The notes under the pieces: generated by a model
Seen by the model: the letters and a program-made list of their open reading frames with translations, nothing else
Databases searched by the model: none
What the model was told of the DNA's origin: nothing
Assembly: GCA_017416915.1 (NCBI GenBank)
Contig: JAFQAN010000036.1
Location: 11,334-75,333, forward strand
Reading direction: 5' to 3'
Source: Alistipes sp.
GTDB taxonomy: Bacteria > Bacteroidota > Bacteroidia > Bacteroidales > Rikenellaceae
DNA length: 64,000 nt
Shown: piece by piece, positions 1-64,000 of the stretch
Position numbering within the stretch: position 1 is the first letter of the stretch
How the letters are laid out: every line of letters begins with the position of its first letter
Translations under genes and position numbers: made by a program

Positions 1-2
1 CC

Positions 3-473
3 CTCGAACGACGCCTCACCGAGCGGGGTCTCTTCTGCCGCATCCTCGATGGCGACAACATACGCTTCGGCATCAACCGCGACTTGGGCTTCTCGGAGGC
101 AGACCGCACCGAGAACATACGCCGCATAGCGGAGGTATCGAAGCTCTTCACCCAGACGGGCATCATCACACTTGCCGCCTTCGTATCGCCCACAAACGCC
201 CTGCGCGCTATGGCACGCGAGATTATCGGTGCGGAGGACTTCGCCGAGATATACGTAGCCACACCGTTGGAGGAGTGCGAGAGGCGCGACGTCAAGGGGT
301 TATACCAAAAGGCGCGACGTGGCGAGATTAGGGACTTTACGGGAATAAGCGCCCCCTTCGAGGCTCCCGAAAACCCGACATTGCGTATCGACACCACAAA
401 CCGCCCCGTAGAGGAGGTAACCGACGAGGTGTTGGCAGCGATAATAGAGCGCATAACACCGAAAAACGAGTAA
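3..473 (+). CDS. cysC: Adenylyl-sulfate kinase, 5'-truncated by window edge
   Basis: Frame is open from position 3: LERRLTERGLFCRILDGDNIRFGINRDLGFSEADRTENIRR...RDVKGLYQKARRGEIRDFTGISAPFEAP, typical of APS kinases. Lies upstream of cysD/cysN. Confidence 0.93.
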   Translation, partial: LERRLTERGLFCRILDGDNIRFGINRDLGFSEADRTENIRRIAEVSKLFTQTGIITLAAFVSPTNALRAMAREIIGAEDFAEIYVATPLEECERRDVKGLYQKARRGEIRDFTGISAPFEAPENPTLRIDTTNRPVEEVTDEVLAAIIERITPKNE

Positions 474-509
474 CAACGAACGAATAAAATAACACAAAAT
501 AAACGAGAT

Positions 510-1415
510 ATGTCGTATAGTTTGAGCCACCTGAAAGCTCTCGAAGCAGAGTCTATACATATCATCCGAGAGGTTGCAGCCGAGTTCCGCAACCCCGTGA
601 TGCTATACTCCATAGGCAAGGACTCGTCGGTGATGGTACGCCTTGCCGAGAAGGCATTTGCCCCAGGTAAAGTACCCTTCCCACTGATGCACATCGACTC
701 GAAGTGGAAGTTCCGCGAGATGATAGAGTTTCGCGACAACTATGCCAAGGAGTACAACTGGAACCTCATCGTCGAATACAACAAGAAGGCATACGAGGAG
801 GGTGTGGGACCCTTCACGCACGGCAGCAAGGTACACACCGACCTGATGAAGACGCAGGCGCTGTTGCAGGCGTTGAAGAAGCACGGCTTCGATGCTGCAT
901 TTGGTGGCGCTCGCCGCGACGAGGAGAAGAGCCGCGCCAAGGAGCGCATCTTCTCGTTCCGCAACGAGTTCCAGCAGTGGGACCCCAAGAACCAACGCCC
1001 CGAGTTGTGGGATGTCTATAACACCCGCATCAACGAGGGCGAGAGCATCCGCGTATTCCCGCTATCGAACTGGACAGAGCTGGACGTATGGCAGTATATA
1101 CGTATGGAGAACATCCCCATCGTGCCACTGTACTACGCCAAGGAGCGCCCCATCGTCGAGCTTAACGGCAACCTCATCCTCGCCGATGACGACCGTATGC
1201 CCGAGGAGCTGCGCCGCCAGGCAAAGATGCGTATGGTACGCTTCCGCACGTTGGGATGCTACCCCCTCACGGGCGCCGTGGAGTCGGAGGCAGACACCAT
1301 CGAGAAGATTGTCGAGGAGATGATGACCACCACAAAGTCGGAGCGCACAACACGCGTCATCGACTTCGACCAAGAGGGCAGTATGGAGCAGAAAAAGCGC
1401 GAAGGCTACTTTTAG
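510..1415 (+). CDS. cysD: Sulfate adenylyltransferase subunit 2
   Basis: [39 protein letters not shown] and C-terminal KKREGYF motifs. Confidence 0.97.
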
Positions 1416-1479
1416 ACTTACCAGGAGCGGGATTGCGGCACTCCACGTCAAAAGGGAATGAACGGAAGTTCGCTACGGA

Positions 1480-1650
1480 GCGAAGAGAGACAGCGAGAGG
1501 AGCGAGACAGCAAGAGGAGCGGGACAACGAGACCACGAGACAACGAGACAACGAGACCCCTGAAAAACACAGGCGTTCTCAGTCTTTCTCAGTCTTTCTC
1601 AGTCTTTCTCAGTCGTTCTCAGCCGTTCTCAGCCGTTCTCAGCCGTGCGT
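1480..1650 (+). repeat. Mosaic repeat locus 1: 8-mer array, core (1562-1574), 10-mer array
   Basis: (GAGAC/GGGAC-NAC)n, then gaaaaacacaggc, then 7 x Nttctcag(t/c)c. Lies between cysD and cysN. Confidence 0.9.
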
Positions 1651-1688
1651 AAGCTAAGACACAAGAAAACAAAAACAAAAGAAGATAT

Positions 1689-3116
1689 ATGGCACTAAGC
1701 ATAGAAGAATTTTTGGCACAAGATGAGCGTAAAGACCTCCTACGCCTACTCACGGCAGGCTCTGTCGATGATGGTAAATCGACGCTTATCGGTCGTCTGC
1801 TCTTCGACAGCAAGCGTCTCTACGAGGACCAGTTGCAGACGTTGGAGCGCGACAGCAAGCGTGTGGGCAACGCTGGCGACCACATCGACTACGCGTTGCT
1901 GTGCGACGGCTTAAAGGCGGAGCGCGAGCAGGGCATCACCATAGATGTTGCCTACCGCTACTTCTCGACAAATCGTCGTAAGTTCATCATCGCCGACACC
2001 CCAGGACACGAGCAATATACGCGCAATATGATTACGGGTGGCTCGACAGCAAACCTCGCCATCATCCTCGTAGATGCACGTCAGGGCGTTGTAACGCAGA
2101 CCTGCCGCCATAGCTACCTCGTGTCGCTACTCGGCATCCGCCACGTGGTACTGGCAGTCAATAAGATGGACTTGGTAGGCTTCGACAAGAGCCGCTTCGA
2201 CGCCATCGTCGCCGACTACAAGGGGTGGCTTGCACAACAGGAGTTCACAATCGAGGATTTGCAGTGCATACCCCTCTCGGCATTGGAGGGCGACAACGTG
2301 GTTACGAAGAGCGCAAACACGCCATGGTACGAGGGGCAGTCGCTGATGGACTACCTCGAAACCGTGCCTATCAACCAAGATATAAATATGCAGTCGCTGC
2401 GCTTCCCTGTGCAGTATGTGCTGCGCCCCAACCTCGACTTCCGCGGCTTTGCAGGTAAGCTCTCGTCGGGCGTAGTGAAGCGAGGCGACGAGGTTATGGC
2501 ACTCCCCTCGGGCAAACGCTCGAAGATTAAGAGCATCGTAACATACGACGGTGAGCTTGACGAGGCCTTTGCACCGCAGTCGATAACCCTGACGCTCGAA
2601 GACGAGATAGACCTCTCGCGTGGCGATATGTTGGTACACCCCTCGGATTGTCCCACGGTAGGTCATCATCTGCGCGCTATGATGGTGTGGATGGACGAGC
2701 AACCAATGGACAGCAGCAAGCCCTTCTACCTAAAACATACGACCAACACCACACGCGCCCACGTTACGGCGGTAAGGTATCGCGTCGATATAAACACGGG
2801 CGAGAAGCTCCCGACCGAGGGTATGCGCCTCAACGAGATTTCGGAGGTGTCGATAAGCGCTGCATCGCCCCTGATGTTCGACCGCTATGCCGACAACCGC
2901 CAGACGGGAGCCTTCATCCTTATCGACCCCGTAACGAACTTCACCTCGGCCGTAGGTATGATTTTGGCAGAGGACGAGGCTCGTAGGCTTGGCGAACATA
3001 CCGTAGTGCGCCTCTCGGAGTATGGCATAGAGGCAGAGCATTACCACATTATCGAGAAGTTCTGCAAGGAGTTCACACGACGCACGGGCATCGCCATTGA
3101 GTGTCTTAAAGAGTAA
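1689..3116 (+). CDS. cysN: Sulfate adenylyltransferase subunit 1 (GTPase)
   Basis: [49 protein letters not shown] motifs. Confidence 0.96.
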
Positions 3117-3122
3117 CGACGT

Positions 3123-4223
3123 ATGGGAATATTGAACTTTGAGAAGCTACCCGTTAGCACACTTATAGGCTCCGACAGCAAGACATTTGAGCGCGTGATG
3201 GAGGGTGTCGAGGTAGAGAAGCAGTACCGCTCGAAGATACGCACTACGCGCCTTGTAAGGGGGTTGCTCTCGCCCTTCTACAACATCAACACTCGCCGTT
3301 ACAACGCCCTCCCCGAGAGGGAGTACCCCGCGCCCGTCTTTATCATCGGACATTGGCGCAGTGGCACAACGTTCGTACACAACGTGCTGACGCAGGACAA
3401 GCAGTTTGGCTACTGCACGACCTATCAGACGGTCTTTCCACACCTTATGTTGTGGGGCTACCGCCTCTTCCGCACCATTGTCAAGTTCTTTATGCCCTCG
3501 ACACGCGCCACCGACAAGATGGAGCTTGGCGTGGACATACCGCAGGAGGAGGAGATAGCCTTGTCGAATATGACGCCTATGGCGCACTACCACTTCCTTA
3601 GCTTCCCGCAGCGCATAGACCACTACCGCGACCACTGCCTGCTAATGAACAACACCACCGAGGAGGAGCGCGACGAGTTCAAGGCGGCACTGCGTAAGTT
3701 GGTGCGCACGTCGCTCGAAGTGCAGCACAAGGAGGTCTTTCTCTCGAAGAACCCGCCACACACGGCGCGCATAAAGACAATATTGGAGATGTGGCCCGAC
3801 GCCAAGTTCATCTACTTGGTGCGTAACCCCTATACGGTCATCAAGTCCACACGCGACTTCTTCGGCAAGACCACCCGCTCGACGACGCTTCAACACTTCG
3901 ACGAGGAGGGCTTCGAGGAGCAGGTGCTAAGGACATACAAGGCGCTCTACGACAGCTACGAACGCGATAAGAGCCTTATCCCCGAGGGCAACCTCATAGA
4001 GATACGCTTCGAGGAGTTCGAGGCAGACCCCGTGGAGAATGCCCGAAAGATTTACGAGAAGCTACGCTTAGGCGACTTTGAGGCTGTGCGCCCCGCAATG
4101 GAGAAGTACGCAGGCACGAAGCGCGGCTTCAAGAAGAACCGCTACCAGTACGACCCCCACACCGTGGAGTTAGTCGAGAAGTGGTGCGGCGAGGCACTAC
4201 ACAAGTGGGACTACCACCTTTAA
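3123..4223 (+). CDS. PAPS-dependent sulfotransferase (resembles the Bacteroides BT0416-type steroid sulfotransferase)
   Basis: 5'-PSB motif FIIGHWRSGTTFVHN, LSKNPPHT and 3'-PB motif YLVRNPY. Directly downstream of cysN. Confidence 0.88.
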   Translation: MGILNFEKLPVSTLIGSDSKTFERVMEGVEVEKQYRSKIRTTRLVRGLLSPFYNINTRRYNALPEREYPAPVFIIGHWRSGTTFVHNVLTQDKQFGYCTTYQTVFPHLMLWGYRLFRTIVKFFMPSTRATDKMELGVDIPQEEEIALSNMTPMAHYHFLSFPQRIDHYRDHCLLMNNTTEEERDEFKAALRKLVRTSLEVQHKEVFLSKNPPHTARIKTILEMWPDAKFIYLVRNPYTVIKSTRDFFGKTTRSTTLQHFDEEGFEEQVLRTYKALYDSYERDKSLIPEGNLIEIRFEEFEADPVENARKIYEKLRLGDFEAVRPAMEKYAGTKRGFKKNRYQYDPHTVELVEKWCGEALHKWDYHL

Positions 4224-4269
4224 GCAGACTAACTCTTAATCACTAACCTACAACGCAAAACCTCTAATT

Positions 4270-5412
4270 ATGAAGATACTTGCAATATACTTTCGTTCGG
4301 GCAGTGGCATATCGGTAATCTACGAGCGCATCTTCTGCGAGTTGGCGAAACACGCCACGGTGGATGTGCTGAGCGATATGGCACACAGCACCGAGTCGAT
4401 GCCGATACGTAACACATATAGTCTTCCTATGTCGCGCTTTACGCAGTCGCTCTACCGCAAGTGCCTTCGCAACTTTGGCAAAGCACCTATCTCGGAGTGG
4501 TGGAGCCGCAAGGCTATGCGTGTGGTTGCCAACGACTACGACCTTGTCATCGCCTTTGTCGCCAGCTCGCAGCTCACGCCCATCGTCAGCGGCAAGCTCA
4601 TAGCCGAGAAGTTAGGCTGTAAGTTTGCCATCTACTCGGTGGATGCCATACCTGCGCCAGGCGGCTGGACAAAGCCTCGTGAGTACCGCGGCAAGTTGAA
4701 GATTGTCAGCAAGTACTTCGCCTCGGCAGACTACGTGGCGTCGTCGAATAAGCATATGCTCGACTTCCAGCTCTCCACGTTCAAACACAAGCAAGGGTTG
4801 CGTAGCAACGTGCTGCTCACACCCTCGCCCAACGAGGAGTACCACTTCCCCGTGTCGAACGAGGAGCTTATACTCTACACAGGCTCGCTCTACGGTCTGC
4901 GCAACCCCAACTACCTGTTCGGGGCGTTCAAGCGACTGCTTAAAACATACCCTAACGCACGACTGCAACTCGTAGGTATGAAGCACCGCCTGCGCCAGAT
5001 GGACGACATACTGAGCGTAGAGGAGCGCGAGAGAGTGATAATAAGCCCGCACACCTCAAACCTTGCGCCGCTATTCGAGAGGGCGCGTGTGCTTATCGAC
5101 ATCGACGCCGACAGAGAGAAGGACCCCTTCCTGTCGAGCAAGATTATCACATACCTCAAAACCAACCGTATGATACTCTGCGAGACGGGCAAGGACACCC
5201 CCTCGCGCGAGATGTTCCACGGCTACAAGACCATCATCCAGTGCGACCACAACGAGGATAGCTTCTACGAGGGTCTGATGCGCGCTATGGAGCTGAGCCA
5301 AAGCGAGCAGGACTACTCGGAGCGAGAGCCTCTTATCAAGGCGTTCTCAATCGACGTGGTATGCTCCATCTTCTGGGAGGACATCAAGGCTCTGTGCAAC
5401 GTCAGCGAGTAG
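4270..5412 (+). CDS. Putative GT-B fold (GT4-like) glycosyltransferase
   Basis: 380-aa ORF with LILYTGSLYGLRNP and SSKIITYL segments resembling GT4 C-terminal domains. Confidence 0.6.
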   Translation: MKILAIYFRSGSGISVIYERIFCELAKHATVDVLSDMAHSTESMPIRNTYSLPMSRFTQSLYRKCLRNFGKAPISEWWSRKAMRVVANDYDLVIAFVASSQLTPIVSGKLIAEKLGCKFAIYSVDAIPAPGGWTKPREYRGKLKIVSKYFASADYVASSNKHMLDFQLSTFKHKQGLRSNVLLTPSPNEEYHFPVSNEELILYTGSLYGLRNPNYLFGAFKRLLKTYPNARLQLVGMKHRLRQMDDILSVEERERVIISPHTSNLAPLFERARVLIDIDADREKDPFLSSKIITYLKTNRMILCETGKDTPSREMFHGYKTIIQCDHNEDSFYEGLMRAMELSQSEQDYSEREPLIKAFSIDVVCSIFWEDIKALCNVSE

Positions 5413-5512
5413 CCGTAGCCATAAGGTAGGGGCTATGCCCTCTCAACCTCTTGGTGCGCCTTAGTGACGCGACCACTTATCCCTCGAAAAGTGCTACTCG
5501 TAGCCAAAATAT

Positions 5513-5551
5513 GACCGTCGGGCAAATTTTCGCTCGGCGGTCTTCTCGTTT
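5513..5551 (+). terminator. Probable intrinsic terminator after the sulfation operon
   Basis: GC-rich stem gaccgtcgggc...gctcggcggtc followed by ttctcgttt. Confidence 0.5.
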
Positions 5552-5566
5552 CACACATTTTTTCAG

Positions 5567-5574
5567 TAATTTTG
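5567..5574 (+). promoter_or_regulatory. Bacteroidota -7 promoter element for the GH13 gene
   Basis: taattttg matches TAnnTTTG, about 65 nt upstream of the ATG. Confidence 0.55.
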
Positions 5575-5638
5575 TGCGGTATAATATACTATATCAATAG
5601 TATAACGGCGACAAATATTACTTAAAAAATAACTTACT

Positions 5639-8638
5639 ATGAAAAAACTTCATCTTTTGCTCACCGTGCTTATCTCAGCCCTCATCATTGTCAGCTGCGA
5701 GGATAAGTTCACAGGCGTCCAAAACCCCGTAGGTCCCAACTCGGGACAGAAGCCCGATGACGGCAACGATGACGGCAATGATGACGGCAACGACGTTGTC
5801 ATCGACCTCACGAAGGATTATCCCCTTATCTCGACCATTCCTACCTTCGTCACGGAGGATATGACCGAGGATGTTACGGTTATCGTAAATGGCAAGGGCA
5901 CAGCTATCGACGGCTTCACAGGCGACTTGTACGCTCACACGGGCGTCATCACCTCGGCAAGCACAGGTCCGTCGGACTGGAAATACACCAAGGCGGACTG
6001 GACCGAGAATACCCCCGCCTGCAAGCTTAAAAAAGAGGGCGCCGAGATTTGGACACTCACATTGAAGGGTGGCCCTCGCGCCTTCTACGGCGTGCCTGCG
6101 GGCGAGTCTATCGAGCGTCTTGCCTTTGTATTCCGCTCGGGCGACGGCACTAAGGAGCTTAAAAACAACGGCAACGACATCTTCATCGACTTGGTGTCGG
6201 AGGGTATGTCGGTGATGTTCGTATCGCCCACAAGCGGCACTATCCTCAACATCGGCGACAGCTGCACCGTGCAGGTTAAGGCGAAGGGCGCTACATCGCT
6301 CACACTCTTCAAGAACGACGAGCAGATTGCCCAGACCGAAGAGAGTAGCATCGAATATACTTACACCCCCACAACCACCGAGGATGCCATATTTAAGGCT
6401 GTGGCTACGGATGGCGTAACCACCGTCGAAGAGAGCGTAACTGTTGCCGTGCTTGGTACTACACAGAACGAGCCTCGCCCCGCAAATGTCAAGGGCGGCG
6501 TAAATATCGACGGCACGTCGGCAACCTTCGTACTCTACGCTCCAGGCAAGCAGAGCGTAAACCTGCTTGGCGACTTCAACGACTACGCACCGACCAACAA
6601 ACATATGATGAAGCGCGACGGCGACTACTTCTGGGTTACGGTCGATGGCTTGGAGTCGGGTGTCGAGTATGGCTACCAATACCTCGTCGATGGCACTATC
6701 AAGATTGGCGACCCCTACGCCGAGAAGATTCTCGACCCGTGGAACGACCAGTGGATAAATCATAACACGATGATTTACCCCGACCTCAAACCCTACCCCT
6801 CGGAGTACACCACCGACATCGTCTCGGTATTCGACATCGACGACAAGGAGTACAACTGGCAGGTACGCGACTTTGACCGTCCCGCCGAGAACTCATTGGC
6901 GGTATATGAGTTGCTTATCCGCGACTTCACCGCCGAGCGCTCGATTGACGCTGTACGCGCAAAGCTCGACTACTTGGAGGGCTTGGGCATCAACGCCATC
7001 GAGCTGATGCCTATCCAGGAGTTCGACGGCAACGACTCGTGGGGCTATAACCCCTGCTTCTACTTCGCTGCCGACAAGGCATACGGCACCGAGGAGGCAT
7101 ACAAGCAGTTTATCGACGAGTGCCACCAGCGCGGCATAGCCGTTATCCTCGACGTAGTATTCAACCACGCCACGGGACAGTTCCCCTACGCTAAGATGTG
7201 GTGGGATTCATCGAAGAACTGCACCGCTGCCGACAACCCCTTCTTCAACGTCACGGCGAAGCACAACTTCAACGTATATCACGACTTCAACCACACCTAC
7301 GCGCCTACACGCGAGTACTTTAAGGAGGTATTGACCTTCTGGTTGGAGGAGTACAATGTCGATGGCTTCCGCTTCGACCTCACCAAGGGCTTCGTGCAGA
7401 ACCCCTCGAACTACGACGCTTGGAATTATAGCGCCGAGCGTATCGGCATCTTGAAGGAGTATGCCAACGCCATCCGTGCCGTAGAGCCCGACGCCTACAT
7501 CATCTTCGAACACTTCTGCGAGCAATCTGAGGAGGATGAGCTTTACAACTCTGTTGGCGCACTCTGCTGGAACAACAACCAGTTGGAGGGTTATAGTGAG
7601 ACCGCTATGGGCTGGTGGGACGGCGGCGACGACAGCAGCAGCGAGTACTGGGGCGTTATGGGCGACTTGCAGAGCAACAACTGGAAGAACGACATCACCC
7701 TGACATTGCAAAACGGCATCTACGTAGCACAGGATGTCATCTTCGCCGATGCCAATAAGCAGGGCTGCGTCTTCAAGATTCGCAAGAACCGCAACTGGGA
7801 TACCTCGTACGGCGTGAGCAACGGCTCTACGCTCAACAACCTCGGCACAGCAATCTCGCTCAACGGCACACTGAACGTGCTGATGAATGCTCAGGTGGGT
7901 GTTAAGTACGACATCTACTTCGACAAGGCAAATATGAAGGTATGGGTTATGCCCGACGGTCAGAAGCCCTCGAATATCTCGGCACCCGCACGTAGCAGCC
8001 GCACCCGCGCAGGTAGCAATAAGACCAACTTCGCAGACTTCAAGCGTGGTCGTATGAACAATATCGAGACCCACGACGAGGAGCGCATCGCCTACAAGGT
8101 ATTTGAGTATGGTCAGGAGTGGGTAAAGAGCGATATGGCAGTGGTATCGAAGCGCTTACAGGCTCTCTACGCCTTCCACTTCCTCACCCCCTACCCCAAG
8201 ATGCTGTGGCAGTTTGGCGAGCTTGGCTACGACTTCTCGATTAACTCTGACGAGAATGGCGTTGTAGGCTCTTCGGATGACAACCGTACACACCGCAAGC
8301 CTGTGCGTTGGGACTACTTCGACGATGCCAACCGTAAGGCTATCTACACGGCTATCTCGAAGGTCCTCAACTTCCGCACCGAGCGCGAGGATATATATGG
8401 CAGCGATAACGTCGCAATCCACAAGTGGGATGTTGGCGACAACGTAATGGGTGGCAAGACCCTCGTTATGGATAACGTGATTATGGTTGCCAACTTCACC
8501 AACGCGACGGTATCTACCACCGTAAATGTTCCTGCCGCTGGCGAGTGGACCAATCTGATGACTGGCGAGAAGACGACGCTCGGCAGCCAGTACACCGCAA
8601 CACTTGCAGGCAGCGACTACGTCATCTTCGTAAGGTAA
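5639..8638 (+). CDS. Surface lipoprotein alpha-amylase/pullulanase-like GH13 with N-terminal accessory domains, CBM48-like domain and an inserted binding module
   Basis: Lipoprotein signal (IIVSC-EDK). GH13 motifs AIELMPIQEF, WGYNP, VILDVVFNH, DGFRFDLTKG, YIIFEH, ETHDEER. Confidence 0.9.
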   Translation: MKKLHLLLTVLISALIIVSCEDKFTGVQNPVGPNSGQKPDDGNDDGNDDGNDVVIDLTKDYPLISTIPTFVTEDMTEDVTVIVNGKGTAIDGFTGDLYAHTGVITSASTGPSDWKYTKADWTENTPACKLKKEGAEIWTLTLKGGPRAFYGVPAGESIERLAFVFRSGDGTKELKNNGNDIFIDLVSEGMSVMFVSPTSGTILNIGDSCTVQVKAKGATSLTLFKNDEQIAQTEESSIEYTYTPTTTEDAIFKAVATDGVTTVEESVTVAVLGTTQNEPRPANVKGGVNIDGTSATFVLYAPGKQSVNLLGDFNDYAPTNKHMMKRDGDYFWVTVDGLESGVEYGYQYLVDGTIKIGDPYAEKILDPWNDQWINHNTMIYPDLKPYPSEYTTDIVSVFDIDDKEYNWQVRDFDRPAENSLAVYELLIRDFTAERSIDAVRAKLDYLEGLGINAIELMPIQEFDGNDSWGYNPCFYFAADKAYGTEEAYKQFIDECHQRGIAVILDVVFNHATGQFPYAKMWWDSSKNCTAADNPFFNVTAKHNFNVYHDFNHTYAPTREYFKEVLTFWLEEYNVDGFRFDLTKGFVQNPSNYDAWNYSAERIGILKEYANAIRAVEPDAYIIFEHFCEQSEEDELYNSVGALCWNNNQLEGYSETAMGWWDGGDDSSSEYWGVMGDLQSNNWKNDITLTLQNGIYVAQDVIFADANKQGCVFKIRKNRNWDTSYGVSNGSTLNNLGTAISLNGTLNVLMNAQVGVKYDIYFDKANMKVWVMPDGQKPSNISAPARSSRTRAGSNKTNFADFKRGRMNNIETHDEERIAYKVFEYGQEWVKSDMAVVSKRLQALYAFHFLTPYPKMLWQFGELGYDFSINSDENGVVGSSDDNRTHRKPVRWDYFDDANRKAIYTAISKVLNFRTEREDIYGSDNVAIHKWDVGDNVMGGKTLVMDNVIMVANFTNATVSTTVNVPAAGEWTNLMTGEKTTLGSQYTATLAGSDYVIFVR

Positions 8639-8662
8639 AGTCCAGAGTAATATAATAGTGAG

Positions 8663-8695
8663 GAGGGGGCTGACTAAAATTTGGTCAGCCCCCTC
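8663..8695. terminator. Perfect 12-bp stem hairpin after the GH13 gene
   Basis: gagggggctgac-taaaatttg-gtcagccccctc. Confidence 0.55.
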
Positions 8696-8737
8696 TGTGT
8701 AACAGATAGGGGATGGCGTAGTGGAAGACGCGCCAAT

Positions 8738-9342
8738 GGGACTTTGAGACTACGAGACGACGGGACTACGGGACCACGAGACCCCAGAAAAACACAGGCG
8801 TTCTCAGCCGTTCCCAGCCGTTCCCAGCCGTACGAGGCAGTGCGCTATCACCACGCTCCCAAGCGAGATGAATTTTTGTTAGAAGGGGTTAGATGTGGTG
8901 CTATCCCGAAAGATGGCTGGATGGGGGTTTACTTGGGCGTACATCCCCATTCAGACAGATGAGGGTAGTGCCGCAGATGACCCCTTATCACAAAAATTGC
9001 TTGGCGTCAGAAGGGCGCCGAGTGCTACGCTCGACAAAAGATGCCGCCGATGGACATTCTCTCTCTCCCTCTCCCGCGCACGAATTTAGTGTCAGAAGTT
9101 GTAAGATGTGGTGCATCACAAAAGAGAACCCCGCGGGATAGTACTATGTAGTACAGCCCACGGGATTCTACTTTTTGGGATGTGCCGCAGATTGCAGCTT
9201 ATCACACTAAATGACATTTTTGATTAGAGGGCTGCTTATACAACGCTCGACAAAAGATGCCGCCGATGGGTAGTACTTGCGCGTACGTCCCATTGGCGGC
9301 ATCTTTGTTAGCGGCAGTAGAAGTCTGCCCTATGATTGAAAA
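8738..9342 (+). repeat. Mosaic repeat locus 2: 8-mer/core/10-mer unit plus four tandem hairpin modules
   Basis: Core at 8787-8799. Hairpins at 8871-8998, 8999-9057 (left half only), 9084-9212 and 9216-9343. Lies between convergent GH13 and tnaA. Confidence 0.9.
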
Positions 9343-10716
9343 TTATAGGCGCTCGAGCTTAACAGTAAAGTGACGCATCAACTCGGTCTCCCATACAATC
9401 TTCACACCACGTGTAATCTCGTGACGACGATCATATACGTTCTTCAACGCTGCGGCGATAACGTCCATATGGTTGTTGGTGTATGAACGACGTGCGATGC
9501 ACAAGCGCAACAAGTCGAGACCACCAAAACGGTTCTCACGGGTTACGGGGTCGCGGTCAGCGAGGATGTAGCCAATCTCGCAGCCACGTACACCTGCCTC
9601 CAAGTAAAGCTCAATAGCGAGGGTCTGTGCGGGGAACTCCTCCTTAGGAATGTTGCTAAGCACCTTGTCGGCATCTACGAAGATGGCGTGGCCACCTACG
9701 GGACGCTGGTAAGGAATACCGTACTCGTCGAGCTTAGCTGCGAGGTACTGCACCTGCTTGATACGTGTCTCGATAGTGGGAAGCTCGGTGTTCTCGTCCA
9801 AGCCTACTGCCAAAGCTGCCATATCGCGACCGTTCATACCACCATAGGTAAGGAAGCCCTCGAAGGGGATACAGAAGCGCTTAGCACCCTCGTACCAATC
9901 CTCGTGGCGTGTAGCGATGAAGCCACCCATATTTACCAAGCCGTCCTTCTTTGACGACATTGTCATACCATCGGCATAAGAGAACATCTCCTTGCAAATC
10001 TCCTTGATGCTCTTATCTGCGTAGCCCTCCTCGCGGGTCTTGATGAAGTATGCGTTCTCAACGAAACGTGCTGAGTCGAATACCACGCGCTTGCCATACT
10101 TGTCGGCGATAGCACGTACCTCACGGAGGTTCTTCATTGATACGGGCTGACCACCTGCGGTGTTGTTGGTAATGGTAACGATGATGAAGGGAATCTTCTC
10201 GGCGTTCTCTGCCAATGCCTTCTCCAACTTAGCGGGATCTACCTCGCCCTTGAAGGGAATCTCGAGCTGAGTATCCTTCGCAGCGTCGATGGTACAGTCC
10301 AAAGCGGTAGCCTTGCGGAACTCGATATGACCCTTAGTGGTGTCGAAGTGCGAGTTGCCAGGGATGATGTCGCCAGCCTTTACAAGGTGTGAGAACAACA
10401 CGTTCTCAGCAGCACGACCCTGGTGAGTAGGGATAACATACTCGAAGCCTGTAATCTTGAAGATAGTCTCTTTAAGCTCGAAGAATGACTTTGAACCAGC
10501 ATACGCCTCGTCGCCAGTCATCATTGCTGCCCACTGACGGTCGCTCATAGCGCCAGTACCCGAGTCGGTAAGGCAGTCGATGTAAACCTGCTCAGACTTC
10601 AAACCGAAGAGGTTGTAGTGTGCCTCTTTGAGCCACTGCTCACGCTCCTCGCGAGTACTCATACGCAAGGGCTCAACCATCTTGATACGGTACGATTCTG
10701 CAAATGGAAGTTTCAT
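9343..10716 (-). CDS. tnaA: Tryptophanase
   Basis: Beta-eliminating lyase with PLP motif MSSKKD. Residues HFDTT, CEIG and RHFT match tryptophanase rather than tyrosine phenol-lyase (FTTT, MERG, RFFT). Confidence 0.88.
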   Translation of the reverse strand: MKLPFAESYRIKMVEPLRMSTREEREQWLKEAHYNLFGLKSEQVYIDCLTDSGTGAMSDRQWAAMMTGDEAYAGSKSFFELKETIFKITGFEYVIPTHQGRAAENVLFSHLVKAGDIIPGNSHFDTTKGHIEFRKATALDCTIDAAKDTQLEIPFKGEVDPAKLEKALAENAEKIPFIIVTITNNTAGGQPVSMKNLREVRAIADKYGKRVVFDSARFVENAYFIKTREEGYADKSIKEICKEMFSYADGMTMSSKKDGLVNMGGFIATRHEDWYEGAKRFCIPFEGFLTYGGMNGRDMAALAVGLDENTELPTIETRIKQVQYLAAKLDEYGIPYQRPVGGHAIFVDADKVLSNIPKEEFPAQTLAIELYLEAGVRGCEIGYILADRDPVTRENRFGGLDLLRLCIARRSYTNNHMDVIAAALKNVYDRRHEITRGVKIVWETELMRHFTVKLERL

Positions 10717-10811
10717 AGTTGTAGTTTTTTTGTTTATTAATAATTTAGTAATTTATTCTTTTTTGATCTCTCTTTGCACCCTCATTCCCCTATTTTATAG
10801 GGTATCTGCGA

Positions 10812-10819
10812 CAAAGGTA
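10812..10819 (-). promoter_or_regulatory. -7 promoter element for tnaA
   Basis: tacctttg on the minus strand, about 95 nt upstream of the ATG. Confidence 0.55.
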
Positions 10820-10910
10820 TGCAAAAATATAGTCAAATGCAAGCCCGCGTCGAAAATATTTTCATTTTCCCTTTTTGGGTTGCAGACGATGCTATTCGTC
10901 GAGTTTAGCT

Positions 10911-11912
10911 TTATTGTTTTTTCACTAACAGTTCCAATATCTGTATGGCGTTAAGTGCTGCACCCTTGCGAATCTGGTCTGCAACGCACCAGAAGGTGAT
11001 GCCGCGCTCGTTTGTGAGGTCCTTGCGCAGACGACCCACATATACGGGGTTGCTGCCCTGAGCGTACAGGGGCATAGGGTAGCGCTTCTCGGCTGGCTCG
11101 TCGATAAGCACGATGCCCTCAGCCTTAGCAAAGGCGTCGCGCACGTCGCTGAGGTTAAGCTCCTCCTCGGTCTCTACCCATATCGCCTCGGAGTGGGCGC
11201 GCATAACGGGAACACGTACACACGTTGCCGAGGTGCGGATGTCGGAGTGCATAATCTTACGTGTCTCGTAGAACATCTTCATCTCCTCCTTGGTGTAGTC
11301 GTTGTCCTGGAATACGTCGATGTGGGGTATGAGGTTATAGGCGAGCTGGTAGGCGAACTTCTCGACCTTAGGCTCACGGCCCTCGACTATGGCGCGGTGC
11401 TGCTCCTCGAACTCCTGCATAGCCGATGCTCCTGCGCCACTTGCCGACTGGTAGGTGGCGACGTGGACGTGCGTGATGTGCGACAGTCGCTCGATAACAC
11501 CCAGAGCCACAACCATCTGTATTGTTGTGCAGTTGGGGTTTGCTATGATGTGGCGCGGTGCATTAAAGGCATCCTCGCCATTGACCTCGGGAACGACCAG
11601 AGGCACGTCCTCGTCCATACGGAAGGCGCTCGAATTATCAATCATAAAGGCACCATACTTGGTGATGGTGTCGGCATACTCCTTCGAGGTTGATGCGCCT
11701 GCCGAGCATAGAGCGACATCTATGTCCTTGAAGTCGTCGTTGTGTTGTAGCTCACGCACGACAATATCCTCGCCACGGAAGCGGTATGTCGTCCCTGCGC
11801 TACGTTTCGAACCGAAGAGGCGTAGCTCCTCGATAGGCATCGGATGTGATTCCAATATTGAGAGAAACTCCTGTCCCACTGCGCCACTTGCGCCAACAAT
11901 TGCAATCTTCAT
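10911..11912 (-). CDS. asd: Aspartate-semialdehyde dehydrogenase
   Basis: [49 protein letters not shown]. Confidence 0.97.
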
Positions 11913-12093
11913 ATCTCTAATATTTTAATGGTTAAACACTTCGTTTTTTATATGCTCCTTAGTGAGCCTAAAACTACATTTTTATTCTTTTATTCTTTAT
12001 TCGACCGTGGATGTCTTCTCATTCGCCCGTTATTCGCCCGCGGATGTCTGCGAGGTTGGCAAAATTGCACCTTTGCCAACCGCACACCCTCTG

Positions 12094-14535
12094 CTAATAC
12101 CCGAAGTCGTCGTAGAAGAACTCCGAATCTTGATTTGACGGGCCTTCTGCCGACTCCTCCATCTCTATCGAGCAGTCGTACTTAGGCGGGTTCTCCGAGC
12201 GCTCGAACTTATCGCTGCGCGACACGCCGAGGGTGCCGTCGTTGAAGACCTTTTTGAGGAACTTACCCGTGATGGGTAGCGCAATGCGCGAGCCGTCGGC
12301 AGTGTGCGAGAAGTGGATGCTGTTCTCGTCGCCACCTACCCAGCAGCCCATAACGAGGTTAGGCACAATGCTCATAAACCAGGCATCGACATTGTCATTT
12401 GTAGTACCCGTCTTGGCGGCAACCTCCACATCGTCGAAGCCAAACTCGTAAATCATACGGCGACCCGTACCCATCGTTACTACGCGCTGCATCATCGTAA
12501 TCATCGTGTAGGCGATATCCTCGTTTAGCACGTGGTGGGTGGTAGGTGTGAAGGTGGCGAGTACGTTGCCCTGATTATCCTCGATGCGTGTTACGAAGAT
12601 GGGGTCGATGCGCACACCCTTATTTGCGAAGGTGCAGTATGCCGACGCCATCTCGTAGGGGTTGCTATCGTACGAGCCTAAGCAGAGCGACACCACGGGG
12701 TCGATATACCCCTTAATACCCATATCGTGGATGAACTCTGCCACCGCCTCGGGTGCTTTCGACTCCTTCATTATCCACGCCGAGTAGTTGTTGCGGCTGT
12801 TTGCCAAGCCCCAGTAGAGGGGGTGAGTACCCGTATATTCCACCTTGCCTGCCTCTTTCGGCGACCAAGCACCTGCGGGGGTGTCGATGGTTACAGGGCG
12901 GTTAGGCACTGGCGTACAGGGCGTAAGACCGAGGTGGTCGATGGCAAAGGTGTAGATGAAGGGCTTTGCCGTAGAGCCCACCTGACGACGGCTCTGCGTA
13001 GCGCCGTCAAACTTGAAGAAGCGGTAGTCGGGGCCACCGACATACGCCCTCACGTAGCCCGATGTGGGGTCTATGGCGACGAACGCTGCGCGCATAATCG
13101 CCTTGTGGTGCAGTATCGAGTCGCGCGGCGTAAGCACCGTATCACGTACACCGTTGAAGGTGAATACCTCCATACGCTGAGGCTGGTCGAATGTGGCGAT
13201 AATCTCCGCCTCCGACAGACCCTCTTTGGAGAGGTTGCGCCAGCGGTCGGTAAGACGCATAGCCGCCGAAATCTTCTCCTCTATCTGCGCCTTGCTAAGA
13301 CCTACATAGGGGGTGCCACGGTAGCGCATCTGCTCGTACATACGTGGCTGCACCACCTCGCGCATATGCTCCGCCACAGCCTGCTCGGCATACTTCTGCA
13401 TACGCGAATCGACGGTCGTGTATATCTTCAAGCCGTCGCGGTAGATGTCATACTTCTCGCCATTTGCCTTGCGGTTTTTGTTGCACCAGCCGACGATAGG
13501 GTTGTTGCGGTACTCTTCGAGTGCCATATTGTAGTCCCACTCGGTATAGAATTGGTTGCGCTTAGGCTCATCTGCCATCATCGTACGACGCACCATCTCG
13601 CGGAAGTAGGTCGCCGTACCCTCGTTGTGGGCATCTGCCACACGGTGGTAACGCGAGAGGTCTATGGGCAGCGCTTTGAGCGAGTCGGCAACAAAGGGGT
13701 TTATCGCCCCCGCCTCCGCCATACGCGACAGCACGAGGTTGCGACGCTCCAACGCCTTGGGGTTAGGCTCGCCCCTGCGCAGCGGGGCATACGCTCCTGG
13801 TGCCTTCACCTGACCTGCGATGGTCGCAGCCTCCTCGATGCTCAGCTCCGACGGCTCCTTGCCAAAGAAGTTGTTGGCTGCCGACTTAATACCGAAGTTA
13901 GAGTTCGAGAACTCCACGGTGTTGAGGTACATCGCCACAATCTCCTCCTTGGTGTAGTTGTGTTCGAGCTGTGTGGCGATGACATACTCCTGCGCCTTGG
14001 CAGCAAACGTGCCTGCCTTGCCCTCGCCGCCGTGGGTGCGCATACGCGTCTTATATAGGTTCTTGGCGAGCTGCTGTGTTATGGTGCTACCGCCACCCTG
14101 CTCGCTCTGGCGCAGCAGCACGGTCTTGATGCCAGCACGTGCTGTCGCCTGAAAGTCGATGCCCGAGTGGTCGAAGAAGCGCACATCCTCCGTGGCGAGC
14201 AGTGCCGCAACAATCGGAGGCAGCGTGTGCGAGTCGATAGTGAGCCAAGCACTGCGGTCCTCGGGGAACAGCTCCTCGTAGGATAGGTAGGTGCGGTTTT
14301 CGACAAAATAGGTGCCAATAACCTCTCCATCTGCCGAATAAATCTGCGTGGCAAGGTTGGTCTTCGGGTTCTCCAACTCGTCGAAGGTGGGCATAGGTCC
14401 AAGCACCTCATTCTTGGCGAGGATGAAGAGCGTAGTAAGGGCGATGACGCCGATGGCCGTACACGACCACATAGCGATAATTACCCACTGCTTCCACGTA
14501 AGTTTACTCTTAGAATTTTGTTTCTTCGTAGCCAT
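12094..14535 (-). CDS. mrcA: Class A penicillin-binding protein (PBP1A; GT51 plus transpeptidase)
   Basis: ATEDVRFFDHSGID, GGGSTITQQLAKN, STAK, SRN and KTG motifs; N-terminal TM anchor. Confidence 0.92.
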   Translation of the reverse strand: MATKKQNSKSKLTWKQWVIIAMWSCTAIGVIALTTLFILAKNEVLGPMPTFDELENPKTNLATQIYSADGEVIGTYFVENRTYLSYEELFPEDRSAWLTIDSHTLPPIVAALLATEDVRFFDHSGIDFQATARAGIKTVLLRQSEQGGGSTITQQLAKNLYKTRMRTHGGEGKAGTFAAKAQEYVIATQLEHNYTKEEIVAMYLNTVEFSNSNFGIKSAANNFFGKEPSELSIEEAATIAGQVKAPGAYAPLRRGEPNPKALERRNLVLSRMAEAGAINPFVADSLKALPIDLSRYHRVADAHNEGTATYFREMVRRTMMADEPKRNQFYTEWDYNMALEEYRNNPIVGWCNKNRKANGEKYDIYRDGLKIYTTVDSRMQKYAEQAVAEHMREVVQPRMYEQMRYRGTPYVGLSKAQIEEKISAAMRLTDRWRNLSKEGLSEAEIIATFDQPQRMEVFTFNGVRDTVLTPRDSILHHKAIMRAAFVAIDPTSGYVRAYVGGPDYRFFKFDGATQSRRQVGSTAKPFIYTFAIDHLGLTPCTPVPNRPVTIDTPAGAWSPKEAGKVEYTGTHPLYWGLANSRNNYSAWIMKESKAPEAVAEFIHDMGIKGYIDPVVSLCLGSYDSNPYEMASAYCTFANKGVRIDPIFVTRIEDNQGNVLATFTPTTHHVLNEDIAYTMITMMQRVVTMGTGRRMIYEFGFDDVEVAAKTGTTNDNVDAWFMSIVPNLVMGCWVGGDENSIHFSHTADGSRIALPITGKFLKKVFNDGTLGVSRSDKFERSENPPKYDCSIEMEESAEGPSNQDSEFFYDDFGY

Positions 14536-14604
14536 ATTGTTTGGTTTTTATTTCGTTGCGTTGTTAAATGTTGCCTAACTCTCCTCTACGCTTAAAAATC
14601 ATCG

Positions 14605-17583
14605 TTAAAATGGAAGACCTATGCCAAACGAGACGTACATCTTGCCGTCGGTCTTCGGGTTGTAGGGCGACTGCTTGTAGTATAACGAGAGCGTCGCCGC
14701 TATTGTAGCTGCCTGCGGCATACCAAAGAGGTTTAGGTCGGCGGTGATGTCGCCACCGTAGGACCATATATGCTCGCGGCGGTATTTTATGGCACCCTGG
14801 CTATCGACGGCACACATACGCCTAAACGAGGCGTAGTCGCCACCGATGTTGAGCCTCAGTCGCTTGAAGTATATCACGCCGCGCCACCCCCCGTCGGGAT
14901 ACCATAGCGGCAGTTGGTAGTTGAGCGATGTCGCCACGTAGTTGTCGTTCTCGATGTCGTACGACGAGAAGCCTCGCGGCAGCAGACGTGTCGATTTGAA
15001 CGCCAACCCCGAGCGCACCGTGGGCGAGTAGAAGCCACCCAAGGATGTCTGGTACGACGCCGCTAACGATAGCGAGTGGTGCTTCGCGAAGCCTGGCGTG
15101 TAGAGTTTGGCATACGCCACTGCTAAGTGTCCGAAGTCGTTGGTGGTGGGGTTGAGGGCGTAGGATGCCGATACCACCACACCCCACGGTGGCAGGAAGT
15201 CGCGGTGTGCCTGGCGCACAGTGTTCTGGTATGTTATGCCCGTCTGCAACAGATGCACACCCTCGGTGTAGCCTATCGTCTCGAAGTTCTGTATCTTGCC
15301 ACCATCGAATATCAGCCTATCGACATTCGCAACCATACCGTTCGAGAAGTCCCACGACGCCGTGAGCGACAGCTGCGAGGTGTGGTAGCCGTGCTGGAAC
15401 ATCAGCGGCAGTGTAGCCCCCGCGCCTATGGCGTAGTACTTGCCGCGCTTGGGCGCTTCGGGGAAGACAAGCTCGCTCTTCTCGGCATCCCACCGATATA
15501 CGGTGTGTATGTTCTGCGTGCCGCCGTATGTACCCTTTACCCATAGGTTTACGCCTAAGCCGTTGTAGCGTATCATACCCTTGAATACCGAGCCTTCATC
15601 CCTGTTCCAGCCCCACGTTAAGAAACCCTCCATCGTCGAGAGGATGTTCTGCGAGAGTATCGTGGCGCCGAGGTTAAACGATATTCGCGACTCCTCCACA
15701 AGCTCGTAGGGGTCGTACGAGGCGGGCGCCCAGCTGTGTATGTTGAAGGCGTGGGCAAAGCGCTTGAAGCGGCGTGGTGGTGTCCTGCTGAGGATGCTAT
15801 CCTTTATGGCGCTGTCGAAGCGTACCGTATCTAAGTTTACCACATCCCACTCCTTGATTTCGGGCAGCAGTATCTTGGGCGGGTGTGGTGCGTAGGGCTG
15901 CTCCACAGCACCCTCGGTACTCTGCACCACGGGGAGGTAGCCCTCGCGGCTATACGAGGTGGCGATAAGCGTTGTGCTATCCTTGGGCGACGGCATAAAT
16001 GAGCCGTACTTCGATGTAGATAGTCGGTACTCTCGCCCCTTGGTAAGGTCGTAGCTGTGCAGCTCGTCGCGTCCCGAGGCTATCGAGCCGAAATATAGCA
16101 CTCCGTCGGCAGCTCGTAGGTTGCTTAGCGTGGTGTATGTAGGCTCGGTAATCTGCTCCAAGCCCTCGTCCGTGAGGCGCGCTATGTGCATACCCCTATC
16201 GTCGGTAAGGAGCAGGTATAGCGCCTCGGTACTATTGTCCCACGCCATACCGTGTACCTCCTTGTCGGTGGGCAGGGTTGCCACTCTCTTTGCGCTGCCC
16301 TCGGCGGTGCTTATGATGGAGTATGAGCCATCCAAGCTATACTCCACCCACGCTATGCCGCGGCTCTCCATAGGCGTTGCGTATAGGGCATTCTTACTCT
16401 GGCGGATGGTGCGTGTGCGGCGCGTTTTGAGGTCCATATATCGCACCTTCGACCCCACCTTCTCGGCAAAAAGCAGGCTGCGACGGTACTCCGTCCACCA
16501 TAGGCGGCGTGTGTCGCTGAGCATCGGGCGCGATGAGAGCATACCCGTATATATGATGCGCTCTTGGTTGCCGAGGCTGTCGGTGAAGACAAATGCCGAG
16601 GGGGTGTCGAGGTCGCTTTTGAGCGCTATGAAGCCGTCGTCGAGGGCTATGGGGTAGTCGTAGCGCGTATGGCTCTTGATGGCGGGTATGGCGAGCGGCT
16701 GTGTGGTCTGCTCCACGTCGTCTAACTCGTCCCAGTGGGTTGCCAACGTGCGGAAGGTATCGTAGAAGAGTCGCGGAATGGAGCTGCCGTATAGGCGTTT
16801 GAGCATCCACGATGTCGATACAACCATATAGGGGCGACGTACCGACAGCTCGGCGATGTCGTTGCCCATCACCCGCCCAAAGCTATTGTAGCCGTGGCGA
16901 CACATCATATATCCGAGGGTGTAGTGGTCGGGGATGTAGTCTTTATACGAGCCACAGAACCACTTGTCGATGTTACGGAACTCCTCCGCGATGTTGCCAT
17001 AGGAGCGGTATGTGAGCGAGAATGACGGTTGCATACCGCGTCCGAAGGTGGACATCGCCGTCTCGGTCATCACCGCGTCGCCCTCCATCATCCATAGCGG
17101 CATAAAGAGTAGCCCTATTGTCGAACTCTGCTGACCGATGACATAGCTTAGCCCCTTGATAAGTCCTCGGTTGAGGTTATTGTACTGCACGGCGTGGCGA
17201 TATTCGTGTGCTATGAGCTGCTTTATCCACGGCATCGAGTAGCCGTCGGCCTCGGGTGTAGAGAGGAACTCTACGCGCTTTGGCAGCCACATAACAAGTC
17301 CGTTGGAGAGCATATTTGCGGGGTGTACCACGAAGGGTATCGACATCTGCGGATACTTATACCCAAAGCTGATGTCGTCGCTCACAGCATCCAAATAGTG
17401 CATCATTTTTTCTCCAACAATTTGTGCTGTGTCGGGGTAAATAACCCTGTATTTTTCGCTTTTCATCTGTCGCCAGCGATACGATGTCGGATCGACACCC
17501 CAACTGTAATATTGGGCGTGCGCTCTCTCTGCGACAAGTAATGCGCAGATAGCCAACAAGATATGTATCGTCAAGCGTTTCAT
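14605..17583 (-). CDS. Secreted/outer-membrane protein: HExxH peptidase-like domain, beta-propeller and putative C-terminal beta-barrel
   Basis: Signal peptide; IAHEYRH and PLWMMEGDA; propeller-like middle; amphipathic strands ending in terminal Phe (VSFGIGLPF). Confidence 0.6.
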   Translation of the reverse strand: MKRLTIHILLAICALLVAERAHAQYYSWGVDPTSYRWRQMKSEKYRVIYPDTAQIVGEKMMHYLDAVSDDISFGYKYPQMSIPFVVHPANMLSNGLVMWLPKRVEFLSTPEADGYSMPWIKQLIAHEYRHAVQYNNLNRGLIKGLSYVIGQQSSTIGLLFMPLWMMEGDAVMTETAMSTFGRGMQPSFSLTYRSYGNIAEEFRNIDKWFCGSYKDYIPDHYTLGYMMCRHGYNSFGRVMGNDIAELSVRRPYMVVSTSWMLKRLYGSSIPRLFYDTFRTLATHWDELDDVEQTTQPLAIPAIKSHTRYDYPIALDDGFIALKSDLDTPSAFVFTDSLGNQERIIYTGMLSSRPMLSDTRRLWWTEYRRSLLFAEKVGSKVRYMDLKTRRTRTIRQSKNALYATPMESRGIAWVEYSLDGSYSIISTAEGSAKRVATLPTDKEVHGMAWDNSTEALYLLLTDDRGMHIARLTDEGLEQITEPTYTTLSNLRAADGVLYFGSIASGRDELHSYDLTKGREYRLSTSKYGSFMPSPKDSTTLIATSYSREGYLPVVQSTEGAVEQPYAPHPPKILLPEIKEWDVVNLDTVRFDSAIKDSILSRTPPRRFKRFAHAFNIHSWAPASYDPYELVEESRISFNLGATILSQNILSTMEGFLTWGWNRDEGSVFKGMIRYNGLGVNLWVKGTYGGTQNIHTVYRWDAEKSELVFPEAPKRGKYYAIGAGATLPLMFQHGYHTSQLSLTASWDFSNGMVANVDRLIFDGGKIQNFETIGYTEGVHLLQTGITYQNTVRQAHRDFLPPWGVVVSASYALNPTTNDFGHLAVAYAKLYTPGFAKHHSLSLAASYQTSLGGFYSPTVRSGLAFKSTRLLPRGFSSYDIENDNYVATSLNYQLPLWYPDGGWRGVIYFKRLRLNIGGDYASFRRMCAVDSQGAIKYRREHIWSYGGDITADLNLFGMPQAATIAATLSLYYKQSPYNPKTDGKMYVSFGIGLPF

Positions 17584-17609
17584 CTTTTCATATACGAATA
17601 TATAACGTA

Positions 17610-17617
17610 CAAATATA
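17610..17617 (-). promoter_or_regulatory. -7 promoter element for the 14605-17583 gene
   Basis: tatatttg on the minus strand. Confidence 0.5.
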
Positions 17618-17633
17618 CGAAAAAATTTTTAAT

Positions 17634-17990
17634 TTTTTGTGATAAGGGGCTATCTGCGGCGCTATGATACAAGTTGCCCCGCGCAGCTGGGGATGGCTGA
17701 GAACGACTGGGAAAGACTGAGAATGACTGAGAATGGCTGTGTTTTTCAGGGGACTACGGGACTACGGGACTTCGGGATATTGCGGGATATTGCGGGATAT
17801 TGCGGGATATTGCGGGCGATGCCCGCATTTTTCGCAGACGTGTAGTCTCGTCGTCTCGTGGTCTCGTGGTCTCGTCGTCCCGTGGTCCCGTCGTCTCGTT
17901 GGCGCGCCCTCAGGCGTTCTCAGGCGTTCTCAGTCTTTCTCAGGCATTCTCAGCCAATCGCGCCCCCCACCTATGCGTATCTAAGCTAAC
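17634..17990 (-). repeat. Mosaic repeat locus 3: half hairpin, inverted 10-mer/core, (ttgcgggata)x4, 8-mers, ggcgcgcc, 10-mers
   Basis: gtgataagggg at about 17639; inverted core at 17735-17747; arrays read directly from sequence. Confidence 0.88.
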
Positions 17991-17994
17991 CCAC

Positions 17995-18027
17995 AAAAAA
18001 AAGAGGTCGCACCAATTGTGCAACCTC
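17995..18027 (-). terminator. Intrinsic terminator downstream of tRNA-Thr
   Basis: Stem gaggtcgcac-caatt-gtgcaacctc with an A8 tract on +, i.e. a U-tract on -. Confidence 0.7.
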
Positions 18028-18032
18028 CCCTG

Positions 18033-18105
18033 AGCCTTGAGGGGGACTCGAACCCCCGACCCCTTCATTACGAATGAAGTGCTCTACCGACTGAGCTATT
18101 AAGGC
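18033..18105 (-). tRNA. trnT: tRNA-Thr(CGT)
   Basis: GCCTTAATAGCTCAGTCGGTAGAGC-A-CTTCA-TTCGTAA-TGAAG-GGGTC-GGGGG-TTCGAGT-CCCCC-TCAAGGC-T cloverleaf; CCA not encoded. Confidence 0.95.
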
Positions 18106-18194
18106 AACCTAATGGTCAAACTTTTTTCGTTTGACGGTGCAAATATCGTAAAAAATTATTAATTTCGCACTATAAACGCTAAAAAAATTGTAAG

Positions 18195-19628
18195 ATGATT
18201 ACTTTTTTGGTCTGCCTCGTCTTGCTCGTTGCCGCCTATTTCATCTATGGCGGGCTGCTCAGCCGAGGTGTGAAACTCGACCCGAACGCCCCTGTCCCCT
18301 CTAAGACGCACTACGACGGTGTCGATTATATCCCGCTGCCGCGCTGGCGCATATTCCTTATACAGCTGCTCAACATCGCGGGTACGGGACCCATCTTTGG
18401 TGCTATCCTCGGTGCTTGTTACGGTCCTATTGCCTTCGTATGGATTACGCTCGGCGGTATCTTTATGGGTGCTATGCACGACTTTTTGTCGGGCGTCATC
18501 TCGCTGCGCAACGGCGGTAAGAGCCTCACCGAGATTATCAGCAAGTATTTAGGTCGTGGCACGGGACGTTTTACCCTCGTGATGATACCTATCCTTATGG
18601 TGCTTGTGGGTGCGGTATTTATCGTTACGCCCTCCAAAATATTGGTCTCGATGACCGATATTCCCTACCTCGTGTGGGTCGGCATAATCATCGTTTACTA
18701 CTTCATTGCCACGGTGTTACCTGTCGATAAGATTATCGCCAAGATATACCCCATCTTCGGCGCTGCGCTTATCTTTATGGCGCTTGCGATGTTCGGCGTG
18801 TTGCTCTTTGGCGACTACGATATTCCTGAGCTTACGACGCTCGATAATATGCACGCCAAGGCGTCGGAGCTGCCCATCATCCCCACACTCTGCATCAGCA
18901 TTGCGTGTGGTGCTATCTCGGGCTTCCACGCCACGCAGTCGCCGCTTATGGCGCGCTGTATGACCAACGAGACACAGGCGCGCCCCATCTTCTTTGGCGC
19001 TATGATATCGGAGTCGGTCATCGCCCTTGTATGGGCGGCTGTGGCTATGGCGTTCTTCGGTGGCGTCGAGGGTCTCAACGACGCTATGATTGAGATGAGG
19101 GGCGATGCAGGCACGGCGGTATCGACCATCACCGTTACCACGCTCGGCACCGTAGGTAGCATCCTCGCGCTGCTGGGTATGGTTGCTGCGCCCATCACCT
19201 CGGGAGATACGGCATTCCGCTCGGCACGTCTTATCGTTGCCGATATGCTCAATATCGAGCAGCGCAGCATCTGGAAGCGTCTCTTGGTCAGCCTGCCGCT
19301 CTTTGCTGTCGGCATCGGCATCGCCTTTATAGACTTCGACATCATCTGGCGATACTTCGCGTGGAGCAACCAGACGCTTGCTGTCTTTGTGCTGTGGATG
19401 ATATATGCGTGGCTTATGCGCCGTGGCAGCCGTATGTGGATGCTTGCGCTGCTGCCCGCGATATTTATGACCTACATCTGTTCGAGCTTCGTCTTCGTAT
19501 CTAACCAGTTTGTGGGTATGGGCGCTTGTGATGCGGCGTACATCTATGGAGGCGCTGTTACTGCCGTGTTCTCGGCGTTGGTAATGCTTAAAGTTAGGAG
19601 GGACGTGCGCCGTGGAGCCGAGATTTAA
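18195..19628 (+). CDS. cstA: Carbon starvation protein A family transporter
   Basis: IAGTGPIFGA, ACGAISGFHATQSP, APITSGDTAFRSAR; many TM segments. Confidence 0.92.
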   Translation: MITFLVCLVLLVAAYFIYGGLLSRGVKLDPNAPVPSKTHYDGVDYIPLPRWRIFLIQLLNIAGTGPIFGAILGACYGPIAFVWITLGGIFMGAMHDFLSGVISLRNGGKSLTEIISKYLGRGTGRFTLVMIPILMVLVGAVFIVTPSKILVSMTDIPYLVWVGIIIVYYFIATVLPVDKIIAKIYPIFGAALIFMALAMFGVLLFGDYDIPELTTLDNMHAKASELPIIPTLCISIACGAISGFHATQSPLMARCMTNETQARPIFFGAMISESVIALVWAAVAMAFFGGVEGLNDAMIEMRGDAGTAVSTITVTTLGTVGSILALLGMVAAPITSGDTAFRSARLIVADMLNIEQRSIWKRLLVSLPLFAVGIGIAFIDFDIIWRYFAWSNQTLAVFVLWMIYAWLMRRGSRMWMLALLPAIFMTYICSSFVFVSNQFVGMGACDAAYIYGGAVTAVFSALVMLKVRRDVRRGAEI

Positions 19629-20298
19629 CCCTACGCCCGACCAGACCTTCGAGTTGGAGGGGTCGGGCAAGTATAACTTTGTGGAGCGCACCGCCGCCGT
19701 CGAGCGCCTCGTTAAGGCGGGTCGCTATGTCGAGGCGTGTGAGGCGCGCTACGACGCCTTTGTCGATCTCGCAGCCCTTCTGCCCGATGAGGAGGCTCTG
19801 CCGCTGAGGTGGGAGCATCCTAATAGCCGTGCGGCGCTGAGTATCATCTATGGCTCGGCTGTCGATCACTTCCGCATCGGCGACTTGGAGATGTCGATGG
19901 CGCAGTTGGAGCTGCTGTTGGAGTGCGATAATGAGGACCACTTCGAGAGCGTTAATCTGCTGGCTATGTGTTATGTAGCTTGCGACGAGTGGGATGCCTA
20001 CGACGACCTTACCTTAGACCTCAGCGATAAGTCGGGCGATGCCGTCGTTACGCGCCTGTGGGCAGCTTTCCGCCGCTCGGGCAGTGTCGATGAGCAGCTT
20101 CTCGCGCTTCTACGTTCGCGCCATCGCGTCTACTACGACGAGTTTCGGGCGGAGGAGCATCCCGACGATGATGCCTTCCGTCGTGATATATCGTCCGACA
20201 GACCGTCGCCACGTGCCGAGGCGCGCGAGTGGTGGCTGATGACCGAGCCGCTGTGGGCAGAGTTTGCCGACTTTGTGGATGCCGTAAGAGGCAAATAA
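19612..20298 (+). CDS. Conserved hypothetical helical (TPR-like) protein
   Basis: 228-aa ORF with host-like codon usage and a helical repeat pattern; overlaps the cstA stop. Confidence 0.6.
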   Translation: MEPRFNPTPDQTFELEGSGKYNFVERTAAVERLVKAGRYVEACEARYDAFVDLAALLPDEEALPLRWEHPNSRAALSIIYGSAVDHFRIGDLEMSMAQLELLLECDNEDHFESVNLLAMCYVACDEWDAYDDLTLDLSDKSGDAVVTRLWAAFRRSGSVDEQLLALLRSRHRVYYDEFRAEEHPDDDAFRRDISSDRPSPRAEAREWWLMTEPLWAEFADFVDAVRGK

Positions 20299-20320
20299 TA
20301 CACTCTCGAAGATAATTATA

Positions 20321-20353
20321 ATAGGCTGACTAAAAGCGAATTAGTCAGCCTAT
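20321..20353. terminator. Hairpin between convergent genes (probable bidirectional terminator)
   Basis: ataggctgactaa-aagcgaa-ttagtcagcctat, 13-bp perfect stem. Confidence 0.65.
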
Positions 20354-20378
20354 TGTATCTACATTTCACCCTCGTCTC

Positions 20379-21257
20379 CTATTTACCTCCTGTGCGACGA
20401 TACTCCTTGGGCGATAGTCCCGTGGCGCGCTTGAAGTACTTGCCGAAGAATGACTGGTTGGGGAAGTTCAGCGACGCGGCAATCTGCTGTATGGTCATAT
20501 CCGACGACTGCAACATCGCGCGGGCGTCGAGTATCACGTGGCTCTCAATCCATTCGCCCGCCGAGCGTCCCGTATGCTCCTTGACGACCTTAGATAGGTA
20601 CTTGGGCGTAACGTATATACGGTCGGCATAGAAGCCTATCATACGCTCCGTGCGGTAGTGTTCGTGGACAAGCTCCAAGAAGCGCTCGACCATACTATTC
20701 TTATATGCCGTGTGCGTCGCAGGAGTCTCGTTGCAGCTGATGCCACCATAGTAGAACACGCGGATAAGGTTCTCGATAACTTGTAGGCGGAAGGGGTTGC
20801 TGCTATTTGCCGCGGCGCGGTAGAGTATGCCGAAGAAGAAGCGTGTCGCTGTCAGCTGTTCCTCGTTGAGGGGCGTGGCGGGGTTGTTATACATCGACAG
20901 ATACTTCTGCTGCCACCCTGGGATGTTTATCATATCCAAGAAGCGCTTCGACAGCGCTATGGTATATGCTTGAAAGTTGGCACTCGTCTCCATAGGCTCG
21001 ATAATCTGCCCTGGCATAAGCGTTATGAGCATAGGGCTTTCCAACTCATACTCTTGAAGGTTTACCTTTACGCGGCAGTAGCCCGAGGTGCATACCGAAA
21101 TCACCGCCTTCTCTATCTTTTTGGGTTCGAGCTGCGAGCAGTCCTCTGTCGTGTGCAACCTTATTGTAAGGTCGTCGCCAATGGTTATCTCGCTGTTTGG
21201 AATCTCGTTGTAGCTCTCTTCTATCCCCGATATAAAGAGTCTAAGTGTATTGTCCAT
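20379..21257 (-). CDS. AraC family transcriptional regulator
   Basis: C-terminal double HTH: YADRIYVTPKYLS...IAASLNFPNQSFFGKYFKRATGLSPKEYR. Confidence 0.93.
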   Translation of the reverse strand: MDNTLRLFISGIEESYNEIPNSEITIGDDLTIRLHTTEDCSQLEPKKIEKAVISVCTSGYCRVKVNLQEYELESPMLITLMPGQIIEPMETSANFQAYTIALSKRFLDMINIPGWQQKYLSMYNNPATPLNEEQLTATRFFFGILYRAAANSSNPFRLQVIENLIRVFYYGGISCNETPATHTAYKNSMVERFLELVHEHYRTERMIGFYADRIYVTPKYLSKVVKEHTGRSAGEWIESHVILDARAMLQSSDMTIQQIAASLNFPNQSFFGKYFKRATGLSPKEYRRTGGK

Positions 21258-21542
21258 ATCTCAGTTTTTTTAAGTTTTTCGGTAACTATCTTTGGGGCGA
21301 CAAAGCTATCGCCTCGAAAGTACAAGCGCAAAGTAATGTATTTTATTTTGTAGTGCAAAGCAACTGACGACATATAGAACAATAAAAAGGTTGTTTAAGG
21401 TAAAAATTCGGATAAAAAAGCTCCCTATATGCTAAAATGTTGGTCGGCGATATATGCGTGGCGGTGGTGCGTTGAGAGGGTGAAGGTGCAGAAATATTGA
21501 AAAGATGTTGCGCGAAAAGTTGTAAATTCGAGGCAAATATTT

Positions 21543-21550
21543 TATCTTTG
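21543..21550 (+). promoter_or_regulatory. -7 promoter element for murA
   Basis: tatctttg just upstream of the ATG. Confidence 0.55.
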
Positions 21551-21566
21551 ATAAAAATTTACGACT

Positions 21567-22877
21567 ATGGCATTATTCAAGGTTAAGGGTGGTTACCGTC
21601 TCAAAGGAGAGATTGTACCTCAGGGTGCTAAAAATGAGGCACTTCAAATAATATGTGCTACGCTGCTCACATCGGAGCGCGTGGTACTGCACAACGTACC
21701 TATCATCGCCGATGTTATGCAGCTGCTCGACCTGCTCTCGGCGATGGGTGTCAAGGTGGAGCGCCTGGGCGAGGATAGCTTTGCTATCACTGCCGCAGAG
21801 GTAAACCTCGACTATCTGCGTAGCGCCGACTATCACAAGCGTTGCCGCCGTCTGCGCGGCTCGGTGATGATGATAGGTCCGCTCTTGGCGCGCTATGGTG
21901 TGGGCTTTATGCCCAAGCCTGGTGGCGATAAGATTGGCCGCCGCAGGTTAGACACCCACTTTCTCGGCTTCCAGAAGCTCGGCGCGACGTTCAACTTCGA
22001 CCTCAGCGACGAGTTCTACACCGTTGAGGCTGAGCGCTTGAAGGGTACATATATGCTCCTCGACGAGGCGTCAGTAACGGGTACGGCAAATATCGTTATG
22101 GCGGCGGTGCTTGCCGAGGGTCGCACCACAATATACAATGCGGCGTGTGAGCCATACCTGCAACAGCTCTGCAAGATGCTCAACCGTATGGGCGCCCGCA
22201 TATCGGGCATCGCCTCTAACCTGCTCACCATCGACGGCGTGGAGTCGCTCGGCGGCACCGAACACACTATGCTGCCCGATATGATTGAGGTGGGTAGCTT
22301 TATCGGTATGGCGGCGATGACACGCTCGGAGCTGACCATCAAGGATGTGTCGTACGACAACCTCGGCATCATACCTCAGCAGTTTGCACGTATGGGCATA
22401 CGCTTTGAGCAGCGCGGCGACGACATCTACATCCCCGAGCAGGGCAATTACAGCATCGAGAGCTTTATCGATGGCTCTATTATGACCATCGCCGATGCTC
22501 CGTGGCCAGGACTTACGCCCGACCTGCTCTCGATATTCCTTGTGGTGGCAACACAGGCGAAGGGTTCGGTGTTGATACACCAAAAGATGTTTGAGAGCCG
22601 CCTCTTCTTTGTCGATAAGCTTATAGATATGGGTGCGCAGATTATCCTCTGCGACCCGCACCGCGCTACGGTGATAGGTCTCGACCACCGTCTGCCGCTA
22701 CGTGCTGCAAATATGACCTCGCCCGATATTCGTGCAGGCGTGGCACTGCTCATTGCGGCGATGAGTGCCGAGGGTACTTCGACAATACAGAATATAGAGC
22801 AGATAGACCGTGGCTATCGTGCGATAGATACACGTCTCAATGCGTTGGGAGCGCATATTATGCGTCTCGACGAGTAA
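21567..22877 (+). CDS. murA: UDP-N-acetylglucosamine 1-carboxyvinyltransferase
   Basis: GAKNEALQI, PGGDKIGRR (Cys-to-Asp variant), PWPGLTPDL, SPDIRAG, IDRGY. Confidence 0.96.
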   Translation: MALFKVKGGYRLKGEIVPQGAKNEALQIICATLLTSERVVLHNVPIIADVMQLLDLLSAMGVKVERLGEDSFAITAAEVNLDYLRSADYHKRCRRLRGSVMMIGPLLARYGVGFMPKPGGDKIGRRRLDTHFLGFQKLGATFNFDLSDEFYTVEAERLKGTYMLLDEASVTGTANIVMAAVLAEGRTTIYNAACEPYLQQLCKMLNRMGARISGIASNLLTIDGVESLGGTEHTMLPDMIEVGSFIGMAAMTRSELTIKDVSYDNLGIIPQQFARMGIRFEQRGDDIYIPEQGNYSIESFIDGSIMTIADAPWPGLTPDLLSIFLVVATQAKGSVLIHQKMFESRLFFVDKLIDMGAQIILCDPHRATVIGLDHRLPLRAANMTSPDIRAGVALLIAAMSAEGTSTIQNIEQIDRGYRAIDTRLNALGAHIMRLDE

Positions 22878-23128
22878 ATTTGTTGTGATAAGGGGTCATC
22901 TACTGCCGCTAACGAATTATCTCGCCAATGGGCAGTACGTTCAAGTACAGCCCATCGGCTCGAAATTCGCCGAGCGTTGTATCTGACGCCCTTCTGACAA
23001 CAAATTGCCTTGCACTGCTGAGAACGCCTGAGAAAGACTGAGAAAGACTGAGAACGCCTGTGTTTTTCAGTGGACTTAGGGTATCTCGCAGTCCCGTGGT
23101 CTCGTGGTCCCGTAGTCTCGCAGTCCTG
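22877..23128 (-). repeat. Mosaic repeat locus 4 (inverted): full hairpin 22877-23006, 10-mers, core, 8-mers
   Basis: aatttgttgtgataag...cttctgacaacaaatt; inverted core at 23056-23068. Confidence 0.92.
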
Positions 23129-23198
23129 CGGTTTTATCGCTCCTGTGGTAAGCGCGCTAAGAGCTACAACGAAACAAAAATTAAACGATATAGACAAA

Positions 23199-23777
23199 AT
23201 GTTTTTAGAGAGTAACAAGCACAAAGGTTGGATAGAGGTGGTATGCGGCTCGATGTTCTCGGGAAAGACCGAGGAGCTTATTCGCCGTATGAAGCGAGCG
23301 CAGTTTGCAAACCTCAAAGTAGAGATTTTTAAGCCGTCGATAGACGTGCGATACTCCGACGAGGATGTCGTGTCGCACGACGCTCACGCCATACACTCGA
23401 CGCCCGTGGAGTCGCCGCAGAACATCCTGCTAATGTCGTCGGATGTCGATGTGGTAGGCATCGACGAGGCACAGTTCTTCGACAACAGCATCGTCGATGT
23501 GTGTCGTCAGCTTGCCGATAGCGGCGTACGTGTAATTGTCGCAGGTCTCGATATGGACTATATGGGTGTTCCGTTTGGCCCTATGCCCGCACTGATGGCT
23601 ACTGCCGAGTACGTTACCAAGGTACACGCCATCTGCGTTCGCTGTGGCGACCTCGCACACCACTCACACCGTCTTACCGCCGATGACAAGCAGGTGCTGC
23701 TTGGCGCACAAGATACCTATCAACCAATATGTCGCCACTGCTTCAACGAGCTGATGCGAAACAAACATCAGAAGTAG
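23199..23777 (+). CDS. tdk: Thymidine kinase
   Basis: [26 protein letters not shown] and Zn-binding CVRC...CRHC. Start moved to the ATG at 23199 because the longer ORF runs through the repeat. Confidence 0.96.
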
Positions 23778-23778
23778 T

Positions 23779-24342
23779 ATGCAGAAGGCAGTAGAGAAGG
23801 CGGTGGAGGTGCTACGTGCAGGTGGCATCATACTATACCCCACAGATACCGTGTGGGGCATCGGCTGCGACGCCACAAACGAGGAGGCGGTGCAGCGCGT
23901 ATATGCCCTAAAACAGAGCAACGACAAGCACTCGATGCTCTGCCTATGTCGTGATGCCGATATGGTGGTGCGCTACGTAAACCGCGCCCCAGGCATAGCT
24001 TTCGAGGTGATGGAACTATCCGACAAGCCCCTCACGGCGATACTCCCAGGTGCCGTTGGCGTAGCACCAAGCCTCATACCCGACACAGGAACTCTTGGTG
24101 TGCGCATCCCGCAGCACGATTTTTGTCAGGCTCTGCTACGTAAATTCGCAAAGCCCATAGTATCGACATCGGCAAACATATCGGGAGAACCCGCCGCAAA
24201 GCGCCTCTCGGAGGTGGCGCGCGAGATTATCGATGGCGTAGATTATGTTGTAAACCCCCGCTTCGAGGGCAAGCCTACGCTGAAACCAAGTGCGATAATA
24301 TCGTTTGGCGAGGGTGGCGAAGTGCAGATAATACGTAACTAA
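23779..24342 (+). CDS. tsaC: L-threonylcarbamoyladenylate synthase (YrdC/Sua5 family)
   Basis: ILYPTDTVWGIGCDA, GVRIP, STSANISG. Confidence 0.9.
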   Translation: MQKAVEKAVEVLRAGGIILYPTDTVWGIGCDATNEEAVQRVYALKQSNDKHSMLCLCRDADMVVRYVNRAPGIAFEVMELSDKPLTAILPGAVGVAPSLIPDTGTLGVRIPQHDFCQALLRKFAKPIVSTSANISGEPAAKRLSEVAREIIDGVDYVVNPRFEGKPTLKPSAIISFGEGGEVQIIRN

Positions 24343-24348
24343 ACGACT

Positions 24349-24756
24349 ATGGCAAAGCAACTTATAACACCTATACAGAAGCGTTTCTCGGATGTTGATT
24401 CGTTTATGCACGTCAATAACATCTGGCAGCAGACATACTTCGACCTCGGCAAGACGGAGTTTTACACCCGCGTACTCGGCATCACAGGCGTCTTCGACAA
24501 GCTACGCATAATAACAGCCTCGACACACACCGACTACATCGGTCAGGTGCGCCTCACGGACGACATCGTAGTAACGACCGACGTATCGCGTCTTGGCAAC
24601 AAGAGTATGACGCTCCACCAGCGGATAATGTGTGGCGAGAGGTGTCTCACGGAGAGTTCGTCGGTGATGGTGGCATTCGACTTTGAGTTGCAGCAGACCG
24701 TGCCACTGCCCGACAAGTGGCGCGAGGCACTCGCAGAGTACCTCATTGCAGAGTAA
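24349..24756 (+). CDS. Acyl-CoA thioesterase (4HBT/YbgC-like)
   Basis: RFSDVDSFMHVNN hot-dog fold motif. Confidence 0.85.
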   Translation: MAKQLITPIQKRFSDVDSFMHVNNIWQQTYFDLGKTEFYTRVLGITGVFDKLRIITASTHTDYIGQVRLTDDIVVTTDVSRLGNKSMTLHQRIMCGERCLTESSSVMVAFDFELQQTVPLPDKWREALAEYLIAE

Positions 24757-24776
24757 CACACTTCTATCTCACAACA

Positions 24777-24807
24777 AAAGCGTGCCCTGAGTGGACACGC
24801 TTTTTTT
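24777..24807. terminator. Bidirectional intrinsic terminator
   Basis: aaaagcgtg-ccctgagtgga-cacgcttttttt between convergent genes. Confidence 0.8.
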
Positions 24808-24826
24808 ACTGTTGTGGTATTTCGTA

Positions 24827-26740
24827 TTAGCCGAGAAGCGTACGCATAGCCTCTATGTTGCGGCCATTATCCACAGCCTTGCCCTCGGCGGTGTAGGCGT
24901 GCGAAATAGCCCCCTCAAAGCGCTTCTCAACCTTGTTACGCACCACCTTCATCGTGCTATTAACTAAGCCGTTCTGCTCTGTGAATGGCTCGTCGGCAAT
25001 GGCGATGACGGCGGGTACCCAGCGCTCGGGGAACTCATCGGCATAGGCGCCTCCTGGGCGGTACTTGGCGACCTCTGCGGCAACCATCTTAACAGCCTCC
25101 TTGGCGCGCTCCTCGCCCTCGATGCCGCGCTCGTCGAGTGTACGGTTGATATTCTCCTTTGACGCCACTACAAGAGCGATAGTATAGGGGTTTTGGTTGT
25201 TGTAAATCATAATCTGGTCAATCAACGGCGACTTATCGACCATAGCCTCCTCCATACCCTCGGGACTGTACTTCTCGCCGTCGCTCGATATGAGCAGGCT
25301 CTTGAAGCGTCCCAGCACGTAGAGGAAGTCATCCTTCGACATATAGCCCATATCGCCTGTGTAGAGCCAGCCGTCGCGCACCGTGTCTGCCGTAGATTCG
25401 GGGTTCTTCCAGTAGCCCGCCATAACGTTCTCGCCACGGATGACAATCTCGCCCTTCTCGCCCACGGGAAGCTCCCTGCCCTCGTCGTCCAAAATCTTGA
25501 TGTCCAAAGGCTTAACTAAGCGTCCCGACGAGCCGAAGCGGTGGTTGCGCTTCGAGGGTACGTTGGTCGAGATAACGGGGGTTGCCTCCGAGAGGCCGTA
25601 GCCCTGGAACATAGGGATACCGATAGCGTAGAAGAAGCGCTGTAACTCGCTGTCGAGCAGCGCGCCACCACCGATGAAGAAGCGCAGCTCTCCACCAAAT
25701 GCCTCGCGCACCTTGCTATACAGAATCTTGTCGAAGAGTGCCACTGCGGGTTTGAGCAGGCAGCGCCAGCCACGACCCTTCGAGTAGCCGTCCGCCTGAT
25801 AGGCATACGACGTCTTCAACGCAAGGTGGAAGAGGCGCTCCGTGGTCTTGCCCTTCTTGCGTATCGAGGTCTCGATATTCTTGCGGAAGTTCTTGGCAAG
25901 AGCGGGTACCGAGAGAAGGAAGTGGGGGCGTACCTCTTTAATATTAATAGGTATGTTTTTCAGAGTCTCCATAGGTGTACGTCCCACCTCGGTAGTGGCT
26001 ACCGACGCACCACACGCAATCATAATGTAGAAGCCTACGACGTGTGCAAAGCAGTGGTCCAAGGGTAGGATGATAAGTGTACGCCACGTTGAAGGTATCG
26101 AGATTACCGACAACGCCTGTTCGACGTTGGCGGTGTAGTTGCGGTGTGTGAGTACCACGCCCTTGGGGTCAGCGGTAGTTCCCGAGGTGTATGTTATTGT
26201 GGCGATGTCGCTGTTTTCGAGCGACTTGCCTATCGCCTCAAACTCGTCGCGGTGTGTTGCAAGCCACTCGTCGCCACGTGCCACAACACTCTCCAACGTG
26301 GTCTCGCCCTCGTGAAGGTTTGCGGCATCCTCGCCCCATACGACGATATGTTTCAGGTCGGGAAGCTCTGCTGCGATGCGGCGCACCTTGGCAAGCTGCT
26401 GGCGCGACACGAAAATCAGCTTCACGTCGGCGTGGCGCAGACGGAAGAGTAGGTCGTTAGACTCTTCGAGCTTAATCGACAGAGGCACACTCACTGCACC
26501 AGCATAGAGCAGACCCAGCTCCGAGATAATCCAATTGTTGCAGCCCTCGGCAAGGATAGAGACGCGGTCGCCACGCTCAATGCCCATAGCTACAAGTCCG
26601 CCACCGATGCGCTGTGCCATAGCCTTGGTTTCGTTATAGGTTGTAGGCTCGAACTTGCCGTTGTGCTTCTCCAACAAAAACTCTTTGGCGCCATACTTGG
26701 CCACCGACTCCTCAAAGAGGTCTATAATTGTACGTTTCAT
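24827..26740 (-). CDS. fadD: Long-chain fatty acid-CoA ligase (AMP-binding)
   Basis: YTSGTTADPKG, QGYGLSE, TGDMG, GRFKSL. Confidence 0.88.
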   Translation of the reverse strand: MKRTIIDLFEESVAKYGAKEFLLEKHNGKFEPTTYNETKAMAQRIGGGLVAMGIERGDRVSILAEGCNNWIISELGLLYAGAVSVPLSIKLEESNDLLFRLRHADVKLIFVSRQQLAKVRRIAAELPDLKHIVVWGEDAANLHEGETTLESVVARGDEWLATHRDEFEAIGKSLENSDIATITYTSGTTADPKGVVLTHRNYTANVEQALSVISIPSTWRTLIILPLDHCFAHVVGFYIMIACGASVATTEVGRTPMETLKNIPINIKEVRPHFLLSVPALAKNFRKNIETSIRKKGKTTERLFHLALKTSYAYQADGYSKGRGWRCLLKPAVALFDKILYSKVREAFGGELRFFIGGGALLDSELQRFFYAIGIPMFQGYGLSEATPVISTNVPSKRNHRFGSSGRLVKPLDIKILDDEGRELPVGEKGEIVIRGENVMAGYWKNPESTADTVRDGWLYTGDMGYMSKDDFLYVLGRFKSLLISSDGEKYSPEGMEEAMVDKSPLIDQIMIYNNQNPYTIALVVASKENINRTLDERGIEGEERAKEAVKMVAAEVAKYRPGGAYADEFPERWVPAVIAIADEPFTEQNGLVNSTMKVVRNKVEKRFEGAISHAYTAEGKAVDNGRNIEAMRTLLG

Positions 26741-26775
26741 AGTTATAGTTGTATTCTATAATGTTTTCAGAAGGA

Positions 26776-26783
26776 CAAAGGTA
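26776..26783 (-). promoter_or_regulatory. -7 promoter element for fadD
   Basis: tacctttg on the minus strand. Confidence 0.55.
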
Positions 26784-26812
26784 GGTAAAATTTTCTAAAA
26801 GAGCAATTCGCA

Positions 26813-27049
26813 GGGAATTTAGAGAATTTAGAGAGGTTAGGGAGCGCACTGCCTCGCACGACTGGGAACGACTGAGAATGCCTGGGAATGCCTGTGTTTT
26901 TCTGGGGTCCCGTGGTCTCGCAGTCTCGTGGTCTCGTGGTCCCGCAGTGCCGCCGATAAAGAGATTGGGCTGGATGGATAGTACTTGACGTACATTCCAT
27001 TCAGCCCAATGATTGAGGCGGCGCTGATGCGCCGCTATCACAACAAATT
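26813..27049. repeat. Mosaic repeat locus 5: 9-mers, inverted 10-mer/core/8-mer unit, hairpin lacking its left terminus
   Basis: Inverted core at 26890-26902; hairpin 26946-27049 ends ctatcacaacaaat. Confidence 0.88.
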
Positions 27050-27050
27050 T

Positions 27051-27584
27051 TTATTCTGCAAATATAGCCGCAAAATTAGGATCATCGGCAACCTTCATCA
27101 TCGCCTCCATCATCTCCTGCTCATACTCAGCCATGATATTGTCAGCAACCTGCTGATCTCTCTCGTCCAAAGCGTCGTACCAAGAGTTGCACTCCTCAAA
27201 AGTTGCGGCAAATGCCTCAGCATCGCCATTGTCAATGGCTTCGAGCATCTGCATAGCGTAGTTGTCAGCTATCTCGCCAGTGGTGAAGCCTCCGCAGCCG
27301 AGGTCATCCTCGTACTCCTCCTCAAACTCGCCTGCGAGCTGAGCCTCATACTCCTCGATAGCTGCATCAGCCTTAGCCTTATCCTCCTCGCTAAGACCGT
27401 TATACCAAGTCTCAATCTCGGTGAGGAGCTTCAATGCTGCCTCAGCGTCATCGCCCTCAGAAACCTTCTCCATCTGCTCGTAGTAAGCCTTTACCTGCTC
27501 CTCTACGGTAAGCTCCTTCTTCTTCTCGCCACCGCAAGCAACCAGCATTGCAGCAGCCACCATTATCGCTAAAAGTCTTTTCAT
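27051..27584 (-). CDS. Acidic lipoprotein with two copies of a ~50-aa helical domain
   Basis: Lipobox LVAC-GGEKK; internal repeat GD.EA.....E...WY..L.E.D...AD.....Y. Confidence 0.75.
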   Translation of the reverse strand: MKRLLAIMVAAAMLVACGGEKKKELTVEEQVKAYYEQMEKVSEGDDAEAALKLLTEIETWYNGLSEEDKAKADAAIEEYEAQLAGEFEEEYEDDLGCGGFTTGEIADNYAMQMLEAIDNGDAEAFAATFEECNSWYDALDERDQQVADNIMAEYEQEMMEAMMKVADDPNFAAIFAE

Positions 27585-27619
27585 AGCTTTCTGTCTATTT
27601 ATAGCTTAAAATCTATCTA

Positions 27620-27940
27620 CTACCACTCCTCCTCGTAGTCAAGGTCGCTCATCTCGCCGTCGAGTTCTCCCATCTCGTACTCCATCATCGCCTCAATTAT
27701 ACGCTCCTCATACTGCTCCATCACCTTGTCTGCCTTCTTCTGGTCAGCCTCGCTAAGTGTCTCATACCACTCGTCGCAGACCTCAACAAGCTGCTCAGCC
27801 TTCTCCATATCACCAGCCTCCACAGCTACGATGACAGCCTCAATCTTTGCCTTTGCCTGCTCCTCAACGCTCTGCTTCTTCTCGCCACCGCAAGCAACAA
27901 ACAATGCGGCAACAAACATAATAGCTAAAATCTTCTTCAT
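27620..27940 (-). CDS. Acidic lipoprotein, tandem paralogue with one copy of the same domain
   Basis: MKKILAIMFVAALFVAC-GGEKK; shares cttcttctcgccaccgcaagcaac with its neighbour. Confidence 0.75.
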   Translation of the reverse strand: MKKILAIMFVAALFVACGGEKKQSVEEQAKAKIEAVIVAVEAGDMEKAEQLVEVCDEWYETLSEADQKKADKVMEQYEERIIEAMMEYEMGELDGEMSDLDYEEEW

Positions 27941-28044
27941 AATCTTAATTTTTTTTACGGTTAATAATAGTTTCATTAGTACAAATATAGTATTTATTTT
28001 GTATCGTTGTACCTTTCACGCTAAAAAATAGTTACATTTGCACT

Positions 28045-28827
28045 ATGAAACTGACTTTCTTGGGTACTGGAACATCGCAGGGAGTGCCTGTTATAGGGTG
28101 TCGTTGCGCCGTGTGTCGCTCACACGACCCGCGCGACAGCCGTCTGCGCACCGCAGCAATGGTCGAGGTAGGGGGCAAGCGCTTTGTCATCGACGCGGGT
28201 CCCGACTTCCGACAGCAGATGCTACGTGCCGAGGTGCGACATATCGACGCCATACTGCTCACACACGAGCATAAGGACCATACGGGAGGCATCGACGATG
28301 TGCGCGCCTTCAACTTCGTGGACTACCCCACCATACACACCATGCACATCTACGCCAATGCCCCCACGTCGCGTACGCTGCTCAAAGATTTCGACTACGC
28401 CTTTGCCGAGAATAGGTATCGTGGCGTACCCGTGATTGCGCTGCACACCTTCGACGAGCAGATGCCGCTAAACATCGAGGGCATCACGATAACGCCCATT
28501 GTCGGGCAGCACTCGTCGCGCTTTCGCTCGGTGGGCTACCGCATAGGGCGCTTGGCATACCTTACGGATTTCAGCGGCATAGACGCGGCGGAGCGCCGCA
28601 AGTTGGAGGGTGTCGATACGCTGGTGGTAAATGCGCTGAGGTGGGAGCCGCACGACTCGCACTTCTCGGTGGCAGAGGCAGAGGCACTCATAAGAGAGGT
28701 AGCACCTCGCCGCGCACTGCTCACACACCTCTCGCACCGTATAGGACTCTTCGAGGAGGCGTCGAAGAGGCTCGGTCGGGGCGTGGAGCTTGCCTACGAC
28801 GGCTTAGAGATAGAGATAGACGAATAA
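28045..28827 (+). CDS. Metallo-beta-lactamase fold hydrolase (PhnP-like)
   Basis: FLGTGTSQGVP, THEHKDHTGGIDD, THLSH. Confidence 0.88.
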   Translation: MKLTFLGTGTSQGVPVIGCRCAVCRSHDPRDSRLRTAAMVEVGGKRFVIDAGPDFRQQMLRAEVRHIDAILLTHEHKDHTGGIDDVRAFNFVDYPTIHTMHIYANAPTSRTLLKDFDYAFAENRYRGVPVIALHTFDEQMPLNIEGITITPIVGQHSSRFRSVGYRIGRLAYLTDFSGIDAAERRKLEGVDTLVVNALRWEPHDSHFSVAEAEALIREVAPRRALLTHLSHRIGLFEEASKRLGRGVELAYDGLEIEIDE

Positions 28828-28838
28828 TAGATATAAGT

Positions 28839-29657
28839 ATGGGAAATTATCTTAACGGAAAAGTTGTGGTTATCACAGGAGCATCATCGGGCATCGGCGA
28901 GGCCATGTCGCGAGAGTATGCTAAGATGGGAGCAAAGGTAGTTATGGGCGCCCGCCGCGAGGAGGAGTTGCAGCGCATAGCCAACGAGATAAGGGCTGCG
29001 GGAGGCACGGTGGCGTATGCCGCTTGCGACGTGGTCAAGGAGGATGACTGCCGCCGCCTTATAGATACCGCCGTGGAGGCGTTTGGTGGCGTGGATGTGA
29101 TGATATGTAACGCAGGTCTGTCTATGCGCGCGCTGTTCGACGACTGCGACCTCAGCGTACTGCACCGCCTTATGGATGTGAACTTCTGGGGTACGGTAAA
29201 CTGCACGAAGTATGCGTTGAAGTGGTTGCAGCAGTCGAAAGGCTCGTTGGTGGGCATATCGTCGGTTGCGGGCATCCACGGTCTGCCAGGCCGCACGGGA
29301 TACTCGGCATCGAAGTACGCTATGACGGGCTTCTTGGACACTATCCGTGTCGAGAACCTCAAAAAGGGTGTCCACGTGATGACCGCCTGCCCAGGCTTCA
29401 CCGCCTCGAATGTGCGCTTCTCGGCACTCACGGCAGATGGCTCACAGCAGGGCGAGACGCCACGTAACGAGGCAAAGATGATGACCCCCGAGCAGGTGGC
29501 TCACATCGTGGCACGTGGCATACGCCGCCGCAAGCGTCTCTGCTTGATGGAGTGGGAGGGTCGCGGCACACACCTCTTAAAGAAGTTCTGCCCAGGGCTT
29601 GTCGATAAGCTCTTCTACGCCGTTATGGCAAAGGAGCCCGACTCGCCACTGAAATAG
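28839..29657 (+). CDS. Short-chain dehydrogenase/reductase
   Basis: TGASSGIG, NAG, YSASK. Start reassigned to the ATG at 28839. Confidence 0.92.
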   Translation: MGNYLNGKVVVITGASSGIGEAMSREYAKMGAKVVMGARREEELQRIANEIRAAGGTVAYAACDVVKEDDCRRLIDTAVEAFGGVDVMICNAGLSMRALFDDCDLSVLHRLMDVNFWGTVNCTKYALKWLQQSKGSLVGISSVAGIHGLPGRTGYSASKYAMTGFLDTIRVENLKKGVHVMTACPGFTASNVRFSALTADGSQQGETPRNEAKMMTPEQVAHIVARGIRRRKRLCLMEWEGRGTHLLKKFCPGLVDKLFYAVMAKEPDSPLK

Positions 29658-29669
29658 GAGAGACGATTG

Positions 29670-30124
29670 AGCGAGAGCGGCTGAGAGGCGCGCGATTGAC
29701 TGAGAAAGAGTGGGTGGCGCGCAATTGACTGAGAACGCCTGAGAAAGACTGAGAAAGACTGGGAAAGACTGAGAATGACTGGGTGGCGCGCCAACCGAGA
29801 CAACGAGACGACGGGACGACGGGACTACGGGACTACGGGACTGCGAGACTGCGAGACCACGGGACGACGAGACCACGAGACCACGAGACCACGAGACCGC
29901 AATACCCCAAAAAAACACAGTCGTTCTCAGGCATTCTCAGGCATTCTCAGTCGTGCGTGGCCGTGCGTGGCTGTACGTGGCAGCTTGGCGTCAGAGTGGT
30001 GTAGATGTGTTCTATCGCAAAAGAGAGTGCCGTGGGATAGTACTAAAACGTACAGCCCACGGCACTCTACTTTTTGGGATAGGACGCAGATGCGCCGCTA
30101 TCACGTCAAGCTATCACGCCAAGC
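29670..30124 (+). repeat. Mosaic repeat locus 6: ggcgcgc caps, inverted 10-mers, 8-mer array, core, 10-mers, full hairpin 29983-30111 and a duplicated right terminus
   Basis: Core at 29909-29922; ...ctatcacgtcaag-ctatcacgccaagc. Confidence 0.92.
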
Positions 30125-30127
30125 ACC

Positions 30128-30421
30128 TTACATTGATGCCTCAATATTCCACACAAACGCCCTCGACCCCTGCTGCTTGGTCGTCGAATCTATCTCGCGC
30201 AACGCATCCATAAGCACGGGAATCTTCTCATCCTCAACAATAGCGAGTATCGATGAGTTCATCGAGGGCCACGCGTGAGTGCCATAGTGAGGCTCTCCAT
30301 CATAGGTGCCGCGTCCCTCGGTCAGCGCCCAGCGTGTGAAGCCACGCACACCATTCTCGTCGAGCATACGGTCGATACGGTCGGTAAGCGCCTGGTTGTA
30401 TGATACAAAAAATGCTTTCAT
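30128..30421 (-). CDS. PG0541-family small transporter-associated protein (P-II-like)
   Basis: RGFTRW...GRG..GEPHYGTHAWPSMNS; last gene of the RND operon. Confidence 0.75.
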   Translation of the reverse strand: MKAFFVSYNQALTDRIDRMLDENGVRGFTRWALTEGRGTYDGEPHYGTHAWPSMNSSILAIVEDEKIPVLMDALREIDSTTKQQGSRAFVWNIEASM

Positions 30422-30479
30422 CTATATTTCGGTTTTATCGTCGGCAGAGGGCGTAACACCCCCTGCCAACGTTTGTTTA

Positions 30480-33400
30480 TTACTTCTGTTTCTCAGCCTC
30501 TTCTGCCGCCTTCTTGCGAAGCTGCTCACGGATAAAGTCCTCCTCGGCCTTCTCACGGCGTGCCTTACGTGCCGCCTTACGCTCCTTGCGACCCTGCAAC
30601 ATAGCGTAGAGCGCGGGGACGATAAAGAGTGTTAGGAATGTCGAGAAGATAAGACCACCTACCACGGCAATACCCATAGGCTGCCACGTCTCAGAGCCTT
30701 CGCCGATACCCATAGCCATAGGCACCATACCCAAGATGGTGGTGAGCGAGGTCATAAGCACGGGGCGCAGACGGCTCTTACCACCCTCGATAACGGCGTC
30801 GGCAACGGTAGCACCACGCTCAACGAGCAGGTTCATATAATCGACAAGCACGATACCGTTCTTCGTTACGATACCCACAAGCATAATACCACCGATAAGC
30901 GCGATAATCGAGAGCGGCGTATTGCTCATCCACAGCGCAAAGAAGACACCCGACAGCGCGAAAGGCAGTGTAAACATAATGATAAGCGGGTACATCAACG
31001 ACTCGAACTGCGTAGCCATCACGATATATACAAGCACGATGATAAGTATGAGCAACATTCCAATATCGCTAAACGCCTCGCCCTGGTCCTCGATAGTACC
31101 ACCAATCTCCAATGTGATGCCCGCAGGAGCCTCGTACTCTGCCATAAGGGCATTTACCTCCGTAACGGCATCACCCAGAGCGACACCTGCACCAACCGAA
31201 CCCTCGACGGTAACTACACGCTGACGATTCTCACGCTCAATCTCGGGCGAAGAGAATGACTCGACTACCGTAGCTACATCTTTGAGCTTGATGGGGCGTC
31301 CCATAGGCGTATAGAGGGTGATGTTCTCAACCTCCTCGATGCTCTCACGGAAAGGCTCGGCATAACGTACCACGATGTTGTACTCATCGCCATCCTCGCG
31401 GTACTTGCTACACTCGTAACCATAGATGCGGTTACGCACAAACTGAGCTGCCGTAGCGCTGTTGAGACCGTAGTACGACATCTTATCGCGGTCGAAGACA
31501 ACGTTATACTCGGGTTCGAGGTCCTCACGCGAGAGCTGCACATCACGCATAGTGCTGAGCTTCGACATCTTCTGCTGCAAATCCTTCGCCGTAGCCATAG
31601 CGTCGTTCATATCGTGGCCAAACACCTTGATATTCACGGTACTTGAACCCGACATACCACCGCCACCGCCACCAGGCGACACGGTAAACTCACGAATCTC
31701 GGGGATGGCAGCGAGGTCCTTACGCAACTCATCCGAAATCTCGAAGATTGTAGGACGCTCCATATCCGACTTACGAGGCATACGCAGGTTGTAGTTGATG
31801 ATGTGCGAACCAGTAGTCTGCATCGCCGCAAAGGCGTTATCCGACGAGTTAGCACCTGCCGAGGTTGATACCATATATATATATGGGTACTTCGCATTGA
31901 TAAGCGAATCGACCTGACGAGCGATGCGTGTGGTGTAGTCCACGTGGACGTTCTGCGGCATCTTTATCATCATCGTAATACGTGCGTTATCGGCAGGCGG
32001 GAAGAACTCGGTAGGCACCTGGCTTACAAGCACCAACGACACGCCGAAGATAGCCATAAGCACCACCACGACGCTCTTCTTCCACTTAACCACAAAGCGC
32101 AACGCCTTCTCATAAACGCGGTCCAACCAGATAAGGAACTTATCGATAGGCTTATAGATGATACCGATGCCCTTGTAGGTGTGTGCCGCACCGTCGATTT
32201 TAAGCAGATATGCCGACATCATAGGTGTAAGCGTAATAGCGGCGGTGGTAGATACACATACTACGATGGTAACAATCCAACCCAGCTCTCTAAACAGGAT
32301 ACCTGCCAAACCAGGAATCATCGTAAGGGGCAAGAACACGGCAACGACAACCAGCGTAGTGGCAATAACCGACAACCACACCTCGTTGGTAGCGTAGATA
32401 GCCGCCTCCTTGGGCTTAGAGCCACGCTCGATATGCGTGGTGATGTTCTCCAACACCACAATAGCGTCGTCCACAACCATACCGATAGCGATACTGAGTG
32501 CCGATAGCGATATGATGTTAAGCGTAGAGCCTACGGCATATAGGTATATGAAGGCACATATCAACGATATGGGGATGGTGAGACATATAATAAATGTCGC
32601 TCGCCAACGTCCGAGGAAGACCATCACGACCAGAATCACAAAGATAAAGGCATACATAATAGTCTCCGAGAGCGAGTTAATAGAGTCGGTAATCTCCTGC
32701 GACGACTCGAAGATGGTCTCCACCTTACAGTCGGTAGGCAGCGTGGGGATAATCTCCTCCAACTTAGCCTGCACATCCTTGATAATCTGCACGGTGTTGG
32801 CACCAGTCTGCTTCTGCACGATGACACGCACACCCTTACGTCCGTTGATACGCTCGTCCATAGTCGCCTTCTCCAACGTATCAATGATGGTGGCAACATC
32901 CGAGAGCATCACCGTACGACCGCCAGCATTAGATACCACGATGTCGTACAACTCGCGGCTATCGTTGAACTCCAAGTCCGATTTGAGGTTGAAGGTCTGG
33001 TCGCCGAGGTCGAGCGTACCAGCAGGCACGTTCACATTCTCGGCAGCGATAATCTGACCCAACCCCTCGACCGTGAGACCGTAGGCCTCCAACTTCTTGG
33101 GATCGACATTTACCTGCACCTCGCGCTCCTGAGCGCCGATGACAGCCACCGAGCCGATACCGTTGATGCGGTTAAGCTCATTGACCATCTTATCATCGAG
33201 AATCTTAGCCAGCGCAGCATAGCTCTCATCGGCAGTTACCGAGAGCATCATAATAGGCATCATCGATGACGAGAACTTCATTACGGTCGGGTAATCGACG
33301 TTGTCGGGGAGGAACGACTGCGAGCGGCTCACCACATCGCGCACGTCGTTTGCCGCCTCCGTAAGGTCGCAACCGTACTCAAATTCGAGGGTAATCATCG

Positions 33401-33665
33401 AGACATTGTCCGATGACTTCGAAGTAATCTTTTCGAGGTTATCCACCGAGTTGAGCTGGTCCTCCAACACACGCGTAATGTTGGTCTCGATGTCCTCGGC
33501 ATTACCACCTGCGTAGGTGGTAATAACGCTGATGTAGGGTGCATCAATCTCGGGATAGTGGTCTATACCCAGCTTTGTGAGCGAGTAGAGGCCAAAGAAG
33601 ATGACGCCTACGAATATAAGTGCGACCGATATAGGTTTTCGCACCGCGGTTTCATAAATTTTCAT
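30480..33665 (-). CDS. RND efflux permease (AcrB/AcrD/AcrF family)
   Basis: 1061 aa; IAIGMVVDDAIVVLEN, GIVTKNGIVLVD, SRLRPVLMTSLTT. Confidence 0.95.
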   Translation of the reverse strand: MKIYETAVRKPISVALIFVGVIFFGLYSLTKLGIDHYPEIDAPYISVITTYAGGNAEDIETNITRVLEDQLNSVDNLEKITSKSSDNVSMITLEFEYGCDLTEAANDVRDVVSRSQSFLPDNVDYPTVMKFSSSMMPIMMLSVTADESYAALAKILDDKMVNELNRINGIGSVAVIGAQEREVQVNVDPKKLEAYGLTVEGLGQIIAAENVNVPAGTLDLGDQTFNLKSDLEFNDSRELYDIVVSNAGGRTVMLSDVATIIDTLEKATMDERINGRKGVRVIVQKQTGANTVQIIKDVQAKLEEIIPTLPTDCKVETIFESSQEITDSINSLSETIMYAFIFVILVVMVFLGRWRATFIICLTIPISLICAFIYLYAVGSTLNIISLSALSIAIGMVVDDAIVVLENITTHIERGSKPKEAAIYATNEVWLSVIATTLVVVAVFLPLTMIPGLAGILFRELGWIVTIVVCVSTTAAITLTPMMSAYLLKIDGAAHTYKGIGIIYKPIDKFLIWLDRVYEKALRFVVKWKKSVVVVLMAIFGVSLVLVSQVPTEFFPPADNARITMMIKMPQNVHVDYTTRIARQVDSLINAKYPYIYMVSTSAGANSSDNAFAAMQTTGSHIINYNLRMPRKSDMERPTIFEISDELRKDLAAIPEIREFTVSPGGGGGGMSGSSTVNIKVFGHDMNDAMATAKDLQQKMSKLSTMRDVQLSREDLEPEYNVVFDRDKMSYYGLNSATAAQFVRNRIYGYECSKYREDGDEYNIVVRYAEPFRESIEEVENITLYTPMGRPIKLKDVATVVESFSSPEIERENRQRVVTVEGSVGAGVALGDAVTEVNALMAEYEAPAGITLEIGGTIEDQGEAFSDIGMLLILIIVLVYIVMATQFESLMYPLIIMFTLPFALSGVFFALWMSNTPLSIIALIGGIMLVGIVTKNGIVLVDYMNLLVERGATVADAVIEGGKSRLRPVLMTSLTTILGMVPMAMGIGEGSETWQPMGIAVVGGLIFSTFLTLFIVPALYAMLQGRKERKAARKARREKAEEDFIREQLRKKAAEEAEKQK

Positions 33666-33677
33666 CGTTCAAAATCG

Positions 33678-34694
33678 TTACTCGTTCTTAACCTCTACCT
33701 TCTTGCCATCTGCCAGACGGGTGAACGAGGTGATAGCAACCTCCTCGCCTGCTGCCAGACCGTTGGTGATATCCACCTTCGTACCCACGCGGCGACCATC
33801 CTTCACGAAGCGATACTCGGCAACGCCATCCTTGATGACATATACGTAACGCTCCGATGAGCCTGCCTGCTTCTGCACAGCGACATCGTCGATAACGACG
33901 CCCTCACGCTGACCCATATTGAAGGTGGTGCGGGCATACATACCTGGGCGCAGACGCTCGTTGGCATTGGGGATGGTTACCTCTACCGAGAATGTACGTG
34001 TGGCGGCATCCAACGCGGGGTTGATGCGCGATACCGTGCCTTCGAACTTCTCGCCAGGGAAGATATCCACCTCAATCTCTACCTTCTGACCCACCTTGAC
34101 GATGGGGAAGTACTGCTCCGAGACGTTGGCCATCACTTTGAGCTTGTTAATCTGCATAATGTGCAGGATGGGCATCGAGGCGAAGAGGTCGCCAGGCTCA
34201 AAGTTACGTGCCGTAACAACGCCCGAGATGGGCGACTTGATGGTCGAGTTCTTACGCAAGTTCTCGACAACCTCCTTCTGCAAGTCGAGCGTGTTCTTCA
34301 TCTGCGTAATCTGCTGGTCCGAGATACCGCCCGCCTCGTGAACAGGCACCATACGGTCGTAGTTGTCCTGCGTCGTGGCGAGGTTCAACTCCTGCTGTTT
34401 GAGTGTCGTCTGGTCGAGGACCACCACAACCTGACCTGCATATACTCTATCGCCCACATCGACGCTAATCTTGTCGATATGCAGACCCTGCGCTGCGGGG
34501 GTGATATCGTTCTCCTTGTAGGGCAAAATCTCCGAGGTGTATGTCTCGGTAAGCTCCACCGTCATAGTCTCGGCAAGGGCTGTCTTAACGGTGATAACCT
34601 CATCGGCAACATTGCTCTGCGCCGCCTTCTTATCACCCTGCGAGCCGCACGCTACCATCGCAGCAGCAGCCATCAACATTACTACTTTCTTCAT
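33678..34694 (-). CDS. RND periplasmic adaptor (membrane fusion protein)
   Basis: Lipobox; IKSPISGVV, LRPGMYAR. Confidence 0.92.
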   Translation of the reverse strand: MKKVVMLMAAAAMVACGSQGDKKAAQSNVADEVITVKTALAETMTVELTETYTSEILPYKENDITPAAQGLHIDKISVDVGDRVYAGQVVVVLDQTTLKQQELNLATTQDNYDRMVPVHEAGGISDQQITQMKNTLDLQKEVVENLRKNSTIKSPISGVVTARNFEPGDLFASMPILHIMQINKLKVMANVSEQYFPIVKVGQKVEIEVDIFPGEKFEGTVSRINPALDAATRTFSVEVTIPNANERLRPGMYARTTFNMGQREGVVIDDVAVQKQAGSSERYVYVIKDGVAEYRFVKDGRRVGTKVDITNGLAAGEEVAITSFTRLADGKKVEVKNE

Positions 34695-34717
34695 TGTTTT
34701 ATCTGTTTTATCTGTTT

Positions 34718-36115
34718 TTACTCTACTGTTGTATCATTTGCAAAGACGTTTACGCCCAATACCTTCTCGTACTCAGCCTGCGCCGAGAGGTAGTCGTATA
34801 TCGACTGCGAGTACTGCAACTGCGCCTGTGTCATCGACAGCTGCGCGCTGTTGAGTTCGAGGATTGTGCCTGCACCAGCGTTATAGCGCGTGAGCGATAT
34901 GTCGTATGCCGTTGTCGCCTGCTCGACGGTAAGCTCGTTCGAGAGCATCGTCTCGCGCGCTGTCAGCAGATTGTTTATCGCCTGCTGCACCTGCAACTTC
35001 ACGCCACGCTCGGCATAGTCTCGCTGCAAGTCGAGCTGCGCCATCTGGTTACGCACCTCACGTAGCTGGTTGGTCTTCTTAAAGCCCGCAAAGATGGGTA
35101 TCGAAATCTGCGCACCTACCGATATGGGGTACTGCCACCAGAACTTCGACTGCTGCTGTGCCGTAGCACCACCCGCAGCACCGCCACCCATAGCGCCACC
35201 ACCCATAAGGGCGCTCAAATCGACACGCTCCTGACCGATGTACGAGATAGAGCCAAATGCCGCAACTGTCGGCATACGTGTCGTCTGTATAAGCTTCTCC
35301 TGATGTTTGAGCAGGTCGCGCTGCAAGTCTAAGGTTTTAAGCGTGGTGTTCTCCGACACATCTGTCGAGTAGTCCTCGTCGAGCAACACACGGTCGCGGA
35401 AATCGTCCAACGAGCCAGCAATCTCAATATCTACATCCTCGGGTATAGAGAGGTACATTTTGAGTTGCAACTTGGTGATGTTGATGCCGTTCTGCGCCTG
35501 GATGACCTGCGGTTTGAGGTTCGAGAGCTGCACCTGCGCCGTGAGGTAGTCATACTCGGCAGCAAGACCGTTGTCGTACAGCTCCTTGGTGTTGTCCACT
35601 ACGCGCTGCGTCGTGGCGATAGCCTCCTGTAACACGTCGTACGACTGCTCGGCAAGCAGCACATTGTAGTATGCCGTGCGCACGGCAGCCACCAAGTCGA
35701 TACGGTTGGCTCGCGCACTCTCCACGGCGGTCTCCATCTGCGTACGATTCATCTTCATCTGTCGATATACCGACGGCACGAAGAGTGGCAGAGCGATGTT
35801 GCCCGCCACGTTGAAGGTGTTTTTACCTCCGAACGAGAAGCCCTCGGTCATCTCCTGACGACGCAATGCCAAGGCGTACTGCGCCGAGGCATCTATCTGA
35901 GGATAGAGCGACGATACGGTCTGCTTACGTACATAGTCGTAGCGCTCAATTTCGAGGTTTGCCACCTTGATTGTAGGATTCTCACTTAGCGCAACCTCTA
36001 TCGCCTCGTCGAGGGTCAGACGTAGCGTCTGTGCCTCGGGCTGAGACTGCACCTGGGCGTGTACCGCTCCGAGCGATACAATACCCGCGCAAATCATCAC
36101 AAAAAACTTTTTCAT
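34718..36115 (-). CDS. TolC family outer membrane efflux protein
   Basis: Signal peptide, helical outer membrane efflux repeats, operon position. Confidence 0.92.
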   Translation of the reverse strand: MKKFFVMICAGIVSLGAVHAQVQSQPEAQTLRLTLDEAIEVALSENPTIKVANLEIERYDYVRKQTVSSLYPQIDASAQYALALRRQEMTEGFSFGGKNTFNVAGNIALPLFVPSVYRQMKMNRTQMETAVESARANRIDLVAAVRTAYYNVLLAEQSYDVLQEAIATTQRVVDNTKELYDNGLAAEYDYLTAQVQLSNLKPQVIQAQNGINITKLQLKMYLSIPEDVDIEIAGSLDDFRDRVLLDEDYSTDVSENTTLKTLDLQRDLLKHQEKLIQTTRMPTVAAFGSISYIGQERVDLSALMGGGAMGGGAAGGATAQQQSKFWWQYPISVGAQISIPIFAGFKKTNQLREVRNQMAQLDLQRDYAERGVKLQVQQAINNLLTARETMLSNELTVEQATTAYDISLTRYNAGAGTILELNSAQLSMTQAQLQYSQSIYDYLSAQAEYEKVLGVNVFANDTTVE

Positions 36116-36151
36116 CTTACCTATTTATATTTATAATTACTCTTGCACTCA

Positions 36152-36790
36152 CTATGATAACGTATCGGGTGCGGGGATATTGCCAAAGTACTTGTCAAAG
36201 CAGGCATCAATAATGGCTATACCCTCAACGGTACAAAGACCGCGAATAAATATCACCAACGAGTACGACATCATCGATATCATACCTATCGCATCGCGCG
36301 ATTCATAGGCGTCCGACACCATAATACCCTGTACGCTATCCGATAGCACCTTTGCCACAAAGTCGCAGTCGGCGGTCAATGTCATATATCCCGCCTCTAC
36401 GCACTTTTTGAGCCATTGGCGCAACGTCGAAAGGTGATGTACCTCGGCATTCTGCTGCAAACGCTCAAAAACCTTGGGATAGAAACGGCGCAGGTTGCGA
36501 TGCATACGGCTCGACACGGGGGCGTGGGTAATCATATCGCGCAGACATAGAATCATCACCTCCATATCGTTGTCGATGTCGGCTACCTGCTGCTTGCGAC
36601 GCTCGTTTCCCTGCTCGACGTAGAGAACGATGCTCTGATATAGCAACTCCTCCTTGTCGCCAAACATCTCGTAGAGGGTACGCTTCGACACGGATAGTTC
36701 CTGCGCGATGTCATCCATACGCACCGACTTAACACCCTGAGCGATAATCATTTTCATCGTACGCTCCAATATAATATCCTTCTGAGTCAT
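36152..36790 (-). CDS. TetR/AcrR family regulator
   Basis: N-terminal HTH VRMDDIAQELSVSKRTLYEMFGDK; start at MTQKD. Confidence 0.92.
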   Translation of the reverse strand: MTQKDIILERTMKMIIAQGVKSVRMDDIAQELSVSKRTLYEMFGDKEELLYQSIVLYVEQGNERRKQQVADIDNDMEVMILCLRDMITHAPVSSRMHRNLRRFYPKVFERLQQNAEVHHLSTLRQWLKKCVEAGYMTLTADCDFVAKVLSDSVQGIMVSDAYESRDAIGMISMMSYSLVIFIRGLCTVEGIAIIDACFDKYFGNIPAPDTLS

Positions 36791-36813
36791 ACTTTTGGGG
36801 ATTTTACACGGTG

Positions 36814-36854
36814 CAAATATATGAAAGAAAACTCGAAAAACAAAAAAAGTTTTC
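36814..36854 (-). promoter_or_regulatory. Promoter (-7 tatatttg, -33 tttg) overlapped by an inverted repeat, a candidate TetR operator
   Basis: caaatata at 36814-21 and caaa at 36841-44 (19-nt spacer); gaaaact-N14-agttttc at 36827-36854. Confidence 0.45.
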
Positions 36855-36879
36855 AAGTTTTTTTGAGGGGGGGGGAAAT

Positions 36880-37434
36880 GCTGGGTGGCGCGCGATTGAC
36901 TGGGAATGGCTGAGTGGGCGCGCGATTGACTGAGAATGACTGAGAACGACTGAGAACGACTGGGTGGCGCGCCGACGGGACTACGGGACTACGGGACTGC
37001 GAGACTACGAGACAACGAGACTGCGAGACTGCGGGACAACGAGACTACGAGACTACGAGACTACGAGACTGCGGGACCACGGGACCACGGGATACCCTAA
37101 AAAACACAGGCGTTCTCAGGCATTCTCAGGCGTTCTCAGTCGTGCAAGGCAGTACGTGGCTGCGCGAGGCAGCTTGGCGTCAGAGTGGTGCAGTAGTACC
37201 GCCGATAAAGAGATTGGGCTGGATGGATAGTACTGTGCGTACATTCCATTCAGCCCAATGATTGAGGCGGCGCTGATGCGCCGCTATCACGCCAAGCAAC
37301 GACAAGGGCTTGGTGTGAGAAGGGCGCCGAGTGCTACACTCGGCAAAAATGCCGTCGATGGGTAGTACTAAGACGTACGTCCCATTGACGGCATTTTTTG
37401 TTAGGGGACGCAATCGACCCCTTATCACGCCAAG
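36880..37434 (+). repeat. Mosaic repeat locus 7: caps, inverted 10-mers, long 8-mer array, core, 10-mers, two full hairpins (37172-37297, 37308-37434)
   Basis: Core at 37099-37111; the second hairpin ends 1 nt before the POT transporter stop codon. Confidence 0.93.
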
Positions 37435-37435
37435 A

Positions 37436-38986
37436 CTATGCGTTGGTTACACGCTCCAACCACTTAACCATACCAAGCATTACGCCCATAGAGATAAGGC
37501 AGACTGCGAGGAATACGGTCCAGCAGATCCAGATAGGCACTGCGTTATACATAAGCGGACCAATCCAGAGAAGGAGGTTACCCACCGCCGTAGCACCAAG
37601 CCACAAGCCCTGGCAGAGACCGAGCATATGCTTAGGAGCCACCTTCGACACAAACGACAGACCGAGCGGCGAGATAAACAACTCGGCAACAGTAAGGAAG
37701 AAGTAGAGTACGAAGAGTACCCACGGTCCTGCAAGCTCAACACCATTTGCACGTGCATCACTGGCTGAGGGGTAACCCTCAACAAACGAGAAGCCTGCAA
37801 GGAAGAGGTAAGCCATACCTGCGATAGCCATACCGATAGCAATCTTTCGGGGCGTAGAGATATAGATATTACGCTTAGCCAACGCGCCGAAGATATACAT
37901 AATCACGGGGGTAAGGACAATCACATAGAAGGGGTTAAGGGCCTGCCATACCTCGGGAGCTACGCTATCCGACTTCACAAAGTCGCGTGCGAACATCGAG
38001 AGCGAAGTACCGTTCTGGTGGAATGCAAACCAGAAGAAGATAGCGATGCCGAGTACTGCAAAGAGTGCATAGAGACGCTGCTTAATCTCCTTAGCTGCTG
38101 CCTTACGCTCCTCGGGAGTGTAGGTAACATTTGCAGCTGCCACCTTCTTAGCGGGAGTCGGGAACTTCTTACGAGTAGAGATAAAGATGGTAAGCGAGAT
38201 AAGCATTGCAGCCACCGAAGCGATGAACGAGTAGTGGATACCCTCGTTGAAAATCTGCAAGTAGTCATTGCTGAACGTTGCAATATCGGCGATAGGAGCG
38301 TCGCTGAGCGTAGCGCCATTAGCCGTCTCAACAAACTTGTCGAAGTTTGCCATCTCAGCGCCATTAGCATTGAAGTCGTGGCAGAGTGCGGGGAGCTGTG
38401 CGTTGTAGGTCATATCGTGAGCCTTCAACCACCACTCACGCAACAGCGGAGCAACAAACGGAGCGATGACACCACCAATGTTGATAAATACGTAGAAAAT
38501 CTGGAAACCAGAGTCGCGCTTCGACTTAGCCTCTTTCAGAGCAGCCTCGCCCTTCTTGGCTGCCTCAGCTTCGAGGTCATCGTACATCTGACCTACGATA
38601 GCCTGCAAGTTACCCTTGAACAGACCGTTACCGAAGGCTATCACAAAGAGTGCAAAGCAGGTAAGGGGCAACAACCAGCCCTGATTACCATCTGTTGCAA
38701 GAATAGGAATAGACAGCACCACATAACCTGCCGCCATAACCATAAGACCTGCCATAATAGTACCCTTGTAGTTCTGGGTCTTATCGGCAATCATACCGCC
38801 GACAAGTGCCAAGATGTAGATACCTGCATAGAAGAATGAGTAAACCAACGAGCTGGTCTCCTCGCTCAAACCGAACTTCGAGCAGAGGAACAGCACGAGG
38901 ACTGCATTCATAATGTAATAGCCGAAACGCTCACCCATATTACTGAGTGCCGCAGCTAAAAGACCTTTGGGGTGTCCTTTGAACAT
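37436..38986 (-). CDS. POT/PTR family di/tripeptide:H+ symporter
   Basis: MGERFGYY, GNGLFKGN, FYVFINIG, AELFISPLGLS. Confidence 0.93.
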   Translation of the reverse strand: MFKGHPKGLLAAALSNMGERFGYYIMNAVLVLFLCSKFGLSEETSSLVYSFFYAGIYILALVGGMIADKTQNYKGTIMAGLMVMAAGYVVLSIPILATDGNQGWLLPLTCFALFVIAFGNGLFKGNLQAIVGQMYDDLEAEAAKKGEAALKEAKSKRDSGFQIFYVFINIGGVIAPFVAPLLREWWLKAHDMTYNAQLPALCHDFNANGAEMANFDKFVETANGATLSDAPIADIATFSNDYLQIFNEGIHYSFIASVAAMLISLTIFISTRKKFPTPAKKVAAANVTYTPEERKAAAKEIKQRLYALFAVLGIAIFFWFAFHQNGTSLSMFARDFVKSDSVAPEVWQALNPFYVIVLTPVIMYIFGALAKRNIYISTPRKIAIGMAIAGMAYLFLAGFSFVEGYPSASDARANGVELAGPWVLFVLYFFLTVAELFISPLGLSFVSKVAPKHMLGLCQGLWLGATAVGNLLLWIGPLMYNAVPIWICWTVFLAVCLISMGVMLGMVKWLERVTNA

Positions 38987-39130
38987 AGATAAAAGTTTTT
39001 AGTTAATAATAATTTATAGTTTCACATTATATTTCTACTTCGAGGCGACGACGCGCTGTCGCACGATACTCGGACTACGGTTACGGAGCTAAAAACCGCT
39101 TCCGCCTGCCGAATATTACCTCACATTGGG

Positions 39131-39159
39131 CAAATATACAAATAATTTTTGTATCTTTG
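39131..39159. promoter_or_regulatory. Divergent -7 promoter elements for the POT transporter (-) and glgB (+)
   Basis: caaatata at 39131-38 (minus strand) and tatctttg at 39152-59 (plus strand). Confidence 0.55.
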
Positions 39160-39180
39160 TCATAAACTTAGTGAAAAAGT

Positions 39181-41214
39181 ATGAAAGAGCGTAATAATAC
39201 CCTACCTATCGTAGCCTCCGACGAGTGGTTGAAGCCCGTCGAAGGGGAGATAAACTACCGCCATCGTCTATACGTGGAGCATCTCGAAGAGATTGAGCGT
39301 TCGTCGGGAAGTATCTCAGACTATGCCAATGGCTATCGCTACTTCGGCTGGCAAAGGGACGACGCTATGCAGGGCTGGTGGTTTAGAGAGTGGCTCCCCG
39401 AGGCTAAGGATGTCTATATCTTTGGCGACTTCAACTCGTGGCAGCGCACACAGCTACGCCTCGACCGCAACCGCGACGGCGTGTGGAGCATCTTCCTCCC
39501 CGACGCCATATATGGCGAGAGGCTTACCGACGGCTCGCTCTACAAGCTACATATCCACGGTGCCAACGGCTGGCGCGACCGCATCCCCGCATACGCCAAG
39601 CGTGTGGTGCAGGACGAAGAGACGAAGAACTACACCGCACAGTTCGTCATCGACACCCCCTACGAGTGGCACGACGAGGGCTTCCGCGCCCCCAAGGTGG
39701 GCGAACTGCTCATATACGAGGCGCACGTAGGTATGGCGCAAGAGGAGGAGAAGGTTGGCTCGTATGTCGAATTTAGAGACCTCATACTGCCACGCATCAA
39801 GGCTGCGGGCTATAACGCTGTGCAGCTGATGGCTATTGCCGAGCACCCCTACTACGGCTCGTTCGGCTACCACGTATCGAGTTTCTTTGCTCCGTCGTCG
39901 CGCTTCGGCACACCTAATGAGCTGCGCTCGCTTATCGACCGCGCCCACGAGATGGGTATCGCCGTGATTATGGACCTCGTACACGCCCACTATGTCAAGA
40001 ACTTCGACGAGGGCATCAACGAGCTTGACGGCTCCGACCACCTCTACTCGAAGGCGGGAGACGCAGGCTACCAGAGGTATTGGGACTCCAAGACCTTCGA
40101 CTATGGCAAGCGCGAGGTGCAGCACTTCCTGCTCTCGAACGTGAAGTACTGGATGGATGAGTACCACTTCGACGGCTACCGCTTCGACGGCGTTACCTCG
40201 ATGCTCTACCACCACCACGGATATGTCGATTTCGACTGTCGCGAGCGCTTCTTCGACGAGGGCGTAAATCGTGATGCTATAACCTACCTCACCCTCGCCA
40301 ACAAGCTCGTACACGACCTTCGCAACGATGCTATAACCATCGCCGAGGATGTGAGCGGTATGCCAGGCTCGTGCGTAGCGCCCGAGGATGGCGGTATGGG
40401 CTTCGACTACCGCTTGGGTATGGCTATCCCCGACTACTGGATAAAGCTGCTCAAAGAGCAGAAGGACGAGGATTGGAACATCTGGGAGATATGGTCGGTG
40501 ATGACCAACCGTCTGCCGAGCGTACGCACGGTGGCGTATGCCGAGTCGCACGACCAGGCGTTGGTGGGCGACAAGACCATCGCCTTCCGCCTGATGGATA
40601 AGGAGATGTACTTCTCGATGGACCGCGCCTCGGAGAGCCTTATTATCGACCGTGGTATGGCGCTACATAAGCTCATACGCCTGATGACCATCACCACAGG
40701 TGGCGAGGCGTACCTCAATTTTATGGGCAACGAGTTCGGACACCCCGAGTGGATAGACTTCCCGCGTGAGGGCAACGGCTGGTCGTGCAAGCACGCACGC
40801 CGCCAGTGGTCGCTCGCCGAGAATGGCTTTTTGCGCTATTCGCTGCTCAACGAGTTCGACCGCGCAATGATAGCTATGGTCAAGGAGTATGGCGTGTTGG
40901 GCGACGGCTACCCCTACAACCACCTTATGGATGAGCAGAATAAGACGATGGTATTCTCGCATAGCGGGCTGCTCTTCGTGCTTAACTGGCACCCCACCGC
41001 CTCTATCCCCGACTACCGTATCACGGTGCCGTGGGCGGGCAAGTATAGCGTGGTACTGTCGTCGGACGAGGAGCGCTTCGGCGGCCTCGGACGTGCCGAC
41101 GTCAAGGGCGAACACTTTACCACCACACACCGCAACGACGATGGCACGGAGTACTACACCATCGACATCTACAACACCTCGCGTACGGGCTTGGTGCTTA
41201 AATGGGAGAGATAA
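39181..41214 (+). CDS. glgB: 1,4-alpha-glucan branching enzyme (GH13_8 type)
   Basis: YYGSFGYHV, DLVHAH, DGYRFDGVTSM, IAEDVSG, YAESHDQALVGDKT, FMGNEFGHPEWIDFPR. Confidence 0.95.
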   Translation: MKERNNTLPIVASDEWLKPVEGEINYRHRLYVEHLEEIERSSGSISDYANGYRYFGWQRDDAMQGWWFREWLPEAKDVYIFGDFNSWQRTQLRLDRNRDGVWSIFLPDAIYGERLTDGSLYKLHIHGANGWRDRIPAYAKRVVQDEETKNYTAQFVIDTPYEWHDEGFRAPKVGELLIYEAHVGMAQEEEKVGSYVEFRDLILPRIKAAGYNAVQLMAIAEHPYYGSFGYHVSSFFAPSSRFGTPNELRSLIDRAHEMGIAVIMDLVHAHYVKNFDEGINELDGSDHLYSKAGDAGYQRYWDSKTFDYGKREVQHFLLSNVKYWMDEYHFDGYRFDGVTSMLYHHHGYVDFDCRERFFDEGVNRDAITYLTLANKLVHDLRNDAITIAEDVSGMPGSCVAPEDGGMGFDYRLGMAIPDYWIKLLKEQKDEDWNIWEIWSVMTNRLPSVRTVAYAESHDQALVGDKTIAFRLMDKEMYFSMDRASESLIIDRGMALHKLIRLMTITTGGEAYLNFMGNEFGHPEWIDFPREGNGWSCKHARRQWSLAENGFLRYSLLNEFDRAMIAMVKEYGVLGDGYPYNHLMDEQNKTMVFSHSGLLFVLNWHPTASIPDYRITVPWAGKYSVVLSSDEERFGGLGRADVKGEHFTTTHRNDDGTEYYTIDIYNTSRTGLVLKWER

Positions 41215-41229
41215 AAAACGTATAAAAGT

Positions 41230-42135
41230 ATGAATATCAGGACAATATTTCTGTTTTGCAGCGCTGCAATACTACTTACCTGCTCGTGCGGCAACTCATC
41301 GAGTAGCACCCCCGCCGAGACACCCGTCGATATGTCGGCAACTGCCGTTACAGCACCCGTCGAGGAGGAGCCTACGGGCGATAGCCGCCTCGCGGAGCAT
41401 ATCGTAATCTCGAAGGAGGCGATGACGCTCAAACTCTACGACAGCCAGCAGCGCCTCATCTGCTCATTCCCCGTTGCAGTAGGCAAAAACCTCGGTAATA
41501 AGCGCCGCTCGGGCGATATGAAGACCCCCGAGGGCGAGTTTAAGGTGCAACAGATACAGCCCGCCTCGCACTGGACACACGACTTCGGCGATGGCAAGGG
41601 CGTCATCGAGGGGTGCTACGGCAACTGGTTTATACGCCTCGAAACGCCACCCCACCGCGGCATAGGCATCCACGGCACACACGACCCCGCCTCTATCGGC
41701 ACACGTGCTACGGAGGGGTGCATACGCCTACATAACAACGACTTGGATAGCCTCAAACCTATGGTTAAGGTGGGTATGCGCGTAACTATCGAGACGTCGG
41801 TAGCCGACCGCAACGAGGATAACCGCATCGACGGCAAGCCCGTAACCGAGGAGAAGCCCGTGGTGGATGTAACCCCCGTAGCGAGCGAGAGCGTAGCAGC
41901 CGAAACTGCTTCTAACGATGCAGCGAAGAGCGAAGAGAGCGCCAAAACGCCCGCCACCGATAGCCGACCGACAAATAACGGTGCGTCGGGCGAGGTATGG
42001 CACACAATTGAGAGTGGCGATATGATTGGTGCGCTCGCCATTAAGTATGGTGTTACGGAGGAGCAAATACGCGAACTCAACCCTGGGTTGAATGAGCGTC
42101 GCCTGCAACTCGGACAGCGCGTGAGAATTAAGTAG
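41230..42135 (+). CDS. L,D-transpeptidase (YkuD) lipoprotein with C-terminal LysM
   Basis: GIGIHGT...TEGCIRL; HTIESGDMIGALAIKYG...LQLGQRVRI. Confidence 0.88.
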   Translation: MNIRTIFLFCSAAILLTCSCGNSSSSTPAETPVDMSATAVTAPVEEEPTGDSRLAEHIVISKEAMTLKLYDSQQRLICSFPVAVGKNLGNKRRSGDMKTPEGEFKVQQIQPASHWTHDFGDGKGVIEGCYGNWFIRLETPPHRGIGIHGTHDPASIGTRATEGCIRLHNNDLDSLKPMVKVGMRVTIETSVADRNEDNRIDGKPVTEEKPVVDVTPVASESVAAETASNDAAKSEESAKTPATDSRPTNNGASGEVWHTIESGDMIGALAIKYGVTEEQIRELNPGLNERRLQLGQRVRIK

Positions 42136-42154
42136 GGCGCTCGAACGGTGCAGG

Positions 42155-42446
42155 GAGCGGCTGAGAGGCGCAACCACGAGACTGCGAGACCACGAGACTG
42201 CGGGACTGCGAGACCACGAGACTACGAGACTGCGAGACTGCGGGACCACGAGACCACGAGACCACGAGACTGCGAGACCTCTGAAAAACACAGTCTTTCT
42301 CAGGCGTTCCCAGTCGTTCTCAGGCATTCTCAGTCTTTCTCAGGCGTTCTCAGTCATTCCCAGGCGTTCCCAGTCATTCCCAGTCGTTCTCAGTCGTGCG
42401 AGGCTGTGCGAAGCTGTGCGAGGCATTGCCCCTTATCACGCCAAAG
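42155..42446 (+). repeat. Mosaic repeat locus 8: 8-mer array, core, 10-mer array, hairpin right tip
   Basis: Core at 42283-42295; ends ccccttatcacgccaaag. Confidence 0.92.
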
Positions 42447-42523
42447 ATACCGTTCGTCGTAATTATACGCCCACTCATCAACAAAAACATCCCTTTATAT
42501 ATAGGAATATTGGTTTTTTTTCT

Positions 42524-42531
42524 TACCTTTG
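42524..42531 (+). promoter_or_regulatory. -7 promoter element for the peptide plus lipoprotein unit
   Basis: tacctttg. Confidence 0.55.
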
Positions 42532-42612
42532 CAGCGGTATATTGCGTGTGGTATGCGCCCGCGCAGAGGCAAACAGATGATTTATAACAAAAATATTAAA
42601 CCAAATAAACCT

Positions 42613-42769
42613 ATGAACAAACAGACATTTATCGTGGGGGGGGGGAAGCCACAACCTCTACGAAGCTCCCGAGATGGAGATTGTTGCAGTAAATGCCGAG
42701 TTCGGTATGGAGGCAAGCTCTGACCCCACCCAGACCGAGGATTACGACAACGGAATTTTTGAGTGGTAA
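42613..42769 (+). pseudogene. Small YxxP-type peptide interrupted by a G10 tract (phase-variable or frameshifted)
   Basis: With 9 G the ORF reads MNKQTFIVGGGSHNLYEAPEMEIVAVNAEFGMEASSDPTQTEDYDNGIFEW* (12 G adds one Gly). With the observed 10 G it is out of frame. Confidence 0.65.
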
Positions 42770-42791
42770 ACCTATTAAAACAACAAGAACA

Positions 42792-44129
42792 ATGAAAAAG
42801 ATTTATGCATTTTTGATGTCGGCAGTTGCTTTGGTAGGCTTCGCCGCTTGCTCTGAGGGTCTTAACGAGATTACCGTGAACGGTAACGATAACACCACAG
42901 AGGTAACTCTCTTCGCAGAGTTTGAGGATGATACACGTATGACACTTAACGGCAACACCCCCGAGTGGGAGAAGGGTGATGTTATCTACATCAACGGTGT
43001 AGAGTTCACCGCACAGGAGGCAGGTAGCGCCGTACAGTTCAAGGGCACTGTTACGGAGGATATGATTGGTCAGGCTTACACCGCATATTTCGGCACTAAG
43101 GATGGCAAGGTTGCTGCCGAGCAGACTGCTGTTGCGGGACATATGTCGAAGGAGACCCCCGCAACTGCTGAGATTGCAGCTTTTGAGAGCGGTATGACAA
43201 TCTCGTTTAAGAACGCTGCTGCACTGTTGCAGTTCACCCCCTCGTTCTCGGGCGATGTACTATTTGAAATTATTAATGGCGAAACTATTACGCTCAAAGG
43301 TTGCGAGGCAGGCAAGACCTACTACGCTGCCGTAACCCCCGCAACGTGGGATGGTGGCGTACAGGTGTCATCAGACAACCTCCTTTGCAAGTCAGGCGCA
43401 AAGGGTCAGCTTATCGAGCGCAACAAGATTTATCCATTAGGCAACCTCGACCGCAAAACAGCAACCACAGCACTTTGGGGTGTTTGCGGTGTCCACAACG
43501 AGTGGGGTAATGCAGGCGAGGATGTTTTGATGTATGAGGATGGCAACTACTATGTATCGGTAGGTGTTAAGCTTGGTGGCGAATTCAAGATTCGTAAAGA
43601 CAACTCGTGGGGTTCAAATTACGGCTGTGATGCTACCGCAGCAGTAGGCTCATACGGAGAATACAGCATAGGCAGCGACTATGGCGGTAACTTCCAGGTT
43701 GCAGACACAAATTTGAGATACACTATTAAGATGTCGAAAGATTTCAAGCAACTGATAGTATGCGCAACTGGCTATGCTCAGGAGAGCGAGTATTCTATTA
43801 TTGGTGCAAACGGCAACTGGAACTATGACAACTACTTTATGAATACCTCTGTAAGCAACGTCATCGTCGCAAAGAAGGTAAAGATTACCACAGATGTAGG
43901 TGTTAAAATTAGATATGAAGGTGGATGGGGCTCGTCTTGGTCTTGCGATTGGAAAGCATTAAAGGTTAATACTAAGTTGCTCTGCCGCAAGGGCTATGAC
44001 TGCAATATGTTGTTTGCTGATGGTAGCAGTGATTGGAACAAGGAGTACGATATTTATGTGCAACTTGTCAGCGGTGCTCCCAGTGAGTTCATCATCGTGC
44101 CCACAGGAAATGCAGCTCCTACATTCTAA
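42792..44129 (+). CDS. Surface lipoprotein: fimbrillin-like N-terminal part plus two SusE/SusF-like C-terminal domains
   Basis: MKKIYAFLMSAVALVGFAAC; WGVCGVHNEWG...GEFKIRKDNSWGSNYG; YSIIGANGNW...VKIRYEGGWG. Confidence 0.65.
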   Translation: MKKIYAFLMSAVALVGFAACSEGLNEITVNGNDNTTEVTLFAEFEDDTRMTLNGNTPEWEKGDVIYINGVEFTAQEAGSAVQFKGTVTEDMIGQAYTAYFGTKDGKVAAEQTAVAGHMSKETPATAEIAAFESGMTISFKNAAALLQFTPSFSGDVLFEIINGETITLKGCEAGKTYYAAVTPATWDGGVQVSSDNLLCKSGAKGQLIERNKIYPLGNLDRKTATTALWGVCGVHNEWGNAGEDVLMYEDGNYYVSVGVKLGGEFKIRKDNSWGSNYGCDATAAVGSYGEYSIGSDYGGNFQVADTNLRYTIKMSKDFKQLIVCATGYAQESEYSIIGANGNWNYDNYFMNTSVSNVIVAKKVKITTDVGVKIRYEGGWGSSWSCDWKALKVNTKLLCRKGYDCNMLFADGSSDWNKEYDIYVQLVSGAPSEFIIVPTGNAAPTF

Positions 44130-44151
44130 TTGAGCGCATTTGCAAAAACTC

Positions 44152-44186
44152 ACAGCTCGGCTCTAAGGGGTCGAGCTGTTTTTTTT
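44152..44186 (+). terminator. Intrinsic terminator
   Basis: cagctcg...cgagctg followed by T8. Confidence 0.8.
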
Positions 44187-44400
44187 GCGAGACGACGAGA
44201 CGACGAGACGACGAGACGACTGAGAACGACTGAGAATGCCTGAGAATGCCTGTGTTTTTTAGGGTATCCCGTGGTCCCACAGTCCCGCAGTCCCGTGGTC
44301 CCGCAGTCCCGTGGTCTCGTAGTCTCGTAGTCCCGCAGTCCCGTGGTCCCGTGGTCTCGCACCACCCGCACATCCATAAACTCCATAAACTCCCTAATCA
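44187..44400 (-). repeat. Mosaic repeat locus 9: 8-mers grading into 10-mers, inverted core, 8-mer array, 9-mers
   Basis: (gagacgac)4-tgagaacgac-(tgagaatgcc)2-tgtgtttttt; core at 44248-44260. Confidence 0.92.
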
Positions 44401-44425
44401 ACCACTCACTTTGAACAATTTTTTA

Positions 44426-44433
44426 TATCTTTG
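44426..44433 (+). promoter_or_regulatory. -7 promoter element for the ABC transporter
   Basis: tatctttg. Confidence 0.55.
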
Positions 44434-44454
44434 CAAAAAATATCAGTACAGATT

Positions 44455-45384
44455 ATGAAGGATATTATTCTCAGCATAGAGGGTGTCTCGAAGAGCTACA
44501 CGGGACATACAGCCCTCGATGACGTGTCGTTGGAGATACCGCGCGGTGCGGTATATGGTCTTTTGGGTCCCAACGGCGCAGGTAAGACCACGCTGATACG
44601 TGTCATCAACCGCATAACGCTTGCCGACAAGGGGCGTGTGCTGCTCGAAGGCAAGCCTATGACCGAGAGCGACGTATTCCATATAGGCTATATGCCCGAG
44701 GAGCGCGGTCTCTACAAGAAGATGCGTGTGGGTGCGCAAGCACTCTTCTTCGCGCGCCTCAAAGGTCTCGACAAGCGCGAGGCGGAGCAGAGGCTACACA
44801 GCTGGTTTGAGCGTTTAGGCATCGCCGACTGGTGGGGCAGAAAGGTAGAGGACCTATCGAAGGGTATGGCGCAAAAGGTACAGTTCATATCGACCGTGGT
44901 ACACGAGCCTAAGCTGCTGATATTTGACGAGCCATTCTCGGGCTTCGACCCCATAAATGCCAACGCTCTGAAAAACGAGATTCTCGGACTACGCGACCGC
45001 GGCGCCACGGTGATATTCTCGACACACAATATGGCATCGGTGGAGGAGATATGCGACCATATAACGCTTATCAACAAGTCGCGCAACATCCTCTCAGGCT
45101 CGGTGGAGGAGATACGCCGTGCGGCGGGAGGCAACACCTTCGAGGTGATACATCGCGCCGACGATAGTACGCTGAGTGCCGCCTTGGGCAGCTTCGCTAC
45201 GACACTCGGCGCAAGCGAGGGCATCGTGGGCGGATATACCCGCACAAAGATACATATCCCCAACGACAACGACATCCGCGAGGTGATAGCGCGCCTCAAC
45301 GACAGCTGCTCGATGCGCTCGTTGCAGGAGATGATGCCCTCGATGAACGATATATTTATTCGCGCGGTAAACGGAACACTCTAA
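44455..45384 (+). CDS. ABC-2 type transporter ATP-binding protein
   Basis: GPNGAGKTT, LSKGMAQK, LIFDEPFSG. Confidence 0.95.
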   Translation: MKDIILSIEGVSKSYTGHTALDDVSLEIPRGAVYGLLGPNGAGKTTLIRVINRITLADKGRVLLEGKPMTESDVFHIGYMPEERGLYKKMRVGAQALFFARLKGLDKREAEQRLHSWFERLGIADWWGRKVEDLSKGMAQKVQFISTVVHEPKLLIFDEPFSGFDPINANALKNEILGLRDRGATVIFSTHNMASVEEICDHITLINKSRNILSGSVEEIRRAAGGNTFEVIHRADDSTLSAALGSFATTLGASEGIVGGYTRTKIHIPNDNDIREVIARLNDSCSMRSLQEMMPSMNDIFIRAVNGTL

Positions 45385-45387
45385 CCT

Positions 45388-46671
45388 ATGAAAAAGATTC
45401 AACTTATAATAGCTCGCGAGTTCGGCGAGCGCGCTCGCAAGAAGTCGTTTATTATCACGACCTTGCTGATGCCGATATTGATGATAGGATTGATGATAGC
45501 GCCATCGCTGATGATGCTTATGGATACCGCCGAGCAGAAGCAGGTGGTGGTCATCGACCGCTCGGGCGTTGTTGGCGACAAGCTGCAAAGTGGCGGCGAG
45601 GTGCTATTCTCGGTGCAGAACGACCTCTCGAAGGCGGAGGCGTGTAGCATCTATGGCGAGGATAGCGGCATCTTCGGCATCCTATACATAGGTAGCGAGG
45701 TGGAGCATCGCGACTCGGTGCAGCTTATCACAAACTCATCATCGTCGATGATGTTGGAGGAGAATATCGCCTCGCAAATATCGGCGATAGTCGAGGCGGA
45801 GAAGCTCAAAGCCTACAACATCGATAACCTCGACCAGATACTCGCCTCGGTGGCGACAAATATCGAGCTTAGCACCTTCGAGAACAACGGCACAGGCGAG
45901 GTGGAGACGATGGAGAGTACGTCGTCGGGCATAAACTACATCTTGGGTATGCTGCTCGGTATGCTACTCTATATGATTATCATCATCTACGGACAGATGG
46001 TGCTAACATCGGTTGTCGAGGAGAAGTCGAGCCGCGTCATAGATGTTATGGTAACGAGCTGTACGCCCTTCCAGATTATGATGGGTAAGATTCTCGGCAT
46101 CGCCCTTGTCGCCGTTACGCAGATTGCCATCTGGGCTGTGCTTGTCATCGGCGCGTCGAAGTTCCTTATCCCCGCGCTCTTCTCGCCAGAGGTGGCGGCA
46201 ACAAACGATATGATGATGCAGGCGCTGATGGGTACCCTCGGCAATACGTCATATATTGCGGGTCTGTTTGGCTACCTGCTGCTCTTCATCCTCGGCGGCT
46301 TCCTGCTCTACGCATCGCTCTACGCTGCGGCAGGCTCGGCGGTCGATTCGGTGCAGGATGGTCAGCAGTTCAACACGATAATTATGATGCCTATAATCTT
46401 GGCACTTATCGTGATGATGTCGGTCTTCAACGACCCCAACTCGTCGGTGGCGTTCTGGTTCTCAATAATACCCTTTACCTCGCCAATAGTGATGATAGCG
46501 CGCATACCATTTGGCATCCCCACGTGGGAGGTTGTGGTGTCGTTGGTGCTGCTATATGCCACCTTCCTCTTTGTGGCGTGGTTTGCCGCCAAGATATATA
46601 GAATAGGTATCTTTATGCACGGCAAGCGTCCCTCGTGGCGCGAGCTGTGGCAGTGGACCAAGATGAAGTAG
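45388..46671 (+). CDS. ABC-2 type transporter permease (NatB-like)
   Basis: VVEEKSSRVIDVM, IPFTSPIVMIARI; multiple TM segments. Confidence 0.92.
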   Translation: MKKIQLIIAREFGERARKKSFIITTLLMPILMIGLMIAPSLMMLMDTAEQKQVVVIDRSGVVGDKLQSGGEVLFSVQNDLSKAEACSIYGEDSGIFGILYIGSEVEHRDSVQLITNSSSSMMLEENIASQISAIVEAEKLKAYNIDNLDQILASVATNIELSTFENNGTGEVETMESTSSGINYILGMLLGMLLYMIIIIYGQMVLTSVVEEKSSRVIDVMVTSCTPFQIMMGKILGIALVAVTQIAIWAVLVIGASKFLIPALFSPEVAATNDMMMQALMGTLGNTSYIAGLFGYLLLFILGGFLLYASLYAAAGSAVDSVQDGQQFNTIIMMPIILALIVMMSVFNDPNSSVAFWFSIIPFTSPIVMIARIPFGIPTWEVVVSLVLLYATFLFVAWFAAKIYRIGIFMHGKRPSWRELWQWTKMK

Positions 46672-46689
46672 CAGAGGCGCAGGCGTTGG

Positions 46690-46862
46690 TTGTTGTCAGA
46701 AGACGAGAGATGTGGCACATCGCCAAAGAATAAAATTTGTTGTCAGAAGGCATTAGATACAACGCTCGGTGAATTTGTCGGCGATGGGCTGTACTAAAAC
46801 GTACTGCCCATTGCCGACACAATTCATTAGCGGCAGTAGATGATGCCTTATCACAACAAATT
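46690..46862 (+). repeat. Mosaic repeat locus 10: truncated left half plus full hairpin 46734-46862, without microsatellite arms
   Basis: aatttgttgtcagaaggcat...atgccttatcacaacaaatt; overlaps the kdsC stop codon. Confidence 0.9.
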
Positions 46863-47397
46863 AACGGGAGGGCACTCCAAGCACCCCCTTCATATTCTTC
46901 GCCCAGTTGCCTTGCGCTCGTAACACCTGCTCTACAATGTCGCGCACAGCACCCTTGCCGCCATTATACTCCGACACATAGCGCGACGCCTCGATAACCT
47001 CCATACAGGCGTCGGCAGGACATACAGGGATGCCCACAAGACGCATACACTCCAAATCGGGGATGTCGTCGCCCATATAGATAACATTCTCCGAATTGAG
47101 GTTGTTGGCAGCCATAAACTCATTGATAGCGGCAACCTTATCCATACAGTTAAGATACATGTCCTTGATGCCGAGCATCTCCAAGCGGCGGCGTAGCATC
47201 TCGCCACGACCTCCCGAGATGATACAAATCTTGTAACCCTCACGAAGTGCGTATGCCAAGGCGTAACCATCCTTGGCGTAGTAGAGACGTATAAAGTCGC
47301 CATCGGGCGTAGGGATGATGCTACCATCGGTCATCACCCCATCCACGTCGAAGACAAAGGCCTCGACGCGGGCTATATCTTCTTTGAAGTTTCCCAT
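46861..47397 (-). CDS. kdsC: 3-deoxy-D-manno-octulosonate 8-phosphate phosphatase (HAD IIIA)
   Basis: FDVDGVMTDG, KDGYA, YMGDDIPD, GGKGAVR. Confidence 0.9.
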   Translation of the reverse strand: MGNFKEDIARVEAFVFDVDGVMTDGSIIPTPDGDFIRLYYAKDGYALAYALREGYKICIISGGRGEMLRRRLEMLGIKDMYLNCMDKVAAINEFMAANNLNSENVIYMGDDIPDLECMRLVGIPVCPADACMEVIEASRYVSEYNGGKGAVRDIVEQVLRAQGNWAKNMKGVLGVPSR

Positions 47398-49085
47398 ATA
47401 TATTGAGTTAAAATTTCGTAAATGTGTTGCAACTCAGGCTCTCCGTCGAGCATAGCCTCGTGACGGCGGCACACCTCCACATCGCCACGCACGGCAGGTC
47501 CTGTCTGCACGGCGCGCGGGTTTGCCGACGCAACAGCCTTAGCTGCCGTCTCCAAGATAAGCGGGCGCAGCACCTCGAACGACAAGCCCTCGCGCTCGAC
47601 AACATCGCCACCCGCCGTATAGAGGGCGTTCACAAAGTTATTGACCATAACGCCCGCGAGGTGTATGACACGACGCCTATCCGAAGTGGCATACTCCACC
47701 TGCGACGACAGACGTGTGGCGAGGTGCATAATGCGCTCACGTGCCTCGTCGCCATCCGCCTCGACGAAGAGGGGTACACGGCGTAGGTCTATGGCACGAC
47801 CACTCGTAAAGGTCTGAAAGGCGTAGATTATACCTCGCCTACCACCACGCTCGGGGAGTGCCGCGAGGGGTACACTACCCGCCGTATGCACCACCACAGC
47901 GTCATCGGGAAGGCTCAGGCGGTGTGCCACCTCCTCGACAGCGGTGTCGCTGACGGCGATGATATATATGTCGGCAGGGGCAACAGCCGCGAAGCTATCG
48001 CACCACTCCGCATTGGTGAGTGCGGCGATAGCCTGACCACGCATCGGGTTACGGGCGCATATCTGTCGCAGTAGCAGCCCCTCGGCGTGGGCAATGTTGC
48101 GGGCAAAGGCCTCGGCGACATTTCCCGAGCCTACGACAACGACGCTCAACGCACCATCCTCCGTGCGAAGGGGGCAGCTCAGACGGCGGCGGTCGATAGC
48201 CTCGTAACGGTCGCTATGTTGCCATACGTAGCATAGTTCGCAGCCAAATAGTACTATGCGCCACGACGTCTGCAACCATATAATGAAGAATGGTATGGCG
48301 GCAAAGCTACCGTAGATGACGTTGTAGGAGTTCATAAAGCCCTGCACGTGGACATATCCCCACTGCCACAGTGCCAAGAGCAGACCCGCGGTGATGCCTG
48401 CACGAAGGGCATTACGCCACGCCACGGGGGTATAGGGCAGAAATTTATAGAGGAGCGTCGCGGCGAGGGCGGCAACGGCTACGGATATTAGCGCGGCAAG
48501 CACGGCATTTACGTCGTGCGACATACCTATCAACGAAAAGGCGTTGTGGGCAAACGACGTTGCAAAGCCCCAGAGCGTAGGCACTGTAAGGGCGATGATG
48601 AGGTACGCCACATATCGGCGCACGATGCCACGGCGGCGACGTATGCCCCATATATGGTTGAACGACTGCTCGACACGGCTAAAAACCGTGAAGAGCGCAC
48701 CCATAAGCGCAAAGATTCCTATGACGGCAAGGATGCCGTTAGGCACTTTCGCTGCGGCATCGGCGGCTGTGGCAAGCACCTTGTCGAGCAGCACACTCCA
48801 CTCCGAGAATGTGGCATAGAGGCTATCAATCAGCGGGTCAAGCACCCCTAAGTGGCTGAGCAGTATGAGCATAAGTGCCAGCAGCGGCACGAGGGCAAAG
48901 GTTGTATATAGCGTCAGCGCGGCACTCTCGATGGCGGTGCGGTGGTGGTTCATACCACGCAACGTATAGTACATCAGGCGGTAGGCGCGACGCAGACGAC
49001 GCGACAGCCTGCCCTTCGTGGCGAGGTCATCGACACGCAGAAGCGTATTGGTGAGCAGATGTTGTATGTCGTGCAAAAGTTTCAT
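47373..49085 (-). CDS. YihY/BrkB membrane protein fused to a Rossmann-like/DUF2520 domain
   Basis: N-terminal SAALTLYTTFALVP...IYGSFAAIPFFIIWLQ; C-terminal VVVGSGNVA...AVSD...HTAGS...QTGPAVRGD, all in one frame. Confidence 0.8.
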   Translation of the reverse strand: MKLLHDIQHLLTNTLLRVDDLATKGRLSRRLRRAYRLMYYTLRGMNHHRTAIESAALTLYTTFALVPLLALMLILLSHLGVLDPLIDSLYATFSEWSVLLDKVLATAADAAAKVPNGILAVIGIFALMGALFTVFSRVEQSFNHIWGIRRRRGIVRRYVAYLIIALTVPTLWGFATSFAHNAFSLIGMSHDVNAVLAALISVAVAALAATLLYKFLPYTPVAWRNALRAGITAGLLLALWQWGYVHVQGFMNSYNVIYGSFAAIPFFIIWLQTSWRIVLFGCELCYVWQHSDRYEAIDRRRLSCPLRTEDGALSVVVVGSGNVAEAFARNIAHAEGLLLRQICARNPMRGQAIAALTNAEWCDSFAAVAPADIYIIAVSDTAVEEVAHRLSLPDDAVVVHTAGSVPLAALPERGGRRGIIYAFQTFTSGRAIDLRRVPLFVEADGDEARERIMHLATRLSSQVEYATSDRRRVIHLAGVMVNNFVNALYTAGGDVVEREGLSFEVLRPLILETAAKAVASANPRAVQTGPAVRGDVEVCRRHEAMLDGEPELQHIYEILTQYIWETSKKI

Positions 49086-49114
49086 CGCTTGATAGCTGAA
49101 CTACACAAAGGTAG

Positions 49115-50287
49115 CTATTCTTCGACAAAGGTACTACTTTTAAGTTGAATTACCCAATTTTCGCCCTCGATAGTGGTAATGGCGAGGTGCATATCGTCTC
49201 CTGCGCGTAGCCCTGCGGCACGGCGAACAGCCTCGACAGAGAGCTGCGTATCACGCTTCGACAGCTCCACGCCTAAGCCCTTGCATCGGCGGCGTAGCTC
49301 CTTGGGGCGGTAGCGTTCGATACCCTCGATGGCATAGACTCTGCCTGGCAGCTCGACATCGGGCAACGAGCGCATAAAGGCGTAGCCGTTGTTGCTCCAC
49401 ATCGAGGCGTAGGGGCTGAGAGCGGCGATTGCCACACGCCCCTTCTGCAACGCCACATCGGGGATAAGCATATAGCGCCACTCTGTATCGGCAAAGCGCT
49501 CCGTGGTGGGCTGTTGCGCCATATCGGAGGGCTTAAAACACCACTCGCCAACACCCGAGATAGCCACTCGCAGCACATCTTCGCGGGCATTGGTAAGGAT
49601 ATTTAGCTCCTTGCACTCGCCACCGAGCGACACCACCTCGACCTCGGCAGGCGAAAATAGCCTAAATGCCTCGTCGCAGTCGAACAGCGGCGAGAGCTTG
49701 ATGGCAACACGCTCGCCAAGGCGCCTCAGGTGCGGCATAAGAGCAAGCATATCGGGCGAGCAGTCCTCCAAGCAGACCATCTTACGCCCCGCGTCGGAGC
49801 GGCGGTCGGGGTCGGCATATATCCAGTCGAAGTGGTCGTTGCACGCCGACACATACTCCTCCGCCGTAGAGTTTACTACCTCTACGTTGCTAATACCCAA
49901 GAGCGTGAGGTTGTGGCGCACAACACGTGCAAGCGCCTCGTCGCGCTCGACAGCCACAACACGTCGAAAGCGGCGGGCAAGGGCGATGGCGTCGATACCC
50001 AAGCCGCACGTAAGGTCGAGGACGCTATCACCCGTAAGAGGCTTACGCTCAGCACACTCCTCGCTCGACGACTGCTCGAAGGCGCGCGGCGGGATGATAC
50101 AGCGGGCATCATACAACGACGGCAATTTACGGCGCGCACGTTGCAGGTATTTTACCTGTGTGGCGACCAATGCCGCGTGGTCGATATGCTTATCCAAGGC
50201 TACAAGTTGCGGGTCGCGCTCGATATTTCTATCAATAGCGCGGCGCACATCCTCCCTACACAATATTTCTACATCAGAGGTATTCAT
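49115..50287 (-). CDS. Class I SAM-dependent methyltransferase (THUMP-like C-terminus)
   Basis: FEQSSSE, VLDLTCGLGIDA, YADPDRR, IKLSPL. Confidence 0.8.
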   Translation of the reverse strand: MNTSDVEILCREDVRRAIDRNIERDPQLVALDKHIDHAALVATQVKYLQRARRKLPSLYDARCIIPPRAFEQSSSEECAERKPLTGDSVLDLTCGLGIDAIALARRFRRVVAVERDEALARVVRHNLTLLGISNVEVVNSTAEEYVSACNDHFDWIYADPDRRSDAGRKMVCLEDCSPDMLALMPHLRRLGERVAIKLSPLFDCDEAFRLFSPAEVEVVSLGGECKELNILTNAREDVLRVAISGVGEWCFKPSDMAQQPTTERFADTEWRYMLIPDVALQKGRVAIAALSPYASMWSNNGYAFMRSLPDVELPGRVYAIEGIERYRPKELRRRCKGLGVELSKRDTQLSVEAVRRAAGLRAGDDMHLAITTIEGENWVIQLKSSTFVEE

Positions 50288-51770
50288 CCGTCTTGCGTAA
50301 AGTTATCCTATTATCTCGTTTCGATGACCATACTGCCACCGTAATTATCACAAACACAATGTAGTAAACGACAATCGCGCCCTCCTCCATACGATACTCC
50401 ATATAGGCGTATGGCAACATCTCGCCACCCTCGACGATGCTATTTTGCCACGAGGCACACCACTCCGCCGCAGCGATAAATGGCATATTGAGCGGCGCGG
50501 GCAGCACCACAGCGAGTAGCCCAAAGGCGATAACGGGATAGGCTATCACAACCACTATGGGCGTAATGACCACTCCCACAAACGACACTATGCCAAACGT
50601 ATAGCTCACTATGGGCATCACCCAGAGTGTCGCTACGATGCCCACCACCATCGACGTTACGAGCCAGCGTAGCAGCCGCCCGCGTAGCCTAATATGCTGC
50701 ATAAGTGGCACAGCCCACACCACGATACCGAACACGGCAGTAGCCGAGAGCTGAAAACTTATGTCGTAGAGCATCGAGCTACGATAGACCAGCATCACAA
50801 AGAGCGTTGCGGCGAGGGCGTTGAGCGAGTTATAGTTGCGTACCGTCCCTGAGGCAAGCATAAGTATCGAGAACATCACAGCAGCACGTACTACCGACGC
50901 CGAGGCACCCGACACCACCACAAAGAGCCACATAGCCACCACCGCCACGACATTGCGCCACCTATGTCCGTTGCGAAGTAGTACCAGAGGCTGCAACAGC
51001 GTCATCAGCAGTAGCGCAACAATGCCGAGGTGCAGTCCCGAGACGGCGAGTATATGCGTCATACCCGTATGCGAGTACGCCTTGGCAAGCGACGTAGGCA
51101 TAGCACCACGCTCGCCCACAACCATAGCCTCAACGGTGCTATGTGCCGCCGTATCGAGGACCACGCGGCGGATGTTACGCATAGCATAGCTGCGCAGCTC
51201 TTCAACCTCGTAGCTCGCGTCGTCAAGCAGCGCCACACCATCCATATAGAGCCTGCCCACATAGCCACGACTGCGCATAAACCGCTCGAAGCGGTCGTCG
51301 GGGCGCGTGTAGTGGTAGATGGCACCATAGAGCCTCATACGCATACCCTGAGACAAGCTGCACCGCTTAGCAACCACCCCTATCCGCTCACTTGCAGAGT
51401 GCCAAGCACTGCCATCACTCCACGCCTCGACACGTCCATCTGCCCGCATAAGGCTATCGGCGCTACGCACACGCCCCTCCACCGATACCACCATCTCGAT
51501 AGGCGTACGGTCGGGGATGCGGCTCTCGGCATCGCGCAGCTCACACACCATATACCCACATACGGCGACAAGAACAGCCGCATAGAGGTATGCCACAGCC
51601 GCCTGTTGCACACGCCACACCACAACTATCAACAGAGCGAGTAGCAGCCATAGCAGCCACTGTGGTAGGACGAAGTAGCTATGCGCCACGATGCCCACAA
51701 CAAAAAAGAGCAACACGGCAAGCATCGGCATCGTCCTAAGACGACGTCTTAGAGTGTCAAGGCTGAGCAT
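50274..51770 (-). CDS. comEC: ComEC/Rec2 family competence protein
   Basis: GMTHILAVSGLHLG, SVVRAAVM, DISFQLSATA; start reassigned to MLSLD. Confidence 0.88.
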   Translation of the reverse strand: MLSLDTLRRRLRTMPMLAVLLFFVVGIVAHSYFVLPQWLLWLLLALLIVVVWRVQQAAVAYLYAAVLVAVCGYMVCELRDAESRIPDRTPIEMVVSVEGRVRSADSLMRADGRVEAWSDGSAWHSASERIGVVAKRCSLSQGMRMRLYGAIYHYTRPDDRFERFMRSRGYVGRLYMDGVALLDDASYEVEELRSYAMRNIRRVVLDTAAHSTVEAMVVGERGAMPTSLAKAYSHTGMTHILAVSGLHLGIVALLLMTLLQPLVLLRNGHRWRNVVAVVAMWLFVVVSGASASVVRAAVMFSILMLASGTVRNYNSLNALAATLFVMLVYRSSMLYDISFQLSATAVFGIVVWAVPLMQHIRLRGRLLRWLVTSMVVGIVATLWVMPIVSYTFGIVSFVGVVITPIVVVIAYPVIAFGLLAVVLPAPLNMPFIAAAEWCASWQNSIVEGGEMLPYAYMEYRMEEGAIVVYYIVFVIITVAVWSSKRDNRITLRKTDEYL

Positions 51771-51771
51771 A

Positions 51772-52503
51772 CTATGCCAAGGGGCGGATACGCACCTCGC
51801 AGACCCCCTCCAAGCGCTTCGCCAACGCCTCCACGTCGGTAGGCTCATCGACCTGACCGTAGTGATAGGGGTAATATATGGTGGGACGTATCGCCTCGAC
51901 AGCCTCGACAGCCTCATCTGGGGTCATCGTATATGGCTGATTTACACATATAAAGGCAATGTCGATATGCTTATCTCGCAATGCTCGTAGCTCGTCGGTA
52001 GGCTCCGTATCGCCCGAGAGGTATATCTTCACCGCATCGCCCAACGTTACCACATAGCCGCAATCCTCGCGCTCCTTGGGGTGGAACTGCAACTGGTGCG
52101 GCGAGGTGTTATAGGCAGCAACAGCCTCAACGCGGATGTCGCCAAAAGGCTCGGCAACGGCGCCAGGCAGCATCGTATAACACTCGCCAGCGAAGCTCTC
52201 CGCCGAGGTCTTATCGCAGAGGATGTGTGTCTCGGGCGTTTCGAGGCTCTCGATAGCCGCCTTGTCAAAGTGGTCGTAGTGCGAGTGCGTCACAAGGATT
52301 ACGTCCGCCTTAGGCAACGAGGCGTAGTCGGCGTGCGCAACCACGGGATCGACGTATATGTAGCGCCCCTCATACTCGATAGCTACCGAGGCGTGAGCGA
52401 AGAAGCTGATACGCAACTTTTTACCGTTTATCGTAAGTTCGTCCGTAGGGTATTCGGGGCGAGCATTAGTCTTGCTGCCAAAGAGTTTTTTGAAGAGTGT
52501 CAT
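51772..52503 (-). CDS. MBL-fold metallo-hydrolase
   Basis: THSHYDH, YLSGDT, YPYHY. Confidence 0.85.
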   Translation of the reverse strand: MTLFKKLFGSKTNARPEYPTDELTINGKKLRISFFAHASVAIEYEGRYIYVDPVVAHADYASLPKADVILVTHSHYDHFDKAAIESLETPETHILCDKTSAESFAGECYTMLPGAVAEPFGDIRVEAVAAYNTSPHQLQFHPKEREDCGYVVTLGDAVKIYLSGDTEPTDELRALRDKHIDIAFICVNQPYTMTPDEAVEAVEAIRPTIYYPYHYGQVDEPTDVEALAKRLEGVCEVRIRPLA

Positions 52504-52517
52504 AGCGTTTTATTTTG

Positions 52518-53492
52518 TTAGTTTATGATGTTACGTGTAAGAAATTCCGCGATGCTATCTACCAGACCCTCAGTAAGGGGCAACGAGGGGTTGGTATATA
52601 CCTCCACGAACTGCTCCATACGCTCCTCCGAGGCGCTATCTTTAAGCACGTGGCTCATACGCTCAAAGAGGATGTGTTGGGCGTGAGGCGCAGCACTCAG
52701 CAGTGCCTCGCCATTATCGACCGCGACCTGTATATCGCGGCCACCGCTAATTATCAGCATCGGAGAGCCACAACGCCCCGCCAACTCGCAGGGGTCGTCC
52801 TGCATCCGGCTGATAAGGAAGCTCTGCACGTTGGGATGGAAGAGCGATATAAGCTCTTGGGGTATCTGCTCCTGAGCCACCCTCTCGCCACGTTTTAGCG
52901 TGTTGATAATATCGGTAGCACGAAGCATAAGACCTATGTAGGTAGGCATAAGCTGTGCCGAAAGCTGCCGCAAAAGTATCTTATCGATACCATAGCCCGC
53001 CGTAGCAAGTAGCACTAAGCCATCTACCCCACTACCCTCGCGCGAGGCAAGCTCCAAGGCTATAAGTCCACCCTCGCTATGTCCCGCAACAACAACTCGC
53101 TCGAAGCCTCTGTCGCGCAAAAACGCCACGCAGCGCGCCGCATCATCGACAAAGTCGTCAAAAATGACGTCGGCATAGCCCTCTGGCGCCATAGCGCTCT
53201 GTCCCACGCCGCGCTTATCGTAGCGCAACACGGCATAGCCTCTCGCAACAAGCTCGTCGCTAAGCAGCTTATAGGTGTAGGTATTCAGATTATAACCCGA
53301 GTTGCCGTTACGGTCGGTAGGACCCGACCCCGCCACAATAACTACTGCCGTGCTACACTCCGTATCTGGCTCGGCAAGCGTCGCGGCGATATTGCCCCAC
53401 TCGCAAGCGATGCTCACCTCGCTCTCGGCAGCCGTAGCAATGCCTACAACAAGGATAAGGGCGATAGTCAATATATAGCTAATACACTTCAT
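52518..53492 (-). CDS. Secreted alpha/beta hydrolase
   Basis: Signal peptide; GSGPTDRNGN, YDKRGVG, GHSEGG nucleophile elbow. Confidence 0.85.
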   Translation of the reverse strand: MKCISYILTIALILVVGIATAAESEVSIACEWGNIAATLAEPDTECSTAVVIVAGSGPTDRNGNSGYNLNTYTYKLLSDELVARGYAVLRYDKRGVGQSAMAPEGYADVIFDDFVDDAARCVAFLRDRGFERVVVAGHSEGGLIALELASREGSGVDGLVLLATAGYGIDKILLRQLSAQLMPTYIGLMLRATDIINTLKRGERVAQEQIPQELISLFHPNVQSFLISRMQDDPCELAGRCGSPMLIISGGRDIQVAVDNGEALLSAAPHAQHILFERMSHVLKDSASEERMEQFVEVYTNPSLPLTEGLVDSIAEFLTRNIIN

Positions 53493-53507
53493 AATAAGGC
53501 ACTTATA

Positions 53508-54413
53508 CTACAAGTCTATATTCGAAAACTTCTCATTGACCACCTCCGAGAGATGGTGTCGATTGAGGTGCGTATATATCTCCGTGGTCTCTATATTTTC
53601 GTGTCCGAGCAGCTCCTGCACCTGACGGATGTTTGCACCACCCTCCAACAGATGTGTGGCGAACGAGTGTCGCAACGTGTGGGGGCTAATCTGCTTATCG
53701 ATACCCGCCTGTTTCGCCGCCTGACGTATTATCGTGAAGACCATAACGCGCGTAAGTGGCGTACCGCGATTGTTGAGAAAGAGGGTGGTATCGGAGCTAT
53801 GCTTCGGATGACGAAACTCCATATAGAGCTGCATCTTATCACGCGCAGCACTGCTCACAGGCACTATGCGTTGCTTATCGCCCTTGCCCACAACGCGTAT
53901 ATAGCCCTCGCCAAAGAAGAGGTCCTCCAAGCGCAGCGACGTGAGTTCCGACACACGCAGACCACACGAGTACAACACCTCGATAATGGCACTATCCCTA
54001 CACCCCTTCGCCGTGGTAATATCGAACGTATCGAGCAGCGCGTCAATCTCCTCGACCGAGAGCGTATCGGGAAGCGTACGACCCGCCTTCGGCGCCTCGA
54101 TATACTCGGTGGGGAGGTGTTCGATACGGTCGCCCAGCAGCAGGAAGTTGTAGAAGCTCTTGATGCCGCTGAGGCGTCGTGCCTGCGATGCGCGGCTACG
54201 ACCACGGTCGTAGAGCCACGCCATATAGCGCTCAACCATAGTAGCCTCGACACGCTGCGGCGGCACATCGAAGGTGCGCATAATATAGTGGGCAAACTCC
54301 TCTAAATCGCGCATATAGGCCTCGACACTATTGTCCGCAAGGTGCTTCTCGAAACGTATGTATCGTCGATAGTCGCGGGCAAATTCATCCCACTTTTTCG
54401 CACTTTCTATCAT
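53508..54413 (-). CDS. xerD: Tyrosine recombinase XerD (XerC/D family)
   Basis: LYSCGLRVSEL, GKGDKQR, HTLRHSFATHLL, LLGH, TEIYTHL; start at MIESAKK. Confidence 0.85.
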   Translation of the reverse strand: MIESAKKWDEFARDYRRYIRFEKHLADNSVEAYMRDLEEFAHYIMRTFDVPPQRVEATMVERYMAWLYDRGRSRASQARRLSGIKSFYNFLLLGDRIEHLPTEYIEAPKAGRTLPDTLSVEEIDALLDTFDITTAKGCRDSAIIEVLYSCGLRVSELTSLRLEDLFFGEGYIRVVGKGDKQRIVPVSSAARDKMQLYMEFRHPKHSSDTTLFLNNRGTPLTRVMVFTIIRQAAKQAGIDKQISPHTLRHSFATHLLEGGANIRQVQELLGHENIETTEIYTHLNRHHLSEVVNEKFSNIDL

Positions 54414-54421
54414 AATATTTG

Positions 54422-54429
54422 TATCTTTG
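54422..54429 (+). promoter_or_regulatory. -7 promoter element for prmA
   Basis: tatctttg. Confidence 0.5.
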
Positions 54430-54498
54430 TGGTAAAGATACGAATTTTTACATAATATCTGCCCCTTCGAGGGTAAAAAAGTTATACGACGACCAACG

Positions 54499-55347
54499 AT
54501 GAGAGAGTATATCGAGCTAATAATTCTTACCGCCGACGACGAGCATAGTGAAATTGCGACCGCCTTTTTGTCGGACTTCCCGTTCGACTCGTTCGACACG
54601 CACACTACTACTAAGGGCGTTGAGCTTCACGCCTTTATCCTTAGCGAGGAGTGGAGAGCCTGCCGCGACGAGGCTCTTAGAGCCATCGACGGCTACGGCA
54701 CAGCTATCGAGGAGCGCACCGTCGAGGACGAAAATTGGAACGAGCAGTGGGAGCGCGAGGGTTTCGAGCCTATCGACATTGATGGTCGTATGCGCATCCG
54801 CGCCCCGCACCACACACCTGCCAAAGGCTCCTCAATCGACATCATCGTAGCACCACGTATGGCATTTGGCTCGGGACACCACTACACCTCGCGGATGATG
54901 TGCCGCGCCATTATGCGCCTCACGCCTGCCAATGCTACGCTCCTCGACGTGGGCTGTGGCACGGGCATACTCACGTTTGCAGCGTTGGGCTGCGGAGCAT
55001 CGTCTGCCGACGCCGTGGATATAGACCCCTGGTCGGTGGAGAGTGCGCGCGAGGCGGCAGCCCTGAACGGCGTGGAGCAGAGGGTGCGAGTGCTTCTCGG
55101 CACGATAGAGGCGGTAGAGGGGCGATGCTACGATATGGTCGTGGCAAACATCAACCGCAACATAATCATCGCAGATATGGCGCGCTATGCCGCGGCACTA
55201 CACAAGGGCGGAGTGCTACTACTTAGCGGCTTCTTGGAGGAGGACATAGAGGCGGTTAGGAGCGCTGCTCGCCAGAACGACATAGCCGTCGAGGAGGTCG
55301 ATAGCGACAATGGTTGGGTATGTATGGCGTGTCGCAAGCAATGCTAA
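54499..55347 (+). CDS. prmA: Ribosomal protein L11 methyltransferase
   Basis: PRMAFGSGHH, LDVGCGTGIL, DIDPWSV, VANINRN, LLSGF. Confidence 0.92.
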   Translation: MREYIELIILTADDEHSEIATAFLSDFPFDSFDTHTTTKGVELHAFILSEEWRACRDEALRAIDGYGTAIEERTVEDENWNEQWEREGFEPIDIDGRMRIRAPHHTPAKGSSIDIIVAPRMAFGSGHHYTSRMMCRAIMRLTPANATLLDVGCGTGILTFAALGCGASSADAVDIDPWSVESAREAAALNGVEQRVRVLLGTIEAVEGRCYDMVVANINRNIIIADMARYAAALHKGGVLLLSGFLEEDIEAVRSAARQNDIAVEEVDSDNGWVCMACRKQC

Positions 55348-55392
55348 GGAGCGATGATAATAGATTAATAATCAACGAATAAATCTCTTCAA

Positions 55393-55995
55393 ATGATAAT
55401 TCTTCCCTCGGTATATTTCGGCTCGGTGGAGTATTGGACAGCCCTTGTCAAGGGCAAAGACGACGTGGTAATCGACATCGGCGAGAACTATGTGAAGCGC
55501 TCGGAGCGTAACCGCACCTCGATACTCACTTCGGGCGGCGTTATGCAACTTTCGGTGCAGCTTGCCCACGCCAACCGCCCACGACAGCCGATGCGCTCGA
55601 TGCGTATCGACTACTCGAAGCGTTGGCAGCACCAGCACCGCGTAGCGATGGAGTCGGCATACCGCTCGTCGCCCTACTACGACTACTTTGCCGACCGTTT
55701 CGAAACGCTATACACCACCCACTACGACTACCTCTTAGACCTAAATATGGCGACATTGGAGAGGGTGTGTTCGTTGCTGAAAATCGACGTGCCGCGCATC
55801 TCGGAGCAGTACATATCTGCCTCGGCAGAGGACATCGACCTGCGCGACAAAAAGAGAGGCTCCACCTTCACGGCAGAGCCTTATACTCAGGTATTTGAGG
55901 ATAGAATGGCGTTCGAGCCAAACCTCTCGATATACGACCTTGTGATGTGCGAGGGCAGGGAGGCTATCGACGTGCTTTTAGCGAGTGAGTTGTAA
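55393..55995 (+). CDS. WbqC-like family protein
   Basis: YVKRSERNRT, AYRSSPYYDYF, NLSIYDL. Confidence 0.85.
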   Translation: MIILPSVYFGSVEYWTALVKGKDDVVIDIGENYVKRSERNRTSILTSGGVMQLSVQLAHANRPRQPMRSMRIDYSKRWQHQHRVAMESAYRSSPYYDYFADRFETLYTTHYDYLLDLNMATLERVCSLLKIDVPRISEQYISASAEDIDLRDKKRGSTFTAEPYTQVFEDRMAFEPNLSIYDLVMCEGREAIDVLLASEL

Positions 55996-57988
55996 ACCCT
56001 ACGCTGTCGCGCAGCCCTCCCGTAGCATCCACGGCACGTACCGTGGCCCGCTGATGGACAACAACGCTATCGGCAACATATTGACACTGGGCAACCTCTC
56101 TCACGGCAACCGTGTCGCCCTCGACAATGAGCGTGGGCGTACCTGTCGAACAATAGACCTTTATATTTTGTAGCGTATCACGCCTCTCGGTCCAGCGGCG
56201 CTCGGCGATATGTAGCGTACCTCTACGCCTATTCCACATAGCGCGATAGAGGTAGTAGGCATCCTTCGCCGCGCGGTGGTCAAAGTCCATAAGTCCCGAG
56301 TGGTCAATGCCGTAGCTATTGCGTGTGGTGGCAAAGTCATACATATTCTCCAACCACACGCCCCAAAATATGCCCGACGAGGGGAGTATAGCGGCATAGC
56401 GCTCGTGCATAAGTGTTTGGCGGCGCTCCGAGAGGCGGTGTGTGCCACGCTCGGCACGGCGCACCTCGTCGTCCTGATGCGACATCATACCCTGCTCGCC
56501 ATACGACACGGCGTAGCGCAACGCCTCCCACGCCCTATTTGACGAGAGCTGGTCGCACCACACTTCAACATCGTCGAACTGCCCCTTCATCCAGCCCGCA
56601 TCCTGACGAAAGACTATAAGGTCGGTAACGAAGTTTATCGCACCATTACTATTGCTGCACCCCACCGTAGGGCGTGAGGCATCGAGGCTGTGTGCCAACG
56701 CGTCCAACTCCTCGATAAAGGGTACCACATCGTCGCCGCGCTGCCACGCCAGCGAGAAGAGACCCCACATCGCCACCGACGGGTGGTTAAAATTCTGTGC
56801 TACAATCTCTTGAAGTTGTTGCTTTGCGTTGTCCTGCAACGCCACCGTAGGCAGATAGCCCACATCGGCAAAGGCGTAGCGTGAGCGCGTCAGAGGCAGG
56901 TCTATCCACGCCAAAATGCCTCGTCTGTCGCACTCGTCGTAGAGCATATCGGCGTGCGGACCTCCCAACGAGCGGATGGCATTGGCACCCAAATCTTCAA
57001 TTTGGTCGATATCCGAGAGAATCTGCTCGCGGCTCATTGCACTACCCGATGCGTGGCAGTCGTGAGCGAGGTTTACGCCCTGCACAAAGAGGGGTTTATC
57101 GTTGATGAGCAGCTTGTTATCTTCGCTAATAGAGATTTTGCGAATACCCGTCTTAACGCTTACGAAGTCCATAGGCGACTCCTCATCGCCCAACGACACC
57201 TCGACCGTGTAGAGCGAGGGCGAGGCGGGACTCCACAGCTCGGGATAGTTAATCTCGAAGGGTATTTCGACCGTGCGTCCCGACTCAATCTTTGTGGCAC
57301 GTACGCTACGACGGTCCACCTCATAGCCGTCTGGGGCGACGATACGCATATTTACCGCCACATTATCCGACGTGGGCGACGACAGATGCACACGCACAAC
57401 GCCCGACGCTTGGTTAGCATCGACCTTCTGCTGCACGACAAAGAGACCGTCGGAGCCATAATAGAGGGGCGTAACGATACTCTTGCCCGTAACCAACAGC
57501 TCTACATCGCGGTAGATGCCGCCATATAGGTTTTGGTCCGTCGAGAGGGGTAGCACGTCGTTGCGATAGCTATTCGACACCTCGACAAGCAGCTGATTGT
57601 TAGCGCCATAGTTTACACGGTGTGTGATTTCGAGCGTGAAGGCGGTATATCCTCCACGATGCTCGCCCACGTGGCGGCCATTGACAAAGACATCGGCTAC
57701 GCTCTGCACACCGCCAAAGCGCAAGAAGAGGCGCTTGCCGCTCCACTCCGCAGGGATATACAACTCGCGCAGATAGCGCGCCGTGGTGCGGCGGTAGTCG
57801 TGGTCGGCGACGGCAACATCGTCATTCCAGGTATGGGGCAGCTCGACATAGCGCGCATTGTCGCTGTCGTGTTCCGAGGCGTAGAAAAACATCCAATCAT
57901 CGTTGAGCGAATAGCTACTGCGTAGCGGCTCAACAGCCTGTGCCATACAGGTAAAAAAGATGGCTATTATGGTTAAAACTCTCTTCAT
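55964..57988 (-). CDS. Glycoside hydrolase family 2 homologue, possibly catalytically inactive
   Basis: LPHTWN, FLRFGGVQSVADVFVNG..GEHRGGYTAF, YGGIYRDV, NHPSVAMWG. The usual NE and EYG glutamate motifs are not present. Confidence 0.85.
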   Translation of the reverse strand: MKRVLTIIAIFFTCMAQAVEPLRSSYSLNDDWMFFYASEHDSDNARYVELPHTWNDDVAVADHDYRRTTARYLRELYIPAEWSGKRLFLRFGGVQSVADVFVNGRHVGEHRGGYTAFTLEITHRVNYGANNQLLVEVSNSYRNDVLPLSTDQNLYGGIYRDVELLVTGKSIVTPLYYGSDGLFVVQQKVDANQASGVVRVHLSSPTSDNVAVNMRIVAPDGYEVDRRSVRATKIESGRTVEIPFEINYPELWSPASPSLYTVEVSLGDEESPMDFVSVKTGIRKISISEDNKLLINDKPLFVQGVNLAHDCHASGSAMSREQILSDIDQIEDLGANAIRSLGGPHADMLYDECDRRGILAWIDLPLTRSRYAFADVGYLPTVALQDNAKQQLQEIVAQNFNHPSVAMWGLFSLAWQRGDDVVPFIEELDALAHSLDASRPTVGCSNSNGAINFVTDLIVFRQDAGWMKGQFDDVEVWCDQLSSNRAWEALRYAVSYGEQGMMSHQDDEVRRAERGTHRLSERRQTLMHERYAAILPSSGIFWGVWLENMYDFATTRNSYGIDHSGLMDFDHRAAKDAYYLYRAMWNRRRGTLHIAERRWTERRDTLQNIKVYCSTGTPTLIVEGDTVAVREVAQCQYVADSVVVHQRATVRAVDATGGLRDSVGFTTHSLKARR

Positions 57989-58006
57989 ATTGCAACATTA
58001 TCGCCA

Positions 58007-58014
58007 CAAAGATA
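58007..58014 (-). promoter_or_regulatory. -7 promoter element for the GH2 gene
   Basis: tatctttg on the minus strand. Confidence 0.55.
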
Positions 58015-58096
58015 CAAATAAACGAAAAAAATTACTAACTTCGTGCGAAATATTGGGTTGAGAAAACCTCAAAAAAGTAACTTAACGACACCGATT

Positions 58097-58762
58097 ATGA
58101 TTGATATTTTAGTTGCTATTGCCGCCGTTTGGGCTTTTATCTTGGGTCTGCGCCGCGGTATGATTGTTCAACTCTGCCACCTTGTAGGACTCTACGTCGC
58201 TATACTCATAGCACCCACCATCGCCTCGCCCATAGGCTCGCTACTTATGGACGACCCAGGCAAGGCTTATATCGCAGGCTTCGGCATTGTGGTTGCCGTG
58301 GTGCTTCTGGTGGTGTGGTTAGTAGCGCCGCTACTGCGCTCGATAGTCATCTGGCGCCCTGCACGGCAGTTAGACAGCCTACTGGGCGGTGTGCTTAACC
58401 TCGCCACAATGGTACTCGTTACCGCCGTACTCTTCTCGGTATTCGACCGTGCCAACATCAGCGAGAAGCCGCGTTGGGAGAGGATTGGCGACCTTGTGGC
58501 AGAGTGCGAGAGCGACGAAGAGCTACGCGAAAAGATACTATCGCTGGAAAACGGACAGGGCGAGATGCGCGAATACTTCTATCCGCGCCTCGTAGAGTAC
58601 GAGACACTCGACGCCTCGGCGACATTCACCCCTCTGGCACACCTTGGCGATAGGCTATGTCCCACGCTCGGCAAGATTGACGAGCTTATACAGCAGGAGG
58701 CAGCCAACGCCGTACTCGGCGGTGATGTTATTGTGTGGGGCAAGGAGTTTTCACAGCAATAA
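58097..58762 (+). CDS. CvpA family membrane protein
   Basis: GLRRGMI.QL, LDSLLGGVL; four TM segments. Confidence 0.75.
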   Translation: MIDILVAIAAVWAFILGLRRGMIVQLCHLVGLYVAILIAPTIASPIGSLLMDDPGKAYIAGFGIVVAVVLLVVWLVAPLLRSIVIWRPARQLDSLLGGVLNLATMVLVTAVLFSVFDRANISEKPRWERIGDLVAECESDEELREKILSLENGQGEMREYFYPRLVEYETLDASATFTPLAHLGDRLCPTLGKIDELIQQEAANAVLGGDVIVWGKEFSQQ

Positions 58763-58774
58763 ACCTATTTTAGA

Positions 58775-59698
58775 ATGGAGCAACTACTCGAAGGCACGGT
58801 AATCAGCTCTACGGGCAGCTGGTACGAAGTCGAGACTGCTGAGGGCAGGCTCAACTGCCGCATACGTGGACGTCTGAGGCTCAAAGGCATACGTTCGACA
58901 AACCCCGTCGTCGTGGGCGACCGCGTAAGGGTCGAACCCGACAACGACAGTAGCGCAATAGTGGAGATTCTACCACGCCGCAACTACGTCATACGCCGCG
59001 CCTCGAACCTCTCGAAGGAGTCGCATATCATCGCCGCCAACATCGACCGAGCGCTGCTCATCGTAACGCTGCACTCGCCAGCCACGCCGCGCGAGTTTGT
59101 CGATAGGTTTTTGGTTACGTGCGAGGCATACAAGATACCCGTAACCATCGCCTTGGGCAAGGCAGATACGCTTACGGGCGAGCATCACGACGAGGCGGAG
59201 GAGTTTTGCGCCATATACCGCGATGCGGGTTACGACGTCGTTCGCCTATCCTCGACCACAGGCGAGGGCGTTGAGCATATCGCCTCGATGCTATCGGGGC
59301 GCACAACGCTTGTGGCAGGCAACTCGGGCGTGGGTAAATCGACACTCATAGGCACCATCGCCCCCGACGTAGAGATACGCACGGGCGAAATCTCCGAGAG
59401 CCACCATAAGGGCAAGCACACCACCACATTTTCGACGATGTACCGCATCCACGACGGATATATCATCGACACGCCAGGCATCAAGGGCTTCGGTCTTATC
59501 GACATCGACGACAGGGAGCTATGCCGCTACTTTCCCGAGATGATGCGCCTCGCCCCCGACTGCCGCTTCTACAACTGCACACACACACACGAGCCAGGCT
59601 GCGCCGTGCGTAGCGCCGTAGAGGAGGGTATGGTGGCGTGGTCGCGCTACGAGAGCTACCTGAAAATATTGGACGAAGATGACAAATATCGCAAGTAG
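58775..59698 (+). CDS. rsgA: Ribosome small subunit-dependent GTPase A
   Basis: GNSGVGKSTL, KGKHTTT, DTPGIKGF, CRFYNCTHTHEPGC. Confidence 0.96.
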   Translation: MEQLLEGTVISSTGSWYEVETAEGRLNCRIRGRLRLKGIRSTNPVVVGDRVRVEPDNDSSAIVEILPRRNYVIRRASNLSKESHIIAANIDRALLIVTLHSPATPREFVDRFLVTCEAYKIPVTIALGKADTLTGEHHDEAEEFCAIYRDAGYDVVRLSSTTGEGVEHIASMLSGRTTLVAGNSGVGKSTLIGTIAPDVEIRTGEISESHHKGKHTTTFSTMYRIHDGYIIDTPGIKGFGLIDIDDRELCRYFPEMMRLAPDCRFYNCTHTHEPGCAVRSAVEEGMVAWSRYESYLKILDEDDKYRK

Positions 59699-60401
59699 AT
59701 TACGCACCGAGGAGCATAGCGACGCTTGGTTTCGCGAGCGCCTCGACTATATGACCCAATTTCTCACGGACGAGCGACAGCAGATACTGCGCCGCACCGT
59801 GGCACAGCGCACCCACTACGTGCGCATCCTCACCGAGAATATGTTTCATCCGCAGAATGCCAGCGCCATAATGCGCCACTGCGAGGCCTTCGGCGTGCAG
59901 CAGATACACACCGTCGAGGACCGCTGCCGCTTCGACCCGAGCGTAAACATCGTGCGCGGCACGCAGAAGTGGGTCGATGTGGAGCATCACGCCACCACCG
60001 CCGACGCCCTTGCCGCCCTACGCTCGGAGGGCTACCGCATCGTGGCAACAACACCGCACCGATGCAGCTCTACGCCCGAGACCTTCGACGTTACGAAGGG
60101 TAAGTTTGCCTTAGTCTTCGGCACCGAGCATGCAGGCATCTCGGACGAGGTTATAGCTGCGGCAGACGATTTCTTAATGATTCCGATGTGTGGTATGGTC
60201 GAGAGCCTCAACGTCTCGGCATCTGCCGCTATCCTTATATATATGCTCGCGGAGCGTGTGCGACAAAGTGTCGAGGGGTGGCAGCTCAGCGACGCGGAGC
60301 AGCTGCGACTGCTCACACGCTGGACACTGTCGAGCATCCGCGACTACGAGGGCATACTACGCCGCGCCGAGCAGTGCGGCAAACTGACGGTGGAGCGTTA
60401 G
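59679..60401 (+). CDS. TrmH/SpoU family RNA methyltransferase
   Basis: HPQNASAIMR, VFGTEHAGIS, IPMCGMVESLNVSAS. Confidence 0.9.
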   Translation: MTNIASRLRTEEHSDAWFRERLDYMTQFLTDERQQILRRTVAQRTHYVRILTENMFHPQNASAIMRHCEAFGVQQIHTVEDRCRFDPSVNIVRGTQKWVDVEHHATTADALAALRSEGYRIVATTPHRCSSTPETFDVTKGKFALVFGTEHAGISDEVIAAADDFLMIPMCGMVESLNVSASAAILIYMLAERVRQSVEGWQLSDAEQLRLLTRWTLSSIRDYEGILRRAEQCGKLTVER

Positions 60402-60436
60402 CAGCCGTTAGACATAATACTGTCAATAAAAGAGTT

Positions 60437-61630
60437 ATGATACTTAGAAAACAATTTTTGCAACACGTAGGACAGACCTCGCCGTCGCCTATGCTGATAG
60501 AGGTCGCCCGTGCCGAAGGCTCGTTCTTCTATACGCCCGAGGGCAAGCGCTACTTCGACCTTGTGGCGGGTGTGTCGGTGAGCAACGTAGGACACGGCAA
60601 TAGCGAGGTCATCGCCGCCGTGCAGAAGCAAGCAGCTGACTATATGCACATTATGGTCTATGGCGAGATGGTCGAGCGCCCGCAGGTGGAGTATGCTCGT
60701 CGCATCGCAGAGCTGCTGCCTGGGGCGCTGGACTGCGTCTATTTCGTCAGCTCGGGAGCAGAGGCTGTCGAGGTGGCGCTAAAACTCGCAAAACGCTATA
60801 CGGGACGTACAGAGCTTATCTCTATGCGCCGTGCCTACCACGGCTCGACACACGGTGCGATGTCGATGATGGGCGCCCCCGAAGGCGAGGAGTGGAAGGC
60901 TGCGTTCAGACCTCTGCTGCCCGATACGCGCGCCATCGAATTTAACTCCTTCGACGACCTTCGATATATCACCGAGCGCACGGCAGGAGTGCTTTGCGAG
61001 GTGGTGCAGGGCGAGGCGGGCATACGTCTTCCCAACCCCGAATGGCTGCACGCTCTGCGTGAGCGCTGCTCGGAGGTGGGTGCGCTGCTTATCTTCGACG
61101 AGATACAGACGGGTATGGGTCGCACGGGCGAGATGTTCGCCTCGACGAAGTATGGCGTAACGCCCGATGTGGTCTGCTTGGCAAAGGCTTTTGGTGGCGG
61201 TATGCCCCTCGGCGGCGTAGCGGCAAACAGCAAAATTTTAGACTCTTTTACGAATAACCCTTGCTTGGGTCATATAACGACGTTTGGCGGTCATCCTGTA
61301 TGCTGCGCCGCAGGTCTTGCAGCACTCAACTACCTGATAAATAACAATATCGTCGAGCAAGTCGAGGCTAAGGGCGAGCTGTTTGAAAGACTGCTTGCGG
61401 ACCATCCTCACGTCAAGGAGATTCGTCGCTCGGGACTTTTGATGGCTGTTGAGTTGGGCAGCTCGGAGCGCCTCTACGCGATGATGGATATGTTCAAGGA
61501 GGCGGGTATTATGAGCGACTGGTTTTTGTACTGCGACACGGCATTTAGAATCTCTCCGCCGCTCACAATTTCGGAGGGCGAAATTGAGGAGTGCTGCACG
61601 ATTATTCGCCGCGCACTCGACAGGCTGTAA
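60437..61630 (+). CDS. Class III PLP aminotransferase (ArgD-like)
   Basis: AYHGST, EVVQGEAG, FDEIQTGMGRTG, LAKAFGGG, TTFGGHP; start at MILRK. Confidence 0.9.
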   Translation: MILRKQFLQHVGQTSPSPMLIEVARAEGSFFYTPEGKRYFDLVAGVSVSNVGHGNSEVIAAVQKQAADYMHIMVYGEMVERPQVEYARRIAELLPGALDCVYFVSSGAEAVEVALKLAKRYTGRTELISMRRAYHGSTHGAMSMMGAPEGEEWKAAFRPLLPDTRAIEFNSFDDLRYITERTAGVLCEVVQGEAGIRLPNPEWLHALRERCSEVGALLIFDEIQTGMGRTGEMFASTKYGVTPDVVCLAKAFGGGMPLGGVAANSKILDSFTNNPCLGHITTFGGHPVCCAAGLAALNYLINNNIVEQVEAKGELFERLLADHPHVKEIRRSGLLMAVELGSSERLYAMMDMFKEAGIMSDWFLYCDTAFRISPPLTISEGEIEECCTIIRRALDRL

Positions 61631-61639
61631 AAAGATAGG

Positions 61640-61867
61640 ACGGCGGGACTGCGAGACAACGGGACTACGAGACCCCCGAAAAACACAGGCATTCTCAGGC
61701 GTTCCCAGGCGTTCTCAGCCATTCTCAGTCGTGCGCGGCAGTTTGTTGTGAGAGTGGTGCAGATGTGGTGCATCGCAAAAGAGAGCACCACGGGATAGTA
61801 CCAAAACGTACAGCCCGTGGTGTTTTACTTTTGGGATGTACCGCAGATGCGCCACTATCACAACAAA
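61640..61867 (+). repeat. Mosaic repeat locus 11: 8-mers, core, 10-mers, full hairpin 61742-61867
   Basis: Core at 61678-61690; tttgttgtgagagtgg...ccactatcacaacaaa. Confidence 0.92.
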
Positions 61868-61903
61868 TATCCCACTATTTTTTGTCATTTTAGTATTTTA
61901 TAC

Positions 61904-61911
61904 TAACTTTG
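61904..61911 (+). promoter_or_regulatory. -7 promoter element for the flippase/holB unit
   Basis: taactttg. Confidence 0.55.
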
Positions 61912-61953
61912 CCGCGTTGTGCGTATAATTAAGGGGTACGCACCACCCAAACA

Positions 61954-63435
61954 ATGTTAGAAAAACTCGCTAAACAGACTGCAATATACGGTATCAGCAC
62001 CATCGTCGTTCGTTTTCTGAACTACCTGCTGACACCCTACTATACCCGCATCTTCGACCAAGCGACATACGGTATCGTTACGGACATCTACGCACTGATA
62101 CCCTTCGCGCTCGTGGTGCTGTCGATGGGTATGGAGTCGAGCTACTTCCGCTTCTCGACACGTGCCGAGGAGGCGGGTGGTGATGTTGCAGAGGGTAAGC
62201 GACGCGTCTTTGCAACAACGTGGGGCGCAACAATCCTCAATGCCGTCATCTTCTTCGTCGTAGTGCTACTCTTCAACGCGCCAATATCGAGTGCTATGGG
62301 TGGTGCATACGTTCAGCACCCCGAATATGTGCCTATCGTGGCGGCAATCGTGATGGTCGATGTGTGGACGATGATACCCTTCTCGCGACTTAGGGAGCAG
62401 GGGCGCGCTATGCGTTTTGTGCTTCTCAAAGCCCTCAACGTGCTTCTCAACGTCTCACTCGCCATAGGCTTTGGCGTTGCGGGTCTCTATGCGTCGGCGT
62501 TTGGCGTAGGCTGGGTATTTGTTGCCAACCTCATTGCCAGCATCGTAACGCTTCTTCTGATACTTCCCTCGACCGAGCGCACCATACCGCGTATCGACAG
62601 GGCGCTGATGCGCAAGATATTGGTATATTCGCTACCACTGCTTATCAGCGGTGTGGCTGGTACGGCAAACGAGTTTATCGACCGTCAGATGATTAAGTAC
62701 CTCACCCCTGGTGGCGAGCTTGTGGCACTCGCCGAGTTGGGAATATATGGTGCGATAGTCAAGATTGCCGTAATTATGACGCTCTTTACGCAGATGTATC
62801 GTCTCGCCGCCGAGCCATTCTTCCTCGCAGGCTTCAAGAAGGAGGAGTTCAAGGAGGCAAATGCCGCGGCGATGAAGTACTTTGTGATGGCGTCGATGCT
62901 CATATTCTTGGGCATAGCCCTCTTCCGCGACATCTTCGCATATATCGTCGGCAGCGACTTCCGCGAGGGCATCGACATCCTACCGTTGGTACTGGCGGCA
63001 AACGTCTTGGCGGGAGTATGGTTTAACCTCTCGTTCTGGTACAAGCGCGAGGAGAAGACAAAATATGCGGCATACATCACCTTCCTCGGATTGGCGGTAA
63101 CCCTCGCGCTGAGCTTCCTGCTCGTGCCGAAGTGGGGCTACCGTGGTGCGGCGTGGGTACGCTTGGCTGCCGAGGCGGCAATGGTGGTGTGGAGCTACAT
63201 CCTCTGCCGCAAGCACTACCCCATACCCTACGACCTAAGGCGCATCGGCGAGTATGTAGCCCTCGCCGCGGCGATATATATCACCTCGGAGCTGCTGCTA
63301 CCACACCTACCCTACGCCGCGTGGATGGCACTCAACGTGCTACTCTTCGTATTTGCGGCGGGGTATGCCGTATGGCGCGAAAAGATTGACCTAAAAGCCC
63401 TTATAAGGGCGGTACTTAAACTTTCGACACGATGA
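61954..63435 (+). CDS. Polysaccharide biosynthesis / oligosaccharide flippase (MOP superfamily)
   Basis: LAKQTAIYGISTI, GMESSYFRF; about 12-14 TM segments. Confidence 0.88.
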   Translation: MLEKLAKQTAIYGISTIVVRFLNYLLTPYYTRIFDQATYGIVTDIYALIPFALVVLSMGMESSYFRFSTRAEEAGGDVAEGKRRVFATTWGATILNAVIFFVVVLLFNAPISSAMGGAYVQHPEYVPIVAAIVMVDVWTMIPFSRLREQGRAMRFVLLKALNVLLNVSLAIGFGVAGLYASAFGVGWVFVANLIASIVTLLLILPSTERTIPRIDRALMRKILVYSLPLLISGVAGTANEFIDRQMIKYLTPGGELVALAELGIYGAIVKIAVIMTLFTQMYRLAAEPFFLAGFKKEEFKEANAAAMKYFVMASMLIFLGIALFRDIFAYIVGSDFREGIDILPLVLAANVLAGVWFNLSFWYKREEKTKYAAYITFLGLAVTLALSFLLVPKWGYRGAAWVRLAAEAAMVVWSYILCRKHYPIPYDLRRIGEYVALAAAIYITSELLLPHLPYAAWMALNVLLFVFAAGYAVWREKIDLKALIRAVLKLSTR

Positions 63436-64000
63436 GATTTAGCGACATCATAGGACACGACGACCTAAAACAGAGGCTCGCAGCGCAGATTGACGCGGGA
63501 CGCATAAGCCACGCACAGCTATTCAGCGGCGCGGCAGGCCACGGCTCGCTGCCTCTGGCGCTGGCGTATGTGCAGTACCTCTTCTGCCCCAACCGCCACG
63601 ATGGCGACTCGTGTGGCGAGTGTCCCTCGTGCCGTCAGCTATCGGAGTTGGCGCACCCCGACCTACACTTCGTCTTTCCGGTGAACAAGCGCGAGAAGAG
63701 GTCGGGCGAGGCGATAATAAGCGACAACTTCATCGACCTATGGCGCGAGATATGGCGCGAGAAGAGCGGCATATTCTCATTGGAGGAGTGGAGCGACAGG
63801 CTCGACCTCGGCAAGACGATGAAGGGGATGATTACCGCCAAGGAGTCCGAGGAGATAATACGCAAACTCTCGTTCAAGAGCTTCTCGTCGGAGTATAAGG
63901 CGATGATAATATGGCTGCCCGAGACGATGAATCAGGAGGCGGCAAACAAGATTCTCAAAATCTTGGAGGAGCCGTGGGACAAGACCCTCTTCATACTTGT
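63432..64000 (+). CDS. holB: DNA polymerase III subunit delta', 3'-truncated by window edge
   Basis: Absent from the ORF track. Reads MRFSDIIGHDDLKQRL...HAQLF...SCGECPSCRQ...HPDLHFVFP...EAANKILKILEEP. Confidence 0.93.
   Translation, partial: MRFSDIIGHDDLKQRLAAQIDAGRISHAQLFSGAAGHGSLPLALAYVQYLFCPNRHDGDSCGECPSCRQLSELAHPDLHFVFPVNKREKRSGEAIISDNFIDLWREIWREKSGIFSLEEWSDRLDLGKTMKGMITAKESEEIIRKLSFKSFSSEYKAMIIWLPETMNQEAANKILKILEEPWDKTLFIL

Follow-up and report, generated by a model that had tools for sequence, protein, structure and literature searches.

The intergenic repeats of this Alistipes genome are non-coding mosaic elements that, with a probability of about 0.58, arose by fusion of two selfish-looking families, were amplified in the lineage and are diversifying now. 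They occur in a stretch of 64,000 nucleotides (the window) from an uncultured gut Alistipes, whose MAG of 1.97 Mb was scanned genome-wide. The full composite consists, in order, of reversed 10-mers, a GGCGCGCC box, 8-mers (CGRGACNN), a core (AAAAACACAG), 10-mers (CAGNCNTTCY), degenerate 10-mers (NGTGCGNGGC) and one to four hairpins arranged head-to-tail; the hairpin can be replaced by a GC-rich terminator-like stem-loop module. Arrays comprise 2 to 29 units carrying fixed and free positions, the copy numbers of the longest (over ~150 nt) coming from short-read assemblies only. Genome-wide, the 78 cores and 186 hairpins occupy 45 kb, equivalent to 2.3% of the genome and 19% of its intergenic DNA. 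The local order 8-mers, core, 10-mers is kept at 75 of the 78 cores, and 56 of the 78 continue through 10-mers and degenerate 10-mers into a hairpin; with this many cores in a fixed order, the grammar cannot be chance. Composite sites are confined to gene-end gaps, as defined by our own crude ORF calls, and are not spread along the replichore.

All 11 intergenic loci claimed by a first-pass annotation of the window are present where it placed them (Table 1). The order it gave, from 8-mers through core, 10-mers and degenerate units to the hairpin with its left end first, is kept at loci 2, 4, 6, 7 and 11 in either orientation, its parts standing alone were confirmed (hairpin only at locus 10, arms only at loci 1 and 9), and the genome-wide count reproduces its local order. 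The reversed 10-mer array and GGCGCGCC box that usually precede the 8-mers are an addition to that grammar, as are the replacing stem-loop module and the head-to-tail hairpin runs. Locus 5, where 8-mers are joined to a truncated hairpin, is an apparent exception; it is a deletion derivative, because fuller alleles occur in other strains. The final hairpins of loci 2 and 7 adjoin the stops of minus-strand genes ending at 9343 and 37436, respectively, and the locus 4 hairpin begins 2 nt past the EPSP-synthase stop codon.

Table 1. Coordinates of the 11 repeat loci and their parts within the window.
Locus	Extent	Strand	Parts and remarks
1	1487..1646	+	arms only; within the cysD-cysN operon gap
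1		+	17/8-mer array 1487-1557; core 1563-1572; 10-mer array 1570-1646
2	8738..9335	+	8-mers 8738-8782; core 8788-8797; 10-mers 8795-8831
2		+	after 10-mers: degenerate units, orphan hairpin end and linker, up to ~8870
2		+	hairpins 8874-8996, 9086-9210, 9225-9335; half unit 9000-9055
3	17631..17953	.	double unit
3			truncated reversed hairpin end 17631-17660; reversed 10-mers 17693-17739; reversed core ~17735-17746
3			8-mers 17750-17777; (CGGGATATTG)4 17773-17816
3			terminator-like stem-loop GCGGGCGATGCCCGC plus T5, 17813-17832
3			reversed 8-mers 17845-17899; GGCGCGCC box ~17901-17908; 10-mers 17909-17953
4	22880..23126	-	reversed composite
4		-	hairpin 22880-23003; 10-mers 23018-23054; core 23057-23068; 8-mers 23084-23126
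5	26815..27046	-	relic 9-mers (GGAATTTAG type) 26815-26844
5		-	reversed: degenerate and 10-mer units 26851-26894; core 26891-26902; 8-mers 26907-26948
5		+	5'-truncated hairpin 26947-27046, joined to 8-mers
6	29664..30110	+	full composite
6		+	reversed 10-mers with GGCGCGC boxes 29664-29793; 8-mers 29796-29898; core 29909-29920
6		+	10-mers 29921-29950; degenerate 10-mers 29952-29981; hairpin 29984-30097
6		+	orphan 13-nt right end, up to 30110
7	36873..37434	+	full composite
7		+	reversed 10-mers and boxes 36873-36973; 8-mers 36975-37089; core 37099-37109
7		+	10-mers 37107-37143; degenerate units 37144-37172; hairpins 37173-37296, 37309-37434
8	42173..42424	+	arms without hairpin
8		+	8-mers 42173-42279; core 42284-42293; 10-mers 42291-42397; degenerate 10-mers 42396-42424
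9	44188..44359	-	arms only, reversed
9		-	(GAGACGAC)4 44188-44220, directly into reversed 10-mers 44220-44252
9		-	reversed core 44249-44260; reversed 8-mers 44267-44359
10	46737..46859	+	lone hairpin, convergent genes either side
11	61632..61866	+	8-mers 61632-61672; core 61679-61688; 10-mers 61686-61732
11		+	degenerate unit 61733-61742; hairpin 61743-61866

The composite is a real mosaic repeat that has apparently gone undescribed so far, as the first-pass annotation had proposed: Rfam, plasmid and phage searches returned no match to the family, literature searches found no description, and a scan of 185,579 species for the core-plus-10-mer pattern gave just this genome and one sister MAG. 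The parts had also been taken for one modular system; they are instead a fusion of two repeat families, since hairpin and arms are distributed independently, the hairpin model matching 30 of 201 Rikenellaceae genomes, spread over 5 genera, and the core-plus-10-mer pattern only one other species. The composites are non-coding, dispersed and BIME-like in grammar, in agreement with the earlier comparison, and belong to the REP/BIME/BOX/BrickBuilt type of repeats; most likely they are selfish non-coding mosaic DNA amplified in this Alistipes lineage.

The hairpin is of REP/REPIN type. Its unit of ~125 nt is strand-asymmetric and bounded by terminal inverted repeats (AGCTTGGCGT... or AATTTGTTGT...), and its GTAC-N6-GTAC apex is invariant. 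The right end docks on the stop codon of an opposite-strand gene: of 103 elements, 86 have that end towards a stop codon (median distance 4 nt). Divergent gaps are avoided (4 of 117 versus a 13% background). Compensatory changes are found at 27 of its 38 base pairs, the H strand is the better-folding strand in 143 of 157 copies, and G.U pairs number 826 on the H strand versus 72 on the other; at locus 11 the folding energy is -118.2 kcal/mol (z -11) on the plus strand and -98.3 on the minus strand. Of 163 copies, 143 place their H strand on the C-rich strand (Fisher 2.6e-23); so do 48 of 49 within convergent gaps and 28 of 30 in species G012, and in gaps between same-direction genes the orientation matches GC skew in 11 of 11. 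Hairpin orientation is governed by replication direction, not by neighbouring genes, where the C-rich strand is taken as the lagging strand from GC skew on MAG contigs with no mapped origin. Since replication fixes the orientation, the polarity points to a one-strand step at the replication fork, whether this is insertion or a loss that depends on orientation. One left-end subtype predominates among array-linked hairpins, and the hairpins of species G012 and G259 are joined on the same side to different foldback arrays, built of 9-mers.

The one-strand fold and apex conserved across genera could reflect a host function instead of selfish DNA. An unlikely reading is that the loci serve the host as RNA signals at gene ends, with the hairpin acting as a terminator or 3'-end stabiliser, or as antisense RNA from an array promoter, and the arrays as spacers or protein-binding RNA. 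In its favour, hairpins lie close to stop codons and are enriched in convergent gaps, the fold is maintained by compensatory changes and by G.U pairs confined to one strand, and a terminator-like module can stand in for the hairpin. REPs near stop codons in E. coli have been reported to alter expression. Moreover, the BrickBuilt repeats of P. gingivalis contain promoters (PMC4596501). Against this reading, the well-folding strand is antisense to the docked gene, the orientation tracks GC skew whatever the gene direction, the spread is patchy within the family with few copies in the sister species, where cysD-cysN has no insert, and array unit and length vary among strains and species.

The arms form an arm-core-arm foldback of tandem repeats. 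At locus 9 (44188-44252) the 8-mer is a reversed 10-mer less two bases, which shows that one arm was shortened from a 10-nt to an 8-nt period in this lineage. This led to the loss of foldback pairing: the arms fold no better than shuffles here (z +2.2, +1.1, +0.4; +2.24 for the locus 8 strand), whereas G012 arrays fold better (z -3.8, -5.0). The arms share the 10-mer array, its reverse complement and a K-like junction with the flanks of an S23p-like four-helix-bundle gene, the only one in the genome, located outside the window (C20:109370-109912) and bordered on both sides by (GGGAAYRCCT)n-GGGAAAACTC-(TCTCAGNCNT)m in two direct copies. The gene scores 66.5 bits against TIGR04258 (cut-off 40) and 28 bits against TIGR02436 (cut-off 24), and the best matches to its structural model (pLDDT 89) are 2gsc and 2rld, both S23p structures (target TM 0.7-0.83). 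Among 26 such gene loci, including 24 homologues from other genomes, tandem arrays lie no more than 450 nt from 25 and on both sides of 21, the two-sided figure being 4.8% for the complete gene set of this genome. Because the same blocks make up arms and gene flanks, the dispersed arms are most likely gene-less derivatives of the four-helix-bundle cassette. Arrays are present in G015 and G012, MAGs of 88% completeness in which the gene was not detected; a repeat-flanked gene is easily lost from a bin. This non-enzymatic gene is the only linked one found for the composites, and its protein, for which we know of no catalytic activity, is the only candidate trans-acting partner. As a cause of hairpin behaviour the protein was ruled out, the four-helix-bundle and hairpin families not co-occurring in general.

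The periodic units might also serve as arrays of protein-binding sites, the four-helix-bundle protein being one possible ligand, with the hairpins as fork strand signals, which would make the loci polar chromosome sites comparable to KOPS, Chi or nucleoid-protein arrays. The very strong polarity that hairpins and cores show with respect to replication, the fixed and free positions of the units and a 10-bp period equal to one helical turn fit this idea, which we nevertheless consider improbable: the elements are absent from most relatives, differ greatly in copy number between sister species (78 versus 2 found), change units between species, show no constraint on array length and lie only in gene-end gaps.

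Conspecific strains with identical flanking proteins differ by array lengths, swapped hairpin interiors, flipped 8-mer arrays and the presence of one hairpin or two at the same site. In the case of cysD-cysN (locus 1), the window and 10 strain contigs, all with an identical CysD protein, carry eight array alleles in gaps of 270-358 nt, between flanks 97.8-100% identical. Each array of locus 3 differs between strains; locus 4 shows another hairpin interior, a truncated hairpin or another array set; and locus 6 has one or two hairpins with interiors of three kinds. Across the roughly eight loci compared, within-species change comprises array-length change, cassette swapping, deletions and one flipped array. 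Every strain has some form of the element, no clean presence/absence was seen at these loci and no insertion event was caught among the strains compared; amplification therefore predates strain divergence. In the sister species G015, cysD-cysN is empty (~55 nt versus 273 nt here) and only two composites were found. The comparison of empty and filled sites suggested by the annotation thus yielded an empty site between species and no such polymorphism within one.

Under the fusion of two families favoured here, a separate hairpin and separate arms would have joined, the arms deriving from a four-helix-bundle cassette that lost its gene, and the hairpin inserting, or being lost by orientation, through a one-strand step at the fork. 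The predominance of one hairpin subtype, together with the empty sister site, suggests that arms and this subtype spread as a unit to ~78 sites after the sister-species split, and slippage and recombination between copies may account for present-day diversification.

It is highly improbable that the 8-mers and core between inverted 10-mer arrays form a phase-variable switch akin to the invertible promoters of Bacteroidales. The locus 5 8-mers, forward in some strains and reversed in others, do lie between the same inverted 10-mer arms, and 36 of 103 elements have their array side towards a gene start; the alleles, however, are not exact inversions, their junctions differ (GGCGCGCC box versus K-like junction), inspection of the units reveals no Bacteroidetes promoter consensus, no invertase is linked to the elements and convergent genes flank most copies.

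The annotation had placed the spreading enzyme outside the window, and no candidate was found inside it; the HUH (RAYT/IS200-IS605) or reverse-transcriptase partner it suggested was not found either. Searches of this genome gave no Y1 (RAYT/IS200), reverse-transcriptase or IS110 gene, no full-length IS bearing the terminal repeats of the hairpin and no target-site duplication. A classical REPIN/RAYT or IS200/IS605-derived system would suit the conserved-foot hairpin, missing target duplication, replication polarity and gene-end proximity, and Bacteroidetes possess TnpA-REP subclasses (PMC6006769). This reading is close to refuted: PF01797 has no match here and one among 61 genomes of the genus, in a genome without the hairpin by BLAST and hairpin model; the better-folding strand lies on the leading-strand template, opposite to the IS608 rule (PMC5027513, PMC6006769); and the unit measures 125 nt, not 20-40. 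The earlier interpretation is therefore partly supported, standing on novelty, BIME-like grammar and the empty sister site and failing on the single system, the suggested HUH and reverse-transcriptase enzymes and within-species polymorphism. Assembly artefact from short-read metagenomes is hardly credible, for although several contigs end in these repeats and the longest arrays exceed read length, identical arrays come from independent assemblies of different samples and assemblers (L040 = L041, L042 = L043, window = L044 = L056) and the grammar recurs at 78 sites and in a second species.

Like the hairpin described here, BIMEs, REPs and REPINs often lie within a few bases of a stop codon. These proteobacterial repeats likewise combine high-copy intergenic palindromes with linker motifs in a fixed grammar, form head-to-tail clusters at gene ends, lack target duplications and vary between strains (PMC3116915, PMC6006769). 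In contrast, the hairpin-bearing genomes searched here have no Y1 transposase, the hairpin is a single 125-nt unit with a GTAC-N6-GTAC apex, its foldable strand lies on the C-rich strand with near-absolute replication polarity, and tandem 8/10-mer arrays belong to the element. The BrickBuilt MITE of Porphyromonas gingivalis is also an intergenic, species-restricted repeat of Bacteroidales, with a minisatellite of fixed and free positions (copy number 1 to 23) between leader and tail flanks; it has one array of 23-nt units in 19 copies with small inverted ends (PMC4596501), whereas here two arrays of different period surround a core, with a separate 125-nt hairpin, at 78 sites. None of the other species scanned contains the core pattern, so nothing indicates homology with BrickBuilt. 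BOX of Streptococcus pneumoniae (boxA-boxBn-boxC) shares a modular order with a variable-number middle module, restriction to one species and its closest relative, and a profile judged parasitic, slow in current transposition and co-transcribed with genes, but its modules measure 45-59 nt, not 8-10 nt, and the abstract notes neither replication polarity nor stop-codon docking (PMC3049150). S23p (PF05635) cassettes, the 23S rRNA intervening sequences of Coxiella, Leptospira and others, place a small four-helix-bundle gene within a hairpin-forming selfish element, and a strain-variable number of tandem heptamers adjoins the Coxiella ORF (PMC4990558). Here a gene of the same kind, whose model resembles S23p structures, is likewise enclosed by two blocks of tandem arrays, but it lies outside rRNA, carries an extra C-terminal suffix domain (TIGR04258) and has long arrays, which most likely spread without the gene to ~78 sites. 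Finally, the heptamer arrays of Xanthomonas and Nostoc (STRR type) are intergenic, repeat a 7-nt unit 2-26 times, are depleted from divergent gaps, lie near stop codons and vary between strains (PMC4692102); the units described here differ, are not G-quadruplex-prone, and surround a conserved core with two periods, their order relative to a hairpin being fixed.

The repeats comprise two families, a hairpin of about 125 nt and an arm module of 8-mers, core and 10-mers, which occur alone or joined as composites; the single repeat system proposed in the first-pass annotation therefore falls into two, since hairpin and array module differ in range. All 11 intergenic loci that it had placed in the window were seen by Tandem Repeats Finder, a repeat finder and direct reading. 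The whole assembly (G000; 1.97 Mb, 42 contigs, 51.6% G+C) was tokenised into 8-mer arrays (E, unit CGRGACNN), the core (K, CC(C)TGAAAAACACAG), 10-mer arrays (T, unit CAGNCNTTCY; t when reversed), degenerate 10-mers (D, NGTGCGNGGC), the hairpin unit (H, ~125 nt) and the GGCGCGCC box (W). The complete sentence reads W t W E K T D H(1-4). Among the 78 true cores of G000, the proposed fixed order holds locally as E-K-T in 75 and as K followed by T, D and H in 56, with strict full order kept in 51. An iterated nhmmer profile counted 186 hairpins genome-wide, 165 of them full length, and the repeats total 45 kb (2.3% of the genome, 19% of its intergenic DNA). In its mode of operation, the organisation is BIME-like, with palindromic units and limited linker motifs in fixed orders.

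Several smaller parts accompany this grammar. A terminator-like stem-loop module can replace the hairpin, both elsewhere in the genome and in other strains. The orphan 13-nt hairpin right end CTATCACGNCAAG occurs downstream of full hairpins, as at 30098-30110, and a linker module, CGCTCCCAAGCGAGAT, recurs, as at 8845-8870; together they suggest that hairpin bodies are repeatedly lost via exchange between right ends. Many contigs (C12, C14, C17, C21, C22, C28, C31, C38 and C41) start or finish in a hairpin or array, and the repeats rank among the main reasons why the assembly of this MAG breaks.

Coordinates of features in the window genome and in related loci
Feature	Location	Description
Sulfate operon	window 3-5412	cysC-cysD-cysN-sulfotransferase (APS kinase, PAPS reductase family, GTPase and Sulfotransfer domains)
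Small module	window 8845-8870	
Stem-loop	window 17813-17832	GCGGGCGATGCCCGC followed by T5, intrinsic-terminator-like, between 8-mer arrays
9-mer relic	window 26815-26844	relic of the 9-mer array type
Locus 5	window 26851-26948	forward (t W E K T) versus reversed (t k e K' T), compared with strain loci L058, L059, L061 and L064
Gene starts	window 27516-27612 and 27872-27968	97-nt stretch, 72% identical, over the starts of adjacent small minus-strand genes
Small module	window 30098-30110	
8-mer/10-mer junction	window 44188-44252	8-mer GAGACGAC continuing directly into TGAGAACGAC
PF05635 match	C20:109646-109879	weak match in G000
Four-helix-bundle locus	C20:109.0-110.2 kb	single PF05635/TIGR02436-type gene with arrays directly on both sides
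9-mer junction	C25:21253	9-mers joined to K and T
Strain locus L048	3906-4226	~33-nt unit GGGAATGAGCGGCAGTTCGCATCAGAA triplicated left of the arrays
Short PF05635 gene, L110	G011:C1:1644132-1644446	AATTAAA x4.6 on one side, TAATTTT x4.7 on the other

Of the 38 base pairs predicted for the hairpin, 27 show compensatory double changes in a comparison of 20 copies taken from 10 species. Near-invariant parts are its apex, GG..GTAC-N6-GTAC..CC, and its foot, which reads (T)AGCTTGG or (T)AATTTGTTG. In 143 of 157 copies the strand reading TTGGCGTCAGAG...CTATCACGCCAA, here called the H strand, is the more stably folding of the two (medians -70.8 versus -55.9 kcal/mol), with 826 G.U pairs against 72 on the complement.

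Element orientation is near-uniform within each contig and tracks the sign of the GC skew, independently of gene direction. When the repeats are masked and skew is computed locally, 143 of 163 copies have H on the C-rich strand (Fisher 2.6e-23), the genes being split 55:45. The rule is kept in 48 of 49 convergent gaps, where the gene context is symmetric, by 11 of 11 elements co-oriented with their genes, by 53 of 60 cores, and by 28 of 30 copies in a second species (G012). The leading strand is usually G-rich; with replication direction read from GC skew, the foldable strand appears to lie on the template of the leading strand, and the genes at which hairpins dock appear to be leading-strand genes. 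Orientation is thus probably set by a replication-strand-specific step, and either strand-specific insertion or quicker loss of opposite-orientation copies would fit the polarity. The attC sites of chromosomal integrons show a similar strand polarity.

The hairpins also dock at the ends of genes. By crude ORF-based gene calls made for this analysis, convergent gaps hold 55 of 103 hairpin-bearing elements versus 13% of all gaps, and divergent gaps are nearly devoid of elements (4/117); in 86 of the 103 elements the right end of H points toward a stop codon (median distance 4 nt). A stop followed by exactly one base and TTG was found in 23 of 70 cases. TAG stops accompany the cTTGG end type and TAA stops the tTTGTTG type, and because the stop type matches the hairpin end type, the stop overlaps the terminal repeat. 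Two ideas about these stops were discarded: the TGATAA of the hairpin serves as the stop codon of a gene in only 6 of 169 copies, and the stop types used (39/26/5) equal the background (56/39/5%; p 0.74). TGA is rare as a stop in this genome (5%, versus 56% TAA and 39% TAG among ORFs >150 aa). Elements also enter operons: one arm module lies between cysD and cysN and is, from this position, taken to be co-transcribed. Elsewhere in the window, the two adjacent small genes with similar starts look, from their sequences, like paralogous lipoprotein or signal-peptide genes.

Conspecific contigs from other samples, retrieved by exact-protein look-up and 97.8-100% identical in their flanks, revealed hypervariability. 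The cysD-cysN gap spans 270-358 nt in 8 alleles; around a constant core, these differ in how many unit variants each of the two arms has and in how the variants are arranged. In the same gap of another strain (L048), DNA beyond the named arrays undergoes tandem expansion too. At locus 4, strains differ by having another hairpin interior, a shortened hairpin or a different set of arrays, and at locus 6 there are one or two hairpins with three interiors, always accompanied by an orphan 13-nt right end. At locus 5, a deletion derivative in the window, the 8-mer array, together with the core, is forward or reversed by strain between identical inverted 10-mer arms, a difference that possibly reflects inversion or cassette replacement. 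The proposed comparison of empty versus filled orthologous sites gave a mixed result: the cysD-cysN gap measures about 55 nt in the sister species G015 versus 273 nt in the window genome, but no strain had a simply empty site. The window genome is a MAG and the long arrays are known from short-read assemblies; an assembly artefact is unlikely because different assemblers give identical alleles.

The array module is amplified in a single lineage. Among 185,579 species represented by one genome each, the exact core-plus-10-mer pattern had one other record, a goat-colon Alistipes sp. MAG; this is G015, of the same genus, in which two composites with identical grammar were found. The hairpin covariance model matches 30 of 201 sampled family genomes, in 5 of 31 genera. 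From these contrasting distributions, the hairpin is old and patchy, and the 8-mer/core/10-mer module young and lineage-specific. The composite appears to have spread as a unit, since array-linked hairpins are mostly of one subtype. Whole-genome synteny with the sister species was abandoned, the genomes being too rearranged (2 orthologous gaps from 375 kb). The expectation that no described repeat or RNA family would match held: at the gathering score Rfam returned only a tRNA-Thr in the window, and at an E-value threshold its best match was a plant miRNA hairpin (26.8 bits versus a gathering score of 150); the plasmid and phage collections gave one 39-nt chance match and nothing else, a JGI metagenome pattern scan gave zero matches, and no description of the repeat was found in the literature searched.

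The suggestion of a co-occurring HUH or reverse-transcriptase enzyme did not survive, all three tested enzyme classes being absent. PF01797, the domain of RAYT/IS200-IS605 enzymes, is missing from G000 (controls matched) and from the sampled hairpin-bearing genomes; among 61 genus genomes it occurs in G004 alone, which has no hairpin by BLAST or by the hairpin model. RVT_1 and IS110 are likewise absent from the hairpin-rich genomes tested. No full-length IS with the hairpin's ends was found in G000, and none of its 17 orphan ends brackets a gene.

A different candidate adjoins the arrays. S23p proteins, first discovered in rRNA intervening sequences, have to our knowledge never had a function assigned to them. 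G000 has one weak PF05635 match, just under the Pfam cut-off, in a 181-aa ORF that scores above the NCBIfam cut-offs of both the 'four helix bundle protein' and the 'four helix bundle suffix domain' models. A single-sequence AlphaFold model was poor (pLDDT 45) and was replaced by an alignment-based one (pLDDT 89), whose best matches are the S23p structures 2gsc and 2rld; a sequence search of the PDB gave no significant match, 2gsc coming out at E 0.3. On each side of the gene stands one of two direct copies of (GGGAAYRCCT)n-GGGAAAACTC-(TCTCAGNCNT)m, in which a reversed 10-mer array, a K-like junction and a forward 10-mer array follow one another; these belong to the family of the 78 modules. 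Gene flanks and dispersed arms share the CAGNCNTTCY 10-mer, its reverse complement and the K-like junction, and neither the 8-mers nor the W box was found at the gene. In another strain one flank array has 29 units versus 13 in G000. Of the 201 family genomes, 27 have homologues at 48-59% identity, and arrays lie within 450 nt at 25 of 26 Rikenellaceae gene loci, on both sides at 21; among all genes of the array-rich G000, 4.8% have arrays on both sides. The arrays at these loci are mainly 9-mers; the unit differs from locus to locus and is often accompanied by its complement. Across genera, the distribution of the hairpin is independent of that of the four-helix-bundle family. In the same genus, short PF05635 genes of the classical type also adjoin short tandem arrays (L110, L107-L108), L107 having only a weak ~2-copy 21-nt repeat. 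In Coxiella, the IVS is a hairpin-forming selfish element with an S23p ORF and strain-variable tandem heptamers (PMC4990558).

In their present form, the arms of G000 show no more folding than their shuffled versions do (z +2.2, +1.1, +0.4), and a foldback RNA or DNA structure was rejected for them. In the hairpin-bearing relatives G012 and G259, 9-mer arrays are followed by their reverse complement on the same hairpin side, and those of G012 do fold (z -3.8, -5.0). Since one 8-mer abuts a 10-mer-type unit directly, the 8-mer is the reversed 10-mer minus two bases. This relation, the 9-mer foldbacks and the relic in the window lead us to read the E-K-T module as a foldback with a period-shifted left arm, and the arms appear to derive from the four-helix-bundle cassette.

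On the fullest reading, to which we assign a probability of about 0.2, the arms would be amplified copies, without the gene, of a mobile cassette of an unrecognised class; its sole gene would encode an S23p/Avd-like four-helix-bundle protein that maintains or moves tandem-repeat foldbacks without a known transposase, and in this lineage the cassette would have fused with a hairpin that homes to leading-strand stop codons. A replication-strand-specific step would direct the hairpin to the stops of leading-strand genes. If this is true, cassette and hairpin represent new routes of DNA mobility, with enzymes yet to be named, in gut Bacteroidales. Two features lack a mechanism: the near-absolute polarity and stop docking without a Y1 transposase, and the recurrent pairing of an S23p-like gene with tandem arrays. 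Because the flanks of the gene are multiplied about 78-fold in G000, the question is open to experiment. One fifth of the non-coding sequence in this small gut genome consists of the repeats, which occur within operons and at stop codons and vary among strains beside identical proteins; they offer a ready strain marker, cause contig breaks in metagenome assemblies and may alter how adjacent genes are expressed.

Among known systems, CRISPR arrays, with 25-40 nt repeats and unique spacers, are dismissed, the present units being 8 and 10 nt, head to tail and spacer-free. Integron attC sites carry R'' RYYYAAC ... R' GTTRRRY boxes in cassette arrays beside intI; here the hairpin ends read CTTGG...CCAAG and the copies are scattered among housekeeping genes. 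As in MITEs, the hairpin-unit ends form terminal inverted repeats, and the arm module is without inverted ends; no target-site duplication was found at solitary copies or between one- and two-hairpin alleles, where only orphan 13-nt right ends were seen. REP/REPIN units are palindromes of 20-40 nt with a conserved 5' GTAG tetranucleotide, or inverted doublets, and their cognate RAYT, a Y1 HUH transposase gene (PF01797), is usually flanked by the repeats; the present element is one 125-nt hairpin and so differs from the REP/REPIN type. The strand rule of the hairpin is opposite to that of IS608 (PMC5027513, PMC6006769). By sequence the repeat belongs to none of its relatives in kind, and the RAYT that would define a REP family is missing; the closest are REP/BIME/REPIN, BOX elements (PMC3049150), BrickBuilt (PMC4596501), S23p IVS cassettes and STRR-type heptamer arrays (PMC4692102).

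Follow-up and report, generated by a model that had tools for sequence, protein, structure and literature searches.

Several families of dispersed palindromic repeats border bacterial genes. ERIC (IRU) elements of Enterobacteriaceae are imperfect palindromes of about 127 bp that lie in transcribed intergenic regions and vary in copy number among relatives; to our knowledge no transposase is known for them. The Correia and NEMIS elements of Neisseria are IS-derived MITEs that affect the transcript ends of adjacent genes; they carry inverted repeats at their termini and duplicate their target site, which is TA for Correia. For REP-type repeats, three published accounts propose that they act in termination, in the stabilisation of mRNA and in the binding of proteins (PMC3733652, PMC2817692, PMC3116915), and another presents leading/lagging polarity as a known signature of IS200/IS605 and REP/RAYT systems (PMC6006769). 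Here we describe a hairpin repeat of about 127 nt from gut Bacteroidales, apparently not previously described, as a new relative of the REP/ERIC-type repeats that is docked on stop codons in one fixed orientation. To judge from the sequences compared, this structured palindromic repeat is restricted to Bacteroidales and has been greatly amplified in Alistipes.

The window analysed is a stretch of 64,000 nucleotides from an Alistipes sp. (GCA_017416915.1, JAFQAN010000036.1:11334-75333), a ruminant-gut MAG of ~2 Mb with a completeness of 92.8%. An nhmmer profile search of the genome contigs located 191 units of 123-131 nt (typically ~127 nt) in 135 arrays, amounting to 1.2% of the genome and scattered behind housekeeping genes on 30+ contigs, not gathered in one cluster. 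Head-to-tail arrays were common and singles also occurred; only 2 arrays of this whole-genome profile set overlapped called genes, and the family is thus extragenic. Over the whole window, Rfam returned nothing at gathering score except a tRNA, and a permissive scan added only a chance match, at 26.8 bits where the threshold is 150, to the precursor of a plant miRNA. We found no description of a ~127-nt Bacteroidales hairpin repeat in the literature.

A first-pass annotation, made from the sequence of the window alone, had proposed nine hairpin modules. The profile placed all nine within 1-2 nt of where that annotation had them, and each folded into one long hairpin (MFE -57 to -85 kcal/mol, z = -8.1 to -15.6 against dinucleotide shuffles). 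The module it had put at 22877-23006 has to be reversed, since its well-folding strand is the minus strand, while the remaining modules stand on the plus strand; nhmmer also recovered two partial copies that it had missed. A four-unit array on the plus strand begins with its distal unit at 8872-8997 (nhmmer match C14:20205-20330; outer stem AATTTTTG/CAAAAATT; fold -67.1 kcal/mol, z -8.5), followed by the first partial copy, a half unit at 9000-9058 that consists of the 5′ arm only (model positions 2-59) and then a CT-rich linker. Fold and nhmmer together define the full units at 9085-9211 (outer stem ATTTAGTG/CACTAAAT) and at 9217-9343 (nhmmer bounds 9217-9342), the final base of the latter belonging to the stop codon of tnaA, which lies on the minus strand (tta 9343-9345). 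The reversed unit, defined by nhmmer at 22879-23005 on the minus strand, begins 1 nt past the murA stop (TAA 22875-22877). The second partial copy (26940-27048, plus strand, model positions 18-128) lies 2 nt from the stop of a minus-strand gene at 27051-27584, and the plus-strand unit 29984-30124, whose hairpin proper spans 29984-30110, bears an extra tail in which 13 nt of its gene-proximal end are duplicated (TATCACGCCAAGC), and precedes the stop of the minus-strand ORF 30128-30421. Two plus-strand units form the next array: a distal one at 37173-37296, and one at 37309-37433 whose cassette has an added side hairpin in the 5′ arm and which ends 2 nt from the stop of a peptide-transporter gene (37436-38986, minus strand). 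The unit at 46736-46860 (plus strand) is fused to the stop codon of kdsC (46861-47397, minus strand), at a site that varies between strains. The unit at 61742-61867 (plus strand) is the exception in orientation, being downstream of and sense to an aminotransferase gene (60188-61630), and no antisense gene abuts it.

Throughout the genome, the well-folding strand of the repeat is antisense to the abutting gene. The distance from stop to hairpin had a median of 5 nt, with 90 of 113 arrays within 25 nt, and in 37 of the 113 the stop codon was fused to the stem, against about 5 expected. Precise junctions recurred, TAG-CTTGG 19 times and TAA-TTTGTT 14 times, and about six ORFs terminated at the element's own TGA. 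Arrays were found in 56 of 159 convergent regions, in 57 of 1126 tandem regions (convergent versus tandem odds ratio 10.2, p = 4e-25) and in none of 167 divergent regions. The Bacteroidetes -7 promoter motif was not enriched on the folding strand of 42 tandem-gene contexts, where it matched 7 times, at background level, as compared to 29 times on the gene strand. No U-tract directly followed the hairpin in either direction in the host genome, in which the T-run lay a median of 72 nt away, behind arrays of a 10-mer.

These arrays belong to a composite that precedes many of the hairpin arrays. Its core, AAAAACACAG, occurs on the plus strand at 8788-8797, and further cores precede hairpins at 23058-23067 (minus strand), 29911-29920, 37100-37109 and 61679-61688; every core is bordered by tandem arrays of an 8-mer (GGGACNAC) and of the 10-mer (GNTTCTCAGNC). 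Exact copies of the core numbered 10 in the window (0.06 expected) and 76 genome-wide (about 3 expected), and 58 of 135 arrays had a core on their 5′ side at a median distance of 72 nt. Each unit is flanked by a stop codon on one side and a conserved linker on the other, its ends reading [AG][CT]TT... and ...AA[AG][CT], and the sequences bordering 140+ copies showed no direct repeat indicative of a target-site duplication. Of 15 copies from other Bacteroidales genera, 8 lay within 11 nt of the stop of the antisense gene and a ninth 53 nt off. Five of the 15 were then directly followed, in the direction of the gene, by the U-rich tract CUGUUUU, which is the complement of the host AAAAACACAG core.

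From the outside in, a unit comprises a variable outer stem of 8-9 bp, an internal loop, a middle stem, a second loop of tandem G.A/A.G (AGAU/AGAU), an inner cassette and an apex. The internal loop has a near-invariant G.A flanked by A-U pairs, usually with a C.C as well; the inner hairpin is one of about 8 interchangeable cassettes; and the apex, GUAC-N5/6-GUAC, encloses a loop that is hypervariable even where the stems are otherwise identical. Pair details were scored on 152 distinct full copies from the host and on 37 from elsewhere in the genus, and they bore out what the first-pass annotation had read from its nine modules. The G.A of GTNAGA/TATCAC was present in 149 of 152 and 37 of 37 copies (186 of 189 in total) and is near-invariant. 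The neighbouring C.C, which had been called usual, was found in 122 of 152 (80%), with G-C or U.C in the rest; AGAT faced AGAT, as had been stated for most copies, in 85 of 152 (56%) and in 29 of 37 from other Alistipes; and 141 of 152 (93%) had the GTAC...GTAC apex with a loop of 5-6 nt, ATAC/GTAT being a compensated variant.

The compensatory changes noted at that stage were also real. In a non-redundant alignment of 34 sequences, 25 of 35 pairs were altered on both sides, and 91.9% of cells were paired, compared to 74.3% in shuffles, cell counts in the covariation table not being independent events. The covariation score was 0.487, compared to 0.177 in shuffles and 0.07-0.12 in slid registers, and none of 500 shuffles reached it. 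Much of this compensation consisted in the swapping of ready-made complementary arm pairs among copies: outer and middle stem pairs of several kinds occur in combination with the eight central cassettes, and in 138 of 152 copies the two arms agreed in class. Orthologous copies at the murA site differed by four fully compensated double changes, and the non-canonical pairs were kept not only among host copies and those of other Alistipes but also in other genera, where the stem sequences are unrelated.

Only one strand of the repeat folds well (-73.5 versus -57.6 kcal/mol). The orientation given in the first-pass annotation was the more stable in 142 of 152 copies with RNA parameters and in 152 of 152 with DNA parameters (-37.4 versus -29.3 kcal/mol). 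The folding strand held 761 G.U (G.T) pairs versus 88 A.C, and 715 G.A versus 114 T.C; G.U accounted for about 10% of the pairs, and the pair types followed the series G-C / G-U / A-U. The same asymmetry was seen in 37 of 37 copies from other Alistipes and in the diverged copies from other Bacteroidales genera. Because the element has 29.9% G and 22.6% C on a C-rich strand, the asymmetry opposes the local GC skew and ordinary mutation bias does not explain it. Covariation, kept mismatches and the strand-specific fold thus uphold the earlier proposal that selection acts on a folded single strand, but not the kinship with attC or REP substrates that accompanied it, as the repeat is ~127 nt long and dispersed, with no Y1 partner and no attC boxes.

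Orientation of the units also tracked the direction of replication. Docking was on leading-strand genes for 92% of arrays (73 of 79), against 54% of all genes (p = 2e-13), and two other genomes (G103 and G107) had the same contig-wise polarity. The folding strand carries the lagging-strand sequence and so lies on the leading-strand template. The rule of stop docking and orientation also held in the roughly 8% of arrays that sit on lagging-strand genes.

The family was present in 72 of 121 Alistipes genomes and absent from 49, species of this one genus having anywhere between 0 and about 190 copies, and diverged copies of the same architecture occurred in 10 of 237 Bacteroidales genera. It was mosaic and variable between strains, and some sets of about 28 copies were nearly identical. 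At the murA site, the hairpin was present in four species (the host, G010, G013 and G012), all with the same cassette, and absent in G015; several relatives lacking it bore an ordinary terminator instead. At the kdsC site, strains whose KdsC proteins are identical bore either the full hairpin or half a hairpin with repeat arrays that vary in length. In no case did we recover a clean empty site whose flanks matched. A scan of arm pairs more than 150 nt apart for a longer autonomous relative gave nothing convincing, in a setting where MAGs often lack IS copies.

The reading we favour, tentatively, is that of a REP/ERIC-like structural repeat of gene ends, selected on its single-stranded fold, which would insulate transcription units as an RNA hairpin. 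Transcription from either side would produce a long 3′-end hairpin that could delimit and insulate neighbouring units through termination, a block to read-through and protection from exonucleases, a role in keeping with how strongly the repeat is enriched between convergent genes. Together with the apex, the conserved G.A motifs may form a contact surface for a putative protein partner, and copies would multiply, shuffle and turn over by a replication-linked single-strand process together with gene conversion, without Y1 (RAYT/IS200). That the better fold is found on the strand antisense to the docked gene speaks against a simple terminator; against a gene-end RNA, antisense -7 promoters are not enriched and no U-tract is adjacent in the host genome; and against a role purely at the RNA level, such a role alone does not account for the bias to leading-strand genes. 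That bias would be accommodated by a purely selfish non-autonomous mobile element, an explanation we consider rather unlikely, which a putative non-Y1 enzyme would copy as ssDNA at the replication fork and insert right after the T, or TA, of TAA/TAG stops on the lagging-strand template, with fold and G.A motifs as recognition signals and any terminator effect incidental and tolerated. The precise junctions and the ORFs ending at the element's TGA agree with it, as do the common head-to-tail arrays and presence/absence at orthologous and strain-level sites, and the near-identical copies and very uneven copy numbers point to recent bursts. However, Y1_Tnp is missing in the host and in 119 of 121 Alistipes genomes, copy-rich ones included; a conserved distal linker stands where a target-site duplication would be; neither an autonomous relative nor a clean empty site was recovered; the folding strand is on the leading-strand template, whereas the active strand of IS608-type elements is on the lagging-strand template; and persistence of one murA cassette in four species argues that many copies are old and vertically inherited. 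Less probable again is a new class of mobile element that uses a single-strand intermediate, coupled to replication, to home to the stops of leading-strand genes, by means of a putative enzyme unrelated to Y1-HUH that recognises the G.A-studded fold; if true, a gene in which the element lands would owe to it both its stop codon and the structure at its transcript end.

A host cis-site acting as DNA, either ssDNA or an extruded cruciform, for a chromosomal protein of replication, repair or chromosome organisation, in the manner of BIMEs that bind gyrase/IHF or of attC read on one strand by the integrase, would also explain why polarity follows the replication fork so strongly, but we regard it as improbable. 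The asymmetry holds with DNA parameters for the same strand in every copy, and among mismatches in DNA the most stable are G.T and tandem G.A; the two apex GTAC palindromes, about one helical turn apart, resemble a protein site, and the hypervariable apical loop fits one exposed as single-stranded DNA. Yet a genome-wide DNA role leaves stop docking and the fixed gene orientation unexplained, even on lagging-strand genes, the genomes without copies indicate that the repeat is dispensable, and the attC consensus is absent from copies that are dispersed, not clustered. Very improbable, finally, is the absence of any structural selection, in which case gene conversion among copies and template switching between the arms (quasipalindrome correction) would keep self-complementarity and the apparent covariation would reflect a few founder subfamilies. 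Module swapping with class-matched arms and the non-independence of covariation cell counts speak for it. Self-templated correction would nevertheless erase mismatches, whereas the G.A is kept in nearly all copies and the tandem G.A across genera; G.U exceeds A.C by about 9 to 1, opposing local mutational skew; the architecture recurs in other genera with unrelated stems; and the orthologous murA copies hold fully compensated double changes.

Comparison with known systems places the gene-end repeat that we favour beside several of them. Like MITEs, it is small, non-coding, hairpin-forming, scattered beside genes and present or absent between strains; it differs from DDE-derived MITEs in that the whole unit is one hairpin and in its lack of a target-site duplication, and no parent IS was found. 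With attC sites it shares an imperfect hairpin (60-140 nt in attC) directly behind an ORF, the reading of one folded strand, conserved unpaired bases and a replication-biased orientation. Attribution to integrons fails because the unit ends lack R′′-L′′/L′-R′ boxes (GTTRRRY) and because copies lie behind housekeeping genes all over the chromosome, whereas attC cassettes are clustered in one array beside an intI gene. It resembles intrinsic terminators in lying at gene ends, in its absence from promoter regions and in the U-tract that follows some copies in other genera, but its stem, interrupted by conserved internal loops, reaches about 60 bp rather than 5-15 bp, the host copies have no adjacent U-tract, the stabler fold is on the antisense strand, and the element is repeated, mosaic and mobile-like. 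A PATE derived from IS200/IS605 was rejected on the lack of Y1 in trans and on the template strand that carries the fold: Y1/RAYT transposase (PF01797, Y1_Tnp) was not found in the host genome; the control genomes were detected. Of the 121 Alistipes genomes just 2 have it: G004, which gave no hairpin match in the genus screen, and G106, which is copy-rich. ERIC elements match the repeat in their near-equal length, imperfect palindrome, location in transcribed intergenic regions, copy number variable among relatives and lack of a known transposase; they belong to a different phylum, have no sequence relationship recognisable by inspection, and are not known to have tandem G.A motifs. We know of no report that ERIC docks on stop codons, folds strand-asymmetrically or follows replication direction. 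Membership of the REP/REPIN-RAYT family was rejected, as REPs are 20-40 nt long against 123-131 nt here, the Alistipes repeat has no GTAG/CGTC foot tag and the genome holds no cognate Y1; REP arrays alternate whereas these run head-to-tail, and the Alistipes unit directly abuts the stop codon or is fused to it. The repeat nonetheless has the REP-type traits of high copy number, extragenic location, covariation and strand asymmetry, and it is like REP, BIME and REPIN sequences in consisting of extragenic palindromes of high copy number that lie at the 3′ ends of genes, often arrayed and in mosaic clusters, and are read as a folded single strand.

A profile built from the nine full modules reported in the first-pass annotation was used to search the host genome (1.97 Mb, 42 contigs, 52% G+C; the window corresponds to C14:11334-75333, C-numbers denoting contigs). 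The search returned 191 hairpin loci, 157 of them full length, which total 22.8 kb or 1.16% of the genome. Results confirmed that the nine modules align with one another over their full length and that each folds into one long hairpin, with an MFE of -57 to -85 kcal/mol and z-scores of -8.1 to -15.6 relative to dinucleotide shuffles. Within the window, the profile matched all nine modules and two partial copies (9000-9058 and 26940-27048), and module 22877-23006 was oriented opposite to the remaining ones. The loci are organized in 135 arrays, of which 89 consist of a single unit, 39 of a pair and 7 of three or four units; within arrays, units lie 2-5 nt apart and nearly always head-to-tail, one array being of mixed orientation. 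Many contigs start or end inside a unit, indicating that the repeat breaks the assembly. An unrelated repeat starting TATTTGCGTTAGAAATGGATAAAAAGTTTGCCC was also present at five contig ends (C3:29339, C7:87582, C27:77, C40:7467 and C42:46361) and is probably another multi-copy, assembly-breaking element. Genes neighbouring the modules have ordinary housekeeping functions (tnaA, murA, an RND pump, a peptide transporter and kdsC, among others). A GH13-type protein encoded in the window shares 82-88% identity with proteins from Alistipes MAGs of goat, yak, deer and buffalo guts, and the sole Rfam match in the window is a tRNA gene at 18033-18105 on the minus strand.

The structural motifs proposed from the nine modules were then counted in 152 distinct full copies of the host genome and in 37 copies from other Alistipes. 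The G.A mismatch (5′-NAGA / UAUN-3′) was found in 149/152 and 37/37 copies, respectively, and the A-U pair beside it in 150/152 and 36/37. The C.C mismatch, described as usual, was present in 122/152 (otherwise G-C in 20 and U.C in 4) and 29/37 copies, and AGAT facing AGAT (tandem G.A/A.G) did occur in most copies (85/152 and 29/37). The GTAC-loop-GTAC apex also held as the usual form (141/152 and 29/37), and seven copies of the host genome carried a compensated ATAC/GTAT apex. The apical loop, for example at 8933-8938, 30044-30049 and 37233-37237 of the window, consists of 5-6 nt with T as first and C as last base; in T-NNNN-C loops the four middle bases are hypervariable, with 34 variants in the 152 copies. 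One type of inner cassette, as we call the interchangeable inner part of the hairpin, comprised up to 28 copies that were near-identical over ∼100 nt. Such near-identical copies differ mostly at 2-4 loop positions and in swappable outer and middle stems. Loops of same-cassette copies often differ at several positions simultaneously.

Covariation was evaluated on an alignment of 34 copies less than 90% identical to one another. Standard pairs occupied 91.9% of cells compared to 74.3% in shuffles, and both sides varied in 25 of 35 pairs, as expected from the compensatory changes noted before. The covariation score was 0.487 compared to 0.177 in shuffles, none of 500 shuffles matched the observed alignment on any measure, and sliding the 3′ partners by 1-3 columns gave scores of only 0.07-0.12. 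Several stem pairs pass through G-C / G-U / A-U series. At the murA site, the copies of the host genome and of another species, G010 (MurA 95% identical), share the inner cassette, and what separates them is a set of four double substitutions, each fully compensated, in the outer and middle stems; copies from other genera keep length, loops and apex with unrelated stem sequences. Covariation thus reflects more than a founder effect alone. Eight main inner cassettes are joined to three outer-stem classes (GCTTGGCG, ATTTGTTG and AATTTTTG) and several middle stems, a single cassette being found with up to five stem combinations, and the class of the 5′ outer arm matches that of the 3′ outer arm in 138 of 152 copies. 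Therefore, much of the compensation consists of the swapping of ready-made complementary arm pairs, a process that looks like gene conversion with junctions in conserved blocks and not like purely stepwise mutation.

Gene positions were obtained with a home-made gene caller (1,494 genes, 86% coding). Arrays were present in 0/167 divergent, 56/159 convergent and 57/1,126 tandem intergenic regions (convergent versus tandem, odds ratio 10.2, p = 4e-25). The 3′ end of the folding strand, that is, the strand giving the stable hairpin, faces the stop of a gene encoded by the other strand, hereafter the docked gene. The distance from stop to hairpin has a median of 5 nt (≤3 nt in 54/113 arrays and ≤25 nt in 90/113), and on the other side of the array non-coding DNA extends for a median of 298 nt. 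In 37/113 arrays, compared to ∼5 expected, a stop codon directly precedes the 7-nt core of the outer stem. When both are fused, the last base of the stop is the first base of the stem, with TAG joined to CTTGG in 19 cases and TAA to TTTGTT in 14. About six ORFs enter the unit by 10-13 nt and end at its own TGA within GTGATAG; in those at C5:137994, C12:16344, C17:108195, C25:14558 and C5:160330, the last three or four codons are accordingly supplied by the repeat. Stop codon usage is no test of element-supplied stops, since TGA represents just 4% of stops compared to 57.5% for TAA and 38% for TAG (1,251 confidently called genes).

Several units have their gene-proximal end repeated once more as a 13-14-nt duplicate between the stop codon and the full unit (CTTGGCGTGATAG as read along the gene; window 30111-30124, C9:9505, C21:23582, C20:162222 and C20:168400). 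Nested insertion as the origin of this leader was rejected because the remainder of an interrupted older copy was not found after the full unit. Unit flanks showed no target-site duplication; distally, units adjoin a conserved linker, GCTGTGCGAGGC-A in some and CCCAAGCGAGAT in others. Roughly one third to one half of the arrays have TA before their proximal end, but TA-targeting, IS630-like insertion was unsupported, since the conserved linker and not TA comes after the distal end.

Array orientation was near-uniform within each contig (C1 17:0, C17 0:11, C20 1:15 and C42 8:0) and tracked the sign of GC skew. On C1, the rpoB, rpoC and tuf genes are encoded by the G-rich strand, confirming the standard leading-strand assignment, and it follows that the folding strand carries the lagging-strand sequence. 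The docked gene was on the leading strand in 73/79 arrays with clear skew (92%), compared to 54% of all genes (p = 2e-13). The few arrays on lagging-strand genes kept their orientation to the gene, indicating that the gene rule is stricter than the replication rule. Two other copy-rich species with ∼130 copies each (G103 and G107) showed the same contig-wise polarity.

With RNA parameters, mean MFE was -73.5 kcal/mol for the folding strand and -57.6 kcal/mol for its reverse complement, the former being more stable in 142 copies and the latter in 10. With DNA parameters the values were -37.4 and -29.3 kcal/mol, and the folding strand was more stable in all 152 copies. Arm-to-arm alignment gave G.T 761 versus A.C 88 and G.A 715 versus T.C 114. 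The folding strand was also the better one in 37/37 copies from ∼15 other Alistipes genomes (G.U 187 versus 23) and, for other genera, in 13/13 of the copies that had been correctly extracted. An origin of this asymmetry in mutational bias was rejected: the folding strand is G-rich (29.9% G, 22.6% C) and yet lies on the genomic strand of negative GC skew, where the usual replication-linked bias would give the opposite asymmetry. The more stable fold is on the strand that is neither the mRNA of the docked gene nor the lagging-strand template. Together with covariation and the kept G.A pairs, this one-strand fold supports the earlier proposal that selection acts on the folded single strand.

Many arrays are preceded by a composite of short repeats. 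Its core, AAAAACACAG, occurs in 76 exact genome copies compared to ∼3 expected, and precedes 58/135 arrays, lying 5′ with respect to the folding strand at a median of 72 nt. The order is tandem 8-mers (GGGACNAC/GAGACNAC), core, tandem 10-mers (GNTTCTCAGNC), GTGCGNGGC linker and hairpins (window 8700-8870, 29660-29980, 36880-37170 and 61640-61740). Cores share the replication polarity of the hairpins, 44 to 9. Further out, inverted 10-mers (CTGAGAANGA) and TGGGTGGCGCGCC are often seen, the 10-mer arrays of both sides thus being complementary. In other species the hairpin stands alone or beside different short repeats, identifying it as the conserved module. The murA stop carries the hairpin in the host genome and in G010, G013 and G012 but not in G015 (five different species), and more distant relatives have ordinary short terminators there or nothing. 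We also compared nine metagenome contigs (L184-L192, corresponding to window 46671-46863) encoding a KdsC protein identical to that of the window. One structure has the full hairpin of the window plus a remnant in a 189-nt spacer to the convergent gene; in the other, of 279, 293, 326 or 334 nt, the first 35 nt of the hairpin are joined to 10-mer/core/8-mer arrays. Numbers of 8-mer and 10-mer units differ among strains, and the locus behaves like a VNTR that rearranges on the time scale of strain divergence, KdsC being identical. A search for strain-level empty sites at murA, tnaA, a 177-aa gene and the transporter returned just the same allele or broken contigs.

The family covariance model matched 72/121 Alistipes genomes, with 130-190 copies in ∼2-Mb ruminant-gut species and 11-18 in genomes of 2.7-3.8 Mb. 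A broader model detected diverged copies in 10/237 Bacteroidales genera and none in 400 phylum-wide genomes, mostly outside Bacteroidales, at a sensitivity limited by scoring 8 candidates per genome. Distant copies share a length of ∼120-128 nt, the AGA/UAU G.A loop, AGAU/AGAU, the strand asymmetry and an inner motif GGAGCRUAC-loop-GUAYGUGA with two further GA/GA loops. The repeat has been kept in Bacteroidales long enough for its sequence to diverge with the architecture retained. Among the 15 copies from other genera, eight lie ≤11 nt from the stop of an antisense gene and a ninth 53 nt away, and five are directly followed, in the direction of the gene, by a CUGUUUU-type U-tract, the complement of core AAAAACACAG, giving the unit in these genera the look of an oversized intrinsic terminator. 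In G147, which belongs to another family of Bacteroidales, a ∼225-nt tandem repeat made of two diverged units (L176 4230-4580, G147:C20:24229-24579) separates a pyrB-like gene from a PBP1A gene. The region appears divergent, suggesting that the gene-end rule is looser outside Alistipes.

All in all, the repeat is structured, strand-asymmetric, stop-docked, replication-oriented, mosaic and fast-turning. We tentatively lean towards a REP/ERIC-like gene-end element, in which a transcript hairpin would delimit neighbouring transcription units, the G.A motifs and apex would be read by a putative protein partner, and a replication-linked single-strand process, along with gene conversion, would produce and shuffle the copies. 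Against it, the strand that folds well runs antisense to the docked gene, TAnnTTTG, scored as a sign of an antisense promoter, is at background level on the folding strand of tandem contexts, and no hairpin of the host genome has a U-tract directly next to it. Replication polarity and precise junctions would be better accounted for by a purely selfish element that a putative enzyme copies at the fork in the form of single-stranded DNA; this reading is somewhat unlikely, though, and comes with no enzyme, target duplication or clean empty site. A host site acting at the DNA level fits less well and seems improbable, and structure-blind maintenance of a palindrome, which likewise fits less well, is more improbable still.

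The resemblance to attC or REP substrates suggested in the first-pass annotation did not extend to family membership. Y1_Tnp/RAYT, looked for as the known copying enzyme of such repeats, is absent from the host genome and present in 2/121 Alistipes genomes, one of which the genus screen left without a hairpin match; derivation from REP/RAYT or IS200/IS605 was rejected accordingly. The attC consensus boxes are missing and copies are dispersed, arguing against attC sites. Against a classical MITE, there is no target duplication, and a loose regular-expression scan for an autonomous parent, which looked for arm pairs lying far apart, returned little but noise and no convincing candidate; MAGs often lack IS copies, however. 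In the low-copy G147, the 6.6-kb stretch between inverted copies holds housekeeping genes only and no cognate enzyme. Rfam returned nothing for the hairpins at gathering threshold, nor for one array at a permissive E-value, and full-text literature searches gave no description of the family; the 132-bp palindromic Bacteroidetes motif HMP2_4205 (PMC8040213) could be related.

The repeat occupies >1% of the genome in abundant ruminant-gut Alistipes, breaks MAG assemblies and shapes the 3′ ends of genes and sometimes the C-termini of proteins. Its variation among strains beside otherwise identical genes means that it could serve as a strain marker, and its protein partner, if found, could reveal a new system of nucleic-acid recognition or transposition. 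The hairpin family would be the Bacteroidales equivalent of REP, ERIC and Correia repeats in Proteobacteria, and its rules are unusually strict and easily tested: units dock on stops, hold one orientation to the gene, follow replication in 92% of cases and fold on one strand with G.A motifs conserved.

Follow-up and report, generated by a model that had tools for sequence, protein, structure and literature searches.

Hairpin-forming repeats whose right ends adjoin the stop codons of genes transcribed toward them in a small Alistipes genome

The window analysed here, a 64-kb stretch of DNA from an Alistipes gut bacterium, carries composite repeats in the gaps between its genes (Table 1). Six of these repeats adjoin the stop codon of a gene transcribed toward them, namely tnaA, murA, a lipoprotein gene, a PG0541-family gene, a POT symporter gene and kdsC, all of which were identified with NCBIfam and match curated families end to end. 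Each distance given here separates the conserved terminus (TATCAC plus 6 nt) from the first stop base of the gene transcribed toward that terminus. The original prediction had placed the right hairpin end about 0 to 4 nt from the stop in six cases, and the measured distances agree: 0 for tnaA, 1 for murA, 3 for the lipoprotein gene, 4 for the PG0541-family gene (17 if counted from the first rather than the second copy of its duplicated 13-nt terminus), 1 for the POT symporter and 0 for kdsC, where the junction on the gene strand reads TAA followed directly by TTTGTTGTGATAAGG. The three exceptions it had listed as facing promoters, with right ends at 17634, 42445 and 61868, indeed face gene 5' ends. 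The murA site is empty in three relatives (L001, L004 and L007), in which the protein has the same C-terminus, RLDE*.

Table 1. Composite repeats of the 64-kb window and their relation to neighbouring genes.
Feature	Positions	Strand	Composition	Relation to genes
tnaA-locus composite	8727..9342	+	8-mer array, AAAAACACAG core, 10-mer array, then about four hairpin units	degenerate right terminus TATGAT-TGAAAA (9331-9342) abuts stop TTA (9343-9345)
murA-locus composite	22878..23150	-	reverse orientation; right terminus GTGATAAG at 22885-22892, end at 22879	terminus 1 nt past stop TAA (22875-22877)
Lipoprotein-locus composite	26840..27050	+	inverted array part and one left-truncated unit	terminus CTATCAC-AACAAA (27035-27047) 3 nt ahead of stop (27051-27053)
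PG0541-family-locus composite	29660..30127	+	occupies entire gap; terminal 13-mer CTATCACGYCAAG in two copies (30098-30110 and 30111-30123)	four more bases (CACC) between second terminus copy and stop (30128-30130)
POT-symporter-locus composite	36875..37435	+	type-C unit, then type-B unit	terminus TATCAC-GCCAAG ends at 37434; stop CTA (37436-37438)
kdsC-locus repeat	46686..46860	+	truncated unit and full unit	terminus TATCAC-AACAAA ends at 46860, directly on stop TTA (46861-46863)
Exception, locus 3	17634..17966	-	right terminus GTGATAAG at 17639	faces 5' end of gene 14605-17583; sits after 3' end of tRNA-Thr (18032-18105, minus strand)
Exception	42158..42445	+	array and solo right terminus CCCCTTATCACGCCAAAG (~42428-42445), no hairpin body	faces start of gene 42693-44129; follows stop of gene 41230-42135
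Exception	61643..61868	+	array and one unit; right terminus CTATCAC at 61855-61861 plus AACAAAT	faces start of gene 61954-63435; begins directly past stop of gene 60188-61630
Array-only composite	1480..1650	+	8-mers, core, 10-mers, no hairpin unit	follows stop of gene 510-1415
Array-only composite	44186..44361	-	reverse orientation	after native terminator of gene 42693-44129

Iterated nhmmer searches of the 1.97-Mb Alistipes MAG (G000) gave 366 matches, from which 190 distinct units were resolved. The unit is palindromic and hairpin-forming, 124 to 129 nt long (~126), and has imperfect inverted ends of 16 to 22 nt that covary. These ends take two forms, (G)CTTGGCGTSAGA...TATCACGCCAAG(C) and AATTTGTTGTSAGA...TATCACAACAAATT. 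The left side of the units is usually joined to arrays of 8-nt and 10-nt minisatellites, and the composites consist of such arrays with one to four units. At the Rfam gathering score, a tRNA-Thr was the sole match in the 64-kb window, with no family for the units.

Genome-wide counts, which rest on a simple custom gene caller (1,464 genes), showed that 116 of the 135 outermost right (TATCAC) ends face a stop codon and 19 face promoters. Among all 135, 24 lie at distance 0, three at -1 and 24 at 1 to 4 nt. For the 105 stop-facing right ends with a definable gap, 26 were found at distances of 0 or less, 47 at up to 4 nt (that is, within -1 to 4 nt) and 62 at up to 9 nt, compared with 2.8, 9.9 and 18.0 under a null in which ends are placed uniformly over whatever part of those gaps is free of repeats. 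None of 5,000 simulations reached the observed counts, and the proximity to stops reported for the window holds across the genome. The left side behaves differently, with a median gap of 60.5 nt and 3/58 within 5 nt, versus a median of 2 nt and 56/86 within 5 nt on the right (p = 3e-14). Units occupied 52 of 159 convergent and 55 of 1,100 co-directional gaps, but 0 of 163 divergent gaps (divergent versus convergent, Fisher p = 7e-19), which extends to the whole genome the absence from divergent gaps first reported for the window.

A narrower null, in which insertion adjoins any TAR in the gap, gave 37.5 expected at distance 0 versus 26 observed, and 40.7 expected at 1 to 9 nt versus 62 observed. 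Exact abutment is not in excess under this null and therefore does not by itself require stop-codon recognition; only the excess at 1 to 9 nt calls for it. About 25 right ends lie 2 to 7 nt from a stop without an adjacent YTA, so either the stop register is not strict or the junctions were remodelled later.

The last base of the stop was found to track the type of repeat end. Next to ends of the ...CAAG type, CTA and TTA occur at 11:1 (gene stop TAG), and next to AAA-type ends (...CAAA) at 0:13 (gene stop TAA; Fisher p = 2.7e-6), which indicates that the terminus overlaps the stop. A YTA comes directly after 46 of the 135 right ends, and 4 of 10 orthologous sites that are empty in G000 use TAG. 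In 14/14 comparisons of relatives with G000, the C-termini of the proteins coincide or lie no more than two residues apart. Those of the PG0541-family protein and MurA are also the same or nearly the same as in relatives, and that of the POT symporter is shared by G000 and G031 and differs by one residue from G012.

Three other Alistipes species (G012, G013 and G031) present the same pattern, with 10/16 at distance 0; all 10 combine TAA with ...AAA-type ends, and eight of these termini are CACAAGAAA or a close variant. At the POT stop, G000 and G031 carry different unit types (distance 0 in G031) and the orthologous site in G012 is empty. Different unit types are also seen on the same stop in strains that are 82-91% identical (C28 versus C36), and strain C35 carries a unit at a stop that in C13 is followed by a spacer and the native terminator. 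In G031 (POT), C35 and L103, the unit lies 0 to 5 nt from the stop and the native terminator persists just past the repeat. The repeats are flanked by housekeeping genes in conserved synteny and not by cassettes. Between species the gaps have diverged too far to define an exact distal boundary or a target duplication.

Orientation was examined against GC skew computed from coding sequence only and strand-balanced, the replication direction being that indicated by contig GC skew and not by a mapped origin. The gene-sense strand was the G-rich strand in 80 of 87 gaps, in 58 of 60 gaps with |r| ≥ 0.02, and in 31 of the 32 convergent gaps at that threshold (97%). The composites themselves are C-rich on the gene-sense strand (skew -0.128), that is, C-rich on the G-rich strand, and hence do not create the skew signal. 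By the usual rule, the G-rich strand has the sequence of the leading strand and is the lagging-strand template. IS608 and ISDra2 are described as targeting the lagging-strand template (PMC6006769). The fixed orientation of the units on the stops of G-rich-strand genes, taken here as leading, points to a strand-specific insertion mechanism.

Together, these observations suggest that the hairpins are probably copies of a genus-restricted, non-autonomous mobile palindromic element of small-genome Alistipes, whose distribution is best explained by strand-specific insertion overlapping the stop codon, followed by selection. Two alternatives had been offered originally, stop-targeted insertion or a 3'-UTR function, and several lines of evidence support stop-directed insertion: the register is exact to the nucleotide at abutting sites, the third stop base depends on terminus type, proteins end where their orthologues at empty sites do, or nearly so, a given stop can bear different unit types in different strains and species, and orientation tracks the replication strand almost perfectly. 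The element would insert in a single orientation, on the G-rich strand, with its right terminus joining at, and overlapping, a TAR trinucleotide. With its initial G or AA, the terminus would restore the stop as TAG or TAA, and the protein would thereby be left untouched. Selection would then remove insertions in coding sequence or promoter regions, and the survivors would be those on the stops of G-rich-strand genes or just past native terminators, never in divergent promoter gaps. We infer the single-strand (replication-fork) insertion chemistry and likewise the identity of the enzyme, no known one being present in the genomes searched.

The gene-sense RNA of the units has a predicted folding energy of -51 to -67 kcal/mol (z -5 to -9), its stem would start 0 to 2 nt past the stop, and a 3'-UTR function is possible. 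In all 29 type-B and most type-A units, an A-run and a T-run flank the inner stem as in a bidirectional terminator; these two types look like such terminators, so that a secondary 3'-end role would be plausible. Runs of at least four on the gene-sense side were present in 29/29 type-B, 24/36 type-A, 0/30 type-C and 8/66 other units, and terminator-like U-tracts are limited to types A and B, ~40% of full-length units; a simple terminator scan did not flag the units. Function could have come first, although we regard this as rather unlikely. The units would be portable 3'-end modules (terminators, mRNA stabilisers or translation-termination modulators, like E. coli REPs) that land anywhere after genes, and selection and deletion of redundant spacer and native terminator would bring them right up to the stop. 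In a genome as small and compact as this one, maximal compaction merging TA+G or T+AA would also explain why the stop base tracks terminus type. The fold and the flanking runs favour such modules, as do unit bodies with 90-96% identity between species in which gene identity is only 67-75%, the ORFs that end within the terminus (distances -10 and -13) and the sharing of sites, in which 4 of the 14 filled in relatives are also filled in G000 versus ~1 expected (p = 0.008). Compaction, however, should affect both sides, yet the left keeps a median of 60 nt as well as native terminators, and native terminators survive past stop-adjacent units in the three cases given above. Moreover, the type-C and unclassified units (~60% of full-length units) mostly lack a U-tract, selection on RNA function would hardly produce the 97% replication-orientation bias of the convergent gaps, and the 19 promoter-facing ends also speak against it.

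We consider it improbable that the units are ordinary inverted-repeat MITEs mobilised in trans by a TA/YTA-preferring DDE transposase (Correia, IS630 or IS5 type), stops being the sole TA-containing gene-end sites that tolerate insertion. The ~126-nt size, the covarying inverted ends, the YTA after many right ends and the lack of excess abutment under the TAR-restricted null would all fit. But no TA or YTA duplication was seen at the far end of the G031 single unit or at tandem junctions (CAAG-N-GCTTGG), a symmetric element should abut stops with either end rather than almost solely with the right, and orientation would not be expected to track the replication strand. Nor did G000 contain a transposase-bearing parent: none of its ORFs was bounded by solo ends, and no IS-like ORF was present in multiple copies. 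A gene-calling artefact or chance, whereby ORFs end near repeats because the termini contain stop triplets (GTGATAAG has TGA and TAA in one frame, six ORFs end inside it, and the caller was simple), is most improbable and was rejected on the orthologue comparisons, since the stops lie outside the conserved terminus and coincide with orthologue C-termini at element-free sites in 10/10 cases, the six window genes match curated families throughout, simulated placement never reached the observed counts, and the pattern recurs in three other species.

Searches for a mobilising enzyme found no PF01797 (Y1; RAYT/TnpA) in G000 or 12 congeners, six of them element-bearing; the same search matched other Bacteroidales genomes and 6 of 14 controls, and the genomes are MAGs 81-96% complete. 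PF00078 (reverse transcriptase) was absent from G000 and most element-bearing genomes, PF04986 (Y2) gave no match in a search in which the controls were also silent, and the integron integrase TIGR02249 gave only Xer-like matches below cut-off in 20/20 genomes. Because all element-bearing genomes are incomplete MAGs, a single-copy enzyme gene could be missed. More speculatively, the units may represent a new class of single-strand, hairpin-form mobile element that homes to the stops of leading-strand genes at the replication fork, restores the stop with its own first bases and is moved by an agent other than a Y1 or Y2 HUH enzyme, a reverse transcriptase or an integron integrase. By analogy, candidate movers would be an unrecognised enzyme or the two Xer-like tyrosine recombinases of the host, which might use the folded strand as in the case of CTX-phage or attC substrates. 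If this were true, a near-identical body across ~70%-identical species would mean recent interspecies spread or domestication as a portable terminator.

Several known systems resemble the Alistipes element in part. Integron attC sites are 57-141-nt imperfect palindromes, with most of their conservation at the two ends, that lie directly after, and often overlap, the stop of the preceding ORF and are recombined as a folded single strand in a replication-strand-dependent manner. The Alistipes unit is also an end-inverted palindrome at a stop with strand dependence, but it has no RYYYAAC/GTTRRRY boxes and flanks syntenic housekeeping genes instead of promoterless cassettes, and IntI remained below cut-off in the genomes searched. 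Correia repeat-enclosed elements (CREE/NEMIS) of Neisseria and ERIC/IRU of enterobacteria are transcribed with neighbouring genes, and some act as terminators or processing sites. Like the Alistipes units, they are hairpin-forming MITEs of 100-155 nt with inverted ends and hundreds of copies; Correia elements, however, duplicate TA and insert either way, whereas the Alistipes element is strand-specific and only its right end abuts stops. It differs from Correia and IS630-type elements also in left flanks that are not TA and in having no autonomous parent in G000.

With the IS200/IS605 family and its gene-less PATEs (IS608, ISDra2), the element shares folded ends. It may also resemble them in having no target duplication and a short conserved sequence at one end only: YTA adjoins just the right end, and no duplication was seen at the G031 single unit or at tandem junctions. 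A strong replication-orientation bias is a further likeness and fits the lagging-strand-template insertion described for these elements (PMC6006769 and PMC5027513). IS200/IS605 elements nevertheless have subterminal hairpins without inverted ends, in contrast to the inverted ends of 16 to 22 nt found here, and need TnpA (Y1), whose PF01797 domain is absent from G000 and the 12 congeners; the conserved flank in Alistipes is just TAR, overlapping the terminus.

The analogy to E. coli REPs that had been drawn at the outset is apt for behaviour and fails for membership. REP, BIME and REPIN-RAYT systems (including the GTAG-tagged REPs and SMAG-type repeats of Proteobacteria) are likewise high-copy extragenic palindromes that form mosaic composites and occur only 3' of genes, a placement that the empty divergent gaps show for Alistipes, and single-strand chemistry is suspected for them too. 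Liang, Rudd and Deutscher reportedly found in 2015 that hairpins near stop codons in E. coli influence both translation and the stability of the mRNA. REPs are, however, 20-40 nt long with a 5' GT[AG]G foot, which is absent from the unit ends (CTTGGCGTSAGA.../...TATCACGCCAAG), and their cognate RAYT (Y1 HUH), usually REP-flanked, was found neither in G000 nor in the 12 congeners. The ~126-nt Alistipes unit, for its part, has long inverted ends, fused 8-nt/10-nt minisatellites and a Bacteroidota host. REP termini can supply the TAG stop of a flanking ORF (PMC3733652), and the Alistipes element is thus a variation on an existing theme.

Iterated nhmmer searches of the Alistipes sp. assembly (G000; 1.97 Mb, 42 contigs, 51.6% GC, in which the window is C14:11334-75333) returned 366 hits, which resolved into 190 distinct hairpin units of 124-129 nt. 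Among MurA relatives, the company of this genome is small-genome Alistipes MAGs. The units are centered on a GGGNAGTAC-N5-GTACNNCCC hairpin and have inverted, imperfect ends in two forms, (G)CTTGGCGTSAGAGTGG...CCGCTATCACGCCAAG(C) or AATTTGTTGTSAGAAGG...CCTTATCACAACAAATT, with covariation between both ends at the outermost eight bases. The left side of a unit was nearly always fused to further repeat modules, either another unit or the end of a 10-mer array (unit CTCAGNCNTT) that runs on into a AAAAACACAG core, where it meets an 8-mer array (unit ACGRGACN). These minisatellite arrays contain GGCGCGCC-type boundary motifs, and the distal edges of the composites are decayed and ragged, without a conserved terminus; some composites fill the entire gap from stop to stop. 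The hairpin family was carried by 10 of the 19 Alistipes genomes examined and by none of 12 other Bacteroidales genera, no Rfam family was matched by its units, and a literature search found no published description of these Alistipes repeats. Another repeated hairpin module (GGATAAGTCTGC...GGCAGAC...), which may be a distant relative of the family in larger-genome Alistipes, lies no more than about 10 nt after the murA stop at two loci of other Alistipes (L005 and L009) and occurs twice in L005.

Genes were called with our own dicodon-scored ORF picker, which yielded 1,464 genes covering 84.5% of the genome (stops: 828 TAA, 568 TAG, and 68 TGA); since this calling is crude, all key junctions were verified by comparison with orthologues or curated families. 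Of the 366 raw hits (both-strand double hits included), about 56 had no assignable gap, and the ones inspected were at contig edges. Many contigs break within units, which seem to be one of the chief reasons for the fragmentation of this MAG.

The distance d separates the end of the conserved right terminus (TATCAC and the six bases after it) from the stop codon of the gene transcribed toward it. The original prediction, made from the window alone, named six junctions at which hairpin ends abut stop codons; all six are real, with d between 0 and 4 (table), and the identities TnaA, MurA, PG0541 family, oligopeptide:H+ symporter, and KdsC were confirmed with NCBIfam. Its three exceptions also stood, their right ends facing gene 5' ends, and the locus at 17.6 kb follows a tRNA-Thr. 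The emptiness of divergent gaps extends from the window to the whole genome, where units occupied 0 of 163 divergent, 52 of 159 convergent, and 55 of 1,100 co-directional gaps (0/140, 52/136, and 55/377, respectively, for gaps of at least 60 nt). The outermost right ends (n = 135) faced a stop in 116 cases and a start in 19; within co-directional gaps, they pointed toward the upstream stop 40 times and toward the downstream start 12 times. A unit end lies within 23 nt of the stop in roughly 6% of the genes (89/1,464).

Distances at the window junctions and locations of repeat-associated features (C, contigs of G000; G012, G013, and G031, other Alistipes genomes; L, loci in relatives)
Feature	Location	d (nt)	Remark
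tnaA		0	degenerate terminus
murA		1	
Lipoprotein gene		3	
PG0541-family gene		4	after duplicated 13-nt terminus
POT symporter gene		1	
kdsC		0	
Minisatellite arrays	window 1480-1650, 8727-8840, 29660-29980, 36875-37170, 42158-42420, 44186-44361		
Type-B unit comparison	window 37309-37434; G012, G013, and G031 loci L090, L100-L114		
Right ends at terminator T-tracts	C6:47296, C21:6173, C31:122		examples, genome-wide
Unit hits at contig ends	C14:21-146; C21, C22, C28, C31		examples
Xer-like tyrosine recombinase gene	window ~53508-54605, - strand		one of two in G000

A genome-wide comparison with a null, which had been proposed as a check, gave the same picture. Among the 105 right ends with a definable gap, 26 were at d ≤ 0, 47 at d ≤ 4, and 62 at d ≤ 9, compared with 2.8, 9.9, and 18 expected under uniform placement in the repeat-free parts of gaps (masked using 13-mers, with blocks of at least 40 nt), and the observed counts were reached in 0 of 5,000 simulations. 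A narrower null, in which insertion occurs beside any TAR of the gap, expected 37.5 ends at d = 0 where 26 were observed, and exact abutment alone therefore needs no stop-codon recognition; this null fails at d ≤ 9, however, with 40.7 expected versus 62 observed. Stop abutment is a property of the right end only: the median gap was 2 nt for stop-facing right ends (56 of 86 within 5 nt), whereas it was 60.5 nt for the stop-facing left sides of the same composites (3 of 58 within 5 nt; p = 3e-14).

Unit-abutted genes had a higher dicodon coding score per codon (0.605 versus 0.472, p = 1e-12) and were also longer, and C was enriched at the third position of their second- and third-from-last sense codons (~47% versus 28%). 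These biases may arise because the abutted genes are core or highly expressed ones, or from noisy gene calling. An extended target motif 5' of the stop was rejected, as only this C excess was found and it looks like a gene-class effect.

The form of the terminus corresponded to the stop codon that it abuts. At d = 0, termini in ...CAAG were followed by CTA 11 times and by TTA once, whereas those in ...CAAA were followed by TTA 13 times and never by CTA (Fisher p = 2.7e-6). On the gene strand, the junctions read TA|GCTTGG... and T|AATTTG...; the stop codon thus shares its final one (TAG) or two (TAA) bases with the start of the inverted end. Partial tandem copies of the terminus, made of its final 7-19 nt (e.g., CTATCACGCCAAG), account for many of the ends at d = 9-23, and it is again the last copy that abuts the stop. 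About six ORFs run 10-13 nt into the terminus (d = -10, -13) and end at its TGA or TAG. Truncation of the protein by an element-supplied stop was rejected as the general case, since C-termini were the same or nearly the same as those of orthologues at element-free sites. TGA is rare as a stop in this genome, and the GTGATA(A/G)G terminus of the repeat contains several of the TGA and TAG stops. A Bacteroidetes -7 promoter box (TAnnTTTG) assembled from stop and terminus fits only d = 1 junctions of the AAA type, such as that of murA, and is therefore not general.

Right ends away from stops were often, in about a dozen cases, immediately 3' of the T-tract of a native intrinsic terminator (flank CAAAAAAA plus a hairpin). 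Besides stops, right ends have a second favored docking site here, where the transcription unit ends.

Unit orientation was also biased with respect to replication, as judged from GC skew on the contigs. The skew was computed from coding sequence only, as the mean over both coding strands, to cancel the coding-strand effect. In G000, the abutted gene lay on the G-rich strand in 80 of 87 gaps and, at |r| of at least 0.02, in 58 of 60 (31 of 32 for convergent gaps alone); the composites are C-rich on that strand (skew -0.128) and therefore cannot create the signal. The leading strand is usually the G-rich one, and by this rule the abutted genes are leading-strand genes and the carrying strand is the lagging-strand template. 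The bias accounts for stop abutment being confined to one end and, in convergent gaps, for the choice of one particular gene. A replication-strand orientation bias is the signature of elements inserting into single-stranded DNA at the replication fork, IS608 and ISDra2 among them (PMC6006769, PMC5027513).

Comparison with relatives showed filled and empty versions of the same sites. MurA ends in RLDE* both with and without the repeat, its downstream gap being short and empty at three loci (L001, L004, and L007), and the PG0541 stop position is identical in G031. The POT site is empty in G012, with a normal terminator and a protein end one residue shorter; in G031, a unit of another type fills it at d = 0, with ...AAGAAA ends and TAA as the stop, and the protein end equals that of G000, where the unit ends in ...CAAG and the stop is TAG. 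Of 16 outermost type-B units retrieved from G012, G013, and G031, 10 were at d = 0, all 10 having ...AAA-type ends and TAA, and 8 having CACAAGAAA or a close variant. For 14 of the genes at these 16 units, the G000 orthologue ended at the same residue or at most two residues away; 10 of these sites are empty in G000 (6 TAA, 4 TAG) and 4 are also filled, versus about 1 expected (p = 0.008).

Three small contigs (C34, C35, and C36) are 82-91% identical to parts of C9, C13, and C28 and represent a second strain or species binned into the MAG, which flags contamination and helps in comparing filled with empty sites. At one gene end, the unit type differs between strains, with C36 at d = 0 and the C28 ORF running into the terminus before it stops. 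On C35, a unit occupies a stop for which the C13 counterpart has a spacer and a native terminator. From such strain and species differences, the repeats turn over on a short time scale and end repeatedly on the same triplet. Across species whose genes share 67-75% identity, the unit bodies are 90-96% identical, but the terminal eight bases differ by species; in type B, those of both ends are CTTGGCGT in G000 and TTTCTTGT in the other species. For type B, the candidate causes are a recent exchange between species, strong constraint, and concerted evolution. Between-species gaps are too diverged for distal-flank alignments of filled and empty sites to be read for target duplication.

Stop-codon-targeted insertion and a 3'-UTR function were the two alternatives of the original prediction. 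The first is the best supported, in the form of polar, strand-specific insertion: the element would insert in one polarity on one replication strand, its terminus would overlap the TAR stop and so rebuild it, and harmful copies would subsequently be lost. The main rival, selection for a 3'-end function together with compaction, accounts for the conservation of units across species and for the sites that species share. Folds of the gene-sense RNA at five window loci had energies of -51 to -67 kcal/mol (z -5 to -9), with the outer stem beginning 0-2 nt 3' of the stop, so that a terminating ribosome would be predicted to have to open it. An A-run and a T-run surround the inner stem, as in a bidirectional terminator, in 29 of 29 type-B and most type-A units; type C and unclassified units are without them, and a simple terminator scan flagged no units. 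This rival nevertheless leaves unexplained the one-sidedness, the replication bias, and the survival of native terminators just past stop-abutting units. Insertion at stops and selection with compaction may both apply, in sequence.

The search for a mobilizing enzyme found no PF01797 (Y1) in G000 and 12 congeners, and no PF00078 in G000 or most element-bearing genomes. A retro-element or RNA 3'-end-mediated route, considered because some ends directly follow terminator T-tracts, was rejected because most carriers lack a reverse transcriptase. IS91-type rolling-circle transposition, considered because one end is sharp and the distal end fuzzy, was rejected for want of a Y2 match, which is weak evidence, as the PF04986 search was silent for its controls too. 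TIGR02249 gave only Xer-like matches under the cut-off, and two Xer-like tyrosine recombinases, the first candidates for a mobilizing enzyme, were detected in G000. Neither autonomous copies with unit ends nor multi-copy IS-like ORFs were found in that genome. All carriers are incomplete MAGs, and absence of an enzyme is therefore no proof; with known single-strand transposases not found in these carriers, the mobilizing enzyme is a concrete, testable question.

If polar insertion with a rebuilt stop is correct, these repeats are a clean natural case of a mobile element sparing its host, landing on a single rebuildable triplet at the gene end and on one replication strand only. For annotation, the stop codon itself is repeat-supplied in some G000 genes; for expression, a predicted stem of -50 to -67 kcal/mol would begin at the stop of many housekeeping genes in a genus that is common in the gut. 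Against known systems, the hairpin element fails the defining tests of REP/RAYT, IS200/IS605, Correia-type MITEs, and attC alike. There is precedent for TAG stops supplied by REP termini (PMC3733652).
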